64,000 nt of DNA from Elusimicrobiota bacterium. Its GTDB lineage: Bacteria; Elusimicrobiota; Elusimicrobia; UBA1565. The number at the start of each line of letters is the position of its first letter. The first letter of the stretch is position 1. The notes under the pieces were generated by a model. That model saw only the letters and a list, made by a program, of their open reading frames with translations. It was not told where the DNA came from and made no database searches. Both the position numbers and the translations under genes were made by a program. The DNA lies in assembly GCA_043827405.1 (NCBI GenBank), contig JBDRPD010000001.1, positions 489-64,488 of the forward strand, written 5' to 3'. Positions 1 to 64,000 of the stretch are shown here, one piece after another.

Positions 1-1445
1 TTCGCCTTCTCTTCCGCGGCCTTTTTCATCGCCGCCTCGGCGTTGGCTGTTATCTCCGCACGTGCAGACTTGGCCGCCATAACGCCGAAGATCGCGGTCA
101 AGGTCCCCAGCATGGTGTAGATCGTGCCCTGGCCTTTCTGGCCCATGGCGATCATGGCGACTCCCATCAAGCCAACTATAGCTCCCAGCGCCGCGGCGGC
201 GTAGCCGAAGCCCACCGCTACGGGAAGGAGCCAGGAGAATAATGGGAACTTTCCGAGCAAAGCGCAGATCGTGGCGATCAACAGCATAATGCCCGCAAGC
301 TTGAGCAGTTGGGCCGCCATATCGGACATATCCTGCCACGGGGTGACATTGTTTCCCTTAATACAGTCTTTGTGATTGGGCGACGCGTCGCAGTCTACTT
401 CGTCGCTGCCCGTTTTCCCTTGTCGGTTGCCAAAAGCCTTGCCGCTGTCGGAGGCTTTAAAGCTGTCCATGCCTTCCGAGAGCCCCTGCCCGCCGCTGGA
501 AGTCAGCCCCGAGCCGTCGATCGGCGTCGCATTGCCGCCGATGGGATCCTCCGCCCCGGTGAATGCACCGTCGGCGGTATAGTGCGCCTGCTCGCCGTCC
601 GTCGCGGCCGCGAACTTCGACAGCGCCGCCGACTTCTCGACCTGACGCAGAGCGCTCGCCCCGCCGCTGCCTCCCCGCCCGGTATTGCCGCTCGCCAGCA
701 CCGCACGCGAAGAGCGCTTCCCTTGAGAAAGCTTGCCCTTGTCCGCATCGCCGTCCGGGAGCGCGCCGGCCTTGCCCGCTTTGCCGGCCATGCCCGCCAA
801 TCCGCCGACCGACAGTGAAGCACCGGAAGTCGCGCCGCCGGAGCCAAATGTCCCAATGCCGCCCTTGCCTTCGTCGCCGTCCTTCTTCTTGCCGTCCTCG
901 CCAGCCCCCTTCATCAGGTTTTCCATCGACAGCTTCGCCGCGTCGGCGCCCAATGGCGCCTTGGAAGGATCATCAATCTCGAGACCGGAATCCGGGGCGT
1001 CGGCCGGGGCGTCGTCGGCCTCCGCCATCTCGTGAGCCTGCTCGGCCGAGCCCATGGCGCCTTTATTGGCGCCGGCGAACTGCTCCACCGAGTCCACCCC
1101 CGAAGGCAGATCGGAGCGCATCTCGCCGCCGTCGCCATGCGTCGGCAAATTCATATTGACCGCACTTTCGCGGCCGGAGGCTGCGGGCTTCATGACCTCG
1201 ACGATGCCGTAGCCGGCGCCGACGGCCGCCGCGCCGATCAGCAGGCCGAGCGCGATCGGTGACTTTGTGATTGAAACAATCAAACCGGCGAGTCCCTTGC
1301 CGGCGGCGGCTGAGCCCCCGCCGCCTCCGACCACGGCCGGACCCTGGCCGAGCGCGGATTCCAGCGCCGATTTGGCGGTGGTGGAATATCCGGAGATCGG
1401 CGCGGCGCCCTTTTTCTTTTCTTCCTTTTCTTTGTCGTCAGCCAT
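1..1445 (-). CDS. Membrane-anchored Gly/Ala-rich protein of unknown function, 3'-truncated at the window edge; paralog of 1458..2747
   Basis: Absent from the ORF track (no stop in window); translated by hand from ATG 1445 with GGAG upstream: MADDKEKEEKKKG... TM (PIALGLLIGAAAVGAGYGIV)... SVEQFAGANKGA... SALRQVEKSAALSK... NVTPWQDMSDMAAQLL, then several hydrophobic helices; frame open to position 1. Confidence 0.85.
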   Translation of the reverse strand, partial: MADDKEKEEKKKGAAPISGYSTTAKSALESALGQGPAVVGGGGGSAAAGKGLAGLIVSITKSPIALGLLIGAAAVGAGYGIVEVMKPAASGRESAVNMNLPTHGDGGEMRSDLPSGVDSVEQFAGANKGAMGSAEQAHEMAEADDAPADAPDSGLEIDDPSKAPLGADAAKLSMENLMKGAGEDGKKKDGDEGKGGIGTFGSGGATSGASLSVGGLAGMAGKAGKAGALPDGDADKGKLSQGKRSSRAVLASGNTGRGGSGGASALRQVEKSAALSKFAAATDGEQAHYTADGAFTGAEDPIGGNATPIDGSGLTSSGGQGLSEGMDSFKASDSGKAFGNRQGKTGSDEVDCDASPNHKDCIKGNNVTPWQDMSDMAAQLLKLAGIMLLIATICALLGKFPLFSWLLPVAVGFGYAAAALGAIVGLMGVAMIAMGQKGQGTIYTMLGTLTAIFGVMAAKSARAEITANAEAAMKKAAEEKA

Positions 1446-1457
1446 GGCTTCGCTCCC

Positions 1458-2747
1458 TTACATGACCCGGTTGCGCATGGAGAAATCGATTAAGGCCAGC
1501 AGTCCGGATGAGACCGAGGCTAAAGCGAGAAGCAGCGGCTGGTGCTTGCCGATGGTCAGCGCGATCGCCGCCAGACCGGCCGCGGTGCCGCCCGCCAGCA
1601 TCAGAATGCCGCCCTGGGCCGTCTGTCCGTAAGACATCGCGATGTTAAAACCGATGCCGACGACCAGCATGGCGACCACCATGCCCCCCTTGGCGAGCAG
1701 CGCCGCCGGCTTCTTCATCCCCGCCATCGACAGCATGGCCGCTCCCATGAGCAATGCGTCGGCGAAGAGCAGCAGCATTCTGGCCATGTCGATGAAGCGC
1801 TGCCAGGGCGTTACGTCGACCTTCTTTTTTACCGCCGGAGGGCGGCGTTCGTTGACGTCGACGAAGCGCTTGTTCGTAGGAGGGGTGATAGATGAGCCCT
1901 TGCCGACGGAGCCCTGGCTGGTTCCCTCGCCCAGCGTGCTCGGACCGTCCGCGGCCGCACCAAAAGCCGCGGACTCGCTGGCATGGGCCATTTCGGGCTG
2001 CAGCTTCTTGCCGCCGACCGAGAGCTTGTTGGCATGCTGGAGCTGGTCGAAGGCGCTGACTGCGGTCATGCCGCGGCGTCCGCCGCCGCTCTGGGTGATG
2101 CGGCCGCGGGCGCTGACCCGCTGCTTGCGCCGGCGGTCGCCGAGCTGGGTCCCTTTGAGCTGGGCCGAGGTCGCGGCGCCTCCCCGAGTGATGCCGCTGT
2201 TGATCTTCCGCAGGTTCGCCTTGGCGAGGAGCGCTCCGCCGCCGGCGCCGTCCCGCTGGGTATCCGCCGCCCCTTCGCCGTCAGCTCCCTCAGCGGCGGC
2301 GCTGGCCGCTAATTCGTCGGCGAGTTTTTCGGCGTCAAGACTTTCCGCGGAATCTTCGGTATCCTGCTCGGTCCCTTCCGCACCGGGCGTTGCCAAAGCC
2401 CCCTTATTGGCGTCGTTGAAATAGTCGAGGGAACCGCCGCCCAGTGCATGGTCGCCTTCGGCGGAGTTCGCATTGGCGCGCGCTTTGCCGGTGAAAACCG
2501 ATCCGGAGCGGCCCGGCTGGCCGAAGAACGCGGATTTAATCGCCGGGCCGAAGAGTACTATGGTCGCGACGGCAGCGAGCATGCCGACCGACAGTAGGCC
2601 CATCCCGGCGGGGCTATCCAAAACGGTTGAAACCTGTCCCCAAAAACCGGCTTTTCCGCCGCCGGTTAACCAAGGGATAATTGGCGGGACTTTTCTTTCT
2701 TTTTTCTTCTTTTCTTCCGCTTCCGCGTGGCCGGGCTTAGCGCGCAT
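1458..2747 (-). CDS. Membrane-anchored Gly-rich protein with C-terminal hydrophobic helices (unknown family)
   Basis: Lys-rich N-terminus, one TM, SLDYFNDANKGA, SAFDQLQHANKLS, DVTPWQ motif and about 4 C-terminal hydrophobic segments; start moved from TTG 2765 to ATG 2747 (GGAG upstream, promoter at 2771-2799). Confidence 0.8.
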   Translation of the reverse strand: MRAKPGHAEAEEKKKKERKVPPIIPWLTGGGKAGFWGQVSTVLDSPAGMGLLSVGMLAAVATIVLFGPAIKSAFFGQPGRSGSVFTGKARANANSAEGDHALGGGSLDYFNDANKGALATPGAEGTEQDTEDSAESLDAEKLADELAASAAAEGADGEGAADTQRDGAGGGALLAKANLRKINSGITRGGAATSAQLKGTQLGDRRRKQRVSARGRITQSGGGRRGMTAVSAFDQLQHANKLSVGGKKLQPEMAHASESAAFGAAADGPSTLGEGTSQGSVGKGSSITPPTNKRFVDVNERRPPAVKKKVDVTPWQRFIDMARMLLLFADALLMGAAMLSMAGMKKPAALLAKGGMVVAMLVVGIGFNIAMSYGQTAQGGILMLAGGTAAGLAAIALTIGKHQPLLLALASVSSGLLALIDFSMRNRVM

Positions 2748-2767
2748 ATGCAGAGTGTTCTCCAAGA

Positions 2768-4048
2768 TTAAGCGTAGGCCCGATTGGCAAAACTGTCAAG
2801 GGGATTGCAGGGGATTGCAGGGGATTGCCGGAGACAGCGGTGATGCGACCAGGCGAAAATAGAGTGCGCTATCTTGTTGCACAAAGCAGGGCGGGAATCC
2901 GGATAACGCTGGATTAAGCTGCCGAAAAACAAGGCGCCGCGGCGGCCGTAGCGATCCGGATCCTTAAAGGCATCCGGATCGTTGACACAGCGCTGGTGCA
3001 ATGCATTAAGAATGACATCGAGGTCGCCGTCAAATGAGGTGCAGACCTCTCCCAATGGTAGGTTGAAGCGCGGGAAGCGTTTCATTTCGACGCCGCGCTT
3101 CTCGCAGGCGGTGCGGACATCGACCGAAAGCTGGTAGAGAGATTTCTTGTTCCAGCGTCTGAAGTCAAAAGGCTCCTGGTACGGCTTGCTGCGAAAATCT
3201 TCCGGGACTTTCTCTCGCGTTGTTAAATACGGCACCAGCCGCCGGCGTCCGGCTTCGCTGCGGACAACGACCTCCATCTTTGGAGTCCCGGTCTTCCTGA
3301 AATGGCGGATGAACGGCGCTTGGCCCTTATCGTTCTCGATGCTGTAGATATTGATGGAGAGTTCGCCGGCCTCAATCATGCCGAGGATCAGCTTCTTGGG
3401 GATCCCCTGCAGGCGAATCCACGCCGTGCCGCCCATGGCGTCTATCAGCGAGCCGTCCGCTCCGGCGTAGTAGAAGAAGGTCGCGCCGGGATAGGCGGGA
3501 TTCGCGCTGCCTTCGAGCTCGGCCTTAAAGCGTCCCTCCTGGGCGAGAATCCACTTGTAGAGCTCCTGTTCGGAAGTGCTGCGCGCCAGGGCGGTCGTTT
3601 CTCCCAGATAACGCTCGGCGAGAAAGCGCGCATGATTGGCGTCGGCAAGCTCAACGCCGCAATCCTTGGTGATGCGGCCGGCGGGATAGGGCTCAAATTT
3701 CCCTTGCAGCCGGGTGTCGCTATAGTTCAAGGCGGGGATGAGGAAGCCGTCCTGCGCCAGCAGCAGGACGCCGTGGGGGTTGAAGGCGGCGTCGATGCCG
3801 CTCTTGGACGATACGTCATAGAAGCGTGCCTCGCCGTAGCCATGGAGCGCTGGAATGCTGCTCAGGCTCGGCTCGGAGAAGGCCGGGACCAGCCGGCATC
3901 CGGAATCGAGCCCCATGTAGGCGTAGTTGTCGGCGGCGAGAGGGCGCAGAAACTTGTCGCGGTAGGCGCGCACGGCCGCTGTCTCGCAGGCAGGATCGGC
4001 GTGAGCGGGAGCATTCAGCAATAGCGCCAGCAAAACAAAAACGCGCAT
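2768..4048 (-). CDS. Secreted hypothetical protein
   Basis: Signal peptide MRVFVLLALLLNAPAHA from ATG 4048, preceded by TG-n-TAGAAT 5 nt upstream; no recognisable domain; 3' end overlaps the next gene's promoter. Confidence 0.65.
   Translation of the reverse strand: MRVFVLLALLLNAPAHADPACETAAVRAYRDKFLRPLAADNYAYMGLDSGCRLVPAFSEPSLSSIPALHGYGEARFYDVSSKSGIDAAFNPHGVLLLAQDGFLIPALNYSDTRLQGKFEPYPAGRITKDCGVELADANHARFLAERYLGETTALARSTSEQELYKWILAQEGRFKAELEGSANPAYPGATFFYYAGADGSLIDAMGGTAWIRLQGIPKKLILGMIEAGELSINIYSIENDKGQAPFIRHFRKTGTPKMEVVVRSEAGRRRLVPYLTTREKVPEDFRSKPYQEPFDFRRWNKKSLYQLSVDVRTACEKRGVEMKRFPRFNLPLGEVCTSFDGDLDVILNALHQRCVNDPDAFKDPDRYGRRGALFFGSLIQRYPDSRPALCNKIAHSIFAWSHHRCLRQSPAIPCNPLDSFANRAYA
2771..2799 (-). 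promoter_or_regulatory. Sigma70-type promoter for 1458..2747
   Basis: Minus strand TTGACA-N17-TACGCT. Confidence 0.7.
2801..2830. repeat. Three tandem 10-bp units (gggattgcag x2, gggattgccg) just upstream of the -35 box
   Basis: Read directly from the sequence. Confidence 0.85.
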
Positions 4049-4186
4049 GCCGGATTCTAACATTTGCCGCTTTGGGCCCCGGCGGGCGCGGCCCGGGCGG
4101 ATGGATGCGCCCGGCAAATCAGGCGCCGGTCGTCGTCGCGCCGCCCTGGGTAAAACACAACGTAAAAGTTGTATATTTTACAGGCC

Positions 4187-4525
4187 ATGGGAAACCTGTA
4201 CCGGCGGCCTGTCCGCACCGAGCAAGCGCTGAATGAAGCGGTTGTTTTTGTTAAGAGTGTTCCCAAAAGAGCGGCCCATACGTCGCCAGCGGAGTTTATG
4301 TTCGCCGTTCGGGCGCGACTCGGCCTGTCGCAGGTCGAACTGGCCGAACGACTGGATATGGCGCAGCAGCAGGTACAGCGTTTGGAGTCCGGCAAAGCGA
4401 ACGCGAAACTCGGTACGTGGCGGCGCGTGTTTAATGCGATGCACTGCGATCTGCTGCTGCTGCCGAAGCCGCGACGGCATCTCGGCGAAGTGAGGGCTCG
4501 GCGCGTCCTCGACGGGCAAGAATAG
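4187..4525 (+). CDS. XRE/Cro-type helix-turn-helix transcriptional regulator
   Basis: VRARLGLSQVELAERLDMAQQQVQRLESG HTH_3 pattern; start set at ATG 4187. Confidence 0.85.
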   Translation: MGNLYRRPVRTEQALNEAVVFVKSVPKRAAHTSPAEFMFAVRARLGLSQVELAERLDMAQQQVQRLESGKANAKLGTWRRVFNAMHCDLLLLPKPRRHLGEVRARRVLDGQE

Positions 4526-4531
4526 CCGCGG

Positions 4532-5236
4532 CTACTTGTGAATCAGGAAGACGCTGCCGCCTTTAAGCTGCGTTACCAGCTTGTCGATATGCTTCATGTC
4601 GACCGCGGGGCAGCCCCAGGAGCGGCCGATGCGGCCCTGCCGGCGGGCGTAGGCTTTTGAGACGTACTTGGCTCCGTGCATGACGATGGCGCGGGCGAGC
4701 GCGTTGCTGTTGCTCGCTTCCTTGCCGTGGAGCTTCATGGAGCGGCCATGCTTGCCGCGGTACTCGCCGCCGGTGACGTAGAGGCCGAGCGAGCTCTGAT
4801 GCGTCTGGTTGCGGTTGGAGAACTTCTCGGCGTAGCGCATGCCCGAGCCCGAGCCATGCGCCACCAGGTAGCGCTCGACCTGGCCGTCCTGCATGCGGAT
4901 AACGTGCATGCGCTCCTGGTCGGAGGGCTTGTTGAAATCGATGACCGTCACGTAGCGCAGGTTGTCGACCCGGCGGGCCTTCAGGTAGCGGATGGCCTTG
5001 TCCACCGCCGCCTGCGGGATGCCGGGAAAGCTGCGCTCGATGTGCGCGGAGAGAGCCTTGAACTGATAGGTCGAGCGTACGGCCTGCGGCGTCATGATGG
5101 GCCGCCCGGCGCCGATGGCCGGGACGCCCTCGGCCCGCGCCGCGCCCGGAATAAGAGCGGCGGCCGCCATTGCCAGCGCCGCCGCCGCCCAACGCATCGC
5201 GTTCCGTCCCATGCCCCACCTCCCGGTCCTGCCCAT
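4532..5236 (-). CDS. Murein L,D-transpeptidase catalytic-domain protein (YkuD_2-like), secreted
   Basis: VAHGSGSG, SSLGLY, RAIVMHGA and GRSWGCP His/Cys motifs; signal peptide; start either 5236 or 5197. Confidence 0.9.
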   Translation of the reverse strand: MGRTGRWGMGRNAMRWAAAALAMAAAALIPGAARAEGVPAIGAGRPIMTPQAVRSTYQFKALSAHIERSFPGIPQAAVDKAIRYLKARRVDNLRYVTVIDFNKPSDQERMHVIRMQDGQVERYLVAHGSGSGMRYAEKFSNRNQTHQSSLGLYVTGGEYRGKHGRSMKLHGKEASNSNALARAIVMHGAKYVSKAYARRQGRIGRSWGCPAVDMKHIDKLVTQLKGGSVFLIHK

Positions 5237-5260
5237 GGCTGCTAATAGGCTAATCGGAAA

Positions 5261-5314
5261 TAGGTCCGAAGACCTGTGCATAAGGACTAGGGAATTTCTA
5301 GGCCCAGGGTCCTA
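5261..5314. promoter_or_regulatory. Two 16-bp palindromic boxes (TAGGTC-N4-GACCTG, TAGGCC-N4-GTCCTA) in a divergent promoter region
   Basis: Seen at 5261-5276 and 5299-5314 between the transpeptidase and response-regulator genes. Confidence 0.55.
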
Positions 5315-5414
5315 TATTGTTGCCCTTGGGGCCCAGGCCTCCGGTCGGGAAAATTGTAATGCCTGGCGCATTATTATTAACTATAGGCGTCGTCGCAGGG
5401 AGAGAAGAGGGCCT

Positions 5415-5786
5415 ATGGCATACAAGATTCTGGTCGTCGATGATGAAGACAGTGTTCGCCGCGCCATCCGCCGCATCCTGGAGAGCGACAACTATGAGGT
5501 CGCCGAGGCGGGAAACGGTTTAGAGGCGCTGGAATGGGTGCGGCGGAGCCTGCCCGACCTGATCCTGCTCGATCTCAATATGCCCAAGATGGGCGGGCTG
5601 GAGTTCCTGCAGGCGGCCCGCAAGATCAACGCCAACCTCGCCGTCATCATGCTGACCGCTTCGGTCGATGAGCAGGAAGCCGCCAAGACCATGGAACTGG
5701 GCGCTTCGGACTATATCACCAAACCGGTCGACGTCGATTACCTTCTTTCGAGCGTACAGGCCAAGCTGGCGCTGCAGGGCGGTTAG
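5415..5786 (+). CDS. Single-domain response regulator (receiver only)
   Basis: ILVVDDE, LILLDLNMP, MLTA, YITKP; start ATG 5415 after a purine-rich RBS (the track ORF is over-extended). Confidence 0.93.
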   Translation: MAYKILVVDDEDSVRRAIRRILESDNYEVAEAGNGLEALEWVRRSLPDLILLDLNMPKMGGLEFLQAARKINANLAVIMLTASVDEQEAAKTMELGASDYITKPVDVDYLLSSVQAKLALQGG

Positions 5787-5801
5787 GACGCGCACGACGT
5801 C

Positions 5802-7736
5802 ATGAGCGCCGGCAAGAGCCCATGGTCCGTTCATAGATCGTTCGGCGACGATACGCTCGTATTCCGGCTGCTGATCGCTTTCCTTCTCCTGGTCTTCGCG
5901 GTTTTTCCGCCCGCCGGCGCCCGCTCGGCATCCTGGCCGGTCTATGCGGTGATCGCCCTCTATGTCCTGACGCTGCTGTACTTATTCCGGCGCGAGCGCA
6001 GGCAGCGCGGGCTGCGGGAATGGTCACCGCTGACGGGCAGCCTCATCGATATCGTCGCCATTACCGGGGTGCAGCTTGGGCTGCATGCGGGAGGCAGCGA
6101 CCTCTGCCTGGCCTACGTAATCGCGATTCTCATCTCGGTAAAGCGGATGGATTTCCGGCACAACCTTTCCGTCGGCATCGCCGCCTGCGCGGGGTACGGG
6201 CTGTCGCTGTTTCAGTACACGCATCGCAGCGAGGTCCTTACCTCCGGCTTTCTTATGCGCTTTCCGTTTCTCGTCGTTGTCTCGGCCTTCACCATGCTGC
6301 TGTCGCAGAAGCTTAAGAAGGCGCGGGACGCGCAGCGGGATGCCAATACCCGACTGCGGGAGGTCAACGAAACTCTTGAGGAGAGGGTTCGCAGCGGCAC
6401 CCGGGATCTGAGAAAGGCGGTCGTCCGGCTGCAGCTCATGAACGACCTTATGCAGGACGCGATGCGCCTTGAGAGCCTCGAGCAGTTATGGCCCCTGCTG
6501 TCGGCGCATCTGAAGCTGGCCCTGGCGTGCGAGCGGGCGACCTTCTTCGTGCAGAACGCGCAGGGCGATCTCGATTCGATCTACGCCGACAATATGAACG
6601 AGCCGATTCACCTGCCCCGGGGCAAGGGGCTCGCGGGGGCCGGAGCGAAGCTGAAAAAACCGCTTATCATCAACGACCCCTACAACCACCCGGACTTTGT
6701 GGTCAAGGTGGACGTGCAGAGCGGTTTTCGTACCCAGAACGTGCTGGCCTGTCCTCTGGTGCGGGATGAGGAGGTGACCGGAGTCGCCGAATTCATCAAT
6801 AAGGAAGGCGGCTTCACCGAGGAGGATGCGGAGACCCTGCTCTACGTCGCTCCGGGAATTCAGATCCTATACGACAAGCTGAAGGGCGATACCGATCGCG
6901 GTATTATGCAGGCTTCGCTGACGCAGTCCGAGAAGTTCGCGGCGCTCGGCCGGCTTATGGCGGGGATGTCCCACGAGATCCGCAATCCGCTCACCGCCAT
7001 ACTCGCCAACGCCCAGCTGCTGCTGCGGCGTTCCGGCGTCGAGGGCGAGTCGCGCGAGATGCTCGAGGATATCGAGCACTGCACCAGGCACTGCGAAGAG
7101 CTGCTGACCAGCCTCCTCGTTTTCGCCCGCAAGTCGCCGAAGGAAAAGAGCCCGCATGGGATCGACGGCATCATCGAGCATTCGCTAAAGCTGTTCGGCA
7201 AACGCTTCGCAGTCTCCGGCATCGAAGTAAAGCGGACGTCCGCTCCGGGGGAGCCCGCCGTTATGTGCGACGCCGTCCAGCTGCAGCAGGTCATCGTCAA
7301 TATCCTGGGCAACGCCCAGCAGGCGATGGCCGAGGGGGGCGTCGTGACGCTGACGACGAGCGTCGCCGCGCAGCGCGACTTTCGCGCCGGCCGGGCCCGG
7401 GCCGCCGGGCGCCGGGATTCCGCGACCGATTCACATCCTCCGGGCAGCCTGAAAAGCGTGCTGACCGCCGGCGGCGCGGCCGCTCCCGACACACCCTCCT
7501 TCGTCGTGCTGGATATAGACGACAGCGGGGCCGGGATTCTCCCGGAGGCGCGCGACAAGCTGTTTGACCCCTTCTTCACCACCAAGGAGCCCGGAGCGGG
7601 AACGGGCTTGGGGCTCTCGGTCAGCCGGGAGATCGTGGAGCAGCATGGCGGGCTGCTGCTGTGCGGCGACAACCCCTCGGGCCAAGGCGCGCGCTTTACG
7701 ATCGCGCTGCCGCGGCACCGCGACGCCGCTACTTGA
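5802..7736 (+). CDS. Membrane sensor histidine kinase with GAF domain (NtrB-like)
   Basis: About 5-6 N-terminal TMs, GAF (GFRTQNVLACPL, NKEGGFT), HEIRNPL H-box, NILGNA, DDSGAG, FFTTK, GTGLGL. Confidence 0.95.
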   Translation: MSAGKSPWSVHRSFGDDTLVFRLLIAFLLLVFAVFPPAGARSASWPVYAVIALYVLTLLYLFRRERRQRGLREWSPLTGSLIDIVAITGVQLGLHAGGSDLCLAYVIAILISVKRMDFRHNLSVGIAACAGYGLSLFQYTHRSEVLTSGFLMRFPFLVVVSAFTMLLSQKLKKARDAQRDANTRLREVNETLEERVRSGTRDLRKAVVRLQLMNDLMQDAMRLESLEQLWPLLSAHLKLALACERATFFVQNAQGDLDSIYADNMNEPIHLPRGKGLAGAGAKLKKPLIINDPYNHPDFVVKVDVQSGFRTQNVLACPLVRDEEVTGVAEFINKEGGFTEEDAETLLYVAPGIQILYDKLKGDTDRGIMQASLTQSEKFAALGRLMAGMSHEIRNPLTAILANAQLLLRRSGVEGESREMLEDIEHCTRHCEELLTSLLVFARKSPKEKSPHGIDGIIEHSLKLFGKRFAVSGIEVKRTSAPGEPAVMCDAVQLQQVIVNILGNAQQAMAEGGVVTLTTSVAAQRDFRAGRARAAGRRDSATDSHPPGSLKSVLTAGGAAAPDTPSFVVLDIDDSGAGILPEARDKLFDPFFTTKEPGAGTGLGLSVSREIVEQHGGLLLCGDNPSGQGARFTIALPRHRDAAT

Positions 7737-8778
7737 TGCGGCGGCGCAGCAAGGTCGCGCGCAGGAAGTCCTGATCCGTCGGGTCGAGGGCTTTGCCGGC
7801 CAGCACCTGGATATGGATCGGCTGGACCAGAACAAAAAGCTCATTAACCACCCGCATGTCGGCCGGCATCTTCCAGCCCAAGGATAGGCCCATGCGCAGG
7901 AAAGAGAGGTGGCGCAGAGTTTCCTCGAAGCTGATCGAGCGCGCCTGGGTGAGGATGCCGAGCGAACGGTAGACCAGGTCCTCGAGGCGCAGCTTGCGCC
8001 CGCCGGAAGAGAGCGAAGCGCGCGCTTCGGTTTCCTTGCGGATCAGGCTCTTGACCATCTTGGTGATGCCGCCGATGATTCCCTTTTCGCTCGGTCCCAA
8101 AGTGACGTTGTTGGAGAGCTGGTAGAAGTCGCCCATGACCTGGGTGCCTTCGCCGTAGAGGCCGCGGGCGGTGATCCCGATCTTCTTAAGCGAGGCCAGG
8201 AGGGGGTTGATTTGCCCGGTCATCCCCAGCCCCGGCAGGTGGACCAGGCAGGACGCGCGCAGGCCGGTGCCGGCATTGGTCGGGCAGGAGGTCAGATAGC
8301 CCCACTTCTTGTCGTAAGCGATCTTGAGCCGGGCGCTTAGGTCGTCATCCAGGGCGTCAACGGTCTGGTGCAGTTCCGGCAGGCAGAGGCCGGAGTCGAT
8401 CCCCTGCAGCCGCATATGGTCTTCTTCGTTGACCATGATGCTCAGAATTTCCTGGTCGCCGACCACCACGCCGCGCCGCTGGGGCGAGGAGGCCAGCCGG
8501 TTGCTGATCAGGTGCCGCTCGACGAGAAAGAAGCGGTCGATCGGCTCCACGGTGTCGAGCTCGATGCGCGCCGCCTTGGCCAGCGGCGGGTGCGCGGCCG
8601 CGGCCGCGAAGACGGAGTCGAGCACGGCGCGGGCCGAGTCCGCATCCGCCGTCGGCGGAAAGCGCCGGCCCTCAAGGTTGCGGGCCAGCCGGATGCGCGA
8701 AGAGAGCACCACGTCGTTGTGCGGGCCGGTGGGCCGCGCCCAGCTCATTTTGAACTGGAGCATGTTTTTCAGCTGCAT
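7729..8778 (-). CDS. mcsB: Protein-arginine kinase McsB
   Basis: SSRIRLARN, VNEEDH, YLTSCPTNAGTGLRAS, RGLYGEG; adjacent to mcsA. Confidence 0.95.
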   Translation of the reverse strand: MQLKNMLQFKMSWARPTGPHNDVVLSSRIRLARNLEGRRFPPTADADSARAVLDSVFAAAAAHPPLAKAARIELDTVEPIDRFFLVERHLISNRLASSPQRRGVVVGDQEILSIMVNEEDHMRLQGIDSGLCLPELHQTVDALDDDLSARLKIAYDKKWGYLTSCPTNAGTGLRASCLVHLPGLGMTGQINPLLASLKKIGITARGLYGEGTQVMGDFYQLSNNVTLGPSEKGIIGGITKMVKSLIRKETEARASLSSGGRKLRLEDLVYRSLGILTQARSISFEETLRHLSFLRMGLSLGWKMPADMRVVNELFVLVQPIHIQVLAGKALDPTDQDFLRATLLRRRIK

Positions 8779-9245
8779 TCCTTCTCCAGCGCCTTGAGGC
8801 GGTCGCGCAGCTGCGCGGCTTTTTCAAAGTCTTCGCTCTTGATCGCCTGGCCCAGCGCCGTCTTCAGCCGGGCAAGGGCTTCCTCGGGGGCGAGCGGCGG
8901 CGACTTGCCGCCATGGCTCGTGCAGCCATGAATCTCCTGCAGAATTTCCTCAAGCGGTCCGGCGAAGCTGCGGTAGCAGGCGGCGCAGCCCAGAAAGCCG
9001 CTCTTCTTCAGCTCGGCGTAGCTCAGGCCGCAGCTCTCGCACTTGAGCCGGCGCCGTTCGCCGGGGCTGCGCAGTGGACCGAAAGACGAGAGGAGCGCGG
9101 CGAGCGGGGCGCCGCTTGGACTGGATGGCCCGGTCTCGATCTCGCGGGCGCAGTCGCCGCAAACGCGCAGCTCGCGGACCGTATTGTCCGCCAGCTGGGT
9201 GAAGACTATGCTGGCTTCCTTTTTGCCGCAGCGGGAGCAGAGCAT
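8769..9245 (-). CDS. mcsA: McsA (CxxC zinc fingers plus UVR domain)
   Basis: Four CxxC motifs and C-terminal EDFEKAAQLRD UvrB/C motif. Confidence 0.93.
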   Translation of the reverse strand: MLCSRCGKKEASIVFTQLADNTVRELRVCGDCAREIETGPSSPSGAPLAALLSSFGPLRSPGERRRLKCESCGLSYAELKKSGFLGCAACYRSFAGPLEEILQEIHGCTSHGGKSPPLAPEEALARLKTALGQAIKSEDFEKAAQLRDRLKALEKECS

Positions 9246-9248
9246 GGA

Positions 9249-9917
9249 TTATTCAAGGCGTCCGTCGGCCAGGCGGATGATGCGGGTGGCGGCCGCCGCC
9301 GCATGTTCGTTATGGGTGACCATGATCACGGCCACCCCGGTGCTTTCCGCCAGCTCCTTGAGCTTGGCGCAGACGGTTTCGCCGTTCTGCTTGTCCAGGT
9401 TGCCCGTCGGTTCGTCGGCGAGCAGTACCGCGGGGCTGTTGATGAGCGCCCGCGCGATGGCGGCGCGCTGGCGCTCCCCGCCGGAGAGCTGATGGGGGAA
9501 GCGGTCGTGGAGTCCGCCGATGCCGAGCTGTCCCAGCAGCGCGCGTGCCTTCTCTTCCTGCCGCGGCTGTTGCGCGATGCGGCTGGGAAGCGTCACGTTT
9601 TCGAGCACCGTGAACTCGGAGAGCAATGAGTCGAACTGGAAGACGAAGCCGATTCGGCGGCAGCGCATGGCGGCGCGGTCATCCTCGGAGAGCTCGGTGG
9701 TCCGGCGGTCGAAAAGCCGAATCTCGCCGGAAGTGGGCCGGTCCATGAGGCCGAGGAGGTTGAGCAAGGTCGACTTGCCGGAGCCGCTGGGGCCGAGAAC
9801 GACGATGAACTCGCCGGCCTGCACGCGCAGGTCGAAGTCATGCAGGGCTTGTACCGGCCGCTCGCCTTGGCGAAAGACGCGGCTCAAGCCTGTGGTTTCC
9901 AGCACCGTGTCAGCCAT
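9249..9917 (-). CDS. lolD: Lipoprotein-releasing ABC transporter ATPase LolD-like
   Basis: GPSGSGKST, LSGGERQR, LLADEPTGNLD; directly downstream of a LolC/E permease. Confidence 0.88.
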   Translation of the reverse strand: MADTVLETTGLSRVFRQGERPVQALHDFDLRVQAGEFIVVLGPSGSGKSTLLNLLGLMDRPTSGEIRLFDRRTTELSEDDRAAMRCRRIGFVFQFDSLLSEFTVLENVTLPSRIAQQPRQEEKARALLGQLGIGGLHDRFPHQLSGGERQRAAIARALINSPAVLLADEPTGNLDKQNGETVCAKLKELAESTGVAVIMVTHNEHAAAAATRIIRLADGRLE

Positions 9918-11127
9918 AGTGGATGGCCTCGATGGGGTCGACCCGGCTGGCCCGGTATGCCGGATAGAGCGTCGCCATGATCGACAGCAGCAGCCCGCAG
10001 GCGACGATGCTCAGGATGTCGCGCGGGTACACGGCGACCGGCAGCCGCGAGAGATAGTAGATGTCGGCCGGGAGCTCGATCAGCGGGTAGTGGTGCAGGA
10101 ACAGGCAGATGGCGAGGCCGAGGATGACGCCGAATATGACGCCGGAGGCGCCGATGATCGAGCCGACCCATAGGAAGATGCGCAGAATCTGGCGCCGCCC
10201 CGCGCCCATGGCTTTGAGCAGGCCGATGTCGCGCAGCTTCTCGGTGCTCATCAGAATCAGGTTGGAGGCGATGTTGAAGGACGCCACCAGAACGATCAGG
10301 GTGACGATGATGAACATGACGTACTTCTCCAGCTTCAGCGCCGCGAACAGGGTCTGGTTCATCTGCATGAACGAGCGCACCGTGAAGTCGAAGCCCAGAG
10401 TGCGCTGCAGCCGCGCGGTCACCGCTTCGGTGCGGTGGATGTCGGTCAGACGCGCCTGCATGCCGGAGAGGCCGCCGGGGGTCTTGAGGAACTTCGCGGC
10501 GGCCGCCAGCGAGGTGTAGGCCGCGCCGCTGTCGTACTCGTAATAGCCGGTCTTCAGCTTGCCTACGACTTTGAATTTTTTCAGCGCCGGGACGATCCCC
10601 ATCGGCGTCGACAGCCCCTGGGGGGAAATCAGGATGATCTCCTCGCCGAGCCATACGCCGAGAGAGCGGGCGAGCTCCTCGCCGAGGACGATGCCGGGCA
10701 TTTTGCCGGAGTCGATGTCGGACCATTCGCCCTCGGTGAGGTTCTTGGCCAGATCGTTGACTTGGAACTCCTGCTGGGGGTCGAGGCCCTTGAGCACGAT
10801 GCCCGTCGAGCGGTCCTCGTAGGTGATGATGGCCTGGCCGAGCACGAACGGCGAGATCGCCGCGATTTCGGGCTGGCGGCCGAGCTCGTCGCGCAGCTGC
10901 GCGGCGCGGGCTGCGCTCATATGGCTGTAAACCGTGAGATGCGACTGGGCGCCGACGATCTTCTTGCGGATGTCGGCCTGAAAACCGTTCATGACCGAGA
11001 GGATGACGATCAGGGCGGCGACTCCGATGGTGACGCCGGCGATGCCGATATAGGTCGTGACCGTGGTGAAGAGTCCCTTACGCTTGGAGCGCAGGTAGCG
11101 GAGGGCGACAAAGAGCTCGAAAGGCAC
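9910..11127 (-). CDS. Lipoprotein-releasing ABC transporter permease LolC/E
   Basis: FVALRYLR, LSVMNGF, IGLLKAMGA, TLYPAYRASRVDPIEA; MacB/LolCE topology. Confidence 0.92.
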   Translation of the reverse strand: MPFELFVALRYLRSKRKGLFTTVTTYIGIAGVTIGVAALIVILSVMNGFQADIRKKIVGAQSHLTVYSHMSAARAAQLRDELGRQPEIAAISPFVLGQAIITYEDRSTGIVLKGLDPQQEFQVNDLAKNLTEGEWSDIDSGKMPGIVLGEELARSLGVWLGEEIILISPQGLSTPMGIVPALKKFKVVGKLKTGYYEYDSGAAYTSLAAAAKFLKTPGGLSGMQARLTDIHRTEAVTARLQRTLGFDFTVRSFMQMNQTLFAALKLEKYVMFIIVTLIVLVASFNIASNLILMSTEKLRDIGLLKAMGAGRRQILRIFLWVGSIIGASGVIFGVILGLAICLFLHHYPLIELPADIYYLSRLPVAVYPRDILSIVACGLLLSIMATLYPAYRASRVDPIEAIHYG

Positions 11128-12632
11128 TATTCTTTCTTCAGGGTCGGGAACAGGATGACTTCGCGGATCGAGGGCGTGCCCGCGAGCAGCATGGTCAGCC
11201 GATCGATGCCGAAGCCGATGCCGCCCATGGGCGGCATGCCGTGTTCCATCGCCTCGACGAAATCTTCGTCCAAAAGTTCCGCCTCGTCGTGGCCGCCGGC
11301 CTTTTGTTTGGCCTGCTCGGCGAAGCGGGCGCGCTGGTCCTCGGGATCGTTGAGCTCGGTATAGGCGTTGGCGACTTCCATCCCCGAGATAAAGAGCTCG
11401 AAGCGCTCCACGAGCGATTCATCGACGCCGCCGCCCGTGCGCTCCTTGCACTTGGCCAGCGGGGTGATCGCGGTGGGATGGTCGAACAAGAACGTCGGCT
11501 CCTGGAGCTCGGGTTCGATGAACTTCTCAAGCAGCCGGTCGAATATTTTGGCGTCCGGGGTGTCCGCTTTCGCTTCGATCGCCTTGGCGGCGGCGAGCTC
11601 GCGGAGCCTGCCGCTGTGGAAACCCTTGCCTTCGAGAATTTCGTGGATGTCGGCGCCGACCTTCTCCCGCCAAATTTCCGGCAGGTAGAGCCGGCGGTAC
11701 GGCGGCTTGAGGTTGATCTTGCGTCCCTTGTAGTCGACGGTTTCGATGCCGAGCGCGGCGCAGGCGTCGTCCATCATGCGCTCGAAGAGCGCGGCCATGC
11801 CGTGGTAGTCGGTGTAGGCCTGGTAGGCCTCCAGGGTCGTGAATTCCGGGTTGTGGCTGGTGTCGATTCCCTCGTTGCGGAAGATGCGGCCGATCTCGTA
11901 GACCGCGGGGAAGCCTCCGACCAGCAGCTTTTTGAGGGGCAGCTCGGTGGCGATGCGTAAAAACAGGTCGGCGTCGAGCACGTTATGGTGCGTGACGAAG
12001 GGGCGCGCGGTGGCGCCGCCCGCCTGGTGGATGAGGATCGGAGTCTCGACCTCGAGAAAGCCCAGATTCGAGAAGGTGCGGCGGATCGACCCGATGAGCC
12101 GGGAGCGGATCTCAAAGCCCCGGCGCACCTCCGGATTGGCGATCAGGTCCAGGTGGCGCTTGCGGTAGCGCGTGTCGGTGTCCTGCAGGCCGTGCCATTT
12201 TTCGGGCAGACCGCGCAGCGCCTTGGCCAGTACGGTGATGGATGCGACCTCCACCGACGTCTCGCCGGTCCTGGTTTTGAAAATGGTCCCTTCGATGCCG
12301 ATGAAGTCGCCGACGTGAATTTTTTTCTTAAACAGCTGGTAGGGGTCTTCGCCCAGGATGTCGCGCTTGAGGTAAAGCTGGAGCTTGCAGCCGTCATCCA
12401 CGATGTGGGCGAATGAGGCCTTGCCCATGATGCGGGTCTGCACCACGCGGCCCGCTACCCGGACCCGCGTCTCCGTCCGCTGCTCCGCCGCGAGCCCCTC
12501 GCCGTGCGCCGCCGCCTCGCGCGCGGAGACCCGTCCCTCCCAGTTGTGCCAGCGGTGAGGGTAGGGGGGATGCCCGGCTTCCCGGAGCTGCCCGGCGACA
12601 TCCCGGCGATGCGCGTATGCGTCTTCGGCCAT
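11127..12632 (-). CDS. lysS: Lysine--tRNA ligase (class II)
   Basis: MGKASF OB-fold, FLEVETP, GGATARPF, FRNEGID...HNPEFT, GIDRL...IREVILFP. Confidence 0.98.
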   Translation of the reverse strand: MAEDAYAHRRDVAGQLREAGHPPYPHRWHNWEGRVSAREAAAHGEGLAAEQRTETRVRVAGRVVQTRIMGKASFAHIVDDGCKLQLYLKRDILGEDPYQLFKKKIHVGDFIGIEGTIFKTRTGETSVEVASITVLAKALRGLPEKWHGLQDTDTRYRKRHLDLIANPEVRRGFEIRSRLIGSIRRTFSNLGFLEVETPILIHQAGGATARPFVTHHNVLDADLFLRIATELPLKKLLVGGFPAVYEIGRIFRNEGIDTSHNPEFTTLEAYQAYTDYHGMAALFERMMDDACAALGIETVDYKGRKINLKPPYRRLYLPEIWREKVGADIHEILEGKGFHSGRLRELAAAKAIEAKADTPDAKIFDRLLEKFIEPELQEPTFLFDHPTAITPLAKCKERTGGGVDESLVERFELFISGMEVANAYTELNDPEDQRARFAEQAKQKAGGHDEAELLDEDFVEAMEHGMPPMGGIGFGIDRLTMLLAGTPSIREVILFPTLKKE

Positions 12633-13037
12633 CTAGCTCGCCACTTCGTTCTTCCCCGAGAGGATGCTGGATATCAGCTCGCGCAGCATCTTCGGGTCGA
12701 ACGGCTTCTGGACATAGGCGGCGACATTAGGCGCCATCTCAAAGAGCTCGCGCATCTTCTGGCCCTTGGCGGTCAGGACCAGGATCGGAATCTTCTTGGT
12801 CTTATCCTCTTTTTGCAGGCGCTGGTTGAGCGCGTAGCCGTCCATGACGGGCATCATGATGTCGAGGATGATGAGGTCCGGGATCGGCAGGTTGTCATCG
12901 GACGGCTCGACGCCCAGGCGTTCGAGCGCTACCTGGCCGTTGTTCGCCTCCAGGATTTGATAGCCGTCCTGCTTGAGAACAAATGTGAGCAAGGTGACGA
13001 TCTCGGGTTCGTCGTCTACGATTAGTAAAGTGGACAT
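12633..13037 (-). CDS. Single-domain response regulator
   Basis: LIVDDE, LIILDIMMP, LTAK, QKPF. Confidence 0.93.
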   Translation of the reverse strand: MSTLLIVDDEPEIVTLLTFVLKQDGYQILEANNGQVALERLGVEPSDDNLPIPDLIILDIMMPVMDGYALNQRLQKEDKTKKIPILVLTAKGQKMRELFEMAPNVAAYVQKPFDPKMLRELISSILSGKNEVAS

Positions 13038-13041
13038 GGCC

Positions 13042-13443
13042 TTATTCAGGTGCTCCTTCGCCGAGGATTTCGGCGATCAGCCGACGCAATTCCTTGGGAT
13101 CAAACGGCTTTTCCAAATACAGCGTTTTCCGGTTGGGCAGCTCGAAAAATTCCTGGACTTTGCCTTTCGCCGACAGGATGATCATCGGGATGGAGCTGAG
13201 CGACTCCACGCGGTTGAGCCGCCGGGCGAAACCGGGGCCGTCCATGACCGGCATCATCAGGTCGAGGATGATGAGGTCCGGCAGGTCCTCCGGCCGGCGG
13301 GGAGCCGCCGGTTCCACGCCCAGCACCTCCAGGGCCTTCGCGCCGTTATGCGCGCTGGATATCCTATGGCCGTCCTTCTGCAGCAGGAACGTCATTAGAG
13401 TGATGACGTCCTGCTCATCGTCGATAGCCAGAATATGCGCCAT
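13042..13443 (-). CDS. Single-domain response regulator, paralog of the downstream one
   Basis: ILAIDDE, LIILDLMMP, LSAK, EKPF; start set at ATG 13443. Confidence 0.9.
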   Translation of the reverse strand: MAHILAIDDEQDVITLMTFLLQKDGHRISSAHNGAKALEVLGVEPAAPRRPEDLPDLIILDLMMPVMDGPGFARRLNRVESLSSIPMIILSAKGKVQEFFELPNRKTLYLEKPFDPKELRRLIAEILGEGAPE

Positions 13444-13450
13444 AAACCGC

Positions 13451-13479
13451 ATTCTACCGGTTTCCCCACGGGGCGTCAA
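13451..13479 (-). promoter_or_regulatory. Sigma70-type promoter of the RR-lysS-lol-mcs operon, probably leaderless
   Basis: TTGACG-N17-TAGAAT then 7 nt to ATG 13443; no Shine-Dalgarno. Confidence 0.8.
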
Positions 13480-13504
13480 TGGACTAGGCGTTGGGAGCGG
13501 GGGC

Positions 13505-14881
13505 TTAGAGCGGCCGCTTGCGGTCGTGGAGCCGGCGCAGTTCCTGCTTGATCGCGCTGCGGGTGTTCGCGACGGGGCCGGCCCGCAGCGCCTTGCGGAA
13601 GAATTTTTCGGAGTAGTCGAATTTGTCTTCCTTGACCAGGCATAGACCCATGCCGTAATAGGCGTCGGCCACCGCGGGGCCCCGGAGCGACAGCTGGATG
13701 GCGAGGCGCAGGCTGCGGGTGAAGTACTGCTGGGCGCCTGCGATACGGTTTTCCTTGTACTCGATCATGCCGAGGCGTTCCAGGTAGCGCACCCGGCGGG
13801 CGTCGTTGGCGTGGATAAGGGTGTCGACCGTCTCCAGCTCCTTTTTGGCCTCTTCCAGCAGGTCCAGGTCGATGTACTCGCCGGCGCGCCGGAGGTAGCT
13901 GTCGGCCGTGATGCGCTGCGGCATATTCTTGACCGGCCGCGTTCGCCGTCCCGAGAAGAGCGGGCGGTCGTGGCCGCCCCAGCGGGCGGTGACGCTAAAC
14001 AGGTGGGAGGAGCCGAGGTCGCCGAACGGCGCAAAGGCATAGTCGAAGATAAAATAGTTCGCGCTCCAGCCGACGCCCGCCGTGACGCCGGGCCCGGCGT
14101 CATTGCGCGTATTGAAGCCGATGCGAACCGGTACCGTCGGCACCGGGTGGAACTCGGCTCCGCAGGCGATGCGGACGCTGTCGCTGCGCTCTTTGGTGAC
14201 GTCGAAGGCGGCGGTATGCGTGCGCTGCATGAGGTCGAAATCGAAGGAGGCGCCCATCCGGATATTGAGCGGCAGGTTCTCCTTGGCTCGTTCGAATTGC
14301 GTGGTCGAGCCGATGTTCTGGAGCGCGATGCCCAGGCGCAGATCGGGCACGTTGGAAATCTCGTACAGGGCGCCCAGGTCGATCGCCCGGGCGGTGCCGA
14401 CGGTATTGTCGACGCTTTCGCGGATGTACTTGACGCCCACGCCCAGGCTCAGCAGCTCGTGCACGACCCGGCCGTAGCCGACGGTGAAAGCGAAATCGGT
14501 CAGCGCCGCGCCGCCGAGCCCCGCGCCGCTGGGGTTGGATACCGTGGTGCGGGGGATGTCGCGCATGCTTAGATAGTTGAGGTTCAGCCCCCAGCCCCGG
14601 CGCGCCGCGAAACCGAAGTACTCGCGCGTGATGCCGAGGATGTGGCTGTTGTGCATGAAGGTCAGCTCATGGTCGGTAATCCGGCCGAGACCGGCGGGGT
14701 TGTACAGCAGGGCGTTCGAGTCGGTGGCCAGCGACGTGTAGGCGCCGCCCAAGGCGGCGGCGCGGGCGTTGGCGTCGAGGAACAGGAAGGAGAAAGGCTC
14801 CCCGCCCGCGGCGGCGGCCGCGGCTTCGCGGCTCCCGCCCAGGAGCGTCAGCGCCAATATGAGCAGTCGCAGTCCGTTCAT
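13505..14881 (-). CDS. PorV/PorQ-family (FadL-like) outer-membrane beta-barrel with C-terminal TPR domain
   Basis: Signal peptide, FLFLDANARAAALGGAY...YNPAGL, barrel ending FDYAFAPFGDLGSSHLFSVTARW, then TPR helices; ATG 14881 overlaps the cargo stop (ATGA); 458 aa. Confidence 0.85.
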   Translation of the reverse strand: MNGLRLLILALTLLGGSREAAAAAAGGEPFSFLFLDANARAAALGGAYTSLATDSNALLYNPAGLGRITDHELTFMHNSHILGITREYFGFAARRGWGLNLNYLSMRDIPRTTVSNPSGAGLGGAALTDFAFTVGYGRVVHELLSLGVGVKYIRESVDNTVGTARAIDLGALYEISNVPDLRLGIALQNIGSTTQFERAKENLPLNIRMGASFDFDLMQRTHTAAFDVTKERSDSVRIACGAEFHPVPTVPVRIGFNTRNDAGPGVTAGVGWSANYFIFDYAFAPFGDLGSSHLFSVTARWGGHDRPLFSGRRTRPVKNMPQRITADSYLRRAGEYIDLDLLEEAKKELETVDTLIHANDARRVRYLERLGMIEYKENRIAGAQQYFTRSLRLAIQLSLRGPAVADAYYGMGLCLVKEDKFDYSEKFFRKALRAGPVANTRSAIKQELRRLHDRKRPL

Positions 14882-14900
14882 CGTATGATCAGCAGCTTCC
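14877..14900. repeat. 24-bp cargo/PorV junction identical to 24020..24043
   Basis: ttcatcgtatgatcagcagcttcc occurs at both junctions. Confidence 0.9.
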
Positions 14901-17900
14901 GTATGATCGCTTCCTGGCCGCCGCTCTTGATGACGGCGACGTACCCGCCGGTCGCCACGTCGCGGCCGTCGCGGTTGCGGGCGTCCCACTGAATCCGGCC
15001 GGAAGCCACCGAATTGAGGTCGGTTACCAGCTGGCCCGCTAGGGTGTAAATCTTTATGCTGGTCCCTTCCGGCAGCAGATCGAAGATGATGCCCGAGTTC
15101 GGGTTGCCGGAAGCGTACGGTACGCCGTCATCGGTGAGCGTGTTGTTCGGCCGGTACGGGACGGGGTAGACCAGGATAGAGCCCAGGTCCGAATGCTTGG
15201 GCGCGAAAAGCGCGAAGATGCTGAAATGCGGCGTTTCGCCCGTGACGGTGCGGTTGCGGGTGTCCGCCGTCGATGCGAAATCACGCGTCCAGGAGCCCGC
15301 CGCCGCGTCGTAGTAGTAGATTTTCAGTTCGCTCGCCCGTACCGACGTGCCGTCGACGAAGCCGTCGCCGTCCTCGTCGGGGTAGCCGATGCTCAAAGTC
15401 GCCGTCTGCCCGCCGCTGAGGTCGGTCTGGCTGGGCGTCAGCGTGATCTCCACGCTGGTCCCGATCGGGGTAACATCGCTTCGCGCCGCCGGCGTGGTGG
15501 TCGGGTTGTTGGTTATGGTTACGGTTTTGGTGGACTCGTTGAGGGCGCCCGCCGGGATGCTCAGCCGGGTTACTTGGGCCTTGGACGGGTCGGCCGCCCG
15601 AACGCTGCTGAGCGCGCCGTTGTTGATCACCTGCTGCAGCTTGACGCGGGCGCCCCCCGCCTGGCTGTTCTCGTTGATGTCCCAGTTCGCCGGATCCACC
15701 TCGATCAGGACCGAGGGCGGGGCGGGATCGGCCGCGGCGCTCCGGTCGGTGGCGACCGCGCGCAGGTTGTAGCCGGTAGCGGGCAAAGGCAGGGTCTTTA
15801 CGTCCCAGTGCACAAGGTACGGGTAGGTGGTGTCCGGATTGGGATTGCTGTCGCTCGCGGGAGGGATGTCGATCCACACCGTATCGGTCGAGTGCTTGTA
15901 CTGGAACAGCACTTTGCTTACGCTTTCGGCCGCGCCCTGCGTGATGTCGGCGGCTATCGTCACCCGGTCCCCCGCGATCTTCTGTCCGCTGCGGGGGGAG
16001 CGGATGGAGGCGCGCACGTCGGGCAGGGCGTCGGCCGCCCCGGCCGTGGCCGTGACGGTGAAATTCGTCTCCTCCGTGCCGCAGGAGTTTTTCGCGCGCA
16101 GGCCGAAGGTGTAGGCGGCGCTCGACGTCAGCACATTCGTGGTGAACGTGGTGACCGTTGAGGTGAATACGGCGAGCGGCGCGGAGTAGTTGACGACTTC
16201 GGTTCCGCCGTCGAAGTACAAGCGGTACTGGGAGGCCAGCGCGTCCGGCGAGGGCGTCCAGTTGAGCGCTACCCGGCGTCCGGACAGGCTCTCGGCGGTC
16301 AGCCCGCTCGGCGCCAGCGGGGTCGAGCCCAAGGTCTGGAATTCGGCGATGGCGGCGAAATCCGTGGGTACGCCGTCGCCGTTGAGGTTGCGGATGCGGA
16401 AGTAATAGGTCGTGCAGCCGAGCAGGCCGAAGTCGGTATAGCTGGTGACGGCGCCGGTGGCGATCGTCGTAAACGTCGCGTTGTCGGTCGAGCGCTGGAT
16501 ATCGGCGAGCGTATGCGCGGGGTTGGTGTTGCTGTTCCAGGAGAACGCCGCGCTGGAGCCTTCGATCTGGGTCGTCACCGCGCCGGTCGGCGGCATCGCC
16601 AGGGTATAAATCGTGGCGGTGGGCGTCAGCGGTCCCCCGCCCAGAACGTGCAGCGGCTCGATGAATATCCCGTAGGCGGTATTTGTTTCGAGCGCCACCT
16701 CGTCGAGCGTCGTCACCGACGGGTTGGCGAGTAAAGTGGCCGGCTCGGACGCGCGGTAGACGTTGTAGCTGGCGGCGTCGGCGGATGCGGTCCATGACCA
16801 GGTAACCGACGAGATGCCCAAAGTGGTGCCGACCGGGGTGCCCGGACGGGTGGCGCCGTCGGCCCAGTTGATCAGCCCTCCCGGGTCGCCGTCGAAGCTC
16901 TCGCCCTTATAGGCGCCGGTGGACTGGAAGAACAGCCAGGCCAGCGCGGGGTTGGCGCCTTCCACCCGGACGTTGTAAGGGAAGGGAGCAGCCGTAAAGT
17001 CGCGCGACATTCCGAAAGCGATGCTGTAGAAGGTCGCGTTCGAGGTCAGGTTGCGGACGGTGAGGTAGCTATTGGTCGCGCCGGTGATGCCCAGATAGTC
17101 GAAGGCGGCGGTGGATATCAGGACCCCGGCGCTTCCGGAAAGCTGGATGCCGTTGCCGTCCATATTCGTCATGGATGACAGGCGGGCGCTGAATGCTCCC
17201 GAGGAAACGAAGGAATAATAGGTCGCCGCGGAGTTGAGGCGGTCCATGACCGTATAGGCGGCGTTGGCGCCGAGGAGCTGCAGGCCGCCGCTCGGCGCTA
17301 CCGTCAGCTTCGAACGGCCGGCATTTAAGGAAGAGGCCGCGGGCCCGAAGAGGAACCGCTTCTGCTTATTGGAATCCTGCGGTGTCGAGACCAGGGCGAA
17401 CTCCAGCCGGTCGCCTTCGAGCGGCGTGGCGGCGCCGGTAAAATTGACCCTGAACAGCGGGCTGGCGGCCGGGATATCGATGCCCGAAAGGTTGCCGGCG
17501 AAGATATGCATGTCGACGCCTGAAGATGAGCCGTCGACATGCCACTGGTTGTCGCGGTACTCGAAGGTGATGAGCTGGCTGACGACCGTCGCGTCATAGG
17601 TCTGGGTGACGGCGAGGCTGTGGTTCGGTCCGCGCATCGCCCGGGGGACGGTCGCGGTTGAGGCGTAGAGCGGGGCGGTGTAGTCGAACGTCCAGGTCGA
17701 GCCGGATATCTCATGGCTGCCGTAGAAGCGCGCCGTGCCGGTGGCGTAATCCTGGTGGTAGGACAGCAGGTAGGTCCCCTGAGTGTCGAAGCCCGTCGTA
17801 GCGATGCCGCCGGCGGGGTGAACCCGTGCGGCCTTGAGCGTCAAGTTCTCGACGCCGCCGGCATTAAACATCACTTCGCCGGCGGTGTTGGGAAAGGCCG

Positions 17901-20900
17901 CGCCCTGCGCGTTGTAGCCGATACCGCCGTTCGCAAATACCGCGTTTGCCGCCCCGTCGATGAACAGCCCGGCGCCGCTGTTGGCGAAGGTATTGCCGCG
18001 CGCCAGCAGGTTCGCGCCGCCGGATATGCGCAGACCGTGGCTCGCATTGGCGAAGGTCGGGTTGCCGATAAGCATATTGTTGTCGGAGCCGCTGTCGGTA
18101 AGCAGCCCGGTGCTGGCATTGGTGTAGACGTTGTTGTCGAGCAGCGTGTTGCTGTCGGCGCTCTGCAGCCAGATTCCCTGGACCCCGTTGGCATATGAGC
18201 GGTTGCCGCGCAGGTGGTTGAAGCGGCTGTTGCTGACGAGAATGCCCGCGCTGGTATTCGAGAAGGCATGGTTGTTCGCCAGACGGTTGTGGTCGGCGCC
18301 GTTGGTCAGGAGAATGCCGTAGGCTCCGTTGCCGCCGGCGACGCTGCCGTAGACGTCGCTGCCGACGGAGGCGTTGTCGAAGACCAGCCCCGCATCGGCG
18401 CCGGCATGGAACACCAAGCCGACCAAGGTATGCGATGAGCTGCCGCTGAAGCGCAGGCCGTTGAAGCCGCCGCGAAACACCGCGCTGGAGATCGAGCCGG
18501 CGACGCCGCCGCCGTCGAACGTCACGCCGTATTTGCCGGAAGCGTTGGCGCCGAGCTCGCTGAAGAGGGCGTCGACAACCGCGAAGCTGGTGGCGTTGGT
18601 CGCCAGGTTGCGGACATAGGCGGCGTTCGCGGCGCTGTCGGTGCCCGCCGAGCGCACGCTGACGTTGCGCGAAAGATTCGCCGCCACGATCGGCGTAGTG
18701 CTGCTTTGCGTTCTGGCGGCGGCAAGGCCGCCGCTCCAGGAGATGGTCAGCGGATTCGTTCCCGTTATCGACGTGATCGTCCGCGTCTCCGCCGTCGCCG
18801 TGCCGTTGCCCGCGGTCGGTCCGATTAGGATGTCGTCGCCGACGGCCCAGCCGGTGGCGCTCGAGGCCGCGATCAGCAGCCCCACCTCTCCCGCCGGCAG
18901 CGGGTTCACGGCGAAACCATAAGGATACTTGGCGGCGCCTCGCGCCGTGAAGTCGCCGCCGGGACTGACGATGAGGCCGAACTCGCCGGCGGTGGAGCCG
19001 AGCGCCAGGACGAGCTCCGCTTTAATGCCGGAAGGGATGGCGTCGCCGGAGGTCCCCATGTCGAGATGTCCGCCGGAGCCGACCGTCAGGTCGCCGGCGA
19101 CTATGGTCAGGCTGCTGTTCTCTACGCGGTCGAAATAGAGGGTGCCGAGAATGGTGGTCGTGGAGGCGGTGCCCGTCGAGACGTCCAACGATACGATGTC
19201 GCCGGGCGAGACGGTGACGGCGTTGCAGGCGGTGGGGATAAACGGCGGATACCAGGTCGAGAGCGCCGACCAGGGTCCCGACTGGATGCTGGAGAGATCG
19301 CTGCAGGCCGAGGGCGGCGGCGCGATGGTGAAGGAGGATATCCAGATATCGGGATTGGCGGCGCCCCGCTGGCCGGCGACATAGGCGGTATTGGCGGTCG
19401 TGTCGAGCGCGACGGTATAGGCCGCGTCGGTCCCACCGGCGCCGTCAAAAGTGGCGCTCGACTGCAGGACCAGGACGCGGCTGTACTCCGCGTACCAGGC
19501 ATTGGCCGCGCCGGCCGATTCGGTCGCCTGGCCGGCCAGCACGACGTTGCCGGCGTTGCCGATCTCGAGTTCGTAGGCGGCATCCGAACCGAGGGCGGCC
19601 GAGCCGTCTACCGTAATGCTTTGCTGCAGAGCGAGGCTCGCGTTGAAGCGTCCCAGCCAGGCGTCGAGGTTCGGCCCGCCGTTGTCGATCTCTCCGGCGG
19701 CGAAGACATCGCCGTTGGGACCGACGGCGACCGAGGCGCCGCCGTCCGCGGTGCCGCCGCCGCCGGCCTGGGTGGCGCTGGTGATGAAGACCAGACTGCT
19801 GTCGTACTTGCCGATCCAGATGTCGGTGGGCGCACCGGCCGACGGGGGCAGGTCGCCGGCAAGGTAAATATTGCCGCTCAGGTCGAGCGCCAGCCCGTGC
19901 CCGCTGGCGAGCGATGGGCTCAGGCCCGTATTGAAGGCGGCGCTGGCCTGGAAGACCAGCGCCTTATCGAACTGCGCCAGCCAGATGTCGGTGTTGGCGC
20001 CGTTGACGGCGGTGCCGGCCAGCAGCAGTTTGCCGGCGTCGGTATGCAGGAGCTCCGAGGCCTGCGCGGCGGTTTCTCCGACCGTCGTGCTGCTGATCAG
20101 GTTGAGATTGGCGTCAAAGGAGGCGAGCCAGGTCTGCAGCGTGCCGTTGCCCAGCGTCGTGTAGCCCGCCGCGAATACGATATTCTTGCTGTCCACGACC
20201 ACCGAGTAGGCGACGTCGTGGCCGCTGCCGGCGTCGCCGTTGAAGGTTGTGCTGGAGACCAAAGCCATAGCCGCATCATAGCGGGCGATCAGGAAATCGA
20301 GTCCCGGCGGGCCGCGGCTGGACTGCCCGACCGCGTAGAGCGAGCCGTTGGGGGCCAGTGCGAGATCGTGGATACGGTCCTCCGGGTCGGCCGGCGCCGG
20401 CGGGGAGGTCGTGGTCGCGGAAGAGGCGGCGCAGCGCTCGCCCTGCACCCCGGCGTCGTTGACGGCTTCCACGACGATCGAGTAAGCGACGTTGGGCGCG
20501 AGGCCGCCGATCTGGTAGGTCTCCGTCAGCGTCGGCTTTTGCGGCGTCAAGCCGTGGCTGACGTTTACCGCGTCGGCAAACTTTATATCGGTGTCGATGG
20601 CGTTGGCTTGCGCGTAGCGGATGAGATACTGCGCGGCCGTTCCGGTCGAGTTCTCGACGTCGGCGTAGGGCGCCGTCCATTGGATGGAGAGGGTGCTTGA
20701 AGAAACGGCGGTGACGCTTAGGTCGCTGATGGTCGCGGGGAGAGGACGCTGGGCGGTATGGCCGCCGCCGCCGGAATAGCCGGTCGAGGTCTCGGAGGAG
20801 ATGCCGACGGCCGGCGCCTCGCCGGTCTCGAGGTAGCTCGCCGAGGTCATGGCGCGGCCGGCTTGGCCGAGGTTGTTGACGCGGTCGATATAGCCGGCGC

Positions 20901-20985
20901 TCTGGCTGACGGTGGCGCGCATGGGCGCGGGGAGCAGCAGGGAAAGGGCGAGCGCCGCCGGCGCGGTCAGCCGCGCGGGGCGCAT
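14878..20985 (-). CDS. Giant secreted surface protein: FN3, beta-propeller repeats, G8-like plus parallel beta-helix, FN3/Ig platform, T9SS/FlgD-like CTD
   Basis: Signal peptide from ATG 20985; repeated D.WL..FD...L propeller blades; N..GI.L beta-helix repeats; C-terminal VYPVPY...IKIYTLAGQLV...WDARNRDGRDVATGGY...RKLLIIR. Confidence 0.85.
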   Translation of the reverse strand: MRPARLTAPAALALSLLLPAPMRATVSQSAGYIDRVNNLGQAGRAMTSASYLETGEAPAVGISSETSTGYSGGGGHTAQRPLPATISDLSVTAVSSSTLSIQWTAPYADVENSTGTAAQYLIRYAQANAIDTDIKFADAVNVSHGLTPQKPTLTETYQIGGLAPNVAYSIVVEAVNDAGVQGERCAASSATTTSPPAPADPEDRIHDLALAPNGSLYAVGQSSRGPPGLDFLIARYDAAMALVSSTTFNGDAGSGHDVAYSVVVDSKNIVFAAGYTTLGNGTLQTWLASFDANLNLISSTTVGETAAQASELLHTDAGKLLLAGTAVNGANTDIWLAQFDKALVFQASAAFNTGLSPSLASGHGLALDLSGNIYLAGDLPPSAGAPTDIWIGKYDSSLVFITSATQAGGGGTADGGASVAVGPNGDVFAAGEIDNGGPNLDAWLGRFNASLALQQSITVDGSAALGSDAAYELEIGNAGNVVLAGQATESAGAANAWYAEYSRVLVLQSSATFDGAGGTDAAYTVALDTTANTAYVAGQRGAANPDIWISSFTIAPPPSACSDLSSIQSGPWSALSTWYPPFIPTACNAVTVSPGDIVSLDVSTGTASTTTILGTLYFDRVENSSLTIVAGDLTVGSGGHLDMGTSGDAIPSGIKAELVLALGSTAGEFGLIVSPGGDFTARGAAKYPYGFAVNPLPAGEVGLLIAASSATGWAVGDDILIGPTAGNGTATAETRTITSITGTNPLTISWSGGLAAARTQSSTTPIVAANLSRNVSVRSAGTDSAANAAYVRNLATNATSFAVVDALFSELGANASGKYGVTFDGGGVAGSISSAVFRGGFNGLRFSGSSSHTLVGLVFHAGADAGLVFDNASVGSDVYGSVAGGNGAYGILLTNGADHNRLANNHAFSNTSAGILVSNSRFNHLRGNRSYANGVQGIWLQSADSNTLLDNNVYTNASTGLLTDSGSDNNMLIGNPTFANASHGLRISGGANLLARGNTFANSGAGLFIDGAANAVFANGGIGYNAQGAAFPNTAGEVMFNAGGVENLTLKAARVHPAGGIATTGFDTQGTYLLSYHQDYATGTARFYGSHEISGSTWTFDYTAPLYASTATVPRAMRGPNHSLAVTQTYDATVVSQLITFEYRDNQWHVDGSSSGVDMHIFAGNLSGIDIPAASPLFRVNFTGAATPLEGDRLEFALVSTPQDSNKQKRFLFGPAASSLNAGRSKLTVAPSGGLQLLGANAAYTVMDRLNSAATYYSFVSSGAFSARLSSMTNMDGNGIQLSGSAGVLISTAAFDYLGITGATNSYLTVRNLTSNATFYSIAFGMSRDFTAAPFPYNVRVEGANPALAWLFFQSTGAYKGESFDGDPGGLINWADGATRPGTPVGTTLGISSVTWSWTASADAASYNVYRASEPATLLANPSVTTLDEVALETNTAYGIFIEPLHVLGGGPLTPTATIYTLAMPPTGAVTTQIEGSSAAFSWNSNTNPAHTLADIQRSTDNATFTTIATGAVTSYTDFGLLGCTTYYFRIRNLNGDGVPTDFAAIAEFQTLGSTPLAPSGLTAESLSGRRVALNWTPSPDALASQYRLYFDGGTEVVNYSAPLAVFTSTVTTFTTNVLTSSAAYTFGLRAKNSCGTEETNFTVTATAGAADALPDVRASIRSPRSGQKIAGDRVTIAADITQGAAESVSKVLFQYKHSTDTVWIDIPPASDSNPNPDTTYPYLVHWDVKTLPLPATGYNLRAVATDRSAAADPAPPSVLIEVDPANWDINENSQAGGARVKLQQVINNGALSSVRAADPSKAQVTRLSIPAGALNESTKTVTITNNPTTTPAARSDVTPIGTSVEITLTPSQTDLSGGQTATLSIGYPDEDGDGFVDGTSVRASELKIYYYDAAAGSWTRDFASTADTRNRTVTGETPHFSIFALFAPKHSDLGSILVYPVPYRPNNTLTDDGVPYASGNPNSGIIFDLLPEGTSIKIYTLAGQLVTDLNSVASGRIQWDARNRDGRDVATGGYVAVIKSGGQEAIIRKLLIIR

Positions 20986-21024
20986 TGGACTACCTTTCTC
21001 TTTGCTGTTCAAATTCCGGTTCCG

Positions 21025-22461
21025 TTAATGCCAGACCGTCCCGCCGACGCCTGCGCTATCGAAAGCGGAGAGGACGGTATTTGTCGAGACGACCATATTG
21101 ACGCTGTTGCTGCAGTTCGAGCAGAAATACAGGATGCCCGCACGTCCCGGGATCATCGCTTCCAGCTGCGCCTGGGTGCGTGAATAGATGCCGATACCGC
21201 CGGCCACATCCAGCGCCGCGGCGGGAGTCGCTGTGCCGACGCCGACGCGTCCGCCGGTCACGACCAAGGTCGATATGCCGACGGAAAAAGCCGCCGGATC
21301 GCCGTCCACGATGAGAGTTCCCGAGCTCATGTGCAGCAAGGACGCGGGAATCGCCGTGCCCAGACCGAGCCGCCCGGCGCTGGTCAGGATCATCGATGAG
21401 GCGCCGACCTGGAAGGCGACCGGCGCGTTGCCGTTGATGAACAGGGTGCCGGAGCTTACGTTGACGACGCCGGTGGCGGCGCCGAAGCCCGGAATCAGGA
21501 CCACGCTGCCGCCGGGCGCGGTGCCGGAGCCGCCGCCGCCGGTGATGACGACGTGGCCGCCGGGGATATTGTTGCCCGCGCCCTGGGAGGCGCCGCTGCG
21601 TACCTGGATCTCGGCGCCGGAGGCATTGATGCCGGTGGAGGCGCCGCGGATAATGACCGTCGAAGTGCTGGCCGCCGGGGAGTCGACGTCGACGTTGCCG
21701 CTCTGGATCAGGACGTTGCCGCCGGCCGCGTTGTTGCCGTCGCCGGCCAGCAGGCGGATGTCGCCGCCGCGCGTGCCGTTGGAGATGCCGCCGTCGTTGC
21801 CTTTGCCGCCGATGATGGTGAAGGAGCTGCCGTCGACCGCCGAGCCGCTGCGCGGCAGGATGATCTCGAGCGGCTTGGCCGTCGACTGCGTCAGGTCCTG
21901 GACGCGCGAGATGCCGCTCTCGGTGAGATGGTAGATCCCCGTTTTGAACCGCGCCGCGGTGAAGCTGGAGTTGGTATTGGTAAAGTCGTAGGTGCCGGCG
22001 AGGGTTCCGGTCGCGATATCGTTGGTGATCGTCGCGGTGTCGGCCCTAAGGGCTTGGAACGCGTAGCCGGCCGCCTGCACGCGCATGCGGGGGGCGAGCG
22101 CCTCGAAAGTGCCGACGCAGTCGCCGTCGGCGTCCACCTGCCGCTCGAGCCAGACGGCGTCATTGTTCTGAAAGATCGCGGCGGTGATGCCGCCCGATGT
22201 CGAGCCGATCTCCACGTCGAAGCGTCCTTTGGTCACGCTCAAGTTGCAGCGCGTTTCCGTAAACAGCGGCGCGGAGCAGTCGCCGCTTTCCGTGGCGCAG
22301 AGCAGGAACTTCATGTCCGTGGGCGTGTCCAGGGGCTGCAGCGTGGACTTGTCCAGGAGAAATCCCTGGTAGTTGATGGTCGGCGTGATGCCGGCGCGTG
22401 CGGTGCCGGTCCACAGCAGCGACGCGGCCAGGATGAGAAATAGAGTGCTGTTCTTTTTCAT
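21025..22461 (-). CDS. Secreted tail-fibre-like (trimeric beta-fibre) protein
   Basis: GAGGAG RBS, signal peptide, TINYQG..L N-terminal domain, Gly-rich GG.V.I..G repeats, GRLGLGTAIP and GRVGVGTATP..ALDV fibre repeats. Confidence 0.7.
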   Translation of the reverse strand: MKKNSTLFLILAASLLWTGTARAGITPTINYQGFLLDKSTLQPLDTPTDMKFLLCATESGDCSAPLFTETRCNLSVTKGRFDVEIGSTSGGITAAIFQNNDAVWLERQVDADGDCVGTFEALAPRMRVQAAGYAFQALRADTATITNDIATGTLAGTYDFTNTNSSFTAARFKTGIYHLTESGISRVQDLTQSTAKPLEIILPRSGSAVDGSSFTIIGGKGNDGGISNGTRGGDIRLLAGDGNNAAGGNVLIQSGNVDVDSPAASTSTVIIRGASTGINASGAEIQVRSGASQGAGNNIPGGHVVITGGGGSGTAPGGSVVLIPGFGAATGVVNVSSGTLFINGNAPVAFQVGASSMILTSAGRLGLGTAIPASLLHMSSGTLIVDGDPAAFSVGISTLVVTGGRVGVGTATPAAALDVAGGIGIYSRTQAQLEAMIPGRAGILYFCSNCSNSVNMVVSTNTVLSAFDSAGVGGTVWH

Positions 22462-22647
22462 CGTAGTGCTCCTCGACAAGCCATATATAACGGCATCGGG
22501 CTAAATATATTTAAGCCCGGAAAGAATAATAATCAAGATGCGGCGCTGCCCGCGAATTCCCCTTACTAAAGAGGAAGCGCGTCAATATTCTGGGATATCA
22601 TCGTTACAGGCCCGTTACAGCCGTGTTGCGATTTTGCGCTATAAATT

Positions 22648-24024
22648 TCAGTCTTTCTGGTGGGTGCGCCGGCGTTTAAGCTGGCGGACGCTGCGGTTGA
22701 TGTCGGCGCGGGAGGCGGCCGACGGTCCGGCCTGGAGGGCTTTGAGGAAGAACTGCAGGGCGCGGTCGAACTCGCCCTCTTTGACCAGGCACCGGCCGAT
22801 GCCGGCGTAGGCGTCCGCGACCGCGGCGCCGCCGAGACTGAGCTGGATCGCGATCTTGATGCCTTCCTGATAGTACGTCTTCGCTTGGTAGAGGCGGTTG
22901 CGGCGCAAAGCGATCGTGCCCAGCCGCTCGCGGTAGCGCACGCGTTTGATATCGTCGGATCGAATATGCGGTTCGAGCGCCTCCAGCTCCTCTTGGGCCG
23001 CCTCCAGCATGCCCATCTCCATAAACTCGTCGACGACATCGAAGTCGTCGGACGCGGCGAGCTTGGCCGGACGCTCCAGGCGCTGGGAGCCGCGCTTGGG
23101 GAGGCGCCGCAGGGGGATGCCGCCTTCCCAGCGGGCCGTTACGCTGAAGCGGTGGGTGAGTCCCAGGTCGCCGTAGGGAGCGAAGGCGTAGTCGAAAGCG
23201 AAGTTCTTGTGAATCCAGCCGATGCCCGCCGTGACCCGCGGTCCGGTATCGCTGCGCGTGGTGAAGCCGAGGCGCAGCGGCATGGCCGGCGCCAGGCGGG
23301 TCTCGACGCCGAAGGCGACAAGCAGGGCGTCGGAGCGCTCCTTCGACAGGTCGAGAGATACCGTATGCTCTTTGTCGCGGTACAAGATGTCGTAGGCGGC
23401 GCCGAGCCGGACATTGAGCGGCAGGCTTTCGCGCTTATCGAGGAATTGGACGGTGGGTCCGATGTTCTGGACCGCCGTTCCCAGCCGGAAATCGGGGTAG
23501 GACTGGCTGTTGTAGAGGACGCCCAGGTCCAGCGCGTAGCCTTCGGCCGAGATGCGGTCGATGCTTTCGCGCACGAACTTCACGCCGGCTCCGAAATTGA
23601 AATCGTCGCTGTAGGCCCAGCCGTAGCCCGCTCCCGCCATAATGTCCGACATGCCGGTGCGCCCCAGCCCGGTGCCGGTGGGGTTGTCGAGCGTGGTGCG
23701 CTGCACGTCGCCGAAAGAGAGGTAGTTGAGGTGCAGCCCCCAGCCGCGCGGCGCGGCATAGCCGATGTAGTCCTGGAAGACGCCCTGCGCATGGCTGTTA
23801 TGCATGAAGGTCAGCTCATGGCCGTCGGCCTTGCTCAGGCCCGCGGGGTTGTACTGCAGTGCGTTGGCGTCGACGGCCTGCGCCGTGTAGGCGCCGCCCA
23901 GCGCCGAGGCGCGGGCATTGGCGTCCAGGAAAAGGAAATCGAAGACCTCGCCGCCGGCGGCGCCCGCCGGCGAAAGGCGGGCCCCGCAGAACAGCAGCGC
24001 CATGCTGAGCAGTATCCTCTTCAT
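22648..24024 (-). CDS. PorV/PorQ-family beta-barrel with C-terminal TPR, paralog of 13505..14881
   Basis: FLFLDANARASALGGAY...YNPAGL, FDYAFAPYGDLGLTHRFSVTARW, TPR; ATG 24024 overlaps the cargo stop; also 458 aa. Confidence 0.85.
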   Translation of the reverse strand: MKRILLSMALLFCGARLSPAGAAGGEVFDFLFLDANARASALGGAYTAQAVDANALQYNPAGLSKADGHELTFMHNSHAQGVFQDYIGYAAPRGWGLHLNYLSFGDVQRTTLDNPTGTGLGRTGMSDIMAGAGYGWAYSDDFNFGAGVKFVRESIDRISAEGYALDLGVLYNSQSYPDFRLGTAVQNIGPTVQFLDKRESLPLNVRLGAAYDILYRDKEHTVSLDLSKERSDALLVAFGVETRLAPAMPLRLGFTTRSDTGPRVTAGIGWIHKNFAFDYAFAPYGDLGLTHRFSVTARWEGGIPLRRLPKRGSQRLERPAKLAASDDFDVVDEFMEMGMLEAAQEELEALEPHIRSDDIKRVRYRERLGTIALRRNRLYQAKTYYQEGIKIAIQLSLGGAAVADAYAGIGRCLVKEGEFDRALQFFLKALQAGPSAASRADINRSVRQLKRRRTHQKD

Positions 24025-24043
24025 CGTATGATCAGCAGCTTCC
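24020..24043. repeat. 24-bp cargo/PorV junction identical to 14877..14900
   Basis: Exact match by inspection. Confidence 0.9.
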
Positions 24044-27000
24044 TCACGACCCGTTCCTGTCCGGGGCTTTTGATTACGGCAAAGTAGCCGCCGGAGGCCG
24101 CGTCGCGTCCCGAATCGCCGCGGACGTCCCACTGTGCCCGGCCCGAGTTCCCCGAGTTGAAGGCGGCCACGCGCCGCCCCGAGAGCGTATAGATCGTTAT
24201 CTCCGTGCTTTCCGGCAGCTCGGAGAAGATGATTCCGGAGTTCGCATTGCCGGCACTGAAGGCGACTCCGTCGTTGGGGTCGTCGTTGCCGGGGACGAAC
24301 GGCACCGGGAATACGTTGACCTCGTCGGCGCGCGCATGCGCCGGCGCGGCGAACAGCGCGAAGAAGCTGAAGTGCGGCGTGAGGCCGGTGACGGTATGGC
24401 TGGCCAGATCGACCGTCGAAACGATGTCATCCGTCCATTTCCCGGTCACGACGTCATAGGAGTACATGCGCAGGCTGCTGGCGCTGATGTTCAGCACGTC
24501 GACTCTCCCGTCGTCGTTGTCGTCCGGGTAGGTCAGCGTGATCGCGGCCATTTGGCCGCCGGCGAGGTCGGTCTGCTGGTTCGAGAGCGTGATCTCGACG
24601 CTGACCCCGGCCGACACCAGGTCCGTTCCCGTCGCCGGCAGGCTCGTCGGGTTATTGGTGACGCTCGCCGTTACCGTGGAGGCGCTGAGCGCTCCGGCGG
24701 GAATGACGATTCTGACCAGCTTCTCGGACGACTTGTCCGCCGCCTGGATGGTGTTCTGCGTCCCGTTGTTGATGACCTGCTCGACGACGGTATCGCTGCC
24801 GTTGAAGCTCTCGCTGACGTCGAACTCCGCGCTCGCGGTTTTGCTGATCGTTATGCTGGGAGGCGTCGGGTCGGCGGTCAGCGCGATATCGGTCGCGACG
24901 GCGCGCAGATCGTACGCGGTGGCGGACATGGCGTCGATGTTCCACTGAACGAAGTAAGGGAATATGCGGTCCGGGTTGGGATGCTCGGCATCGGCCGCCG
25001 GGATATTCCGCCATACGCTCTCCGTGGAGACCTTATACTGGAACAGAACCTCCCGCGTCTGCAGCGGAACGCCGAGGCGGAGCTCGGCGGCGACCGTCAG
25101 GCGGTTGCCCTTTACCCGCTGTCCGCTTAACGGCGAGCTGACGGCGGCGCGCACGGCGGGTAAAGTGTCAGCGGCCCCCGCCGCCGCGGTGACATGGGTG
25201 TTGGTCTCCTCCATCCCGCAGACGTTGAGGGCGCGCAGGCCGAAGACGTAGGCGGCGCTGGATGCCAGGACGTTGGTCGTAAAGCTCGTCGCCGTCGAGG
25301 CCAGCACCGCCAGCGGCGCGCCGTAGTCGACGCTGCCGTCTCCCGCGTCGTAGTAGAGGCGGTAGGCCGCGATCTGCGAACTCGGCGAGGGCGTCCAGCC
25401 GAGCGCGATGCGCCGCCCCGTCAGGCTCTCGGCCGTAAGCGCCCCCGGCGCCGCCGGGGTGGAGTTCGCGGTCATGAATTGCAGCGTCGTGTCGTACGCC
25501 GTCGTGATGCCGTCGCCGTTGATGTTGCGCACACGGAAGTAATAGGTGGTGCACCCGAGCAGCCCGTAGTCGGTGTAGCCCGCCGCCGCCACGGAGGCCA
25601 GCAGGCCGAACGCCGCGTTGTCGGTCGACCGGTACAGCTGCGCCTGCGTCCCCGCCGGATTGCCGTTGAGCCCCCAGCTGAGCACGGCGCTCGAGCCTTC
25701 CACCGTATCGGCCGCGGTTCCCGTCGGCGGGGCGGCCAAGGTCGTTGCCGAGCCGCTCGCCGAGGCGGAACCTGTGCCGCCCGCGCCCCAGCCTTCGGCG
25801 TAGACCTGATACCGGGTGTTGGGGACGAGGTACGCCTGCGTGAGCGCGGCCGCCGCCGTCGTTCCGATCACGGTCGCATGATCGGTGGAGAGGCGCAGGC
25901 GGTAGCCGTCGGCGCGGGCGGCGGCCGACCAGGTCCAGCTGATCGAGGAGATGCCGAGCACGCTGCCCGCGGGCTGTCCGGGGGCGGCGGGGGGCGGCGG
26001 CAGGGTGGTGGTCGTCACCGCGGTATCGAACGCCGTGACGACGCCGCCGTTGCCGAGCGTTCGTACCTTGAAGAAATAGGAGGTCGTGGAGGCCAGGCCT
26101 TCCGCGAGGTGCGCGCTGGTGGTTACGACGGTCTTGACCGGCGCTGGGAAGGTGATGTTTTCGTCGCGCCAGACCTCGTAGGAGGTGCCCGGTTCGGCGT
26201 TGCCGTTGGGCGACCAGTCGATGTAGGCCGAGACGCCCGTTACGTACTGCGCCGCCGTGGCCGTCGGGGCGTTGGCCGCGGTGGAGGTCGAACCGAAATC
26301 GACATAGACGCTGATGCTGTTGAGGCCGACCGCGCGGACGCGCAGATAGTGGGTGGTGTTGGCCTGCAGGGCCGGGCCTTCGCCGCCGGCGCCGAAGGCG
26401 GCGCTGGTATTGCGGGTCATGGAGCTGGCGTTGATGGAGGTGAAGCCGTCGGTGGACAGCTGGGCTTCATAGGAAGTGCTCGGGCCGTTGCCGCCGGAGG
26501 TCCAGCGCCCGGACAGCGCGTTGGTTACGACGCCGGAGAATATCGTCGTGTCGACGCCCGGCGGCAGCAGCAAGGTCGCCGTCGTCGGCAGTACGGTGTA
26601 GAGCGAGCCGGAGCCGTTATGGCCGAGCGCCTGGACGCGGAAGGAATAGGTGGTGTTGGCCGTCAGTCCGCCGAACTCGACGGAGGTGTAGGGCGTGCGG
26701 CTGGAAGTGTGGAGCGTGGTGAATTCGTCGGTGGAAAGCTCGATATTGTAGAGCGTGCCGGCCGGGCTGCCGTCGGCGTCCCAACGCGCCGTGATCGTGC
26801 TGAAGGTGATGCCGGTGGGATCGAGCGGCAGCGGCCGCGCGGCCTTGGTCGGCGTGCCGGGCGGGCTCGCCGGCGCGCTGTACGTTCCGCCGTGATCGAC
26901 GGCGCGGATGCGGACAAAATAAGTGGTGTTGGGGATGAGATCGCCGCCCGAGCCGCCGGAGCCGAACAGCACCGAGAGGTTGCGCGTCATCGAACTGACG

Positions 27001-30000
27001 TTGGCGGTCGTGAAGTCGTCGGTGGAGAGCGCGGCGTCGTAGAGCGTGCCGTCCGGATTGCCGTTCGCCGTCCAGGTCACGCTGATCGAGGTTACGTCCA
27101 CGGCCGCCAGCGTTCCATTGTCGGGCGGACGGGCCAGCGTAAACGAGCGGCCGAGGTCGGTGTAGGGCGTCGCGGCGCCGTTGCGGTTGACGGCGCGGGC
27201 GCGGACGTAGTGCGTGGCGTTGGTCTGCAAATCTTCACCGGCGCCGCCCGCGCCGAAGAGCACCGATGTTTCGCGCGTCGCGGAGGTGAGGTTGACGGTC
27301 GCGAAGCCGTCGGTCGAGAGCTGTACCTGATAGGATGTGCCGGCGGGATTGCCGCCGGCGTCCCAGTGGGCGCGGACGGCGTCGGCGGCGATATCGCTGA
27401 AATAGCCGGCGCCGGGAGCGGCGGCGAAGGTCGCGTCGGTCGCGCCGACGACGATGTAGTGGGCGCGGCCGCCGTGGCTGAGCGCGCCGACGCGGAAGTA
27501 GTACGACGTGTCGGGCGACAGCCCCGCCGCCGTCAGCGTGCTCAGCTCGACGTTGGCGGTAATTGAGGAAATCAGGATGCCGCCGAAGGCCGTGTCCGTT
27601 CCCGCTTCCAGCACATAGCCTTCGCAGGTATCGGTAGGGGGGGCGGTCGGCAGCGGGACCCAGTTCAGGGTGACGCTGGTGATATGGAGCCCGGCGAACT
27701 GGCCGCCGCCGACGGGGTTCGGGAGAGTCGCGACGGTAATGGTAGCGGCGTAGACCAGCAGCGAGGAGTGGCCGGCGGCGACGCGCAGGTAATGGGTCGT
27801 ATTGGTCTGCAGGTTGAACACGGTGAGAGATTCGACCAGGTCGTTGGCGGTCGACGATGATTCCACCGTGCCGCCGAAATCGGCGGCCGACGACGACTCC
27901 AGCAGGTAGCCGTTGTTGGCAAAGACGGAGAGCCAGGTGATGGTAATGCTCGAGGGGTAGACGGCGCCGACGGCCGGCGAGTCCGGCGGCGGGTCGGTCG
28001 ACAGGGTCGCGGCGTTCGGGAGAGCGGCGTAGCCGGTTTCGGCGTTCTCGCGGTTGCGCGCCTTAACGCGGAAGTAGTAGGTCGTGCTGTTTGTCAGGCC
28101 GGTGAAGCGGAAGTCGAAACCCGTGAGCCAGCCGCTGGCGGCGACGCCGGAGGTGAACCCTGCGTCGGCGGCGATCTCGGCGCTGTATTCGGTGCCGGCG
28201 GGGTTGCCGTTCGCGCCCCAGTGGGCGCGCAGCGCGGTCGGGGAAAAGCCGCTGTGCGGCTGCGGCTCCGGCAGCGCCGCCAGCGTGATCTCGGACGGGA
28301 GGGCCGCGGCCGCGGTGGTTCGTCCGGCGCCGTTGCGGGCGCGGACCCGGAAATAGTGCGTGGCGTTGGGCGCCAGGCCGGTGAACGCATGGGCCAGCGC
28401 GGCGGCCCAGCCGGAGTCCGCCTGTACCTGTGCGAAGCCTTGGTCGTCCGCTCTTTGCGCCTGGTACTCCACCGCCGACGGGTTGCCGTTCGCCGTCCAC
28501 TGGACGGTAACCGATGCCGCCTGGACGTCGCTGGCGGCGGCGGCGCCGGGCGTATTGGCCAGGGTATAGGTGGTGACGGCGGCGGTGTAGGCGCTCGCGA
28601 TGCCGCCGTGATTGACGGCTTGGATGCGGTACTGGTAGGAAGTGCCGGGGGTGAGCGCCGAGCCCTCGCCGCCGGCGCCGAAGAGGGCGGTGGAGCCGGA
28701 GGTGGCCGAGCTGGCGAAGACGCCGGCGAAGCCGTCGCTGGATATCTCGGCCGCGTAGCGGGTGCCGGCCGGGTTGCCGTTGGCGGTCCAGTTGACGGTC
28801 AGGGCGTCCGCGGCGGCCGCGGGGGGCGCGGCGGCCGGCGCTTTGGTCAGCGTGACCGCGTCCGGCAGCGACGCGAGCGTAGTTTCCTCGAGCTTGGCGC
28901 TGCGCGCCTTGACGCGGAAATAGTAGGTCGTGTTGACCGCCAGCCCGCCGAAGGCGTGGCTGGTCGCCGTGATCCAGCCGGAGTTCGCGGGCGAGGAGAA
29001 GCCCGGATCCGTGTCCCGCTCGGCGTAGTACTCCGTATTGGCCGCGTTGCCGTTGGCCGACCAGGCGGCGGTGACGTTGTTCTCCGTGATGCTCAGCGGC
29101 GGGGCGCTCACGGGCCGGGCGGCGTGGGTAAGTGTCGACGAGAGAACGGTCGCCGCGGACTCGGTCGCGGCGCCGTTGCGCGCGGCGACGCGGAAGTAGT
29201 AGGTGGCGTTGCTTACCAGGCCGGTGAAGGCATGGCTGGTGGTGTAGATCCAGCCGCTGGAGGTGCGGCCGAGCGTGAAGGCCGCGTCGTTGGCGCGCTC
29301 GGCGAGGAACTCGGTCATGTCCGGGTTGCCGTTCATCAGCCAGTTGGCGGTAACCGAGCTTTCGCCGACGCCGGATAAGGCGGCGGCCTCGGGGCTGGCG
29401 GCCAAAGTGTAGTCCGCGTTCAGCGGGACGCTGGAGGTTTCGACGCCCTGGTGGCTGCGCGCGCGTACCCGGAAATAATACGGGGTGTTGACCGTGAGGT
29501 CGGTGAACGCTTCGCTGGTATCCGTCGTCCAGGCTCCCGCGTTCAGGTTGGAGGTAAAGTCCGCGTCCTCGGCGATTTCGGCGAGATATTGCGTGCCCGC
29601 CGGATTGCCCGCGGCGCTCCAGTTGGCCGTCAGCGCGCTGTCGGTATGACCCGAGAACGCCGCCGCCTGCGGCGCCAGGGCGAGGGTCGCCGTCGTCGGC
29701 AGATCGAGCGCCGAGGTCTCGACCTGCGCCGCGCTCCGGGCCTTGACGCGGAGGTAGTAGGTGGTATTGACCGCCAGCCCCGCGAACTCGTAGCTCAGGG
29801 CCGTTGTCCAGCCGCTGCCGACGGCGTCGCCGTAGCCGCTGTCGGCGGCGCGCTCGGCGTAGTATTCGATGCCGGCGGGGTTGCTGTTGGCGGTCCAGTT
29901 GGCGGTCACGGCAACCGAAGAAACGCCGGTCGGTTCGGCCGATCCCGGTTGCGCGATGGTCGTCGCCTGCGCGGGCAGGGCGGTGACGGCGGTCTCGGCG

Positions 30001-33000
30001 CCGGCGGCATTGCGCGCGCGCACGCGGAAGGAGTAGCTCGTATTGGGGCTCAAGCCCGTGAACTCATAGCTGACCGCGGTCGTCCATGGGGAAGAGACCA
30101 AATCGACGGTGAAAGCCGCGTCGTCGGCCTTTTCCGCGAGGTATTCAATGGTCCCCGGGTTGCCGTTGGCCTGCCAGTTGGCGGTGATGGCGACATCGGT
30201 CACTCCGCTGGGACTGGCGGAAAGCGGCGGCGCCGGCAAGGTCATGGTTTCCGGCAGGATCGTGGTCAGCGATACCAGCTGGCTCGAATTGCGCGCTTTG
30301 ACGCGGAAGTAGTAGGTAGTGTTCAGCGTCAGGCCGGAGAAGGTATGACTGAGCGCCGAGATCCAGCCCGAGTTCGCTTGTCCGGACGTATGGCCCGCGT
30401 CGTCCGCCTTTTCGGCATAGTACTGGGTGCCGCCGGGATTGTTGTTCGCCGTCCACAAAGCGGTGACGGAATGCGAGGCGACGTACAGCGGCGCCGCCGC
30501 GCCGGGCGGGGCGGCAAGAGACTGCGTTACGGGCAGATCCACGGGAGCCGTTTCGGTGCCGTAGCTGTTGCGCGCGCGGGCGCGGAAGTAATACGTCGTT
30601 CCCGGGGCCAGGCCGTTGAAGGTATGGCCGGTGGCGGTGATCCAGTTCGAGCTGCCGTAGCCGACGGTGTAGCCGGAGTTCCGCGCGTACTCGGCGCGGT
30701 ACTCGGTGCCGCCGGGGTTGCTGTTGTCGAGCCAGCTGGCGGTGATGGAGGAGAACTCCACCGCCGACGGCAGCTGCGCGATGGGGGTGGTGGCCAGGGT
30801 GACCACGGAGCCGAGCGAGGCGTCGGCGGTCGGCAGCCCTCCCCAGTTGAGCGCGCGGGCGCGGAAGTACTGGGTCGTGTTGGGCTCGAGGTCTTCGCCC
30901 TCGCCCCCGCGGCCGAACGTCATGGCCGTCTGCTGGGTGAGGGTGCTGACGTTGGTGGTGGAGAAGGCGTCGGTGGAGCTCTCGACCGCGTAGCGGGTGC
31001 CCGCGGGATTGCTGCTGGTCGACCAGTTCGCGGTCACCGCGTTGTCGGCGGTGCCGCTGAAGGCCGCCGCTCCCGGCGCCGCCGCCAGCGTCGCCGTTTC
31101 GGGCAGGGTGGTGAACCCGCTCTCCACCCCCGCTCCGTTGCGGGCTTTGACGCGGAAGTAGTAGGTCGTGTTGCGAAACAGGGTGTCGAAGTTGAAGTTC
31201 AGGGCGGTGGTCCATTCGCCGCCGGTGGGGCCGGAAAAGCCGGGGTTCGCCGCGCGTTCGCAGTAATACTCCGTGCCCGCAGCGTTGCCGTTGGCCGTCC
31301 AGTTCAAGGTGATCGACGACAGGCTGATGTCGGAAGCGGCGGCCGAGGCCGGCGCCGCGGGGACGGTGACGGCGTTGGGTAGGGAGGTCGTCGAGGTCTC
31401 GATGCCGGTGAAGCCGCGCGCCTTGACCCGGAAGTAGTAGGTCGTTCCCGACGAGAGACCGCTGAATACGTGGCTGGTCGACGTCGTCCAGCCCGAGTTC
31501 TCTAGCCCCGCGATGAAGTCGGGGGCGTTGGCTTTTTCGGCGTAGTACTGCGTCCCGCCGGGGTTGTCGACGGCGTCCCAGTTGGCGGTCACCGAGCCGA
31601 TGAATACATTGGTGGGCGCGGCGGCGGCGGGGGGGCGGGGGTAGGTTAGAACGGCGGGCAGGCTGACCGTGGAGGTCAGCACGCCGACGCCGTTTTTGGC
31701 CCCGGCGCGGAGGTAGTAGGTGGTGTTGGGCGCGAGGCCGGTGAAGGCGTAGCTTTCCGCCGTGGTCCACCCGGAGTTGGCCAGGCCGCTGTTGAACAGG
31801 TTGTTGAGCGCGCGCTCGGCGCGGTACTGCGTCCCGGCGGGGTTGCCGTTGGCGGTCCAGGCGGCGGTGACGCTGGAGATGCCGAGGTCCAGGGCGGCGG
31901 CCGATGCGGGTACCTCGGCGCCGCTCATCGAGGACCAGACGAAGGTGGAGGACTGGACGAGGTCGGTGCGGCGCGCACGGCCGCGGAAGTAGTAGGTGGT
32001 GTTGACCGCCAGGCCGGTCACTCCCATGCTGAGCGCGGTGGTCCAGCCGCTGTCGGCCAGCCCGGCGGTGAAGTCGACGTCGTTCGCTTTCTCGACGAAA
32101 AACTCGGTGCCGCCGGGGTTGTCGTTCTCTCCCCAGTTGGCCGTCATGCTGGAGGTGGTCACCCCGGTGGACGCCGCCGGGGCGGGATAGTCGGCGAGGG
32201 TGCGTATCGAGATGGCGGTGGAGGTCGCCGAGTCGACGGCGTTGCTGACGACGATGAAAGCGGAGTAGGAGGTATTGGGCAGGAGGTCGATCTCGCCCCA
32301 GTCCATGGTGTCGCCGGCCAAGTCGCCGGAGAGCATCTCCTCGTCGCCGGCGCGCAGCACCAGCACCCCCGAATTGTTAGTCGCGCCGGGCGACCAGGCC
32401 CAGACAACTTCCCGGGCCGTGGCCGTTGTCAGGCCGGCGTCCATCGCCGGGACGCCGTTGAGCGGCGGGGTGCCGAGGATCTTGCCGTAGCCCCATTCGT
32501 CGTTCGGGGTGCCCTGCGTGAAGCCGTCCTCGCGGCCGGCCTGCAGCTCGCTCATGATCTGCGCCGGGGTCAAGTTCGGATTGGCGGCCAGCTTGAGCGC
32601 GATGACGCTGGTGACCACCGCCGCCGCCATGCTCGTGCCCTCGGCGTAGCGGTGGAGGTTGTCCTGGGCGATGTACGTGTCGTCGGGCGGCTCGTCCATG
32701 TCGGCCGACATTGCCGACCCGACGCGCTCGCCCGGCGCCATGATGTCGGGCTTGTAGCGGCCGTCGCGGGTCGGCCCTTGGCCGCTGAAGCCGGAGAAGT
32801 CGCCGAAGTTGCAGTTGATGTCGGTCGCCGGGTTGTCGTTGAGGTCGAACCAGGAGAACTTGGAGCAGTAGGAGCCCGCCTGGATGACGTTGGCCGCCAG
32901 GCCCGGGCTGGCGACGGTGCCGAGGGTGCCCGCCGAGAAGGTGGCGAAGCCGGTCTCGCCGGTGGTGTAGCCGTTGACCGTGCCGCCCGGCGCGGTGGTG

Positions 33001-34322
33001 GTCAGCACGACCTCGTAGAAGGCGGCGGTGATGGGGTCGGCGGTGATCAGGACGCTGATGCGTTTGTCGCCCGCCGGATGGCCCGGATAGGCGCCGTTGG
33101 TGATTTGGATGAGATGGCCGTCGAGGGTGTCGGAGTTGTTGCTGCCGTCGGTCGCGCTGACGCTGCCGGCGACGCCGTCGAGGATGACCTCGACGGTATA
33201 GGCCTGGCTGCTGTCGAACCAGAACTCAGACCATGCGGCCGTCGCTTCGCTGATGAGGTCGATCTGCACCGTCTCCGACGAGCTGTCGGTCATGTCGAGC
33301 TCGGCGTGCATGTCGTTTTCGGCGGAGTTGCCGGCGGCGAAGACGATGGGGGTGCTGATGCCCAGAGCTGAGAAGGACTGCTCCAGCGCCGTCGTGCCGT
33401 CATGCGGGCCATAGTCGGTCGTCCAGCTGATATTGATCACCAGCGGCATGCCGAGGGCGCCGGCTTTGGCGATGAGATAGTTGGCCGCGTCGAGGAGGCC
33501 GGTCTCGGTGCCGTCATGCTTGACCACCATGATGGCGGCGCTCGAGGCGAGGCTGGTGAAGGTGCCGGGGGGCTGCAGATCGTTGCCCGCGTTGCCGTTG
33601 CCGGCGGCGATGCCGGCGATATGGGTGCCGTGCCCGTCGGTGTCGGAGGAGCGCACGACCCCCGCCGGGATGCCGTCGAGCTCGTCGTTGATGTTCGCTT
33701 CGGTCCACTCCGAGCCGTAAGCGAAGCCGCTGGGGTTCGGGCCGCCGGCATCGCTCTGGTCCCAGATATTGCGGATGCGGGTGTAGGTCGTGACGTCGAC
33801 GAAGGTGAAGTCGCTGTGGCGCCAGTCGATTCCCGTGTCGATGATGCCGACGATCACCCCCGCGCCGTCGATGCCGTTGAGGTCGGAGTTGGCGGCGAGG
33901 ACGCCGAGGTAGCCGCCGGCGTACATGTTCGCCGAGGCCACGACGTCGAGCGCCGGTCGCACCCGGTGGGAAATTTCGATCGACCGGATCAGCGGGCTCT
34001 GCGCGAGCTCGTCGAGCAGCGCCAGCGGGATGCGCGCCGTCACCACGCGGCCGGTCAGGCTGCCGATGCGGGCCTGCGGGAACCGTGCGCGCAGCGCTCC
34101 CATATCCGCATCCTGCTCCAGCCGGATGAAAACGTCCGCCATGGGCGTGGGCTGTTCGGGATGAAGGGCGAAGCGGCTCTTGAGCCGCTGCAGTTCCTCG
34201 CGGGACGCGTCGCGCATTTGGCGCAGGTGGAAGTCGGCTTTATCGGGCGCCTGGGCGGAAACAAGGGGCGCGCCGACCAGGCCGGCCGTCAGCACGATGC
34301 AGAGCGCACGAACAAATTGCAC
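24021..34322 (-). CDS. Giant secreted S8 subtilase with about 25 FN3 repeats and T9SS/FlgD-like CTD (3433 aa)
   Basis: Catalytic triad IIDTGID / GHGTHIAG / GTSMAA; about 25 repeats ending in L..NT.YYFRV.A; C-terminal VFPVPF...ITIYTLSGRRV...WDVRGDSGRDAASGGY...RKLLIIR; GTG start. Confidence 0.92.
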   Translation of the reverse strand: MQFVRALCIVLTAGLVGAPLVSAQAPDKADFHLRQMRDASREELQRLKSRFALHPEQPTPMADVFIRLEQDADMGALRARFPQARIGSLTGRVVTARIPLALLDELAQSPLIRSIEISHRVRPALDVVASANMYAGGYLGVLAANSDLNGIDGAGVIVGIIDTGIDWRHSDFTFVDVTTYTRIRNIWDQSDAGGPNPSGFAYGSEWTEANINDELDGIPAGVVRSSDTDGHGTHIAGIAAGNGNAGNDLQPPGTFTSLASSAAIMVVKHDGTETGLLDAANYLIAKAGALGMPLVINISWTTDYGPHDGTTALEQSFSALGISTPIVFAAGNSAENDMHAELDMTDSSSETVQIDLISEATAAWSEFWFDSSQAYTVEVILDGVAGSVSATDGSNNSDTLDGHLIQITNGAYPGHPAGDKRISVLITADPITAAFYEVVLTTTAPGGTVNGYTTGETGFATFSAGTLGTVASPGLAANVIQAGSYCSKFSWFDLNDNPATDINCNFGDFSGFSGQGPTRDGRYKPDIMAPGERVGSAMSADMDEPPDDTYIAQDNLHRYAEGTSMAAAVVTSVIALKLAANPNLTPAQIMSELQAGREDGFTQGTPNDEWGYGKILGTPPLNGVPAMDAGLTTATAREVVWAWSPGATNNSGVLVLRAGDEEMLSGDLAGDTMDWGEIDLLPNTSYSAFIVVSNAVDSATSTAISIRTLADYPAPAASTGVTTSSMTANWGENDNPGGTEFFVEKANDVDFTAGLADSGWTTALSMGVTGLAVNTTYYFRGRARRTDLVQSSTFVWSSMSGAEVPASAAALDLGISSVTAAWTANGNPAGTQYRAERALNNLFNSGLANSGWTTAESYAFTGLAPNTTYYLRAGAKNGVGVLTSTVSLPAVLTYPRPPAAAAPTNVFIGSVTANWDAVDNPGGTQYYAEKANAPDFIAGLENSGWTTSTSHVFSGLSSGTTYYFRVKARGFTGIETSTTSLPNAVTVPAAPASAAASDISLSSITLNWTANGNAAGTEYYCERAANPGFSGPTGGEWTTALNFNFDTLFRNTTYYFRVKARNGAGVESGFTTLPETATLAAAPGAAAFSGTADNAVTANWSTSSNPAGTRYAVESSTDAFSTTNVSTLTQQTAMTFGRGGEGEDLEPNTTQYFRARALNWGGLPTADASLGSVVTLATTPIAQLPSAVEFSSITASWLDNSNPGGTEYRAEYARNSGYTVGYGSSNWITATGHTFNGLAPGTTYYFRARARNSYGTETAPVDLPVTQSLAAPPGAAAPLYVASHSVTALWTANNNPGGTQYYAEKADDAGHTSGQANSGWISALSHTFSGLTLNTTYYFRVKARNSSQLVSLTTILPETMTLPAPPLSASPSGVTDVAITANWQANGNPGTIEYLAEKADDAAFTVDLVSSPWTTAVSYEFTGLSPNTSYSFRVRARNAAGAETAVTALPAQATTIAQPGSAEPTGVSSVAVTANWTANSNPAGIEYYAERAADSGYGDAVGSGWTTALSYEFAGLAVNTTYYLRVKARSAAQVETSALDLPTTATLALAPQAAAFSGHTDSALTANWSAAGNPAGTQYLAEIAEDADFTSNLNAGAWTTDTSEAFTDLTVNTPYYFRVRARSHQGVETSSVPLNADYTLAASPEAAALSGVGESSVTANWLMNGNPDMTEFLAERANDAAFTLGRTSSGWIYTTSHAFTGLVSNATYYFRVAARNGAATESAATVLSSTLTHAARPVSAPPLSITENNVTAAWSANGNAANTEYYAERDTDPGFSSPANSGWITATSHAFGGLAVNTTYYFRVKARSAKLEETTLASLPDAVTLTKAPAAAPPAAAADALTVNWTANGNPAGTRYAAEISSDGFAGVFASSATSGSTALFGAGGEGSALTPGTSYQYRIQAVNHGGIASAYTAAVTTYTLANTPGAAAASDVQAASVTVQWTANGNPSAVEYQAQRADDQGFAQVQADSGWAAALAHAFTGLAPNATHYFRVRARNGAGRTTAAAALPSEITLAALPEPQPHSGFSPTALRAHWGANGNPAGTEYSAEIAADAGFTSGVAASGWLTGFDFRFTGLTNSTTYYFRVKARNRENAETGYAALPNAATLSTDPPPDSPAVGAVYPSSITITWLSVFANNGYLLESSSAADFGGTVESSSTANDLVESLTVFNLQTNTTHYLRVAAGHSSLLVYAATITVATLPNPVGGGQFAGLHITSVTLNWVPLPTAPPTDTCEGYVLEAGTDTAFGGILISSITANVELSTLTAAGLSPDTSYYFRVGALSHGGRAHYIVVGATDATFAAAPGAGYFSDIAADAVRAHWDAGGNPAGTSYQVQLSTDGFATVNLTSATRETSVLFGAGGAGEDLQTNATHYVRARAVNRNGAATPYTDLGRSFTLARPPDNGTLAAVDVTSISVTWTANGNPDGTLYDAALSTDDFTTANVSSMTRNLSVLFGSGGSGGDLIPNTTYFVRIRAVDHGGTYSAPASPPGTPTKAARPLPLDPTGITFSTITARWDADGSPAGTLYNIELSTDEFTTLHTSSRTPYTSVEFGGLTANTTYSFRVQALGHNGSGSLYTVLPTTATLLLPPGVDTTIFSGVVTNALSGRWTSGGNGPSTSYEAQLSTDGFTSINASSMTRNTSAAFGAGGEGPALQANTTHYLRVRAVGLNSISVYVDFGSTSTAANAPTATAAQYVTGVSAYIDWSPNGNAEPGTSYEVWRDENITFPAPVKTVVTTSAHLAEGLASTTSYFFKVRTLGNGGVVTAFDTAVTTTTLPPPPAAPGQPAGSVLGISSISWTWSAAARADGYRLRLSTDHATVIGTTAAAALTQAYLVPNTRYQVYAEGWGAGGTGSASASGSATTLAAPPTGTAADTVEGSSAVLSWGLNGNPAGTQAQLYRSTDNAAFGLLASVAAAGYTDYGLLGCTTYYFRVRNINGDGITTAYDTTLQFMTANSTPAAPGALTAESLTGRRIALGWTPSPSSQIAAYRLYYDAGDGSVDYGAPLAVLASTATSFTTNVLASSAAYVFGLRALNVCGMEETNTHVTAAAGAADTLPAVRAAVSSPLSGQRVKGNRLTVAAELRLGVPLQTREVLFQYKVSTESVWRNIPAADAEHPNPDRIFPYFVQWNIDAMSATAYDLRAVATDIALTADPTPPSITISKTASAEFDVSESFNGSDTVVEQVINNGTQNTIQAADKSSEKLVRIVIPAGALSASTVTASVTNNPTSLPATGTDLVSAGVSVEITLSNQQTDLAGGQMAAITLTYPDDNDDGRVDVLNISASSLRMYSYDVVTGKWTDDIVSTVDLASHTVTGLTPHFSFFALFAAPAHARADEVNVFPVPFVPGNDDPNDGVAFSAGNANSGIIFSELPESTEITIYTLSGRRVAAFNSGNSGRAQWDVRGDSGRDAASGGYFAVIKSPGQERVVRKLLIIR

Positions 34323-34477
34323 GCAGTTGTCCCCTCGCCTGCGGAGCGGCGTTAGGTCCCGCGGGCGTGTCTATGTGTATATATACGTTAACTACTGCCT
34401 AAAAAGCATATAGCCCCGCCCAAGTTGTAAATCAAGATCATTTTTGTTACATAACTCCATCTCCGGCCGGCGAAAAC

Positions 34478-34506
34478 TTGTCGCGCCTTTCAGCGTAATG
34501 TAGAAT
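34478..34506 (+). promoter_or_regulatory. Sigma70-type promoter upstream of ndk
   Basis: TTGTCG-N17-TAGAAT; GGAG RBS before ATG 34558. Confidence 0.65.
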
Positions 34507-34557
34507 GAACAGGACGCCTGCCTGGCGCATCATTCAACTCAACGGAGCAGCATTGTT

Positions 34558-35016
34558 ATGGCGATAGAACGCACTTTAGTCCTCATCAAGCCGGATGGAG
34601 CGAAGCGGAAGCTGACGGGCCTGGTGATCGACCGCCTGGACGCGGCCGGGCTGACCATGGTCGGCGCGAAGGTGACGACCGTCACCGAGGAGCTCGCGCG
34701 CGAGCACTACAAAGAGCTGAAGGATAAGCCCTTTTTCGAGGACCTCATCAAGTATATTCGCGGCAAGTATCACGATATCCCCAACAGCCGCATCCTGGCC
34801 TTGGTCTACGAGGGCGAGGACGCCGTCAAGCTCACCCGCAAGGTGGCGGGGGCGACGCATCCTGAGGACGCCGAGCCGCATACCCTCCGCGGCTCGTTCG
34901 GCCGCGTCTCGCGCGCCGACCAGATCGAGAACGTGCTGCACGCCTCGGGGACCCTGCCCGAAGCGCAGCGCGAGATCGACCTGTGGTTCGCCAAGGAAGA
35001 GGTGCCGGCGGCCTGA
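34558..35016 (+). CDS. ndk: Nucleoside-diphosphate kinase
   Basis: ERTLVLIKPDG, KPFF, GATHP..A.P.TLRG, ENVLHAS (catalytic His). Confidence 0.96.
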   Translation: MAIERTLVLIKPDGAKRKLTGLVIDRLDAAGLTMVGAKVTTVTEELAREHYKELKDKPFFEDLIKYIRGKYHDIPNSRILALVYEGEDAVKLTRKVAGATHPEDAEPHTLRGSFGRVSRADQIENVLHASGTLPEAQREIDLWFAKEEVPAA

Positions 35017-35966
35017 TGCGGCTTCTGCTGCTGGCCTGCGCGCTCCTGATCCCGTCCGTCGCCGCCGCTCAGGCGCCGGCCGGAGCCGGCGAAAAGCCGT
35101 TGGCGCCGGCGGTGAAGAAGAAGCCGGTGCGCAAGCAGCGGGAGCTTCCCGGCGATGTGGTCGAGATTAAGACCAAGGACGGGTGGACGCTCGCCGGGAG
35201 CTACCAGCCGGCGCGCGAGGATCAGCTGACCTTCATCCTGCTGCATGACGCGCACGGCCGCCGGCAGAACTGGTATTGGCTCACGCGCAGGATGGAGCGC
35301 AAGGGCCTCGGCTTTCTCGCCATCGATATGCGCGGCCATGGGCAGAGCCAGAACCCGCCCGAGGGCAAGGAGGCCAGCTGGCGCAAGTTCAAGCGGGCCA
35401 AGCGGGACAACGACTGGGAGAATATCCGCGAGGACGTGGAGGCGGCGGTCGCTTTTCTCGAGGAGCATGGCGTGCCTTCGGAGACGATCGCGCTGGGCGG
35501 CGCCGATGTCGGCGGCAGCATCGCGCTCAAGTACGCGGCGCTGCATGAGGAGATTGAGATGGTGTTTCTCCTGTCGCCCGGCTTCAGCTATCAAGAGGTG
35601 CTGACGGTCAACGCGATGCGCGCCTACCGCCGCCGTCCGATCCTGCTGGTGGTCGCCGACGACGACCGCCGGTCCTCCACCGAAACGCCGATTCTGTTTC
35701 AGTTCGCCAGGAATGCGGCGGGTCCGGAAAACGCCACTTTGCTGCGGACCGAGAAGGGGCACGGCACGCGCATGCTCTACTACAATAAGGGCGTTACCGA
35801 TAAAATCGTCGGCTGGATCGAGGACCCGGTGGTGCCGCCGGAGATCGACATCTCTTCCGGGACGACGATGAGCCCGTACGGCGAGAGCGGCGCGGACGAC
35901 GGTTCGCTGCCGACCGACGGAGAGCTCGAGCGCCTCGACGAGCAGGTCCCGCCAGCGGACGATTGA
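35016..35966 (+). CDS. Secreted alpha/beta-hydrolase-fold protein
   Basis: Signal peptide from ATG 35016, AIDMRGHGQS, elbow GADVGG, LSPG, GHGT. Confidence 0.85.
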   Translation: MRLLLLACALLIPSVAAAQAPAGAGEKPLAPAVKKKPVRKQRELPGDVVEIKTKDGWTLAGSYQPAREDQLTFILLHDAHGRRQNWYWLTRRMERKGLGFLAIDMRGHGQSQNPPEGKEASWRKFKRAKRDNDWENIREDVEAAVAFLEEHGVPSETIALGGADVGGSIALKYAALHEEIEMVFLLSPGFSYQEVLTVNAMRAYRRRPILLVVADDDRRSSTETPILFQFARNAAGPENATLLRTEKGHGTRMLYYNKGVTDKIVGWIEDPVVPPEIDISSGTTMSPYGESGADDGSLPTDGELERLDEQVPPADD

Positions 35967-36883
35967 TGATCGAGGGGCGCTACCGCCGGCTTCCCACCGA
36001 GCAGCCGAACCCCGCTTCCCGGAATATCGACGCGCGCCGGACGCTGGATATCGTGCGCATTATGCAGCGGGAAGATGCGCGCGTGCCGCGCGCGACGGCG
36101 CGCGCGGCGGCGAACATCGCCCGCGCCGTCGAGCTCATCGCGCGGTCGCTGCGGGACGGCGGGCGGCTGATATTCGTCGGCGCGGGAACGAGCGGCCGGC
36201 TCGGCGTGATCGAGGCGGCCGAGTGTCCCCCGACGTTCGGCACCCCCCCGGGGCTGGTCCGCGCGATCATGGCCGGCGGACGCGGAGCCGTTTTTCGCTC
36301 CAAGGAAGGGGCGGAGGATGATGCTCAGGACGGCGGGCGGCGGGCGCGCGCCGTCATCCGGCGCGGCGACGTCGTCGTCGGCATCGCCGCCAGCGGGATC
36401 ACGCCGTTCGTGCGCGGCGCGCTGGCCGCGGCGCGGCGCGCGGGCTGCCGAACCGTCCTCGTGACTTCGAATACGCGCCGTCAGGCGCAGCCGGCGGATG
36501 TGCGCATCGCCGTCGGGGTCGGGCCGGAGGTGCTGACGGGTTCGACGCGGCTGAAAGCGGCCACGGCCGCCAAGCTGGTGCTCAATACGCTCACCACCGC
36601 GGCGATGATCCGGCTCGGCAAGGTCTACGACCACTGGATGGTGGACCTGAAGCCGTCGTCGCGCAAGCTGCGGCAGCGGGCGCTGCGCATCCTCTGCGAT
36701 TTGGGGCGCGTCGATGCGGCGCGGGCGAGGCGGCTGCTGCGCGACGCCGGCGGCAGCGTGAAAACCGCGGTGCTGATGTCCCGCCGCGGGCTGAGCGCGG
36801 CCGCGGCGAACCGGCGGCTGCGCGGCTGCGCGGGCTCGCTGCGCGCGGCCTTGGAGAATAAAAAACGGAAGGTGCGGCGATGA
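35966..36883 (+). CDS. murQ: N-acetylmuramic acid 6-phosphate etherase
   Basis: GAGTSGRLG, ECPPTFG, EGAED, GIAASG.TPFV, GPEVLTGSTRLKA.TA.KLVLN. Confidence 0.96.
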   Translation: MIEGRYRRLPTEQPNPASRNIDARRTLDIVRIMQREDARVPRATARAAANIARAVELIARSLRDGGRLIFVGAGTSGRLGVIEAAECPPTFGTPPGLVRAIMAGGRGAVFRSKEGAEDDAQDGGRRARAVIRRGDVVVGIAASGITPFVRGALAAARRAGCRTVLVTSNTRRQAQPADVRIAVGVGPEVLTGSTRLKAATAAKLVLNTLTTAAMIRLGKVYDHWMVDLKPSSRKLRQRALRILCDLGRVDAARARRLLRDAGGSVKTAVLMSRRGLSAAAANRRLRGCAGSLRAALENKKRKVRR

Positions 36884-37887
36884 ACGGCAGAATTGTATGG
36901 GAGACGGTCGGCAGCGTCGTGCTCAAGGGCAATCCGCTGGGTGATCCGCGGCTGCGCGAGCTGCCGGTCTACCTGCCGCCGTCGTATAAGAACGAGCCGG
37001 AGCGGCGCTATCCGGTCATCTATTTCCTTACCGGCTTCACCGGCACGGCGCGCGGGCTGATCGAGACGCATCCGTGGAAGGAGAGCGTGGCGGAGCGCCT
37101 CGACCGGCTTATCGCCGCCCGCAAAATGCCGGAGTGCCTCCTCGTCGCGCCCGACTGCTTCACCCGCTACGGCGGCTCTCAGTACCTGAACTCGGCGGGG
37201 ACCGGCGCGTACGCGGATCACATCGTTTCCGAGCTGGTGCCTTATATGGACGCGCGCTACCGCACCAAAGCGGACGCGGAGGCGCGCGCGGTTATGGGGA
37301 AATCCAGCGGCGGCTACGGAGCGCTGATGTTCGGCCTGCGGTATCCGGAAGTGTTCCGGCATGCCGTCAGCCACAGCGGCGACCTGTTCTTCGAAATCTG
37401 CTACGGACGCGACTTCCCCAAGTGCGTTAACGCGCTCGCCGCCTACAACGGCGGCTTCCAGCGCTTCGTCAAGGAATTCTCGCTGGCCCGGGAGAAGAGC
37501 GGCTTCCCGCAAGAGCTGGTCAATCTCGCCGGGATGGGCTCCTGCTATTCGCCCAACCGCCGCAGCCCGATCGGTTTTGATATCCCGTTCGACGAGCGTA
37601 CCGGCGAGCTGATCCCCGCCGTATGGAAGCGCTGGCAGGCCTGCGATCCCGTCCGTCTCGCCGCGCGCTGCGTCCGCGCCCTGAACAAGCTTACGACCCT
37701 GTACTTCGACTGCGGCGTCAAAGACGAGTTTTTCCTGCACCTGGGGGCGCGCAAGTTCTCCCAGGTGCTCAAGAAGCTCGGGGTGCGCCATGTCTACGAG
37801 GAGCATGCGCGCGGGCACTTCGACATGAACGAACGCTACGACCGGTCGCTGGTGCGGCTCGGGCGCGAACTGCGGAAAACCGGATGA
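36880..37887 (+). CDS. Esterase, Fes/CE1-like alpha/beta hydrolase
   Basis: VYLPPSY...RYPVIYFL.G, GKSSGG nucleophile elbow, DCG..DE, GH; coupled to both murQ and anmK. Confidence 0.85.
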   Translation: MNGRIVWETVGSVVLKGNPLGDPRLRELPVYLPPSYKNEPERRYPVIYFLTGFTGTARGLIETHPWKESVAERLDRLIAARKMPECLLVAPDCFTRYGGSQYLNSAGTGAYADHIVSELVPYMDARYRTKADAEARAVMGKSSGGYGALMFGLRYPEVFRHAVSHSGDLFFEICYGRDFPKCVNALAAYNGGFQRFVKEFSLAREKSGFPQELVNLAGMGSCYSPNRRSPIGFDIPFDERTGELIPAVWKRWQACDPVRLAARCVRALNKLTTLYFDCGVKDEFFLHLGARKFSQVLKKLGVRHVYEEHARGHFDMNERYDRSLVRLGRELRKTG

Positions 37888-38978
37888 CGGGCCAGCCGTT
37901 CGCTCTCGGCCTGATGTCGGGGACCTCGGCCGACGGCGTTAGCCTGGCGCTTGTCGACGCGCGGCCGCGCGTCCTCGAGCATGCGACCTACGCCTACTCG
38001 CCGGCGCTGCGCCGGCGCGTCCTCGGGGCGGCCGCGCTTGCGGCCGCCGAGCTGTCGGCGCTGGATTTCGATCTCGGCCGCCTCTTCGCCCGGGCGGCGG
38101 TGCGGTTCCTGCGCCGCCGCCGCGTATCTCCGCGCCGGCTGGCGGCGGTCGGCTCGCACGGGCAGACGGTCGTGCACCGGCCTGCGAGGCCCCGGCCGTC
38201 GACGCTGCAGATCGGCGAGCCGTCGTTTTTGGCCGAGGCCCTCGGCGCGCCGGTGGTGGCGGATTTTCGGCCGCGCGACATCGCGGCCGGCGGCGAGGGC
38301 GCGCCGCTGGTGGCGTTTTTCGACGAGGTGCTGTTCGGCGGCGGGCCGCCGGTCATCCTGCAGAATATCGGCGGGATCGGCAACGCGTCGTTTGTCGGCC
38401 GCGGGGTGCGTACGATCGCGTTCGATACCGGGCCGGGAAATGTCCTGATGGATCTCGCGGTGCGGCGCCTGACGAAAGGAGCGCTTCCGTATGACCGCGG
38501 CGGCCGGATCGCGGCCGGAGGGCGCGCCGATGAAGCGCGGGCCGCCCGGCTGCTGCGCGCTCCGTTTTTCCGCCGGCGGCCGCCGAAAAGCCTGGACCGT
38601 TCGGCGTTCGCCGAGGACTACCTGCGGCGGCATTTCCCGCCGGGCTGGGGACGCGGCGCGGATACCGTTGCGACCTTGACCTACTTCACCGCGCTGTCGA
38701 TCGCCGATGCCTGCCGGCGGCATCTGCCCTTTCGCCGTGCCCGCCGTCTCGTGCTCAGCGGCGGCGGCGCGCTCAACGCCGCGCTCGTCGGCCAGCTCCG
38801 CCGCTTGCTGGCGCCGCTTCCCGTGCAAACCAGCGCCGACTTCGGCGTTCCCGTGCTCGCCAAGGAGCCCGCGGCGATAGCGCTGATGGCGCTCTACGCC
38901 GTGCGGGGGAAGACCAACCACTGCCCGGAGGCGACCGGGGCGGCGCGGCCTCGAATCCTGGGCAAGATTACGTTCTAG
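37884..38978 (+). CDS. anmK: Anhydro-N-acetylmuramic acid kinase
   Basis: GLMSGTSADG, GSHGQTV.H, DFRPRDIAAGGEGAPL, NIGGI.N, FDTGPGN, SGGG..N; start ATG 37884. Confidence 0.96.
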   Translation: MTGQPFALGLMSGTSADGVSLALVDARPRVLEHATYAYSPALRRRVLGAAALAAAELSALDFDLGRLFARAAVRFLRRRRVSPRRLAAVGSHGQTVVHRPARPRPSTLQIGEPSFLAEALGAPVVADFRPRDIAAGGEGAPLVAFFDEVLFGGGPPVILQNIGGIGNASFVGRGVRTIAFDTGPGNVLMDLAVRRLTKGALPYDRGGRIAAGGRADEARAARLLRAPFFRRRPPKSLDRSAFAEDYLRRHFPPGWGRGADTVATLTYFTALSIADACRRHLPFRRARRLVLSGGGALNAALVGQLRRLLAPLPVQTSADFGVPVLAKEPAAIALMALYAVRGKTNHCPEATGAARPRILGKITF

Positions 38979-39117
38979 CCCCGCCTTACGGCGGGACCAG
39001 CCGCCTTGATGGGCCAAGCATAGGAACTGCGGATTCCCGATAGGTTGCCAGCCCCGCCTTACGGCGGGACCAGCCGCCTCGATGAACCGAGCATAGGAAT
39101 TACGGATTCCCGATAGG
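38977..39117. repeat. Two tandem 68-bp REP-like units (period 73), each with hairpin CCCGCC-TTAC-GGCGGG
   Basis: 38977-39044 and 39050-39117 are near-identical; they lie between convergent genes. Confidence 0.85.
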
Positions 39118-39120
39118 CGG

Positions 39121-41376
39121 CTAGTACCCGAAGCGGAAGGACTTGAGGAAGCGCATGTACTCTTTGCGGTATTCGAGGAAGGTCTCTTCGGTCGTGGACA
39201 GCTTGACGACGGCGTAGGCGTCGCTGCTGGCGGGGATGAAGGCGTAGTAGTGGTGCAGCGTTACGGTGGCGGCGGGCAGGCGACCATGCGGAAGCAGGCG
39301 CGATTCCCGTACCTCGAAGATGCGCGCCGCCCGCCCGGAGACGCGCAAAGAGCGCAGCGGCGTGGCCTCCTGTTTAGCCGGTCCTTCCCGGTCATGCAGC
39401 CGCTTGAGAAAATCCCGTGCGGGCAGATAGTCCTGGAAGTCCTTTTCATAGAAATGGACATGATAGGCGGCGCGCCAGGCGCCCGCCGCTTCATCGGGTC
39501 CAAGAATATGGACGGAGATGCTGCGCGGCGTCTTCTCCTCGACCGTGTCCCAGCCCGCGGGGATGTCGGCGGAAAAGCTGCGGCCGGGCGGCTGAAAATA
39601 GACATGCTTGGCGGGAGCGGCGCCGCCGTCGCGGCGGGCCGGCGCGGCTGCGAGGATGCCCGCTTGGTGCAGGATCGTGCGCGCGCCGTCCGGGGTTCCC
39701 GCCGCCGCCTGGGTGAGAAAATCGCGGAAGTCCTCGCTCCGGCTCTTCCACTCGTAAAACTGCGCCGCCCGTGCCGTCTCGAGCGCCGGGTCCTTGCCGG
39801 TATTTATACGCAGGAGGCTGTAGAATTGGAACTCCGCGAGGGTCGCCCGGTTCGCCGCCCCCGCCGCTGAAATCAGCGCATGCAGCAGCGCTCCGGCGAG
39901 CTGCTCGTCGGAGCGGGCCTTTTTGGGCCAGCTGTTGAGGTCCGGCGGCGGAACGCCGAGCCGCTCGTAAACGCCGGCCGCGGCGGGAAGCCGGTAGGTC
40001 TCGCGCCCCCGCATCAGCCGCCGCCGGGTGAGCTCGCGCACTCCGTCGTTTAAGGCGATCTGCCAGGCGCCGCCGCTGTCCGGTGCGGTTTTTTGATACC
40101 AGTCCCCGGCGCCGGAGAGGTTTTCATCGATAATGATCCCGGGGGAGCTGCGCATGAGCTCGCCGAGGGCGGCCGCCCGGTCTTCCGCCGCCGCATGACG
40201 GGCGATCAGCTCAAGCAGCTGCTTTACACGCGGCGCATACTGCGCGGTCTGCAGAAAGGCGGTGAATTTTTCGGCGTCAAAAGCCGGCGCGGGCGCGGGT
40301 TCTGCCTGAGAAGTCGCTGCCGGCGGTTCGTCTTCCGGCTCCAGGTCATCGGCCGGGCCGGTCGCCGGGGCCGTCCCGTCCGGCGGAGAGAACGGCAGCG
40401 GCAACGGCGGCGCCGGGCTCGCGGCTGCGGGCGGCGGCAGCTCCGCCGAGACCGTCGGCTTGAGAACTTCCTGCGCCAGATCAGAGTATGCCGTGGTCGT
40501 GGTGACCGGCGGCGGAACGGCGGATTCGGTTTTAAACGTCTCGGTCATCGAATGCTGCGGAGCGTCCGCCGCGCTGGGGGGGGCGACGGCCGGCGCCGAA
40601 GGGGCGGCTGCTGGCGGCGGCGCCGGAGATGCGGGCGGCGGCGCCGGAGGCGCGGGCGGCGGGGCTTCGGCGGGGGCGGAATCCGCCTGATCCAATTCTT
40701 CTTCCGTCGGCAGCGGCGGCGGACTCTCCGTTCCGCTCGCCGGCGCGGGTCGGCTCGCCGCGGCCGCGCGGGCAGCCGCGGGCTCTGCCGTCGCTACTTT
40801 AACGACGGTTGGGCTGATCCTGCTCGACAGCGGCATAAGCGGTCCGGCTAGAGTGTCGAGCGGCCGATCCCGCGGGAACGCGACGCCCCGGGGTACCGCG
40901 CTGGGGGCGAGGATGCGGCTGTCATTGGGCGGCGCCGGGCCCGCCGTCTCCGCCAGGCCGGCGTTAAGCTCGAAGGCTTCTTTGTCGGAGAAGAAGGGAG
41001 TGAGCTGGTCGCGCATGCTCTTCGACAGCAGCTTCCATTTTTTGCGGCCGATCTCCCGCAATTCGTTCTTGTCCTCTTCAGGCAGGTCTGGCGTGAAGTT
41101 GCTGCGGTTGAAGATGAGGTTGATTCTCATCAGCGCGGTCAGCCGCGCCCCGCTGCGCAGCTCTTCGATGAGATAGAAGTAGTCGTCGGCGAGAACCGGG
41201 CTGGAGGTCTGCGGCCGCAGCAGCCGGCCTTCACTGTCGAACTGGTAGCCCTTTTCCGTAAGGAGGGTGAGATCCAGGTCGCGTACCGGCGTCTCGTTGA
41301 GGCTGAACAGGCGGCCGGGTTCGGCCTGGGCCGAGGCGAGCAGCAGTCCGGCGAGAGCGAGCGAAGCGGCGGTCAT
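39121..41376 (-). CDS. Secreted Pro/Ala-rich protein with a C-terminal PsbP/Mog1-like domain
   Basis: Signal peptide, long PAP/PPP linker, C-terminal FSADIPAGW...FLKSFRF pattern; domain call tentative. Confidence 0.65.
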   Translation of the reverse strand: MTAASLALAGLLLASAQAEPGRLFSLNETPVRDLDLTLLTEKGYQFDSEGRLLRPQTSSPVLADDYFYLIEELRSGARLTALMRINLIFNRSNFTPDLPEEDKNELREIGRKKWKLLSKSMRDQLTPFFSDKEAFELNAGLAETAGPAPPNDSRILAPSAVPRGVAFPRDRPLDTLAGPLMPLSSRISPTVVKVATAEPAAARAAAASRPAPASGTESPPPLPTEEELDQADSAPAEAPPPAPPAPPPASPAPPPAAAPSAPAVAPPSAADAPQHSMTETFKTESAVPPPVTTTTAYSDLAQEVLKPTVSAELPPPAAASPAPPLPLPFSPPDGTAPATGPADDLEPEDEPPAATSQAEPAPAPAFDAEKFTAFLQTAQYAPRVKQLLELIARHAAAEDRAAALGELMRSSPGIIIDENLSGAGDWYQKTAPDSGGAWQIALNDGVRELTRRRLMRGRETYRLPAAAGVYERLGVPPPDLNSWPKKARSDEQLAGALLHALISAAGAANRATLAEFQFYSLLRINTGKDPALETARAAQFYEWKSRSEDFRDFLTQAAAGTPDGARTILHQAGILAAAPARRDGGAAPAKHVYFQPPGRSFSADIPAGWDTVEEKTPRSISVHILGPDEAAGAWRAAYHVHFYEKDFQDYLPARDFLKRLHDREGPAKQEATPLRSLRVSGRAARIFEVRESRLLPHGRLPAATVTLHHYYAFIPASSDAYAVVKLSTTEETFLEYRKEYMRFLKSFRFGY

Positions 41377-41447
41377 GCGGTCCTATTGTACATTCTTGCT
41401 CTTGCGTAAATATTGCGCGTTCGCCGGGTATCACGCATAATAGGGCG

Positions 41448-42917
41448 GTGGCGGAATTAGGTAATAATCCTTTCCTGCTGTGGACCATCGGGACGCTCGC
41501 GGCTTTGGTCGTGATCGGCTTTGTGACTTCGCTGCGCGTGAAGAGCGCGTCCGATTTCTACCGCGCCGGCAAAAAGGTGCCGGCGTGGGCGGTCGCGATA
41601 TCGCTGGTCGCCGCCGAGATGTCGGTCATCACCGTGCTCGGCCTCTCCGCTGAGGCCTATGCCAAGGACTGGCGCTATGTGCATTTCTTCCTCGGCGCGG
41701 CGGCCGGACGCGTCGTCGTCGCGGCGCTGTTCGTGCCGGCGTTCTATGCGGCGGGGGATCCGTCGATCTACCAGTACCTGCGCGGCCGTTTCGGACCGCC
41801 CGTGCAGTATGCCGCCTCCGGCCTGTTCTGCGCTACGCGGCTGACCGGCGGCGCGGTGCGGCTGCTGCTGGCGGCGATCACGGTTTCTATTCTGACCGGC
41901 GTGCCGCCCCACTTCATCCTTGTCCCGGTCTGCCTGGTGAGCGTATGCTATCTCGGCTTCGGCGGCGCGGCGGCGGCCGTATGGGGCGGCGTTCTGCAGG
42001 CGGCCGTTATCACGGGCGCGGGGCTCGCGCTGCTGGTATTTCTTCAGGGGCGCCTGCAGGGGGGCGTCGGCGAGCTGATGCATGTCGCGCGGGAGGCCGG
42101 ACGGCTGGACCTGTGGGGGCGCGGCGCGGGAGACAGTATGGCGGCGGCCATGCTCGGGGCTTTTGTCGGCGCACTGTGGTCCTTCGGCGCCGACCAGGAG
42201 ATGATGCAGCGGGTGCTGTGCGTGCGCGATATGCGGGCGGGACGGCGCGCCCTGCTGGCGAGCATCCCTTTGGCCGGCGCGGCGATGGCGGTCTTTCTCG
42301 CGGCCGGAACGGGAATCTTCCTCTATTATGAGCAGCATCCGGAGCTGGCGCTGCCCCCGCATGCGAGCTATATCTTCTCGCACTTTTCGGTGCAGGTGCT
42401 GCCGGAGCCTCTGCTCGGGCTGCTGGCCGCCGCGATCCTGATGGCGGCGGTCGACCTGCCGCTGGTGGGGCTGGCGACGGTGGCGGTCAGGGATTTCCCG
42501 TTTTTCCGCCAGGCGCGCAAGAGGGGACAGTCCCAGCTGCTCAACGTATTTTCGGCCGTGCTCGCGGCCGGCGCGCTGTCCGCCGGGCTCGCCTTTCTGC
42601 TGCTCTCGCATACCGAGTGGATTTGGCGGGCGATCCGTGCTTCCGGGCTGCTGATGAGTCCCGTGCTCGGCGCTTTTGTCATCGGCATCTGCACGCGCTG
42701 GCGGGTGCCGCGCGCCTGCGCCTGGGTCGTTCCGTCGGTGGCCGGCGCTAATTTACTGCTGCTCGCCGGCTCGGAGTACGGGGCGCTTCCCCTGGGCTGG
42801 CGGGGTCTTATGGTATTCGGCGTGTTCGGTACGGTGATTCTTGTCCGGCTTCTGGGGCCCCTCCTCGACGGCCGCAAGTTCGCCAACAAAGGCACCAGTA
42901 AAGGTACCGGTTATTAA
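41448..42917 (+). CDS. Sodium:solute symporter (SSS) family transporter
   Basis: DFYRAGK.VPAWAVAISLVAAEMS, SIYQYL..RFG, DQEMMQR; about 13 TMs; GTG start. Confidence 0.9.
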   Translation: MAELGNNPFLLWTIGTLAALVVIGFVTSLRVKSASDFYRAGKKVPAWAVAISLVAAEMSVITVLGLSAEAYAKDWRYVHFFLGAAAGRVVVAALFVPAFYAAGDPSIYQYLRGRFGPPVQYAASGLFCATRLTGGAVRLLLAAITVSILTGVPPHFILVPVCLVSVCYLGFGGAAAAVWGGVLQAAVITGAGLALLVFLQGRLQGGVGELMHVAREAGRLDLWGRGAGDSMAAAMLGAFVGALWSFGADQEMMQRVLCVRDMRAGRRALLASIPLAGAAMAVFLAAGTGIFLYYEQHPELALPPHASYIFSHFSVQVLPEPLLGLLAAAILMAAVDLPLVGLATVAVRDFPFFRQARKRGQSQLLNVFSAVLAAGALSAGLAFLLLSHTEWIWRAIRASGLLMSPVLGAFVIGICTRWRVPRACAWVVPSVAGANLLLLAGSEYGALPLGWRGLMVFGVFGTVILVRLLGPLLDGRKFANKGTSKGTGY

Positions 42918-43026
42918 CTTTAACTTTTGATTTAAGAATGGGAAAACGTCAGCAAAAGTTAATGTTAATAACCGGTACCGAAATAATGTTAAAAACCGGT
43001 ACCGGATGGAGGGTGGTACCGGATGG
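42903..43026. repeat. AT-rich GGTACC-repeat cluster: 27-bp inverted repeat plus direct repeats
   Basis: 42903-42929 vs 42953-42979 (1 mismatch, 23-nt loop); taatgttaa.aaccggtaccg twice with period 24; ggtaccggatgg twice. Confidence 0.85.
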
Positions 43027-43072
43027 GGGGCGCATTGACAAATCACGGCCGGAGCCTAATAATTATAGGGCC

Positions 43073-45391
43073 ATGACCCGCCGCCTGGTATTACTATCCG
43101 TTGCGGCCTTTTTGCTGAGCGCCGCGCTGCCGTTTCCCGCCCGGAGCTGGGTCCAGTGCGATCAGCTTGAATATGATATCGGGCGGACCGCTCCGGACTG
43201 CGCGCGGAAGGAAAAGGCCAAAAACCAGGCCCAGACGGAATGGCAGAAATATCAGCGGCTGTGCGAGCGCAACTCGCAGCAAGATAGCGACAGCAACTAC
43301 TGCGCGATCGCCAGCCGCAACAAAGCCGCCTACCTGCAGGCCAACGCTCTTTATGAGAAGTGCATTAAGGTCCTCAACGGCTACAAAAACACCCATGCCC
43401 AGAACGGCTGCGAGAGCAAAGAAGGCTGTTCGGGCGAGTGCTGCAACCCGTCGACCAGCGAGATGCGCCGCCTGTGTCAGTTCAAGACGGGGCACAGCAC
43501 CAGGGATCGTACAGTCGAGGAACAGGTGGCGCCCGGCCTGCAGGCGATTCCCACTTTCTCCTCCGGCGACGGAACGCTGTGTCACGACGGCCGCAAGCTG
43601 CGCAGCAGCAATAAGTGCGAGCGCCCCCCCGGGCAGGCGGAGGAGGCTTGGGAGCGGCCGCCGGACGAGGACCCCGGCAGCGGGGGGGGCGGCGACTACG
43701 CGGCGATCAAGAACGAGGAGAAGGGCTGGGAGCGGCTCAACGAGGACCGGGGGAAGTTCCGGGGCGGCCGCAGCGCCAGCAATGCCGGCGGCGGCAGCAG
43801 CGGCGTCGGCCGGGGCCGGCTGAAGGAGTTCGCCGCCGACGACTATATCAATAAAATGCGGCCGGACTTCGGCACCTTCGAGCAGGGAGAAGGCGGCAAG
43901 ATGCTCGGCCCGAGCGCGGCGGACCGCGAGCGCTCGGATAAGTTCGTCGGCTATGCCCGGCAGCTGATTATGGGCGGCGACCCGAAGCAGGCGATAAAGT
44001 ATCTGCTGCAGGCCATTCAGTCCAATCCCTTCAATGCCGAAGCGCATTACAAGCTGGCCCAGGCGTATAACATGACGAAGAATTATGCCGGCGCCGAGCG
44101 GGCCGCCCAGGAGGCGGTGCGCCTCGATCCGAACAACGCCAAGGCCTATGAGGAGCTGGCCTGGGCGCAGCTGCATCAAGGTAAATTCAAAGATGCCTTG
44201 AGCGCCGCCAAGCGGGCGGCCGAGCTTGCTCCCAACAGCGCTTGGGCGCATGCGCTCGCGGCGATGGCGTATGAGGGTATGGGCGATCACAGCCGGATGA
44301 TCGCGGCGCTGGAGAGAGCCGCGGCGCTCGACACCGTCTTCCTCGGCCATTTGCAGCTCGCGCGGGCGCAGATGCGGATTTTCAATCCGAACCGCGACAA
44401 TGAATTTCTCCGCGGGGCGATCCCGATGGCGCAGAGGAAGGGCAGCCTGTGGAAATTCCTGGCACTTGTAGCCCTGCTGACCGGTATGCTGGCTTTGGTC
44501 TGGTGGAAGTTCTCGCATATGCTCAAGCCTTTTAACGACGCATTGGCGCGTAAGCTGACGGGGAAAGCCTCGCCGGCGGTAACAAAGCAGGAAGAATTTA
44601 TGGCGGAGGGCGGGCTCAAAGTCGGCAAGTTCGAGCTGACGCGCATTATTGGGAAAGGCTCGATGGGCGTGGTATGGGAAGGCAAGGACCCGGCGCTTGA
44701 CCGGGCCGTGGCGGTCAAGAAAATGGCGGCCGAGCTGGGGGAAAATGGCTCGCAGGCGCGGGCGCAGCTGGTGCAGTCGTTTAAGGCCGCGGCCGCGCTG
44801 CAGCATCCCGATATCGTGGAGATCTACGAGATCATCGACGACAAGACCGGGCTCTATGTCGTCTTTGAGCTGGTGCAGGGGCGGACGCTGCGCCGGATTA
44901 TCGACGAGCACAAGACCATGCCGCTGCCGGCCGCGACCATGATCCTGCTCCCCGTCTGCCGGGCGCTGAGCTTCGTCCATGGGAAGGGCCTTTCCCACCG
45001 GGCCCTCAAGCCCTCGAATATAATGCTCAACGCGCAGGGACAGGCCAAGGTTACGGATTGCGGCATCGCGCATCCGGCGCAGAGCCCGTCGCTCTATACG
45101 GCGCCGGAGGCCGCTCAGGGCTTGGTGACGCCGCTGGCGGACGTGTATGCCCTGGGGTTGTGCTGCTATGAGATGCTCACCGGCGAGCGGCCTTATGGCG
45201 ATGCTCCCGCTCATGCCAGCACCCATTTGGGCTATGTGCCGGCCAGCCAGCGGGTCGCCGGTCTGCCGCCGCAGCTCGACGTTCTCATCGATCGCGCGCT
45301 CAAGCCGCGAAAGGAAGAGCGGCTGCAAAGCGTCCAGGAATTCTACGCCCTGCTGGCGGCGGTACCGGGAGCCGTTACGCCGGCCGCCTGA
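43073..45391 (+). CDS. Receptor-like Ser/Thr pseudokinase: signal peptide, Cys-rich domain, TPR, TM, degenerate kinase domain
   Basis: Start ATG 43073 (TTGACA upstream); TPR helices; GKGSMG, VAVKK, but HRALKPSN and DCG in place of HRD and DFG. Confidence 0.85.
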   Translation: MTRRLVLLSVAAFLLSAALPFPARSWVQCDQLEYDIGRTAPDCARKEKAKNQAQTEWQKYQRLCERNSQQDSDSNYCAIASRNKAAYLQANALYEKCIKVLNGYKNTHAQNGCESKEGCSGECCNPSTSEMRRLCQFKTGHSTRDRTVEEQVAPGLQAIPTFSSGDGTLCHDGRKLRSSNKCERPPGQAEEAWERPPDEDPGSGGGGDYAAIKNEEKGWERLNEDRGKFRGGRSASNAGGGSSGVGRGRLKEFAADDYINKMRPDFGTFEQGEGGKMLGPSAADRERSDKFVGYARQLIMGGDPKQAIKYLLQAIQSNPFNAEAHYKLAQAYNMTKNYAGAERAAQEAVRLDPNNAKAYEELAWAQLHQGKFKDALSAAKRAAELAPNSAWAHALAAMAYEGMGDHSRMIAALERAAALDTVFLGHLQLARAQMRIFNPNRDNEFLRGAIPMAQRKGSLWKFLALVALLTGMLALVWWKFSHMLKPFNDALARKLTGKASPAVTKQEEFMAEGGLKVGKFELTRIIGKGSMGVVWEGKDPALDRAVAVKKMAAELGENGSQARAQLVQSFKAAAALQHPDIVEIYEIIDDKTGLYVVFELVQGRTLRRIIDEHKTMPLPAATMILLPVCRALSFVHGKGLSHRALKPSNIMLNAQGQAKVTDCGIAHPAQSPSLYTAPEAAQGLVTPLADVYALGLCCYEMLTGERPYGDAPAHASTHLGYVPASQRVAGLPPQLDVLIDRALKPRKEERLQSVQEFYALLAAVPGAVTPAA

Positions 45392-45392
45392 G

Positions 45393-46886
45393 ATGCCTAT
45401 CGCCGCGCTGCTGACGGCCCTGCTGACGGCGGCCGCAGCCGGCGTTTCCGGCGGCGCGTTCGACGACTCCAACACCTATACCGAGCAGGCGCGTGCCGCG
45501 CTGCGGGCGGGAGACCTCCAGTCCGCGGTCGACCGCACGGGACAAGCGCTGGAGCTTTATCCCCGGAACGCCGAGGCCTACCGCGTTAGGGCTTCGGCCT
45601 TCAATGCGCAGGAGCGCTACAGCGAGGCGGAGATCGCCGCCCATGCGTCCCTGCGCCTGGAGCCGCGCAGCTCCTACGCCAATAATGAGCTGGCCTGGGC
45701 GCTGCTCCATCTGCGGCGCTACGCGGAGGCGGCGGAAAGCGCGTCGCGGTCGATCAGCGGCCGGCCCGACGGCGCGCAGGCTTATGCGCTGCGCGCCATG
45801 GCGCATGAAGGGCTCGGCCTCGGGAAGGAGTCGCTCGCCGATCTGCAGAAGGCCGCGGATCTGGATCCGCTCCGGCATGGGCAAAGCCTGCAAATCGTGC
45901 GCGAGGGCGGCTCGCTGCTCGGCGCCGGCAAGCGGCAGGTCTCGGAAGCGGCTTATGCCGTCGGGGCGGCGGCGCTGGTGCTGGTCGCGTTTGTCTTATG
46001 GGCGCTTTTTCGCAAATCCGCTTCCGCCGCGCGGCAGAAAGAAGAGGCCGCGGTGGAGGTGCGCGCGCCGCCGCCGCCGGGCCTCGAGGCCGGCGGCCTG
46101 ATCGCCGGCCGGTACCAGCTCGTCCATATCATCGGCCGCGGCGGCATGGGGCAGGTATGGGAAGCGCGCGATACGTCGCTTGACCGTCCCGTGGCGGTCA
46201 AGGAGTTCTCGCGCGAGCTGGGTGAGCGCGGCTCGCAGCTGCGCGGGCTGTTCGTCCAGGAAGCGAAGACGGTGGCGGCCTTGAAGCACCGGCATATCGC
46301 CGACATCTACGAGATTCTGGACAGCCCGGAAGGGCTGTATATGATCTTCGAGTTCGTGCGCGGCCGGACCGTGCAGCATATCCTGGCGGAGAGAAAGACG
46401 CTCCCGGTTCCCGAGATCCTTACGGTGCTGCGGCCGGTATGCGAGGCGCTGGAATACGCGCATCAGCACGGCGTCGTGCACCGCGATCTCAAGCCGTCCA
46501 ATATAATGGTGGACGAACAGGGCTTTATCAAGCTGCTGGATTTCGGCATCGCCCGGCACCTGGGAGCGGCCGTCGAGCAGGAGAGCGCCGGAGCCGCGGT
46601 TCCCGGCGCGTCGCCGCTGCGTCTGGCGCATACGCGGACCGTCGTCGGCACGCCGGGCTATATGCCGCCGGAGGCCGCTGCGGGAATCATCAGCCCCGCC
46701 GCCGATGTCTACGCGCTCGGCGTCTGCTTCTACGAAATGCTGACCGGGAATATCCCGCCCTCGCCGTTTCCGGGCGGGGTGTCTCCCGGGGTGGACGCGC
46801 TCATGGCGCGCTGCGTGCATCCGGACTACCGGTCCAGAATACACTCAGCCGGGGAGTTTCGGGCGATGCTGGAGCGGCTGGCTTAG
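45393..46886 (+). CDS. Receptor-like Hanks-type Ser/Thr kinase with extracytoplasmic TPR
   Basis: Signal peptide from ATG 45393, TPRs, TM, GRGGMG, VAVKE, HRDLKPSN, DFG, GTPGYMPPE. Confidence 0.92.
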   Translation: MPIAALLTALLTAAAAGVSGGAFDDSNTYTEQARAALRAGDLQSAVDRTGQALELYPRNAEAYRVRASAFNAQERYSEAEIAAHASLRLEPRSSYANNELAWALLHLRRYAEAAESASRSISGRPDGAQAYALRAMAHEGLGLGKESLADLQKAADLDPLRHGQSLQIVREGGSLLGAGKRQVSEAAYAVGAAALVLVAFVLWALFRKSASAARQKEEAAVEVRAPPPPGLEAGGLIAGRYQLVHIIGRGGMGQVWEARDTSLDRPVAVKEFSRELGERGSQLRGLFVQEAKTVAALKHRHIADIYEILDSPEGLYMIFEFVRGRTVQHILAERKTLPVPEILTVLRPVCEALEYAHQHGVVHRDLKPSNIMVDEQGFIKLLDFGIARHLGAAVEQESAGAAVPGASPLRLAHTRTVVGTPGYMPPEAAAGIISPAADVYALGVCFYEMLTGNIPPSPFPGGVSPGVDALMARCVHPDYRSRIHSAGEFRAMLERLA

Positions 46887-48313
46887 TTTTTACAGGCGTC
46901 GTTCATCTGGCGGCCTTGACCCGCGCAGTCGATGGGCACTGAGCTGTCGCCGCCGCGCAGATCCGCGCAGGCGGCGCCGATGGCCGCGCCGTGCGTGTTG
47001 GCTTTGTCGCAGTAAGAAGTCACTACGGCGACTTTCTGCGCCAGCGTACTTTTGCTTCTTTGCCAACGGCGTCTCGAAGCGCCGCAGTTGAAGGCCAGGC
47101 AGTCCATCAAGGCGTTCCAGAAATCATGCTTCTTGTCGACGCAGTCGCGGATCTGCGCCTGCGCGACCTTGATCGCCTCGCCCATGCTGTCGAGGGCTTC
47201 CTGCTGCGGCGTCTTGTGCGCTTCCGTGGCATCGGTGCATTTCTTGATCTTGCGCTCCTGCTCTTCAGCCTGCTCTTTGAGCGCCTCGACGTCGCCGGTG
47301 CCCGGCAGGGTGCCGCCGCCGCCCATGCCCTGCAGGGAGTCTTTGCTGCCGGGTTCGCGGCCGCCGTCAAATACCAGGCCGGCCGTGTCCTTCATCAGCG
47401 TGCCGCCCGCCTCTTCGGTTTCGCTGGAGCCTTGTGCGGCATGGCTGAAGGCCTGGGCCACGGTAAGCTGGTACATCACCGTGGACTCGGCGCTCGGCGG
47501 TTGGGCGAGCGCTTTCTGGTCGCCGAGGAACTTGCGCGAATTGCGCATCTCGTTGGAGCTGCCGTGCCTGCCGCCGGTCTTTTGCCCCTTGCCCGCTCCC
47601 GGCGCCTGCATATTGCGCAAAGTTTTGTCGACCATGCCGTCGCCCAGATTAACGGGCTTGGCCTTTACTCCGTCCCGTTTCACCAGCAGGCCGGGGTCCA
47701 TCATGATATTTGAGTGCTCGCCGGCTCCCGAGCCGCCGCCCGCGCCGGAGTGGTCGCCGGCGCCGCCGCCTGAATGGCGGATGGACTCGGCGAAGGCCGT
47801 ATTGACCAGCCCTTCGACCAGCGAGCCTTCATCGACCGGCATCGCGTCGCCGGCCTTCTTCGCGTCTTCCGGCGTCATGACGCCCTTGATCGACTTGCCG
47901 CGTTCCTTGCCGACGCCGTCGTAGGTATACTGGCGCTCATCCTCCATCAGGTAGGCGCCCGATACCATCTTGACGCGCGAATGCTTGGGGTTCGGCTTAT
48001 AGTTGTTCATCGCGGCCAGGCGGCGGCGGATATAGCCGGGGACGCCCTGGTACATCTGGTTGAGCGCTTCCTGATACGCCTTGAGCTCCACGCCTTCCTG
48101 CTTGTTCCTATTGAGAAGCGCCGTGACGCCCAGCTTCTCGGCGACATAGGAGACGCCGGGAATCTTGAGGACGACGGAAGGCTTCATGGCGAACAGAATG
48201 AGCGCGAGGGAGGCGACCACGACGACGGGACCGGAGCTTCGTCCTTGGCGGAAAGTGAAAAGCACCGCGGCCAGAAATCCCTTTTTCCTATTTTTTTCCA
48301 GGAATTTGCTCAT
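46883..48313 (-). CDS. Membrane-anchored Gly-rich protein with a Cys-rich coiled C-terminus, related to the genes at 1-2747
   Basis: KNRKKG plus N-terminal hydrophobic segment, Gly-rich stalk, STVMYQLTVAQAFSHAA...VFDG motif, C-terminal Cys-containing helices. Confidence 0.75.
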   Translation of the reverse strand: MSKFLEKNRKKGFLAAVLFTFRQGRSSGPVVVVASLALILFAMKPSVVLKIPGVSYVAEKLGVTALLNRNKQEGVELKAYQEALNQMYQGVPGYIRRRLAAMNNYKPNPKHSRVKMVSGAYLMEDERQYTYDGVGKERGKSIKGVMTPEDAKKAGDAMPVDEGSLVEGLVNTAFAESIRHSGGGAGDHSGAGGGSGAGEHSNIMMDPGLLVKRDGVKAKPVNLGDGMVDKTLRNMQAPGAGKGQKTGGRHGSSNEMRNSRKFLGDQKALAQPPSAESTVMYQLTVAQAFSHAAQGSSETEEAGGTLMKDTAGLVFDGGREPGSKDSLQGMGGGGTLPGTGDVEALKEQAEEQERKIKKCTDATEAHKTPQQEALDSMGEAIKVAQAQIRDCVDKKHDFWNALMDCLAFNCGASRRRWQRSKSTLAQKVAVVTSYCDKANTHGAAIGAACADLRGGDSSVPIDCAGQGRQMNDACKN

Positions 48314-48335
48314 GGCCGTCTAATACTCCTTTTTC

Positions 48336-48364
48336 AGTATAGACCCGGCCCCTGGACCCGTCAA
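48336..48364 (-). promoter_or_regulatory. Sigma70-type promoter for 46883..48313
   Basis: TTGACG-N17-TATACT followed by AAGGAG. Confidence 0.8.
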
Positions 48365-48380
48365 GGGCCTTCCTCAAAGG

Positions 48381-48458
48381 CCTAATATTTTTTAGGCCGA
48401 TTAACCAGGTTATTAAGGCTTTTTGACCCATGCAGAAAAGCGGCAGGGCGGCTAGAAT
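48381..48458 (+). promoter_or_regulatory. Conserved promoter cassette, copy A
   Basis: CCTAA-TATTTT-TTAGG-N26-TTGACCCATGC-N19-TAGAAT-N8-ATG. Confidence 0.85.
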
Positions 48459-48466
48459 CAAGGTAC

Positions 48467-51400
48467 ATGAACTTGCGCTGGCCGCCAGCTCCGCCCGGAC
48501 TGCTTCGGAAGTGCCTCGCTTCCGCCGTCGCCGCCTCCCTGCTGGTAACCCAGCAGGGATTTTTCTTTTATGAGGCGATGGCCGCGCAGTTCGTCGCGCC
48601 GAAGGTCGGCGCGGCCGGCATGGGAACCGGCAATGCCGCGGCCGGCGCCGGCGCCGCCGCCAAGGTGCCCGGCATCCGGCTTGATAATTTCGGCCTGAAT
48701 CTCTCGGGAGTCAATGCCGCCTCGGTGCTGCCGGCGAATACCGCGATCAACTCTGTCGCGCCCCAGCTCTCATCCGTCTTGTCGAGCCCGCATGCTCAAA
48801 CCGTCACCGCGGAAGCGCCCGGTTTGCCGGCCGGCGTGAAGCAGGTCGCGGTCACGCCGAGCAAGGATATTGAACCGGCGAAAACCGCGGTCTCGCTGCG
48901 CGCGGGACTCTCCCAGCTCGGAAGCGCCCTGGTCAAGCCGGCGCGCGGCAAGCGCTCCGGGATTCTTGGACGATTCTTCGACCAGGGGAAAAAGCATGAC
49001 GGCTCCCCCGCTCCGCTCGGGGTCGGCGGTGCCGCGCGCCGGATGACGGGCCTCAGGCCCGGCGCGGACTTTAGCGTCGATCATTACCAGCGGCTAAAAG
49101 AACTCAAGCAGGTCCTGGGCGAAGGAACGCCCGAGGGTGCGGGCTGGATCCGCGCCTTCCGCTTCCGCGACCCGCAAAACGGCTGGCGCACCGCGCGCTC
49201 CGCCGGGCTGGAGGGCTTTTTCTTCACCAAGATCGAGCATGAGCAGACCTGGGGCGGGCTGATCTCGTCCGGGCAGCTCGGAGACTACTTCAACTATCTC
49301 GACGCTTTGCTGACGCCGGTCGCCTGGACGGCGGACATTCGCCGCGAGCTGGCGGCGCTGCGCGACGACGCGTCCGTGCCGCTGGTGGAGAAGAACGATC
49401 GCCTCAACAAGCTCCTTATCCGTACCTTAGATAGGCTGCGGGCGGAGCTCAAGGAGCTCGATAAGGCGCAGTGGGGGCGCAGCGCTCATACCTACGCCAT
49501 TTTCTCGCGCGCCTACAACCGTTTGCGGCCCGGGAAGAATTTCTTCGATTCCCTCGACGATGAGGAACTGGCGCGCATCCGCGAGGAGGTCCAGGTCGAC
49601 CAGCTGTGGCTGCTCGACATCTTCGAGATCGGCGACGTCAAGCGCTGGGGCACCGGCGGCGGCTCGCCCTACGCCATCAAGGGGTACCGGAAGATAAAGG
49701 AAGAGCTGGGCGGCGCGGAGGCTTTCGGCCGCTTCGTGCAGCGCGCGCATGCGCTGGGCTTCAAGGTCCGCACCGACTTTATCCCGAACCATACCTCGCT
49801 TGACAGCGAGCTGGCGCAGCGGCACCCCGAGGCCTTTATTCATCTCCTGCCGCCCCAGCATCTGTCCGATGACGAGATCTGGGCGCAGACGCCGCGCGAG
49901 GCGCAGGGGAACCGTCATCCCAACTTTTACCTGATCAAGACGCGAAGCTACCCGGGACGGGAGGGAATCGAGACCAAGGTTCTGATCCACCATCCGGTGT
50001 CCGACTTCGGGCTGTGGATCGACATGGGACAGATCGACTACAGCCAGAAGACCGCGCGCGCCTGGTTCATCGAGCAGGCCATGCACCTTTTCGGCGACAA
50101 GGGGGTCGACTCCATCCGGCGCGACATGGCCTACTACGTCATTAACGAGAACTACTACGACCGCTGGCTGAATATCCTGGAGGGAGAAAAGAACGGCGCC
50201 GGGGGCTGGGTGCGCGAAGCGCTGGAGCGCACGATCCGCGAGTTCCGCGAGCGCCGCGCGGCGCTCAACGGCGCCGAGGTGCTCGAGGAATTGACCGATA
50301 CGGTGAAGCGCCGCTACCCGTCGGCGGTCATGGACGATGAGGTCTATGCCTTCTTCACCGGCATGAGCCGCCTGGGGGCCGACGGCATCTACGGCAAGAA
50401 CACGCAGGACGCGGAGATGGGGCAGTTCGGCCTCTTCGACGCCCTGAAGAGCTTCAACGCGGGCGCCATCCGCCGGGCCCTGCGCAACAACTTCTTCCGC
50501 TTCTGGCAGAAAGGCGGCGCCAGCACGGTGAACTTTGTCGGCAACCACGACGAGGCGAATCCCGTTGATGTTTTCGGGGTGCGCTTGCGGGCGGCGGCCG
50601 CCATGGCGCTCTTGGGCGGGCCGATTTTGACCTATAACGGCTTCGAGCTCGGCACCGGCCAGCGCGAGATGGTGGGCGACCTGCCGAACTCGGTCGACCG
50701 CAACAAGGCCATCCCGTTCGATGTGCCGGTGATGATTCGCTGGGAGACCGTCAACCGGGAGAACCGGCTCTTTATCCGGGATCTGCTGCGGGCGCGCCGG
50801 CGCAATATCGGCTTGTTTGAGAACGGCGCGGCGTCCGTGCTCGAGCCCTATCAAGACACCCCGATCGTGGCCTGGTCGGCGAGCCGCCGCGAGGCCGGCC
50901 GGCAGGAGACCCTGCTCGTCGCCGGGAACTTTAATCATGATTGGGCCTGGGGGCACTTCAAGTTCAGCGCGCCGATCCTCGGCGAGTTCGGCGCCTTCCG
51001 GCCGCGCGCCGACCGGAACTACATCCTGCGCGACGCCGTGCACCGGGGCGAAGACGGCCGGCCGCTGACCTTCGAACGCACCGGCAAAGAGCTGCAGGAA
51101 CAGGGGCTCTTCGTGCACCTGGCTCCCGGCGACGCGCATATCTTCGAGGTCGAAGAGCTCGATCCGAGCGCTCCGGCGACCGGGCCGCCTGCCCGCTCGG
51201 TCATCAGCCGCCTGCGCGACGCCGCCGTCAGCGGCATCGAAGAGCCGCTGGCCTTCAAGTTTACCGGCATCCGCGAGGAGCTCTGGGGACCGCACCATGA
51301 AGCGAGGAAGCCGCAGACCTGGGATGCCCTGACCAAATGGCTCACCGACTCGGCCATCCTCGCCTTCCTGCCGCTGCAGGTGCCGCAGATCATCAAGAAC

Positions 51401-52258
51401 TTCCTGCTGATCTCCGCCGGAACGCTGGCGCCGATCTCGATTCTTCCGTGGATGGGCTATACGACGGGAATTCTCGGCAATATGCTGCTGCTCTCCTATT
51501 TCGTCTCCAAGAAAGAGGCGGGGGCCGCCCGGGTGCAGGCGGTCGGCGTAATCACCAGCGGCATCGTGCTGGCGCAGATATTCTACGCCGGCTTCATGCC
51601 GGCATTCGCTTTTTGGGGCATCGCGGCGATGATGGCGGGCGGGCTGACGCTGAACCTGCTGAAGTACCTGGGCGTCTTCAACGGCAATATCTGGAAGGCG
51701 TGGACCATGATCAGCGGACTGACCGGGCTGGGAGTGCTGCCCACCGTGTTATGGTCGACCTTCATGCCGCAGATGTCGGTTTGGCCGGCGGTGGTGACCC
51801 TGGCGGGAGGACTCATCTTCCTCCTGCTGCAGCGGCTCGGCAAGCTTCCCAAGGGACTGGAGAACACCTGGTCCAAGCTCTCGGCCTGGACGGCGACCAT
51901 GCTCTTTATGTTCGGCCCCATCGCCCAGCTGGTCAGCAACTTCGCCAATCCCGCCAATATCGCGGGGCTCTCGCTGCTCACCCTCATGCTGGCGACCGCG
52001 GGCAATGCCTTGATGCTGCCCCGCGCGATCCTGACCAAGGACCGCATCTGGCTCACCGGGAGCTTGTGGGCGGTGGCGATGGGCGGCTGGGCGGTGATGC
52101 TCAGCATGCTGCTTTACGGCGCCGTCTCGCCGCTGTTCTTCGCGGGTTTTTCCGTCATTCTGCCGGTCTACCTGGCCTTCATTATCCGCCAAGCCATGAA
52201 GCATCACGGGGCGACTTTCCGCGAGCTCCTGCGCTCGCTGGTTAAAGGCGGCGCCTAA
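48467..52258 (+). CDS. Fusion protein: conserved leader, unknown helical domain, GH13 alpha-amylase-family domain, MEX1-like (chloroplast maltose exporter) membrane domain
   Basis: GH13 regions GSPYAI, FIPNHTS, DSIRRDMA, DDEVY, FVGNHDE; C-terminal ~310 aa with LQVPQII.N, PWMG..TGILGN.LLLSYF, WTAT.LFM, NP.NI.GLS, GN.LMLPRA, WLTGSLWA matching plant MEX1 as recalled. Confidence 0.88.
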   Translation: MNLRWPPAPPGLLRKCLASAVAASLLVTQQGFFFYEAMAAQFVAPKVGAAGMGTGNAAAGAGAAAKVPGIRLDNFGLNLSGVNAASVLPANTAINSVAPQLSSVLSSPHAQTVTAEAPGLPAGVKQVAVTPSKDIEPAKTAVSLRAGLSQLGSALVKPARGKRSGILGRFFDQGKKHDGSPAPLGVGGAARRMTGLRPGADFSVDHYQRLKELKQVLGEGTPEGAGWIRAFRFRDPQNGWRTARSAGLEGFFFTKIEHEQTWGGLISSGQLGDYFNYLDALLTPVAWTADIRRELAALRDDASVPLVEKNDRLNKLLIRTLDRLRAELKELDKAQWGRSAHTYAIFSRAYNRLRPGKNFFDSLDDEELARIREEVQVDQLWLLDIFEIGDVKRWGTGGGSPYAIKGYRKIKEELGGAEAFGRFVQRAHALGFKVRTDFIPNHTSLDSELAQRHPEAFIHLLPPQHLSDDEIWAQTPREAQGNRHPNFYLIKTRSYPGREGIETKVLIHHPVSDFGLWIDMGQIDYSQKTARAWFIEQAMHLFGDKGVDSIRRDMAYYVINENYYDRWLNILEGEKNGAGGWVREALERTIREFRERRAALNGAEVLEELTDTVKRRYPSAVMDDEVYAFFTGMSRLGADGIYGKNTQDAEMGQFGLFDALKSFNAGAIRRALRNNFFRFWQKGGASTVNFVGNHDEANPVDVFGVRLRAAAAMALLGGPILTYNGFELGTGQREMVGDLPNSVDRNKAIPFDVPVMIRWETVNRENRLFIRDLLRARRRNIGLFENGAASVLEPYQDTPIVAWSASRREAGRQETLLVAGNFNHDWAWGHFKFSAPILGEFGAFRPRADRNYILRDAVHRGEDGRPLTFERTGKELQEQGLFVHLAPGDAHIFEVEELDPSAPATGPPARSVISRLRDAAVSGIEEPLAFKFTGIREELWGPHHEARKPQTWDALTKWLTDSAILAFLPLQVPQIIKNFLLISAGTLAPISILPWMGYTTGILGNMLLLSYFVSKKEAGAARVQAVGVITSGIVLAQIFYAGFMPAFAFWGIAAMMAGGLTLNLLKYLGVFNGNIWKAWTMISGLTGLGVLPTVLWSTFMPQMSVWPAVVTLAGGLIFLLLQRLGKLPKGLENTWSKLSAWTATMLFMFGPIAQLVSNFANPANIAGLSLLTLMLATAGNALMLPRAILTKDRIWLTGSLWAVAMGGWAVMLSMLLYGAVSPLFFAGFSVILPVYLAFIIRQAMKHHGATFRELLRSLVKGGA

Positions 52259-52312
52259 AGCGAACACCGTCCGGCCGGCGTCGTCCTTTGTATATAATCA
52301 CTGAGCGCAACC

Positions 52313-53323
52313 ATGGAACACGCACTCACCCGCTTTATTGAAAGCATTTCCCTGATCCACCCGATTCTTGTATTCGGTCTGATCGCGGTCTGCTTGGGCC
52401 TCGTCGGCAAGAGCGCCGACATCCTGGTCGATGAGGCGGTGCTGCTGGCGCGGCGCTCCGGGGTGTCCACCGTTATCATCGGCGCGACCGTGGTCAGCCT
52501 CGGCACCACCATGCCGGAAGCCGCGATCTCGGTATTCGCCGCCATCCAGGGCAAGCCGGGTCTGGCGCTGGGCAACGCCGTCGGCTCGGTGATCTGCGAT
52601 ACCGGCCTGATCCTGGGTTTGGCCTGCATGCTGGGCGAGCTGCCGCTGGACCGCAGAACGGTGAACCGCCAGGGCTGGATCCAGCTGGGAGCGGGGATTC
52701 TCCTGGTGGCCGTGACCCTGGCCTTCGGCCGCCGCTTGCCGCGGGGCGCCGGCTTCGTATTTCTCGGTCTTCTTGCCGTCTATATCTGGCTGTCGGTCCG
52801 CTGGGGCAAGTCGGCCGGCTGCGAAGAGGGGGGAGAGGTGCCGCAGGAGTCGGCGGGATATATCCTGCTCAAACTCGCGGGTGCGATCACTCTCCTTATT
52901 ATCGGCTCACGGATCCTGATCCCCGCGGTCATGCATGTGGCGCTGCTCTTCGGCGTGCCCGAGGATATCATCGCCGCGACCTTGGTCGCCTTCGGCACTT
53001 CGCTCCCCGAGCTGATTACGGCGGTGACCGCCGTGCGCAAGGGCGAGGGGGGGCTGGCGGTCGGCAATATCATCGGCGCCGATATCCTGAACATCCTGTT
53101 CGTCTCGGGTGCGGCCTGCGCGGTGACGGCGGGCGGCCTGGCGGTGCCGGACACTTTCTTCAAGCTGCACTTCCCCGCGATGATCGCCATCCTGGTTATC
53201 TTCCGTCTGGGAATATTCTTCTCCGGCAAGCAGCTCAAGCGGCCTTTCGGCTTTCTGCTGCTCGCCTCCTATGCCGTGTATCTGATTCTGCAGTACACCC
53301 TGCTCGGCCGCGTCGGCGGCTGA
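52313..53323 (+). CDS. Ca2+/Na+ antiporter, YrbG/CaCA family
   Basis: Alpha repeats SLGTTMPE and AFGTSLPE, GNAVGS and GNIIGAD. Confidence 0.93.
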   Translation: MEHALTRFIESISLIHPILVFGLIAVCLGLVGKSADILVDEAVLLARRSGVSTVIIGATVVSLGTTMPEAAISVFAAIQGKPGLALGNAVGSVICDTGLILGLACMLGELPLDRRTVNRQGWIQLGAGILLVAVTLAFGRRLPRGAGFVFLGLLAVYIWLSVRWGKSAGCEEGGEVPQESAGYILLKLAGAITLLIIGSRILIPAVMHVALLFGVPEDIIAATLVAFGTSLPELITAVTAVRKGEGGLAVGNIIGADILNILFVSGAACAVTAGGLAVPDTFFKLHFPAMIAILVIFRLGIFFSGKQLKRPFGFLLLASYAVYLILQYTLLGRVGG

Positions 53324-53339
53324 GCGCCCTGTCCTTGGT

Positions 53340-53417
53340 CCTAATAAAATTTGGGTCCAATTCCTGTGAAATGCGGTCTGGTTGACCCATGCGTATTCGC
53401 TGTTTTCCCAATAAGAT
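53340..53417 (+). promoter_or_regulatory. Conserved promoter cassette, copy B
   Basis: CCTAA-TAAAAT-TTGGG-N26-TTGACCCATGC-N19-TAAGAT-N7-ATG. Confidence 0.85.
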
Positions 53418-53424
53418 CATAGAG

Positions 53425-54723
53425 ATGAGCGTTTTCCTTAGAAAGCTTCTGGCGTCCGTCATCACCGCTTCCCTGCTGGTGGCCCAGCAGGGTTTTTCTT
53501 TTAGCGCTCAGGCGGCGATCAAGGTGAACCTCGCGGCGACGAGCGGCGGCTCCAGCGCGGCGGCGGCGGCGGGCGGCGTTATCGGCGCCAATAGCGCGCT
53601 CAACAATCTTAAACTTTCCGCCCAGGGCTTGAACCTTAAGACCGGCGTCCTGCCGTCGGTGAATATGCCGAATGTCTCGGTGAACGGCGCCGTCGGTAAT
53701 GTCGAAACCGTGCTGCCGCTGTCGGTGGCGGCGCCGACTATGGAAGCCAAGAAAGCCCAGGGAGTCGGGACCGTCTCCGCCGCTGAGGTTCCGGCCGCCG
53801 CGCCGGCGCTGGCAAGGAACGGGCACCAGAAAACGGTGATGCGCCGGGCCGCTCGCATCCAGCAGGCGCTGGGCAAAAAGACTGCCACCGAACTGCATCA
53901 GCTTTTCGATAATGCGCGCCAGGCCGGCGCGGAAAACTTCGTCGGGGCGGAAGAAAGCGGCGCGAAAAAGCCGGCGGTGAAGCTTAAGCCGGCCGCGGAA
54001 GCCCCGGTCAAGAAACGCCGGCTCATCGAGTTCCGTCCCGAGGTCATCAAGGGCATCAAGGAAGCTTTCCGCAGTTCGTGGACCCGGCCCAACAAGCAGG
54101 ACTATACCTACCTGGTCACCAAGACTTTCGGCGTCAACCTGGCGGTGCGGCTCGGCTTTGTCATCCAGGGCGTCATGGGCGGCACTTTGCCGCTGCTGCG
54201 GGCCATTCTGTCGACCACCTGGTATCAGGCGCAGGACGCGGTCTTCACCGTTTTCGGGCAGACCTATATGAAGTTCCTCAACAAGATGACGGGTCTGCTG
54301 CGCATCCATAACGCCGAGGTCGGCGACTTCCTCTTCATCTATACCCAGCTCGTCTTCTTCGAATTCCTTAACCGGCTCGTGCTCGGTCCCTTGGGCGCCA
54401 ATCCGCTGGTCTATAGCTGGGCCGGCATAGGGCTGATTTTCCTCAATATCATACAGGGCATGATCGCCGGCGGTCCGCTCATCCCGGCCATCAACAAGAT
54501 GCACAAGGCGGGCGTGATCAAGCACTCCACCATGATGCATCTCTACCAGATATCCAGCCTGACCATGCATCTGGGGCTGTTCGCGACCTTCGGCTTTCAG
54601 TCGATCTTTACCTTGCTCAGCACCATCCTCATGTTCATATCGTGGGGGCTTTACCTCTACTTTACGGCCTTCTACAAGCCGCCTCCCGGCGCCGTATTGC
54701 CCGACGAGTCCAACGGCCTCTGA
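53425..54723 (+). CDS. Conserved leader plus unknown polytopic membrane domain (domain X)
   Basis: Start ATG 53425; leader LASVITASLLVAQQGF...GLNLKTGVLPSV...LHQLFD; ~200-aa hydrophobic domain shared with 59790..60995. Confidence 0.85.
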   Translation: MSVFLRKLLASVITASLLVAQQGFSFSAQAAIKVNLAATSGGSSAAAAAGGVIGANSALNNLKLSAQGLNLKTGVLPSVNMPNVSVNGAVGNVETVLPLSVAAPTMEAKKAQGVGTVSAAEVPAAAPALARNGHQKTVMRRAARIQQALGKKTATELHQLFDNARQAGAENFVGAEESGAKKPAVKLKPAAEAPVKKRRLIEFRPEVIKGIKEAFRSSWTRPNKQDYTYLVTKTFGVNLAVRLGFVIQGVMGGTLPLLRAILSTTWYQAQDAVFTVFGQTYMKFLNKMTGLLRIHNAEVGDFLFIYTQLVFFEFLNRLVLGPLGANPLVYSWAGIGLIFLNIIQGMIAGGPLIPAINKMHKAGVIKHSTMMHLYQISSLTMHLGLFATFGFQSIFTLLSTILMFISWGLYLYFTAFYKPPPGAVLPDESNGL

Positions 54724-54739
54724 CCTCCCGTCCGTTGGG

Positions 54740-54817
54740 CCTATTATTTTTTGGGTCCTATTTCATCCGAATCAGACCTTGTTGACCCATGCGGGCCCGG
54801 CGCTTCGCGGTTAATAT
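54740..54817 (+). promoter_or_regulatory. Conserved promoter cassette, copy C
   Basis: CCTAT-TATTTT-TTGGG-N26-TTGACCCATGC-N19-TAATAT-N8-ATG. Confidence 0.85.
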
Positions 54818-54825
54818 TAATAGTG

Positions 54826-57375
54826 ATGATACGCTTTAAGAAGATTCTCGCCTCGCTTCTCTCAGCCTCCCTGCTGATCGCCCAGCAGGGCTTTTTATTC
54901 CGGGCGGACGCGGCGGTCAAGGTCAATGTCGCGGGAACCGCGAGCGGCGGCGGCGCGGCCGCGGCGGCCGGGGGCTCTCTCGGCGTCAACAATGCATCGC
55001 TTAACAGCCTCCAGCTTTCCAATCAGGGCCTGAACCTCAAGACCGGCGTCCTGCCTTCGGTCGGCAACATTCAGGCGGAGATAAATCCGCAGTCGTTAAT
55101 AAAGTCGGTCGCCCTTCCCAAGGCGGTCGCCGCGCAGGGGATCGCCGGCAAAGTCAAAGCCGCTGAATCGATTGCGCAGCCGGGAGCGGAGACCAAGGAA
55201 GCGAAGGTTTCTCCCTCCGCGCAGGCCCGGACGCTGTCGCGCGAGCTCGCAAAGAGCTCTAAGAAGGAGCGCGGCGGCCTGCTCAGCAAGTTTTTCGACA
55301 GCTCCAAGCACGGCCTGTCGCATAAGGATGCGGCGGTCGAGCCGGGCGAGGGCGATTTCGGCGGCGGCCGCAGCGGGCTCAATAAGAAGCCCGGCCTCAA
55401 AGAGCTGCGCACGCTGCTCGTTGACGGTACGGTCGCCGAGGACGGTCCGCTCCAGCCTTTCGGCTTCCGGACGCCGGATGGGACTTATGTCGCGGCGCCG
55501 ACGGCGGGTCTGGAATCCTTCTTTGAAGCCAAGCAGACCCATGAATGGCGCCATGGTGAGGCGAACTCGTCCGGACAGGTCAACGATTACTTCAACTATC
55601 TCGACGCGCTTCTCGCGCCGCTGGCCTGGACGGTAGAGATTCGACGCGATCTGAGGACCCTCAAGCTTTTGGCGATGGATGACCTGGCGAAAAACCGCGC
55701 GCTTAACGAGCTTCTTATAAAGACCGTCGGCCGGATTCAGAGCATGGAGGTCAAGGAAATTCTGGCCGGCTCCAAGGCGCCGAACTCTTTGGAAGAGGCG
55801 ACGCTGGATATCGATCCGAACCGGGAGTACTACCCCTCGCCGGAAGATTGGCGCGACGAGGTCATCTACTTCTCCATGATCGACCGCTTTTCACGGAGCA
55901 AGAAGGGGATGCCGCGCGGCGACCCTAAAGACGGCGGCTCCCGTCATGGCGGCGACATCCGGGGCATCATCGACCGCCTGGACTACATCAAGGAGTCCGG
56001 CGTTACTTCAATCCTTTTCACCCCGGTTACCATGGGATTGCCCAAGGCCTATCATGGCTACGCTCCCCTGCATCTCCTCGAAGTCGATCCCCATCTGGGC
56101 ACCATGGAGGATTACAAGGAGATGGTCCGCGAGGCGCATAAGCGCGGCATCCGGGTTATTATGGACCTGGTCCTCAACCATACCGGGCCGGTTTTCGAGT
56201 ACAAAGACGGCAGCCGCTGGTCGGGTGTCGATAAGCCGCGCAAAGAGATCGACGATTGGACCTTTGACCTGAAGCCCGTTGAGCTTAAGGACGCGGGACG
56301 CTTCTCGCGGCGGGGCGTCATCGACGACTGGCAGCATCCGGACCAGGTGACCAAGGGCGACTTCCCGCCCAACTACCGGCACTTCCGGACCGACGATCCC
56401 AAGACGCGCAAGATGCTGACCCAGGTGGCGCTGTGGTGGCTCAAAGAAACCGATGTCGACGGTTTCCGCCTCGATGCCATTCGCCATGTCGATCCCTCTT
56501 TCTGGCCGGAGTTCAACCGCGCGGTGCGGCAATACGCCGCCAAGCTCGGCAAGAAGAACTTCTTCCTGCTGGGCGAGAACTCGACCGGGGTGGACTGGGA
56601 GCTGCTGCAGTATATGGGGAAGGACCAGTTTGACAGCACCTACAACTATCCGTCTTACCGCCGAGACAATAAGGCGCTGCACGGCGCCGCGCCGACGAAA
56701 GCGCTCGAAGACAGCATTAAGGCCAACCTCTCGGTTCTCGGCGGCTTTGCCGGGTACTTATTACGCTTCATCGATCTGCACGACACCTACCGCTTCCTGC
56801 GCTCGCGCGAGCCCATCAACATCCTCAAGCTGGGGATGACCTACCTGATGTTCTCGCTCGGCATCCCGATCGTCTACGCCGGCACGGAGCAGGCCATGCG
56901 GCAGTACGTCGACAGCCTGGACCCGGAGGGGCCGCACCAGCCGGCCGACCCGCAGAACCGTGAGGACATGTTCCCCGAGGGGCAGTTTAAGTCCGAGAGC
57001 TCCAAGGGCGATATGTTTAATGCGGAATCGGACACTTTTAAGTTCCTGCGCCGGCTCGCGGACCTGCGGCAAAAGCATCCGGCCCTGCGCCGCGGCGAAC
57101 ACCAACCGCGCTGGGTCGATCCTTACGGCCCCGGCATCTATGCATTCAGCCGCATCTACGGTGACGAGGAGGTCCTGGTGGTTATGAACACCTCCGGCGT
57201 CGAGCGCTCGGCCTCCATGTACGTTGACGCCGAGCGCAGCCCGGGCGGCACCCGGTTCGCCGACGAGCTCGACCGCGCCTACACGGGCGTCGCCAAGACC
57301 CACCCCGAAGGCGGCTCCATGCTCGACGTCACCGTCCCCGCCAACGGCGTGCGCGTCCTCGTCCGCCGCCGCTAA
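54826..57375 (+). CDS. Conserved leader, unknown helical domain and GH13 alpha-amylase/CGTase-like hydrolase
   Basis: Start ATG 54826; DWRDEVIYF..IDRF, YHGY, DLVLNHTG, DGFRLDAIRH, GENST, FIDLHDT. Confidence 0.92.
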   Translation: MIRFKKILASLLSASLLIAQQGFLFRADAAVKVNVAGTASGGGAAAAAGGSLGVNNASLNSLQLSNQGLNLKTGVLPSVGNIQAEINPQSLIKSVALPKAVAAQGIAGKVKAAESIAQPGAETKEAKVSPSAQARTLSRELAKSSKKERGGLLSKFFDSSKHGLSHKDAAVEPGEGDFGGGRSGLNKKPGLKELRTLLVDGTVAEDGPLQPFGFRTPDGTYVAAPTAGLESFFEAKQTHEWRHGEANSSGQVNDYFNYLDALLAPLAWTVEIRRDLRTLKLLAMDDLAKNRALNELLIKTVGRIQSMEVKEILAGSKAPNSLEEATLDIDPNREYYPSPEDWRDEVIYFSMIDRFSRSKKGMPRGDPKDGGSRHGGDIRGIIDRLDYIKESGVTSILFTPVTMGLPKAYHGYAPLHLLEVDPHLGTMEDYKEMVREAHKRGIRVIMDLVLNHTGPVFEYKDGSRWSGVDKPRKEIDDWTFDLKPVELKDAGRFSRRGVIDDWQHPDQVTKGDFPPNYRHFRTDDPKTRKMLTQVALWWLKETDVDGFRLDAIRHVDPSFWPEFNRAVRQYAAKLGKKNFFLLGENSTGVDWELLQYMGKDQFDSTYNYPSYRRDNKALHGAAPTKALEDSIKANLSVLGGFAGYLLRFIDLHDTYRFLRSREPINILKLGMTYLMFSLGIPIVYAGTEQAMRQYVDSLDPEGPHQPADPQNREDMFPEGQFKSESSKGDMFNAESDTFKFLRRLADLRQKHPALRRGEHQPRWVDPYGPGIYAFSRIYGDEEVLVVMNTSGVERSASMYVDAERSPGGTRFADELDRAYTGVAKTHPEGGSMLDVTVPANGVRVLVRRR

Positions 57376-59781
57376 ATGAGCCCGCAGTCCTGGCTCGGAA
57401 AATCCATTTACTTCATTCTGACCGACCGCTTCTACAACGGCGACAAGTCCAATGACGACTTCGGCCAAGGTGAGTACGATCCCCAGAGCGACGATTGCTT
57501 CCAGGGCGGCGATCTTAATGGCATAACGCGCAAGCTCCCGCATATCAGGAAGCTGGGCTTCGACGCGATCTGGCTCACTCCGCCGGTGCATAACCAGTGG
57601 ATCAACCCCTATATCGCGACCCGGGGCTTCCACGGCTACTGGGCCTACGATTTTACCCGGGTCGATCCCCATTTCGGCACCTTGGAGGATTACAAGAGGC
57701 TGGTGCGCGAGGCGCATAAGCTCGGCCTCAAGGTGATCCAGGATATCGTCGTTAACCACACGGGCAACTTCTTTACGGTCGACGACAAAGGCTACGATCC
57801 CCGGAAGCCGGAAAAGAACTGGCGCGGCGTGATCAAGAAGGGCGCCAAGGCGCCGCGTGATCCGGTCTTCAAGCTGAACAACCCGAACAATCCCGCGCAC
57901 AAGAAGGCGGGCGTCTACAACTTCACGCCCAATATCTCCGATTTCAAGAGCCGTGAGCAGACCTTGACCTACTCCATGGGCGACCTCGACGACATCAACC
58001 TGCGCAGCCCGCTGGCCGCCAACCGGATGAAGGAGATCTACCGCTACTGGATCGAGGAAGTGGGGATCGACGGCTACCGGGTCGATACCGTCTACTACAC
58101 GCCGGAGGATTTCTACGAGGGCTTTCTCTACGATGATTCGCCGCAGCACCCCGGCATCAAGCGGGGGAACAAGGACTTCTTCGTCTTCGGCGAGGTGTGG
58201 TCCTACGACTATAAGGCGATAAATAAATATCTCAAAGACGGACGGACAAAGCGGCTGGACTCCGCGATCGACCTGCCGCTCAACGAGGCCCTGACCCAGG
58301 TATTCTATCGCAAGACCCCGACCGAGGACCTGCGCAAAGCGCTGTCCGCCCGGCGGCACAACCGGAACCTGTGGGTCAATTTCCTCGACAACCACGACGT
58401 CGAACGGATGAACAGCCGCGCCAACTGGCGCAGCGTCCGGCAGTCCTTGGTCGCGCTGTTTACGCTGCCCGGCATCCCCTGCGTTTACTACGGCACCGAA
58501 GCCGGCTTCAAGGCGGCGCGGCAGAATATGTTCAAGGACAGCTGCTACGATGAGAAATCGAAGTATTGCCGGTTTCTGCGCCAACTGCTTCGCTTGCGCA
58601 AACAGCATCCGGCCCTGAGCCGCGGCGCCTGCTCGGTCGAGCGGGCCTCGTTCTCCTGCGGGGTGCTGTCCTATGCGGTCGAGCATGCCGGAGAGCGCTA
58701 CCTGATGGTCTTTAATACGGCGCCGGACCGCATGTTCTATGAGCTGGAGGAGGGGCGGTCTTATCAGGTGCTGCTGTCATCCGAGAAGGATCGAGCGGCC
58801 GGCGGTGCAATGATATTAGCGCCGGAGTCGTACTACGTGCTCAAGGCCGGGGGACGCAAGGAGAAAGCCGGGAAGGGCCGGCCGAATATCCGCATGCGTC
58901 CGCTGCGTCCGGGAACATACTCCGACGACATCGGCATCCGCTTCCGGCTCGACAAGCCCGGGAAGATCAGCGGCCTGTATCTGCTCTCTAACGACAACTT
59001 CGATAAGAGGGTCAAGATCGCACAGCCCCGGGACGGCAAGCTTAGTCTACGCGCCGCCGAGCTTGATAACGGCAAGCATCGTCTGCGCCTGCTGGCGAAG
59101 ACCGGGACCCAAAGCTTCAGTGCGTCCGCCAGCTCGGAGATCACGGTGCGCAACGCTTACCGGCGGCTGACGGATTTTACGCTGCCGGCGGGAAATAAGG
59201 GCGGCCTGGACTGCGAGCTTCATATTCCCGCGGACCCGAGCTATGACCGGCAGTGCTCAATCGAACGCGTCAGCGTCTATTCGAGCGGCAGGGATTTGCG
59301 GCTGCAGCTGAAGATGGCCAATGTCACCGATGATTGGAACCCGCCGCACGGCTACGATCACGTCTACTTTAATGTGCTCTTCGACTTCCCCGGGGAAAAG
59401 GGCCGGTGCTTTTTCCCGAAGATGAACTACCGGTGCCGGGATTTCGCGTTCAATGCCGGCTTTCTGCTTTACGGCTGGGGCGCCCAGTCCTACGGGACGA
59501 AAGGTGCGTCGGAGGACGCCTACGGCGAGCCGCTGTTCGGGGAGATCGTGCAGGCCGCTGATTTAAAGACGCAAACGATCACTTTTACGTTTTCCAGCAA
59601 GTTCTTCGATTCCCTGAAGACGCTCGACGGGGTAAAGATCTTCCTCTCCACCTGGGACGGCTATCTCGCGGATTTCCGCAAGATCGCGAACCGGAAATCG
59701 GACTGGGAATTCTATACCCTCAAAAGCGGGCGCATCGAGGATGTTCCCCGCATCTTCGATTATGCGATAATCCGTATCTAG
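57376..59781 (+). CDS. GH13 alpha-amylase-family hydrolase with C-terminal glucodextranase DOMON-like domain; no signal peptide
   Basis: IYFILTDRF, FHGYW, DIVVNHTG, DGYRVDT, FGEVW, FLDNHD; C-terminal WNPPHGYDHVYFNVLFD. Confidence 0.92.
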   Translation: MSPQSWLGKSIYFILTDRFYNGDKSNDDFGQGEYDPQSDDCFQGGDLNGITRKLPHIRKLGFDAIWLTPPVHNQWINPYIATRGFHGYWAYDFTRVDPHFGTLEDYKRLVREAHKLGLKVIQDIVVNHTGNFFTVDDKGYDPRKPEKNWRGVIKKGAKAPRDPVFKLNNPNNPAHKKAGVYNFTPNISDFKSREQTLTYSMGDLDDINLRSPLAANRMKEIYRYWIEEVGIDGYRVDTVYYTPEDFYEGFLYDDSPQHPGIKRGNKDFFVFGEVWSYDYKAINKYLKDGRTKRLDSAIDLPLNEALTQVFYRKTPTEDLRKALSARRHNRNLWVNFLDNHDVERMNSRANWRSVRQSLVALFTLPGIPCVYYGTEAGFKAARQNMFKDSCYDEKSKYCRFLRQLLRLRKQHPALSRGACSVERASFSCGVLSYAVEHAGERYLMVFNTAPDRMFYELEEGRSYQVLLSSEKDRAAGGAMILAPESYYVLKAGGRKEKAGKGRPNIRMRPLRPGTYSDDIGIRFRLDKPGKISGLYLLSNDNFDKRVKIAQPRDGKLSLRAAELDNGKHRLRLLAKTGTQSFSASASSEITVRNAYRRLTDFTLPAGNKGGLDCELHIPADPSYDRQCSIERVSVYSSGRDLRLQLKMANVTDDWNPPHGYDHVYFNVLFDFPGEKGRCFFPKMNYRCRDFAFNAGFLLYGWGAQSYGTKGASEDAYGEPLFGEIVQAADLKTQTITFTFSSKFFDSLKTLDGVKIFLSTWDGYLADFRKIANRKSDWEFYTLKSGRIEDVPRIFDYAIIRI

Positions 59782-59789
59782 AGTCCCCC

Positions 59790-60995
59790 ATGCCTTTACC
59801 TGCGAACAAGGATGTGGTCGTCATCGCCCTCGACACCGCGGCGGATAAGCGTGAGTACTTTCTGTGCTCCGGCTCGGATCTCGGCGGCGGAGACGGCTTT
59901 AAGAAGGTGCGGCCCGGCACCCTCTTCGCGCCGGAGAACGACGCCTTTTTCGCGTCGTTGGCGGACGGCGGCAGGGTTCACATTATCGTCTATCCGACGC
60001 GTACCTACTCCGAAGGTTTCGGCGGCAGCATGTTCTCGGACATCGCCCCCGAGGATCGCCGGATGATTCGCAAGATAAGGGCGCGCTACGAGGATAGAAC
60101 GGACTGCTGCAAGGTTCCGCTCAGCGATACGCTGCTGTTCGAGGGGCTGGAGAAGTATTTCGCCGGCGACGAGGAGCGGGCGCGGTACCGCAGTGAGAAA
60201 AGCGCGCCGGTCGAGAAGAAGCAGGAGCGGATCAAGAGGGAGGGGAAGCGCGGCTTTTTTACGGTCGATCCGAAGTATCTCATCAACATCAAAGAAATAT
60301 TTGTCAGCTGCATGACCCGCCCCAACCGCCAGGACTATATGTGGCTGGCGACCAAGACCTTTGGGCTGAACCTGGTGGTCCGGCTCTTCTTTGTCTGCAA
60401 GGGGGTGATGAGCGGAGACCTGTCGATGGTCCGCGCCGTTCTTTCCACGACCTGGTACCAGATCCAGGACGCCGTCTTCACGGTCTTCGGCCAGACCTAT
60501 ATGAAGTTCCTTGGCAAGATGACCGGGCTTATCCGCATTCGCAACGCGCAGGTCGGGGACTTCGTCTTCGTCTACTTCCAGCTCTGCGGCTTCGAGTTCC
60601 TCAACCGTCTGCTGCTGGGCCCTCTTGGAGAGAACCCGCTCGTCTATACCGGGTTCGGCATCGGGCTCATCTTCGTCAATATCCTGCAGGGCATGCTCTC
60701 CGGCGGTCCGCTTATTCCCGCGATCAATAAGATGCGGCGGGCCGGAGTCATCAGCCACCCGGTGATGATGCATCTCTATCAGGCCTCGAGCTTGACCATG
60801 CAGTTCGGCCTGTTGGCGAGCTTCGGCTACCAGACCTTCTACGCGATACTAACCGGCGCCGTGCTGGTCTTCTCTTGGTCGAGCTACGTGATCTTCTCGA
60901 CCTTCTTCAAGGACCCGGAGTTTTCCGGCGTCACCGACCGGGAGCTGATGGCCAAGCTCGACGGTCTCGCCGCCAAGTGCTACGCCTCCTCCTGA
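59790..60995 (+). CDS. Unknown soluble N-terminal domain plus membrane domain X; no leader
   Basis: C-terminal ~200 aa align without gaps to 53425..54723. Confidence 0.85.
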   Translation: MPLPANKDVVVIALDTAADKREYFLCSGSDLGGGDGFKKVRPGTLFAPENDAFFASLADGGRVHIIVYPTRTYSEGFGGSMFSDIAPEDRRMIRKIRARYEDRTDCCKVPLSDTLLFEGLEKYFAGDEERARYRSEKSAPVEKKQERIKREGKRGFFTVDPKYLINIKEIFVSCMTRPNRQDYMWLATKTFGLNLVVRLFFVCKGVMSGDLSMVRAVLSTTWYQIQDAVFTVFGQTYMKFLGKMTGLIRIRNAQVGDFVFVYFQLCGFEFLNRLLLGPLGENPLVYTGFGIGLIFVNILQGMLSGGPLIPAINKMRRAGVISHPVMMHLYQASSLTMQFGLLASFGYQTFYAILTGAVLVFSWSSYVIFSTFFKDPEFSGVTDRELMAKLDGLAAKCYASS

Positions 60996-61018
60996 GCGCT
61001 GCTCTCTGAGCTCGCCGC

Positions 61019-61082
61019 TTCCGTCGACTGTCTTTCCTCCGCGCTGGGCAAGGTCTACGCTTCGTCAAGACAGTCGACGGAA
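61019..61082. repeat. Perfect 16-bp inverted repeat with 32-nt loop between convergent genes (terminator- or REP-like)
   Basis: ttccgtcgactgtctt ... aagacagtcgacggaa. Confidence 0.75.
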
Positions 61083-61128
61083 TCGGCTTGGCCGGGAGCA
61101 GCCAGGTCCGGCCGTCGGCGCGCACGGA

Positions 61129-62343
61129 TCAGTAGAGGAGGAAGGCGGCGCGCTCGTTGACGAAGCGCCGGGCTTCGGTGGTGAAGAACTTATTGATATC
61201 GGCGGCGCTGGCCCCGCTGTCGTAGAGCTTGTTGAACACGGGGCTCCCCGTCATCAGCGTCATGCGCTCCGGCTGGAGCGTAAACTGCTCGGGGTGGGCG
61301 TCGCGCAGCGCCGTGACGAGATGGGCGAAGACGGCGAGCGGCTCTACGGCGCCGCGGTCGGTGACGATGATGCGTATCCCGTGCGTTTTCTCGCCGGCGT
61401 AGACGCTCTTCTCCGGAGTGAGCGTCTGCGGCTTGAACTCGACGCCCTTGAGGCCGGCCTTTTTCAGCCGCTTGATTACGCGTTTGGGCTTGAGCCATGG
61501 CGCGCCGAGCCAGCGGAACGGCACCGGCGTCCCCCGGCCGACCGACAGGTTGCTGGCCTCGAAGCAGCCCGTCCCCGGATACAGCGCCGCCGAGTCAAGG
61601 TCCGGCATATTGGGCGACGGCCGCACCCAGAGCAGGTCCGTCTGGTCATGCCACATCTCCCGGCGCCAGCCCTTGAGCGCGATGACCTGTAGCTTGGCGC
61701 CCAGGCGGGCGTGGAAGTTGAAGATGCGTGCGAGCTCGCCCATGGTCATGCCGTGACGGACCGGGACGGGCATGTAGGCGATGAAGTGCCGGATGCCGGG
61801 CTCGAGCACGGGCCCTTCGACGGCCGTGCCGCCGATGGGGTTGGGCCGGTCGAGGACGAAGAACTCGATATTCTGCCGCTTCGCGGCTTCGAGAGCCATG
61901 GCCATGGTCGTGGAATAGGTGTAGAAGCGCGCGCCGATCCCCTGAATGTCGAAGACCAGCGCGTCGAGTCCCTTGAGCATATCGGCTGTCGGGGCCCGCG
62001 TCGAGCCGTAGAGGCTGTGCAGGGGAATCTTCCGGCCGTCCGGGAGGATGTATTGGCCGGATTCGACGGATTCCTGTTCCATCGTGCCGGCGAAGCCGTG
62101 CTCCGGAGAAAACAGCGCCTTAAGCTCCAGCCCGGGGGCATTGGCGAGGATTGAGACGGTGGTGCGGCCCTTGCGATCGATGCCCGTCTGATTTGTGATC
62201 AGGCCGATGCGCTTGTCTTTGAGTTCACGGAAACCGTTGTCTTCGAGGACGTCGATGCCCGCGAGAACTTCCGCCGGCGCGGCCGCCGAATGCGCCGGAG
62301 GAGCCCATAACGCGAATAGGAGTAAAAAGCACGCGCCTCTCAT
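61129..62343 (-). CDS. namZ: Exo-beta-N-acetylmuramidase NamZ (DUF1343) family
   Basis: GLITNQTG, LFSPEHG, SLYG, FDIQ.IG.RFYTY, VLDRPNP, RHGMTMGELA, PSPNMP, SVGRGT. Confidence 0.92.
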   Translation of the reverse strand: MRGACFLLLFALWAPPAHSAAAPAEVLAGIDVLEDNGFRELKDKRIGLITNQTGIDRKGRTTVSILANAPGLELKALFSPEHGFAGTMEQESVESGQYILPDGRKIPLHSLYGSTRAPTADMLKGLDALVFDIQGIGARFYTYSTTMAMALEAAKRQNIEFFVLDRPNPIGGTAVEGPVLEPGIRHFIAYMPVPVRHGMTMGELARIFNFHARLGAKLQVIALKGWRREMWHDQTDLLWVRPSPNMPDLDSAALYPGTGCFEASNLSVGRGTPVPFRWLGAPWLKPKRVIKRLKKAGLKGVEFKPQTLTPEKSVYAGEKTHGIRIIVTDRGAVEPLAVFAHLVTALRDAHPEQFTLQPERMTLMTGSPVFNKLYDSGASAADINKFFTTEARRFVNERAAFLLY

Positions 62344-63557
62344 CGCTGTCTTCCCGGCAGCTTCTTAAGCAGAACGTACATGTCCCCCTGGTCCCAGACG
62401 CTGTGCGCCGTGGCCTTTGCCTGCGGCCCATGCCCCATGTAAAGGTCGACGCGGCCCGGGCCCTTGATCGCGCCCCCCGTATCCTGGCAGTGGACGAAGC
62501 GGCGCGCGGGATTCTTGCCGAGCCAGCCGCCCTTGCCGTCGGCTTGGATCATGGTCAGGGAGACGTAGGCTACCGCTCCGAGTGGGACGAACTCCGGGTC
62601 GACCGCGATCGAGCGGCCGGGCGTCAGCGGCTGCCCGATGGAGCCGGAGGGCTCTCCGTCTTTGGTCATGGGCTGGACCGAAAAAAACGTGTAGCGCGGA
62701 TTCTGGCTGATGAGCCAGGCCTCGCCTTCCGGGTGCTGCGCCAGGTAGCGGCGGAGCGTCTCGGCCTTGATCTCCTCCCGGGTCATTGCGCCGGCGCCGA
62801 CGACGGTCAGGCCCACGCTTTTATAGGGCCGGGCGTTGGTCGCGGCGAACAGGGCGAGCGCTTCGCCGCCGTCGGGATAGCGCAGGATGCCGGAGCCCTG
62901 GATGTGGAGGTCCAGCCGGTCGAACTCGTTTTTGAGCCAGGCAACCTCCAGATTCTTGCCGGCGAGCTGCTTGCGGATATCGATGTCGCGCCGGTCGAAG
63001 TAGGGGACGAAGCGGCCGGTCTCGTCCACGCGGCCGATTAGGGTGCTTCCCTTATACTGGTCGCTGAAATCCTCGAGCCGCGCCTCGATCATGTCGGGCG
63101 GCTTGCGGTAGAGCGGATAGGGATACTCCTCGGTGCGTACGCGGCTCGCTTCCAGGACGGGCTGGTAATAGGACGAATAGTGCGCGGAGTGCGGTGTCGT
63201 CGAGCGGTTGAGGCGGAAAAGCTCAAAATCTTCCTTAAGGCGGCGGTCAAATTCGTCCTGCGGCAGGCGCCGGTCGAGTAGCCGGCCAAGCTCCTCGATG
63301 GTGTCGATGAGCCGCTGGGTGCCGACGCGGATATCGCCCAACCGGTAGAGCGCGTCTCCCTTGCCGCGCAGGTAGGCGATGCTGCGCTCGCCGGCCTGCG
63401 CAAAAGTGGCGGGCTCAAGGTCATCGGCGAGCTGCGGCCAGCTCTCCGGGGCGAGACGCTCGACGGCATTTAGCCGGGGCGGAGTTCTGCGTACGGCCGG
63501 CGTTCGGCATGCAGCGGGCAGCGCCGCCGCGAGCAGCAAAAGGGCGGTTTTTCGCAT
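62340..63557 (-). CDS. mltA: Membrane-bound lytic murein transglycosylase MltA family lipoprotein
   Basis: Lipobox-like LPAAC, YYQP, LHIQGSG, NPRYTFF, SIAVD, QDTGGAIKG..R.DLY.G. Confidence 0.92.
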   Translation of the reverse strand: MRKTALLLLAAALPAACRTPAVRRTPPRLNAVERLAPESWPQLADDLEPATFAQAGERSIAYLRGKGDALYRLGDIRVGTQRLIDTIEELGRLLDRRLPQDEFDRRLKEDFELFRLNRSTTPHSAHYSSYYQPVLEASRVRTEEYPYPLYRKPPDMIEARLEDFSDQYKGSTLIGRVDETGRFVPYFDRRDIDIRKQLAGKNLEVAWLKNEFDRLDLHIQGSGILRYPDGGEALALFAATNARPYKSVGLTVVGAGAMTREEIKAETLRRYLAQHPEGEAWLISQNPRYTFFSVQPMTKDGEPSGSIGQPLTPGRSIAVDPEFVPLGAVAYVSLTMIQADGKGGWLGKNPARRFVHCQDTGGAIKGPGRVDLYMGHGPQAKATAHSVWDQGDMYVLLKKLPGRQR

Positions 63558-63612
63558 GGCCGGAGTATAGCAATTCTCCTCCTAAAGAACGCCGGAATGG
63601 TATGATGCCCGG

Positions 63613-64000
63613 GTGCGGTGCTTGCTGCTGCTGACTCTGTTAACGGCGATGACAACGGGAGCTTCCTCGATGCCGGATTCCGCCGACGGCGTACAGGATA
63701 TGCCGTTGGAGGTGCGCGTCGGCCGCCTGCTGTGGCCTGTTCTCGACGAACGCGCGGCCGAGCGCTACGCTCCGGCGGTGCGGGCGGGGCGGCTCGGCGG
63801 CGGCATCCTGCGCTGGCATATGCCGCGCGGCTCCGCCGCCGGCTTCATCAAGCAGCTGCGCGCCTGGGCGCGGCAGGCTCCGGGGCGCCCTCCGTTCTTC
63901 ATCTCCGTCGATCACGAAGGCGGACCGCTGTTCACGCAGCCGGAGCTCGGGACCATGCTGCCCGGAAATATGGCGCTGGGCGCCGCGGGTTCCGCGGAGC
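63613..64000 (+). CDS. GH3 beta-N-acetylhexosaminidase (NagZ-like), 3'-truncated
   Basis: Hand translation from GTG 63613: signal peptide... PFFISVDHEGG... LPGNMALGAAG; open to the window end. Confidence 0.8.
   Translation, partial: MRCLLLLTLLTAMTTGASSMPDSADGVQDMPLEVRVGRLLWPVLDERAAERYAPAVRAGRLGGGILRWHMPRGSAAGFIKQLRAWARQAPGRPPFFISVDHEGGPLFTQPELGTMLPGNMALGAAGSAE

Follow-up and report, generated by a model that had tools for sequence, protein, structure and literature searches.

In the attachment complex of Porphyromonas gingivalis, PorZ–PorQ and PorU–PorV are pairs in which a surface protein sits on a PorV/PorQ-family barrel with its C-terminal domain (CTD) uncleaved (PMC10947112). For type B cargos, represented by SprB–SprF of F. 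johnsoniae and PG1035–PorP–PorE of P. gingivalis, the barrel gene is described as linked to the cargo gene, and the barrel as needed for and anchoring its own cargo (PMC12618676, PMC9143113); PorE, a TPR protein with an OmpA_C domain, is described as bridging the PorP-like barrel of these cargos to peptidoglycan (PMC9143113). Type A cargos in Bacteroidota are all served by one PorV, according to the account in PMC12618676. One review presents type IX genes as restricted to Bacteroidota, perhaps together with other FCB phyla, and as absent elsewhere (PMC11285876). Here we describe a locus from Elusimicrobiota whose closest analogues are the uncleaved anchor pairs PorZ–PorQ and PorU–PorV together with the type B arrangement of CTD, PorP and PorE, rather than the shared PorV shuttle.

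The locus lies within a window of 64,000 nucleotides, the whole stretch of DNA that was analysed, and all coordinates below are those of the window, all features being on its minus strand. Two modules have the same layout: the gene called for cargo B (24021..34322, 3433 aa) is followed by that of barrel B (22648..24024, 458 aa counted from the ATG), and the gene called for cargo A (14878..21012, 2044 aa) by that of barrel A (13505..14881, 458 aa). Each cargo ends in a CTD of 115 aa with the terminus RKLLIIR (24024..24368 in cargo B, 14881..15225 in cargo A), and its TGA stop overlaps the ATG of its barrel as ATGA within a 24-nt junction (24020..24043 in module B, 14877..14900 in module A) that is identical in the two. 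This is the arrangement read by the first-pass annotation, namely two giant secreted proteins with a common terminus, each coupled across an identical 24-bp junction to a 458-aa barrel of its own, and we confirmed it.

The junction is the longest exact run common to both modules (runner-up 21 nt). The barrels are identical at 224/451 positions (~50%) and the cargos at 338/652, confined to their last 652 residues. Junctions in orthologues from other genomes always read (C/A)GATGA while their synonymous sites vary; thus the 24-nt identity is partly accounted for by conservation of the tail and by the start/stop overlap. Set against gene conversion is the observation that orthologues keep both the tail residues and the overlap, and that the identity stops at 24 nt. 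The modules had been described as duplicated, and they are indeed paralogous, but to judge by their divergence they are old paralogues among the ~23 such pairs of the genome rather than the outcome of a singular duplication.

Several neighbouring genes fall outside the conserved unit because they have few or no matches in related loci. A secreted Gly-rich protein of 484 aa without a CTD, encoded between the modules (21025..22479) and weakly similar to Bdello_MAT_N (19 bits, cut-off 60), has, like the LysRS and NDK genes of the window, no match in 80 related loci. Two single-domain CheY-like response-regulator genes (12633..13479; Response_reg, 67.1 and 83.0 bits) have matches in two and four of these 80 loci, and none in the closest orthologous loci. 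They begin 25 nt downstream of barrel A and may be co-transcribed with it.

Cargo B comprises a Sec signal peptide, an S8 subtilase head (Peptidase_S8, 106.6 bits) in which the Asp, His and Ser motifs were found by inspection, a long fn3 array (379.3 bits over 11 stretches), a conserved stalk of ~650 aa and the CTD. Cargo A has a signal peptide, fn3, G8 (30.0 bits) and a right-handed beta-helix head of the NosD-like type (NosD, 64.8 bits; Beta_helix, 54.9 bits), borne on a ~650-aa stalk like that of cargo B and again ending in the CTD. The initial assignment of this domain to a FlgD/T9SS type held only in part. TIGR04183, the model of the T9SS type A sorting domain, gave 17.0 bits for cargo A and 19.0 bits for cargo B, both under its cut-off of 23, whereas a CTD profile (A4, an alignment of 15 sequences with a mean column identity of 64%) found the CTDs of PorZ (5m11_A, E 9.3e-9) and PorU (6za2_A, E 0.011) as its best PDB matches. 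The CTD of cargo A also matches positions 668-757 of the PorZ model with 33.8 bits, and CHU_C, whose cut-off is 27, reached 17.1 bits in cargo B only. On the strength of these profile comparisons, the window CTDs most resemble the uncleaved CTDs of PorZ and PorU.

Both barrels pass the PorV family model PorV_fam (NF033709, cut-off 90 bits), barrel A scoring 144.9 bits and barrel B 155.8. The next-best model is PorQ (NF033711; 105.7 and 102.1 bits, cut-off 220 not reached), with the PorV equivalog (NF033710; 62.5 and 61.9 bits, cut-off 250 not reached) below it, and neither window barrel matched PorP_SprF (PF11751) at E ≤ 0.01. The AF2 model of barrel B (pLDDT 90.9) is a 14-strand barrel joined by a linker to a TPR domain, the order being signal peptide, N-terminal FLFLDA segment, barrel (~69-299), disordered linker (301-325) and TPR (328-457). 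Its top Foldseek matches are the PorV chains 8gl6_F (E 7.7e-15) and 6h3i_F (2.5e-13), with FadL and TodX ranking below at ~1e-8. The barrels are therefore PorV-like with an added C-terminal TPR, as they had been called at the outset.

A survey of the genome (4.3 Mb, 98% complete), including the count of adjacent CTD–PorV pairs proposed at first pass, extended the one-to-one pairing seen in the window. A barrel of the PorV family stands directly downstream of 24 of the 27 CTD-ending frames, mostly with ATGA or GTGA overlaps, and a CTD partner stands upstream of 23 of the 28 barrel frames. The exceptions, three CTD frames without a neighbouring barrel and five barrels without a neighbouring CTD, leave room for shared use of barrels by several cargos. 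The same layout was found in 52 of 73 evaluable loci of related genomes. The best relatives of the loci carry Elusimicrobia or Elusimicrobiota MAG titles, in agreement with the earlier suspicion that the DNA comes from outside Bacteroidota, and the genome is not that of a Bacteroidota member with a canonical type IX system; within Elusimicrobiota the module is common, and several other candidate phyla have it too. Distances among CTDs co-vary with distances among their barrels (Mantel r 0.716, a value reached in 0 of 5000 permutations), and the nearest neighbour is concordant for CTD and barrel in 13 of 23 pairs. Co-variation of this kind is also expected from co-duplication of neighbouring genes, without any binding specificity.

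Structure prediction places the CTD on the outer loops of the barrel. Three runs of the complex gave ipSAE values of 0.91, 0.92 and 0.91, against 0.00 for the best of three controls; 58 of 80 solved complexes attain the mark applied, as do 2 of 110 mismatched pairs, counts that calibrate the CTD–barrel prediction only roughly since own alignments were used for it. The runs share at least 98% of their contacts, with a partner pLDDT of at least 82, and the CTD is predicted to touch barrel residues 22-33, 79-82, 102-117, 123-125, 153-160, 194-200, 231-232, 257-260 and 284-287. Judged from strand parity, they fall in extracellular loops, together with the N-terminal segment, and the TPR domain contributes none. 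The complex score may also reflect likeness to solved PorV–CTD complexes such as 8gl6.

These data bear on the simplest reading of the barrels, as ordinary FadL-type small-molecule channels whose adjacency to giant genes is meaningless. While FadL and TodX are significant structural matches, the PorV chains are better by six orders of magnitude in E-value; the pairing recurs throughout the genome and the related loci in the proportions given above; CTD and barrel co-diversify; and the predicted complex, with its CTD interface, passed its controls. We rejected the ordinary transporter on these four grounds and give it hardly any credence.

The first-pass annotation had further reported that porKLMN and sprA were missing from the window. 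Profile searches likewise gave no match to SprA or GldLMN on the window contig, but elsewhere in the genome (contig C17) we found an SprA-like frame of 1909 aa, which matches TIGR04189 in three collinear stretches (E 1.6e-42, 145 bits; cut-off 200). That profile is the sole source of the homology, a phmmer search of the protein against the PDB having returned 0 matches at E ≤ 0.01. Across the phylum, SprA-like genes occur in 141 and PorV_fam genes in 147 of 151 sampled genomes, and all four genomes without PorV_fam fall among the ten without an SprA-like gene. The other machine components sought genome-wide, as had been proposed, were not found: GldL and GldM (TIGR03513, TIGR03517, PF12081), GldN (TIGR03523) and Peptidase_C25 (PF01364) had no match in the genome, and control genomes likewise gave none above cut-off. 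Nor was there a match to GldM in five other genomes, reached by way of related loci, whose titles name Gemmatimonadota, Poribacteria, Hydrogenedentota, WOR-3 and Elusimicrobia. The PorU model (NF033707) matched the genome only at model positions 988-1095, which are its CTD part, leaving the catalytic part undetected.

Since the SprA-like gene is unlinked to the modules and scores under its family cut-off, it might be unrelated to them, and the barrel itself, helped by BAM, might export its cargo in the manner of two-partner secretion or an autotransporter; a self-contained, translationally coupled gene pair would suit such a scheme. However, the model is of the 14-strand FadL/PorV type, and N-terminal residues 22-33, in a segment that by analogy with FadL may be a lumen-filling hatch, are among the predicted CTD contacts. 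Family model searches found no POTRA or TpsB features in the barrels, and the co-occurrence of SprA-like and PorV-family genes across the phylum, extending to the four genomes that lack both, also speaks against it. We consider export through the barrel improbable.

A different possibility is that the barrels are transient PorV-like carriers, the cargo being handed on at the SprA-like translocon, its CTD cut by an unrecognised protease, and the cargo released or attached to lipid or glycan. In fold, the barrel comes nearest to PorV as seen in complexes of the translocon, and the search for PorU lacked a working positive control. In F. johnsoniae, as described in PMC10994853, the CTD binds PorV loops inside SprA, with an affinity thought to fall after exit. 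Yet each cargo has a barrel of its own that is translationally coupled to it, which points to a stoichiometric partner and not a recycled carrier; the PorQ model outscores the PorV model for these barrels; the CTD profile is nearest the uncleaved CTDs of PorZ and PorU; and genome searches gave no C25 or PorU catalytic match. We regard a purely transient role as unlikely.

Both window barrels carry a periplasmic TPR domain, assigned to residues 320-458 from Pfam TPR matches and the AF2 model in barrel B (22651..23067) and from Pfam TPR matches in barrel A (13508..13924). The Pfam matches cover ~residues 338-437 in both barrels, with TPR_1, TPR_2 and TPR_8 above their cut-offs, and in barrel B seven helices at 328-457 make up three TPR motifs and a capping helix. 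A model of this TPR domain alone (pLDDT 93.6) superposes on Hop TPR2A in Foldseek with a TM of ~0.73-0.77. PDB profile and Foldseek searches for a more specific identity returned generic TPRs only (designed CTPRs, OGT, Hop TPR2A, PilF, and YbgF at rank 47), with nothing toward SprE, PorW or PorE. Among 102 close relatives, 38 have a Pfam TPR at the C-terminal position and six have OmpA, one of them with SPOR too. Within this genome the median cargo is 2535 aa for TPR-fused barrels and 1128 aa for the others, a comparison of few, related paralogues measured as stop-to-stop frames. Because close relatives hold an OmpA or SPOR peptidoglycan-binding domain at that position, the TPR most likely acts as a tether between the anchor and a partner that is either periplasmic or associated with the cell wall.

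Alternatively, the fused TPR could be a secretion adaptor, working like SprE or PorW on the periplasmic side of the translocon, or else connecting the barrel with an inner-membrane motor whose energy would release or move the cargo. Elsewhere in the genome, three longer TPR-barrels (on contigs C49, C54 and C42) are each followed by a FliG-domain protein, and this by MotA and MotB on C49 and C54, but by MotB only on C42, where the 389-aa frame between them matches no family. GldL and GldM not having been found, another energiser would be needed, and the pair of CheY-like regulators downstream of barrel A could be taken in the same sense. Against an adaptor, FliG has no match on the window contig and the 458-aa barrel class is without adjoining motor genes here, the regulators lack a counterpart in the closest orthologous loci, and the TPR matches are generic; moreover, relatives swap the TPR for OmpA or SPOR, which bind peptidoglycan and not the translocon. 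An adaptor role for the TPR thus seems doubtful to us.

The reading that we favour, with a probability of roughly 0.55, is that each cargo remains attached by way of its CTD to a PorQ-like barrel of its own, and that this barrel is in turn tethered in the periplasm. The giant protein would be a surface-displayed enzyme or adhesin. Sec would export it to the periplasm, given that both cargos carry signal peptides, and it would most likely cross the outer membrane through the divergent SprA-like translocon. [quoted passage not shown] The CTD probably stays in place, because no PorU-type sortase was found and because the CTDs that it most resembles, those of PorZ and PorU, are not cleaved; the barrel would then be a permanent non-covalent anchor, as PorQ is for PorZ and the PorP-like barrels are for type B cargos. 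The cognate cargo–barrel secretion or anchoring system postulated at first pass thereby gains in silico support from the pairing, the Elusimicrobiota titles of the best relatives, the fold and the complex prediction.

Compared with the described systems, the modules resemble PorZ–PorQ and PorU–PorV in that, after the family model, the window barrels score best on the PorQ equivalog and the CTD is nearest those of PorZ and PorU. They differ in number and layout, with ~23 cargo–barrel pairs in a single genome that are adjacent and mostly translationally coupled, and in cargos that are giant enzymes or adhesins and not machine components. They differ further in the fused periplasmic TPR, in belonging to Elusimicrobiota, in the lack of detectable PorU, PorL, PorM and PorN, and in scoring below the cut-offs of the PorQ and PorV equivalogs. 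The logic of the TPR or OmpA tails fused to the barrels matches that of type B PorP–PorE, although the tether is here part of the barrel, whereas in the type B system it is a separate lipoprotein, and the window barrels are of the PorV/PorQ and not the PorP_SprF family, with a CTD that is type A- or PorZ-like and not type B. PorV itself (LptO; 6h3i, 8gl6) is the best structural match and, as in its solved substrate complexes, the CTD is predicted to lie on extracellular loops; unlike PorV, the window barrels are paired one-to-one, carry the TPR tail and score only ~62 of the 250 bits of the PorV equivalog.

More tentatively, the modules may belong to a distinct relative of type IX secretion, perhaps an ancestral one, that Elusimicrobiota share with several other non-FCB candidate phyla and that has an SprA-like pore but no PorKLMN or PorU. 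Every cargo would have a permanent PorQ-like anchor of its own, and periplasmic TPR, OmpA or SPOR tails would connect it either with the cell wall or with rotary FliG/MotAB motors, independent of a flagellum, whose genes adjoin those of some barrels, so that cargos would be held or moved. If motors are involved, the CheY-like regulators after barrel A could be inputs to them, and actively moved cargos would parallel gliding adhesins with different hardware.

A literature search on type IX secretion in Elusimicrobia/Elusimicrobiota and on SprA/PorV in candidate phyla, supplements lying outside it, found no description of the module. The confinement of type IX genes stated in the review cited above stands against the occurrence of SprA-like and PorV-family genes in 141–147 of 151 sampled genomes of another phylum. 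If the anchor model is right, non-covalent anchoring of a CTD on a barrel, so far known only for a few machine parts and type B cargos, would be a general display strategy, and the fused TPR and OmpA tails would amount to a natural experiment on tying such anchors to the cell wall. Having no known motor or sortase, the modules would also offer a simpler setting for asking what part of type IX transport requires energy, and the model would be an aid in annotating the many giant surface proteins of uncultured bacteria.

Five genes, all on the reverse strand, lie between 13505 and 34322, and four of them form two modules of a giant cargo and its own barrel. Cargo B (24021..34322, 3433 aa) combines an S8 subtilase head, in which the Asp, His and Ser motifs can be read from the sequence by eye, with a long fn3 array; it is followed by barrel B (22648..24024, 458 aa counted from the ATG). 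Cargo A (14878..21012, 2044 aa), with fn3, G8 and a NosD-like right-handed beta-helix, is followed by barrel A (13505..14881, 458 aa). Both cargos have a signal-peptide-like N-terminal start and end in RKLLIIR, and in both modules the cargo stop TGA and the barrel ATG overlap as ATGA. The first-pass annotation had described two cargos with a T9SS-like C-terminal domain (CTD), each joined to its own barrel by an identical 24-bp ATGA junction, and gene calls and a junction comparison bear this out: 14877..14900 and 24020..24043 are identical over 24 nt, the longest exact run common to both modules. Similarity between the cargos is confined to the last 652 residues (338 identical), and the barrels share 224 of 451 residues; judged by sequence, the modules are old paralogues and do not stem from a recent duplication. 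Between them lies a gene for a 484-aa Gly-rich secreted protein (21025..22479, reverse strand). Its weak similarity to the N-terminal domain of Bdellovibrio mosaic adhesive trimer fibres reaches 19 bits against a cut-off of 60, and no counterpart was found in 80 related loci.

Elsewhere in the window, genes for a UVR-motif protein and an ATP:guanido phosphotransferase adjoin at 7729-9245 (reverse strand), which we take to be the McsA/McsB protein arginine kinase pattern of Gram-positive bacteria. On the forward strand, an 817-aa protein (42938-45391) has a TPR region and, at its C-terminus, a Ser/Thr protein kinase domain, and three large alpha-amylase-family genes (1263, 874 and 801 aa) occupy 48467-59781, a run broken by genes for a Na/Ca exchanger and for a 444-aa product that matches no family. 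The last of the three carries a glucodextranase-type SLH-like C-terminal module.

The one-to-one pairing proposed for the two modules extends across the genome that holds them (4.33 Mb, 108 contigs, 98% complete), in which PorV_fam matches 30 stretches. Scanning stop-to-stop frames with HMMs built from the genome's own sequences, we counted 27 CTD-ending frames, 24 of which have a PorV-family barrel directly downstream (one barrel is common to two of these). Of 28 barrel frames, 23 are partnered with a CTD; three CTD frames and five barrels are unpaired, and cargo/barrel junctions are mostly ATGA or GTGA overlaps. The barrel-less CTD frames, one of them 7851 aa long, are on contigs C68 (frame 1-23554), C62 (120010-121852) and C35 (1-1923); a FliG_C match lies ~8 kb from where the C68 giant ends. 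Distances among CTDs track those among barrels (Mantel r 0.716, equalled in none of 5000 permutations), also when the five pairs of the RKLLIIR subfamily are removed (r 0.592, 18 pairs, 0 of 5000), and CTD and barrel have the same nearest neighbour in 13 of 23 pairs. This shows that CTD and barrel genes duplicate and diverge as one unit; the co-variation fits cognate recognition, and co-duplication by itself would produce the same.

With 144.9 and 155.8 bits, barrels A and B exceed the cut-off of 90 for the NCBIfam PorV/PorQ family model, and such barrels already carry the NCBI name 'PorV/PorQ family protein'. The PorQ model is second best (105.7 and 102.1 bits, cut-off 220), followed here by PorV (62.5 and 61.9 bits, cut-off 250); because both scores fall under their cut-offs, we treat the barrels as family members, not equivalogs. 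An AlphaFold2 model of barrel B, built from 51 relatives (pLDDT 90.9), comprises a 14-strand barrel (69-299), a disordered linker (301-325) and seven TPR helices (328-457), the last agreeing with Pfam TPR matches at ~residues 338-437 and with the extra C-terminal TPR reported earlier. Among solved structures it comes closest to the PorV chains of the F. johnsoniae translocon, 8gl6_F (E 7.7e-15) and 6h3i_F (2.5e-13), with FadL and TodX next at ~1e-8; the TPR domain alone gave generic matches only. Given the even strand number, the barrel C-terminus and the TPR domain should face the periplasm, as the topology of this barrel class suggests.

The assignment of the cargo tails to a FlgD/T9SS-type CTD stands in part. 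They miss the cut-off of 23 for the T9SS type A model (TIGR04183), with 17.0 and 19.0 bits, but both align with the C-terminal region of the PorZ model, and for a profile of 15 tails the best solved match is the PorZ CTD (5m11_A, E 9.3e-9), ahead of the PorU CTD (6za2_A, 0.011). For one pair, barrel B residues 22-458 with its 115-aa CTD, complex prediction gave ipSAE scores of 0.91, 0.92 and 0.91 in three runs, against 0.00 for the best of three controls; 58 of 80 solved complexes attain this mark, as do 2 of 110 mismatched pairs. Between runs at least 98% of contacts coincide, with partner pLDDT of at least 82. Contacts fall at barrel residues 22-33, 79-82, 102-117, 123-125, 153-160, 194-200, 231-232, 257-260 and 284-287, which by strand parity would be extracellular loops and the mature N-terminal segment; no TPR residue takes part. 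Substrates in solved PorV-CTD complexes likewise sit on PorV extracellular loops, according to excerpts of PMC10994853. The predicted geometry is that of these complexes, so the predictor's familiarity with them may account for part of the score; the prediction points to likeness to PorV-CTD complexes, not to binding. At this in silico level, the earlier proposal of a cognate cargo-barrel system is supported.

What, then, might the TPR tail do? Precomputed Pfam records for 102 close relatives of barrel B (E <= 1e-20) show TPR matches in 38 and, in place of the TPR, an OmpA domain in six; the remainder are mostly bare ~300-aa barrels, with a few of 440-470 aa and no recorded C-terminal domain. 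A fresh Pfam scan confirmed OmpA in 6/6, C-terminal to the barrel (start residues 359-491), with SPOR additionally in one, and at the orthologous locus L046 a KKLLIIR-tailed frame is partnered by a barrel whose tail, by eye, resembles OmpA. Since a peptidoglycan-binding domain can stand where the TPR does, we read the tail as a periplasmic tether; in its TPR form it probably binds some partner in the periplasm, wall-associated or otherwise. At least eight barrels of the genome carry a C-terminal TPR, four of ~455 aa (including A and B) and four of 522-659 aa. Cargos of TPR-fused barrels have a median of 2535 aa versus 1128 aa for the others (one-sided Mann-Whitney p 0.003, or 0.024 counting a 127-aa frame), a test on stop-to-stop frame lengths of few, related paralogues.

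As a less likely rival role, the TPR tails may instead couple to a motor or to the translocon. The phylum is not known to be flagellated, and FliG_C occurs in six places in the genome. On contigs C49 (L124:902-8717) and C54 (L125:123-5025), a giant CTD cargo and a TPR-barrel of 529 and 636 aa, respectively, are followed by genes for a FliG-domain protein, MotA and MotB; on C42 (L126:1078-7805) a 522-aa TPR-barrel precedes a histidine-kinase/FliG fusion, a 389-aa frame without a family match and a MotB-like gene. Barrel A is followed, 25 nt downstream, by a pair of single-domain CheY-like response regulators (12633-13479, reverse strand), which may be co-transcribed with module A. Against coupling, FliG has no match on the window's contig, no motor genes adjoin the 458-aa barrels in the window, and no counterpart of the regulators was found in the closest orthologous loci.

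A genome search along the lines that the first-pass annotation proposed, covering SprA, GldLMN and PorU, gave a divided answer. The SprA/Sov model picks out a 1909-aa frame on C17, over three collinear stretches, at E 1.6e-42 and with 145 bits, under its cut-off of 200. GldL, GldM (two models), GldN and Peptidase_C25 gave no match and PorU matched in its CTD part only; as these searches had no T9SS-positive control genome, all these absences count as 'not found' rather than as demonstrated. Among 151 sampled genomes of the phylum, which are mutually related and not independent, 141 have SprA-like and 147 PorV_fam matches (100 above cut-off), and the four without PorV_fam all fall within the ten without SprA-like. 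The SprA-like gene (L118:8074-13803, reverse strand) has an LptF-like permease as divergent neighbour; ~3.7 kb away is a 423-aa TraF_2-family barrel (L118:17470-18741, reverse strand) that lacks a CTD partner and whose N-terminal part weakly matches the PorV family.

Searching 1.84 billion representative proteins with a profile yielded 2467 matches at E <= 1e-30, and by eye roughly 60 of the top 150 listed covered the profile through the TPR part. Related loci were scanned by pattern, one genome per species. The best 80 of 201 relatives are mostly titled Elusimicrobia or Elusimicrobiota, in line with the suggested placement outside Bacteroidota; other titles are Desantisbacteria, Lindowbacteria, WOR-3, Firestonebacteria, Aerophobetes, Hydrogenedentota, Goldiibacteriota, Poribacteria, Gemmatimonadota, Nitrospirota, FCPU426 and Deltaproteobacteria, or no taxon label. 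A CTD-ending frame lies just upstream of the barrel in 52 of 73 loci with enough upstream sequence, including 39 of 53 with Elusimicrobia-type titles, Desantisbacteria (3/3), Lindowbacteria, WOR-3, Firestonebacteria, Aerophobetes, Hydrogenedentota, FCPU426 and a Deltaproteobacteria-labelled MAG; among these 73, none was found at loci titled Gemmatimonadota, Nitrospirota, Poribacteria or Goldiibacteriota. In the closest orthologues the barrels measure 450-494 aa, the ATGA overlap is present and the cargo tails read, for example, KKLLIIR. Stalk and CTD (the last ~650 cargo residues) are 37-53% identical over their full length at 13 or more loci, while the cargo heads differ.

The nearest systems in working are PorZ-PorQ, PorU-PorV and type B CTD-PorP-PorE, in all of which an uncleaved CTD keeps a surface protein on a dedicated barrel, which in turn can be fastened to the wall. 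For P. gingivalis and F. johnsoniae, excerpts of PMC9143113 describe type B cargos that remain on PorP-like barrels, linked to peptidoglycan by PorE (TPR + OmpA_C), and type B cargo genes are linked to cognate carrier genes, as part of PMC12618676 states. Here, by contrast, the barrel family is PorV/PorQ rather than PorP, and, unlike in the known systems, ~23 cargo-barrel pairs share one genome, barrel and tether are fused into a single protein, the machine is seemingly reduced and the phylum is different; passages of one review place T9SS genes in the FCB group and not outside it (PMC11285876). No earlier account of the module was found in the main texts searched. What this window adds is a tally of pairs across the genome, the finding that CTD and barrel co-vary, a PorZ/PorU-type CTD, the exchange of TPR for OmpA/SPOR tails, and a motor-adjacent class of barrels in the same genome.

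What the first reader, a model, noticed from the sequence alone, without database searches (positions are those of the whole stretch)
48467..55320. Shared bipartite N-terminal leader on unrelated passengers: candidate new protein-targeting signal
Seen: three proteins begin K.LAS...ASLL..QQGF.F...A, then a Gly/Ala run, GLNL(SG/KTG)V, an Ala/Pro/Lys-rich low-complexity stretch, and end with L..[FL]FD (LGRFFD, LHQLFD, LSKFFD) after about 160-175 aa. The passengers differ: GH13-MEX1, membrane domain X and a GH13. This is much longer and more conserved than a Sec signal, and polytopic membrane proteins do not normally need one. Inference: a signal plus transit-like tag routing enzymes and transporters to another compartment or into a host or prey cell.
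Basis: partly seen in the sequence, partly recalled or inferred. Interest (0 to 1): 0.85.

Follow-up and report, generated by a model that had tools for sequence, protein, structure and literature searches.

The report
Lineage-specific N-terminal leader on many proteins
Three neighbouring starch-enzyme and membrane-protein genes of an uncultured groundwater bacterium begin with the same long N-terminal tag, and a looser form of that tag heads more than forty very different proteins in this bacterial order, so it may be a new address label for sending proteins beyond the cell membrane.

Summary
Genes A (48467-52258), B (53425-54723) and C (54826-57375) share a 158-172 aa leader. It has a Sec-type signal peptide, a Gly/Ala run, a GLNL..VLPSV box, a disordered linker and an L..[FL]FD box.

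A profile seeded on the trio finds 43 ORFs in this 4.33 Mb genome, always at the N-terminus, against 0 in reversed or shuffled ORFs. Passengers include MFS, ABC, SDF and MscS transporters, membrane and soluble proteases, nucleases, and nucleotide-dependent enzymes (GlgA, PPK2, ClpB-like, LonB-like, RNB). Many have leaderless paralogs of standard size.

The family matched 71 of 101 genomes of the same Elusimicrobiota order and 0 of 236 elsewhere in the phylum. Neither Pfam nor NCBIfam matches the leader.

Best reading: a new lineage-specific sorting or processing leader that acts after Sec export. The destination is unknown. N-in transporters and ATP-dependent enzymes behind a cleavable signal peptide are a topological paradox.

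The trio-specific SLL..QQGF.F signature is also an intrinsic-terminator-like hairpin plus U-tract inside each coding sequence. The hairpin recurs in orthologous loci, with T-richer than background but variable tails. So part of the trio's extra conservation is probably at the nucleic-acid level.

The parts
48467..52258 (+). Gene A: leader (res 1-172), N-domain shared with C, weak GH13, and a C-terminal polytopic MEX1-like domain.
   Evidence: ORF. Pfam Alpha-amylase, 46 bits, res 374-733. A versus C, 31% identity over A 65-443. Atlas nearest clusters are MEX1, 0.89, a lead only.
53425..54723 (+). Gene B (start taken at M13; the ORF opens at 53389): leader (res 1-162) plus a conserved polytopic membrane domain of unknown family.
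   Evidence: ORF. No Pfam or NCBIfam family. AF2: TM domain pLDDT 80-94, leader res 24-135 below 50. No PDB fold match, best E 1.4. 53% identical to the leaderless paralog B'.
54826..57375 (+). Gene C (start taken at M26; the ORF opens at TTG 54751): leader (res 1-158), N-domain shared with A, and a GH13 catalytic domain.
   Evidence: ORF. Pfam Alpha-amylase, 167 bits. The collection holds the protein from MIRFKK.
48467..48583 (+). A signal peptide (res 1-39, ends AMA).
   Evidence: Basic n-region, hydrophobic run and AxA. Cleavage is inferred.
53425..53514 (+). B signal peptide (res 1-30, ends AQA).
   Evidence: AF2 helix with pLDDT 81-74 over the first 20 residues.
54826..54912 (+). C signal peptide (res 1-29, ends ADA).
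   Evidence: AF2 helix 2-17 with pLDDT 92-78 in the model of the leader, numbered from F27 of the TTG ORF.
48692..48739 (+). A: GLNL...VLPAN box.
   Evidence: The family-wide LP-x-hydrophobic box occurs in 34 of 43 members against 210 of 1987 background ORFs.
53626..53661 (+). B: GLNLKTGVLPSV box.
55027..55062 (+). C: GLNLKTGVLPSV box.
48965..48982 (+). A: LGRFFD box.
   Evidence: Family-wide, [FW]D[GNSA] lies at res 110-230 in 24 of 42 members against 164 of 1869 background ORFs.
53893..53910 (+). B: LHQLFD box, at the end of a predicted helix.
   Evidence: AF2 helix 154-166, block pLDDT 46-62.
55282..55299 (+). C: LSKFFD box.
48536..48569 (+). Terminator-like hairpin (10 bp stem, loop 4) with tail TTTTTCTTTT, inside the coding sequence of A (encodes SLLVTQQGFFF).
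   Evidence: RNA fold -19.8 kcal/mol, z -4.72.
53471..53502 (+). Terminator-like hairpin (9 bp stem, loop 4) with tail TTTTTCTTTT, inside the coding sequence of B.
   Evidence: -17.8 kcal/mol, z -3.72.
54869..54900 (+). Terminator-like hairpin (8 bp stem, loop 6) with tail CTTTTTATTC, inside the coding sequence of C.
   Evidence: -15.0 kcal/mol, z -3.15.
48423..48458 (+). Shared upstream box TTGACCCATGC, then 19 nt, then TAGAAT. The ATG lies 8 nt further on.
   Evidence: Promoter function is inferred.
53382..53417 (+). The same box, then 19 nt, then TAAGAT. The ATG (M13 of the ORF) lies 7 nt further on.
54782..54817 (+). The same box, then 19 nt, then TAATAT. The ATG (M26 of the ORF) lies 8 nt further on.
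57376..59781 (+). Gene D: leaderless GH13 with Glucodextran_C. It belongs to the conserved cluster.
   Evidence: Pfam, 200.8 bits. A D-type ORF sits directly upstream of a B-type ORF in 33 of 36 related loci (my count).
59790..60995 (+). Gene B': leaderless paralog of B with a soluble N-terminal domain.
   Evidence: ORF. 156 of 295 residues identical to B. The N-domain motif YPTRTYSEGMGGG..SPEDR is seen in orthologs.
52313..53323 (+). Na_Ca_ex family membrane protein between A and B. It has no leader.
   Evidence: Pfam, 185 bits.

Best explanation
The three genes carry the local, most conserved version of a lineage-specific N-terminal leader. It is found in one order of Elusimicrobiota.

The leader is modular:
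1. A Sec-type signal peptide: a basic n-region, a 13-15 residue h-region, a [SA]PG or QQG break, and then Y/F-x-A-x-A.
2. A Gly/Ala run followed by a short box, h-x-L-x-[ST]-x-LP-[ST]-V.
3. A 50-80 aa Ala/Pro/Lys-rich linker with no confidently predicted fold.
4. A short amphipathic helix ending in h-x-x-h-[FW]-D-[GNSA], usually followed by basic residues.

I infer that the signal peptide takes the N-terminus through Sec and is cut by signal peptidase I. I further infer that the two short boxes are read afterwards, outside the cytoplasm, by a lineage-specific partner. That partner would be a processing protease that cuts at the FD-G box, a chaperone or usher, or an outer-membrane docking site. 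It would sort, tether or mature the passenger. In short, this is a secondary sorting or processing leader, not just a spacer.

What is shown: the modular anatomy, its N-terminal position, its spread over at least 43 unrelated passengers per genome, its restriction to one order, and the absence of any known family match.

What is inferred: export, cleavage, the role of the boxes, and the destination.

Separately, the trio-specific SLL..QQGF.F part doubles as an intrinsic-terminator-like hairpin plus U-tract. It lies 44-103 nt behind each start codon. I read it as an early transcription attenuator, relieved by a closely following ribosome, common to the alpha-glucan cluster genes. That reading is also an inference.
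For: Family and controls:
- The trio-only HMM finds 8 of 37,251 six-frame ORFs at E below 0.01. Iteration gives 8, 23, 36 and then 43.
- A further pass finds 47 in real ORFs against 0 in reversed and 0 in shuffled ORFs.
- All 43 matches start at residues 3-81 of stop-to-stop ORFs whose median length is 712 aa.

Signal-peptide features in the 43:
- K/R in the first 8 residues in 42.
- [PQ]G break in 33.
- AxA in 38, against 650 of 1987 background ORFs.

The two boxes:
- The LP-x-h box occurs in 34 of 43, against 210 of 1987.
- [FW]D[GNSA] at residues 110-230 occurs in 24 of 42, against 164 of 1869. In control windows of the same proteins it occurs in 0, 5 and 5 of 42. Median position is 160.

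Structure: AF2 models show a confident N-terminal helix and then no confident fold. Residues 24-135 of B score below 50. The rest of the leader-only model averages 47-67 per 10-residue block.

Minimal forms: a signal peptide, a dozen or so residues, and then h-FDG. They sit on an Endonuclease-I paralog, a GH13 paralog and C20_9414, which suggests the FD box works next to a signal peptide on classic secreted enzymes.

Other secreted-type paralogs carry plain signal peptides, so the leader is not needed for Sec export as such.

Passengers: 29 of 39 scanned ORFs hit Pfam families. These are MFS_1 x6 (one below its curated cut-off), Peptidase_M50 x3 (one below its cut-off), Peptidase_S8 x3, Peptidase_M48 x2, ClpB-like AAA_2 x2, HD-CE x2 (one below its cut-off), and one each of ABC, Rce1-like, SDF, MscS, PPK2, Glyco_transf_5, LonB-like, RNB, Endonuclease_1, M28, Exo_endo_phos, ATP-grasp (fused to one of the MFS proteins) and BatA/VWA/DUF58. 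No listed best stretch starts before residue 182.

Distribution:
- Same order: 71 of 101 genomes (f1 16/16, f3 5/6, f2 49/78), with 38 matches in this genome.
- Rest of the phylum: 0 of 236 genomes.
- Among 1.84 billion representative proteins, 52 score E at or below 1e-3. Fifty of these match from residue 37 or earlier, and 12 are this genome's own.

Conservation between genomes: leader-type B orthologs keep LL..QQG and [FY]FD (L025, L035, L036, L038). A orthologs keep LSLFFD (L028, L039).

Hairpin:
- The three sites are the three longest-stemmed of 27 terminator-like sites in 46000-62000.
- The palindrome occurs at 7 loci in the genome, and the trio have the T-richest tails (9, 9 and 7 T in 12; the next is C73 with 6).
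- The tails use rare codons. TTT is 26% of Phe, TCT 4.4% of Ser and TTA 1.2% of Leu.
- The hairpin recurs 10 times in 9 related loci, with CTG..CAG changed to CTC..GAG twice.
Against: Nothing shows cleavage or export. No SignalP or DeepTMHMM was on hand, and the TM calls are crude Kyte-Doolittle windows.

Topology argues against simple export:
- MFS proteins are N-in as a family rule (recalled).
- In 21 polytopic members, the 25 residues before the first passenger TM hold a mean of 3.4 K/R against 1.1 after it. The count is higher before the TM in 16 and lower in 4.
- B keeps the same loop charges as leaderless B'.
- So the end of the leader looks cytoplasmic-side, while its start looks exported.

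GlgA, PPK2, ClpB-like, LonB-like, ATP-grasp and ABC domains need nucleotides, which the periplasm is not known to hold.

No partner gene was found. Recurrent neighbours are only two-component and cNMP-binding proteins.

The FD box is missing from 18 of 42 members by the regex. Some of these have an ILTGR-like variant, judged by eye.

The profile was built from one genome, so 'absent outside the order' may partly reflect lost sensitivity.

For the hairpin:
- The instances in other loci were picked by a regex that demands the palindrome. Six of 9 pairs never vary, and only 3 cells show double changes.
- Tails in the other loci hold 4-10 T in 12, so a U-tract is not uniformly kept.
- LL..QQG with the preferred codons CTG and CAG is nearly palindromic by itself.
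Confidence: 0.45

Rival explanations
1. An ordinary Sec signal peptide followed by a disordered periplasmic spacer or tether with no further sorting role. The similarity among more than 40 proteins would reflect common descent of an N-terminal module spread by duplication and domain shuffling. At most, the boxes would dock proteins to the wall or outer membrane.
For: - The signal-peptide features are canonical.
- The linker is low-complexity with low pLDDT.
- C orthologs in more distant Elusimicrobia MAGs carry a plain signal peptide and an Ala/Pro-rich linker without the boxes.
- Several leader genes are adjacent or paralogous to each other: C36 3453/10307, C50 196650/198904, and the C48 pair.
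Against: - Two short motifs are kept at fixed positions across unrelated passengers and across three families of the order. That implies selection on the motifs themselves.
- This reading does not explain nucleotide-dependent enzymes or N-in transporters behind an export signal.
- Plain signal peptides are used elsewhere in the genome.
Confidence: 0.22
2. The leader is not an export signal. The hydrophobic N-terminus acts as a cytoplasmic-face membrane anchor, alone or as a hairpin with the Gly/Ala run, or only as an early SRP handle. The rest of the leader stays in the cytoplasm and gathers a set of inner-membrane and membrane-tethered cytoplasmic proteins, for example into one membrane domain or for regulated proteolysis.
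For: - It resolves the topology paradox. MFS, SDF and B-type domains keep their N-in charge bias (B versus B').
- GlgA, PPK2, ClpB-like, LonB-like, RNB and ATP-grasp passengers would have their substrates.
- K/R residues sit just behind the AxA site in many members, judged by eye. In E. coli such residues hinder Sec export (recalled).
- The Gly/Ala run reaches the Kyte-Doolittle threshold in 2 of 43.
Against: - The h-regions are short, 13-15 residues, and are followed by a helix breaker and AxA in 38 of 43. That is the signature of cleaved signal peptides, not anchors.
- The Gly/Ala run is not hydrophobic enough in 41 of 43.
- The set also holds classic secreted families (Endonuclease_1, Peptidase_S8, M28, Exo_endo_phos, GH13).
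- Minimal SP+FDG forms sit on such enzymes.
Confidence: 0.18
3. For the trio only, the extra conservation that drew the reader's eye (K.LAS...ASLL..QQGF.F) comes from a shared 5' regulatory module at the DNA/RNA level, not from a special protein signal. The module is an upstream box, a start codon close to the -10 element, and a hairpin plus U-tract.
For: - The hairpins and T-runs lie exactly under SLL..QQGF.F.
- Rare codons make the T-run.
- Only 3 of 43 leader genes have such a site in their first 300 nt, against 2 of 129 control windows.
- There are four exact copies of TTGACCCATGC in the genome. Three lie 44 nt before the trio's ATGs.
- The Q-to-E change goes with CTG-to-CTC in L035 and L037.
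Against: - This explains about 12 codons only. It does not explain the Gly/Ala run, the GLNL..LPSV box or the FD box, which are family-wide at the protein level.
- The upstream box is not found in the related loci of other genomes. Its only match outside this genome's own loci is one site at L023:5846-5856, which one search places inside the D-type ORF.
- The U-tract is weaker in some orthologs, at 4-6 T in 12.
Confidence: 0.55

Closest known systems
Sec signal peptides cleaved by signal peptidase I (general secretory pathway; recalled knowledge)
   Same: The first 29-39 residues have the n-h-c layout with a helix breaker and A-x-A.
   Different: About 130 further conserved residues with two motif boxes follow. 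The passengers include N-in polytopic transporters and nucleotide-dependent enzymes.
Signal-peptide-linked sorting motifs and extended leaders: ESPR of autotransporters and two-partner substrates, YSIRK-G/S, KxYKxGKxW, and the lipoprotein export signal of Bacteroidota (all recalled)
   Same: A lineage-restricted conserved addition to a signal peptide, shared by many otherwise unrelated proteins.
   Different: There is no sequence match. Pfam and NCBIfam gave nothing in the leader. The boxes lie behind the cleavage site and up to 170 residues downstream, not inside the signal peptide.
Bipartite topogenic signals (signal peptide plus transit peptide) of complex plastids, and the signal peptide plus PEXEL motif of Plasmodium (recalled)
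   Same: A signal peptide is followed by a second, low-complexity targeting part or short motif. The cargo includes polytopic transporters and soluble enzymes that duplicate housekeeping ones.
   Different: Those are eukaryotic systems with known translocons. Here no second membrane system, translocon or processing enzyme is known, and no homology is implied.
PE/PPE N-terminal domains with the YxxxD/E motif as type VII secretion leaders on diverse passengers, such as LipY (recalled)
   Same: A roughly 100-170 aa lineage-specific N-terminal module, partly Gly/Ala-rich, on unrelated C-terminal passengers, with a short motif ending in an acidic residue.
   Different: PE domains are folded helical hairpins without a Sec signal peptide. 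Here there is a Sec-like signal peptide and no confidently predicted fold.
Intrinsic (Rho-independent) terminators and leader attenuators (recalled)
   Same: A GC-rich 8-10 bp stem, a 4-6 nt loop and a U-tract.
   Different: The element lies inside the structural gene's own signal-peptide codons, 44-103 nt behind the start, and not in a 5' UTR or a separate leader ORF. No Rfam family matches.

Membership tests
Sec / signal peptidase I signal peptide | A basic n-region, a hydrophobic h-region of about 10-16 residues, and a c-region with small residues at -3 and -1. | tested here: met
   K/R in 42 of 43, a [PQ]G break in 33 of 43, and AxA in 38 of 43 against 650 of 1987 background ORFs. The trio's sites are AMA, AQA and ADA. 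AF2 gives a confident N-terminal helix. This is pattern level only. No SignalP was available.
Sec / signal peptidase I signal peptide | Actual cleavage and translocation. | not testable with these tools
   Needs proteomics or reporter fusions.
Tat signal peptide | A twin-arginine S/T-R-R-x-F-L-K motif in the n-region. | tested here: not met
   The trio has LRK, LRK and FKK. The family mostly has RK or KK.
Lipoprotein signal peptide | A lipobox [LVI][ASTVI][GAS]C at the cleavage site. | tested here: not met
   B and C have no Cys in the signal peptide. A has only C16, at the n/h boundary. Only a minority of family members have a Cys, in PG-x-x-C-Y, which does not fit the lipobox (judged by eye).
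Type IV prepilin-like leader | G-F-T-L-I-E after a short basic leader. | tested here: not met
   Not present in any of the aligned N-termini.
Curated N-terminal secretion domains (ESPR, TPS/Haemagg_act, YSIRK and others in Pfam and NCBIfam) | A profile match in the leader. | tested here: not met
   Pfam on 42 leader-bearing proteins or ORFs (one as its first 3800 aa): no listed best stretch starts before residue 182. NCBIfam on A, B and C only: GH13-type matches from residue 330 on, and none for B.
Glycoside hydrolase family 13 (passengers of A and C) | A Pfam Alpha-amylase catalytic-domain match above the cut-off. | tested here: met
   A 46 bits, C 167 bits; the cut-off is 22. Catalytic residues were not checked.
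MEX1 maltose exporter (C-terminal domain of A) | Sequence or profile homology to MEX1. | tested here: inconclusive
   The atlas feature search has MEX1 clusters as its top four hits, at 0.88-0.89 with 200-211 of 256 features shared. The score is under 0.9, so this is a lead. The local Pfam copy gave no match and there was no PDB sequence match.
Intrinsic terminator | A GC-rich stem-loop directly followed by a U-tract on the transcribed strand. | tested here: met
   The three trio sites have 10, 9 and 8 pairs, and 9, 9 and 7 T in the next 12 nt.
Intrinsic terminator | Termination of transcription at the site. | not testable with these tools
   No RNA holder was listed, and the RNA contigs laid gave nothing usable (see Tried and rejected).

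The most novel reading that the evidence does not exclude
The leader is a bacterial bipartite topogenic signal. It sends a second, paralogous proteome across the cytoplasmic membrane and on into another ATP-containing compartment. That proteome comprises transporters, channels, intramembrane proteases, ClpB- and Lon-type machines, an RNase, a polyphosphate kinase and a glycogen toolkit (GlgA, two GH13 enzymes, a MEX1-like domain and the domain-X membrane protein). The compartment would be a metabolically active space outside the cytoplasmic membrane, or a host or prey cell. Polytopic passengers would insert from the far side, which would explain their 'inside-positive' flank facing the leader. 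The FD-G box would be the maturation site.
Probability: 0.13. Interest if true: 0.95.

Novelty: new variant of a known kind. Interest (0 to 1): 0.76.

Why it matters
If the boxes are read by a dedicated partner, this is a new protein-sorting signal. It was defined purely from sequence, and it comes with a ready list of more than 40 cargo proteins per genome and a clear phylogenetic boundary of one order. Those are the inputs needed to find the machinery by phylogenetic profiling.

The cargo list is what makes it unusual. MFS, ABC and SDF transporters and ATP- or ADP-glucose-dependent enzymes sit behind a cleavable-looking signal peptide, and each is duplicated by a leaderless housekeeping copy. 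That should not work in a textbook diderm cell.

So either the textbook reading of such N-termini fails here, or these uncultured groundwater bacteria keep or feed a second compartment.

The embedded terminator-like hairpins add a possible case of one stretch encoding both a signal peptide and a transcription attenuator.

Tried and rejected
- Neighbourhood search for a cognate machine. ORFs within 6 kb of leader genes were clustered. The only recurrent leaderless families were response regulators and histidine kinases (13 members near 10 leader genes), ABC ATPase-like ORFs (labelled by eye) and cNMP-binding proteins. I judged these too common to mean anything.
- Secretion-system markers in the own genome (98% complete). 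FHIPEP, VipB and CagE_TrbE_VirB were not found. Found were 3 Peptidase_S26, 6 Omp85 and 3 secretins above the cut-off, plus 1 below it. None could be tied to the leader.
- TLC (nucleotide transporter) lead. This genome has only weak matches, at 72 and 27.5 bits. Across the phylum, weak matches also occur in families without the leader (f5 11/18, f9 2/2). Strong matches of about 575 bits occur only in the small-genome family f14. I dropped this as a correlate.
- Fold of B's membrane domain. Foldseek against the PDB found no match at E 0.001 or better (best 1.4). PDB sequence searches gave nothing useful. The atlas found no usable feature hit for B.
- A 26-residue HMM of the FD box was too weak to search the genome. 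Its best independent E-values were near 0.01. It still pointed to further members, which I confirmed by eye.
- Rfam on 48000-56000 gave 0 matches at E 1 or better.
- The upstream box TTGACCCATGC was not found in related loci of other genomes.
- RNA evidence. No RNA holder was listed. Laying two metatranscriptome contig sets and one DNA run gave 0 and 1 stray RNA contigs, so nothing can be said on expression or 3' ends.
- Literature. Searches for Elusimicrobia with 'signal peptide' and 'N-terminal' (27 papers, 15 listed), Elusimicrobiota with periplasm and compartment, Elusimicrobia with 'sorting signal' (0 papers), and Elusimicrobia with glycogen, alpha-amylase and secreted (1 paper) turned up nothing on such a leader. 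In PMC11495043 I read the three passages that mention Elusimicrobiota. In bioRxiv 10.1101/765248 I ran a term search: 'signal peptide', 'secret' and 'N-terminal' each occur 0 times. The supplements of these papers were not seen.
- Rejected ideas: recent gene conversion between the trio's leaders, because synonymous differences run throughout; dual-topology pairing of B and B', because their loop charges are the same; and a lipobox, Tat or prepilin signal (see Membership tests).
The tools search for homologous proteins, the listing of cluster members and complex prediction were not used.

Full report
**What is in the window.** The region holds a co-oriented cluster:
- A, 48467-52258. Leader, an N-domain, a weak GH13 match of 46 bits, and a C-terminal polytopic domain.
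- A Na_Ca_ex protein, 52313-53323.
- B, ORF 53389-54723. Leader plus a membrane domain with no Pfam or NCBIfam family.
- C, ORF 54751-57375. Leader plus GH13 at 167 bits.
- D, 57376-59781. Leaderless GH13 with Glucodextran_C.
- B', 59790-60995. A leaderless paralog of B, with 156 of 295 residues identical.

The exact boxes are A AMA 37-39, GLNL..LPAN 76-91 and LGRFFD 167-172; B AQA 28-30, GLNLKTGVLPSV 68-79 and LHQLFD 157-162; and C ADA 27-29, GLNLKTGVLPSV 68-79 and LSKFFD 153-158. B is numbered from M13 and C from M26 of the ORFs. The strict motif occurs nowhere else in the genome's six frames. A and C are paralogs far beyond the leader (31% identity over A 65-443), so within the trio only B is an unrelated passenger. 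The atlas places A's C-terminal domain nearest MEX1 clusters at 0.89, which is a lead and not a test.

**Whose genome.** Thirty-six related loci found with B come almost entirely from records titled Elusimicrobia or Elusimicrobiota MAGs. By that kinship I take the window to be from this phylum. In these loci a D-type GH13 sits directly upstream of a B-type ORF in 33 of 36, by my count. Five loci show B-C-D(-B') as in the window: L025, L032, L035, L036 and L038. The B copy downstream of D has a soluble N-domain (YPTRTYSEGMGGG..SPEDR) and no signal peptide. The copy upstream of C carries the leader, with LL..QQG and [FY]FD kept (L025, L035, L036, L038). A orthologs keep LSLFFD (L028, L039). The leader and leaderless pair is therefore old and conserved.

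**The leader is a genome-wide family.**
- An HMM of the trio's leaders found 8 of 37,251 ORFs at E below 0.01. Iteration gave 8, 23, 36 and then 43.
- One further pass gave 47 hits in real ORFs, and 0 in reversed and 0 in shuffled ORFs.
- All 43 matches begin at residues 3-81 of stop-to-stop ORFs of median length 712 aa.

The shared anatomy starts with K/R in the first 8 residues (42 of 43). A short hydrophobic run follows, then a [SA]PG or QQG break (33 of 43) and A-x-A (38 of 43, against 650 of 1987 background ORFs). Next come a Gly/Ala run and an LP-x-hydrophobic box (34 of 43, against 210 of 1987). After a low-complexity stretch there is [FW]D[GNSA] at residues 110-230, in 24 of 42 against 164 of 1869 background ORFs. 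In control windows of the same proteins it occurs in 0, 5 and 5 of 42. The median position is 160.

Reading further N-termini by eye added members the HMM missed: C96_16683, C13_77654, C7_16169, C39_78578, C3_128564, C87_62657, C81_14710 and C2_10565. It also added minimal forms, with a signal peptide, a dozen or so residues and then h-FDG, on an Endonuclease-I paralog, a GH13 paralog and C20_9414.

AF2 gives a confident N-terminal helix and no confident fold for the rest. In B, residues 24-135 score below 50, and helices at 127-149 and 154-166 end in the FD box. In the leader-only model the remaining 10-residue blocks average 47-67.

**Passengers.** Pfam hit 29 of the 39 further leader ORFs:
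- Transporters and channels: MFS_1 x6 (one below the cut-off, one fused to ATP-grasp), ABC_membrane with ABC_tran, SDF and MscS.
- Membrane proteases: Peptidase_M50 x3 (one below the cut-off, one fused to S8), M48 x2 and Rce1-like.
- Soluble hydrolases: Peptidase_S8 x3, M28, Endonuclease_1, Exo_endo_phos, RNB and HD-CE x2 (one below the cut-off).
- Nucleotide-dependent enzymes: PPK2, Glyco_transf_5 (GlgA type), LonB-like AAA with Lon_C, and ClpB-like AAA_2 x2 (2239 and 2793 aa).
- A 3388 aa BatA-VWA-TPR-DUF58 fusion.
- Ten had no family, including the first 3800 aa of a 5460 aa protein.

No listed best stretch lies in the leader. Many passengers have a leaderless paralog of standard size: GlgA, PPK2, ClpB, an RNB protein, SDF and B'. 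Other secreted-type paralogs carry plain signal peptides.

**Distribution.**
- With the 34-row profile A2, 71 of 101 genomes of the same order match at E 1e-5 or better (f1 16/16, f3 5/6, f2 49/78). This genome has 38 matches and the others 1-14.
- In a phylum-wide sample, 0 of 236 genomes outside these three families match.
- Among 1.84 billion representative proteins, 52 reach E 1e-3 or better. Fifty of these match from residue 37 or earlier, and 12 are this genome's own.
- The profile comes from one genome, so the boundary may be partly a sensitivity limit.

**How it may work.** The N-terminus looks like a cleavable Sec signal. The boxes behind it are short linear motifs in a stretch with no confident fold. 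The FD box also occurs right behind plain signal peptides of classic secreted enzymes. I therefore favour a secondary sorting or processing leader that is read after Sec export (confidence 0.45).

The main difficulty is topological:
- MFS proteins are N-in (recalled).
- In 21 polytopic members the flank before the first passenger TM is the K/R-rich one, with a mean of 3.4 against 1.1. It is richer in 16 and poorer in 4 (crude Kyte-Doolittle calls).
- B has the same loop charges as leaderless B'.
- GlgA, PPK2, ClpB- and Lon-like machines, ATP-grasp and ABC domains need nucleotides.

There are three possibilities: (a) the passengers end up in a membrane and space reached from the far side, which is the novel case; (b) the N-terminus is an anchor and not an export signal; or (c) the leader is a mere tether and the odd passengers have unexpected roles. 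I could not separate these. No partner gene emerged from neighbourhoods. T3SS, T4SS and T6SS markers were not found. The genome does hold 3 signal peptidase I genes, 6 Omp85 and 3-4 secretins.

**A second layer in the trio.** The DNA under SLL..QQGF.F is a perfect 8-10 bp GC-rich palindrome followed by a T-run: 48536-48569, 53471-53502 and 54869-54900.
- These are the three longest-stemmed of 27 terminator-like sites in 46000-62000. They fold at -19.8, -17.8 and -15.0 kcal/mol, with z of -4.7, -3.7 and -3.2.
- The palindrome occurs at 7 loci in the genome, and the trio have the T-richest tails at 9, 9 and 7 T in 12. C73, the next, has 6.
- The T-runs are built from rare codons. TTT is 26% of Phe, TCT 4.4% of Ser and TTA 1.2% of Leu. 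Only 27 of 1.9 million coding 10-mers have 9 or more T.
- Only 3 of 43 leader genes have such a site in their first 300 nt, against 2 of 129 control windows.
- The hairpin recurs 10 times in 9 related loci, with tails of 4-10 T in 12.
- Across 13 instances, 99.1% of cells pair. L035 and L037 changed CTG..CAG to CTC..GAG, which turns Q into E, and L038 changed G-C to A-U.
- The instances were picked by a regex that demands the palindrome, so this covariation is thin.

Each trio gene also has TTGACCCATGC, then 19 nt, then TAnnAT, then 7-8 nt, then the ATG. There are four exact copies of the box in the genome, and three of them are these. This hints at nearly leaderless mRNAs from one regulon. 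The box is not found in related loci of other genomes.

I read the hairpin as an early attenuator that a closely following ribosome would suppress. This is an inference. No RNA data were usable (see Tried and rejected).

**Comparison and novelty.** The closest known things are signal-peptide-linked sorting motifs and extended leaders, PE-type secretion leaders, and, in form only, the bipartite signals of complex plastids or the signal peptide plus PEXEL arrangement. All of these are recalled. None matches by sequence. My literature searches found no description of this leader. I rate it a new variant of a known kind, a signal-peptide-linked sorting leader. There is a minority chance that it marks something categorically new.

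Noticed in passing
window 48536-48569, 53471-53502, 54869-54900: Intrinsic-terminator-like hairpins with U-tracts lie inside the signal-peptide codons of A, B and C. The hairpin recurs in orthologous loci, with two kinds of compensatory change and variable T-rich tails. Rfam has no match.
   Followed up: yes
window 48423-48458, 53382-53417, 54782-54817: An identical 11-base box, TTGACCCATGC, lies 19 nt before a -10-like hexamer, and the ATG follows 7-8 nt later. This suggests one regulon and nearly leaderless mRNAs. Three of the four exact copies in the genome are these.
   Followed up: partly
window 53425-54723 and 59790-60995; loci L009-L044: B and B' define a highly conserved polytopic membrane family (39-49% identity to B across the aligned MAG orthologs). 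It has no Pfam family and no PDB fold match. It sits next to GH13 genes in 33 of 36 loci. B' carries a conserved soluble N-domain (YPTRTYSEGMGGG..SPEDR).
   Followed up: partly
window 51104-52255: The C-terminal domain of A resembles the plant and algal maltose exporter MEX1 by language-model features (0.89). That would make A a GH13-MEX1-like fusion. P0027 from another genome looks, by eye, like the leader plus this domain alone.
   Followed up: partly
G000 C50:67495-68445, C32:12751-14748, C20:9414-10985: Minimal versions of the signal: a plain signal peptide, a dozen or so residues, and then h-FDG. They occur on an Endonuclease-I paralog, an A-like GH13 paralog and one further ORF.
   Followed up: partly
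G000 C13:67590-68222 and C13:69555-85393: One of three signal peptidase I genes (a 375 aa ORF) lies 1.3 kb upstream of a leader-bearing M28 peptidase. The stretch holds three leader genes (C13_69555, C13_77654, C13_81494).
   Followed up: no
G000 C22:34435-50814, C91:14841-25004, C50:198904-207282, C36:3453-10169: Several giant proteins carry the leader. One is 5460 aa with no Pfam family in its first 3800 aa. One is a 3388 aa fusion of BatA, VWA, TPR and DUF58. Two are ClpB-like proteins of 2793 and 2239 aa.
   Followed up: partly
L028:1621-5157 and L039:1674-5174: In two related MAGs the C-type GH13 lies in one long open frame behind an N-terminal membrane domain, judged by eye. The QQG-type hairpin sits near the start of that frame.
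   Followed up: no
genomes G048, G087, G140 and others (family f14, genus g50): Bona fide TLC nucleotide transporters (about 575 bits) occur only in the 0.7-1.3 Mb genomes of one Elusimicrobiota family. The window's order has only weak TLC-like matches.
   Followed up: no
window 45147-46886 and 46883-48313 (-): Upstream of A lie a TPR plus Ser/Thr kinase gene and, on the opposite strand, a 476 aa protein with an N-terminal hydrophobic segment, Gly-rich runs and no Pfam family.
   Followed up: no
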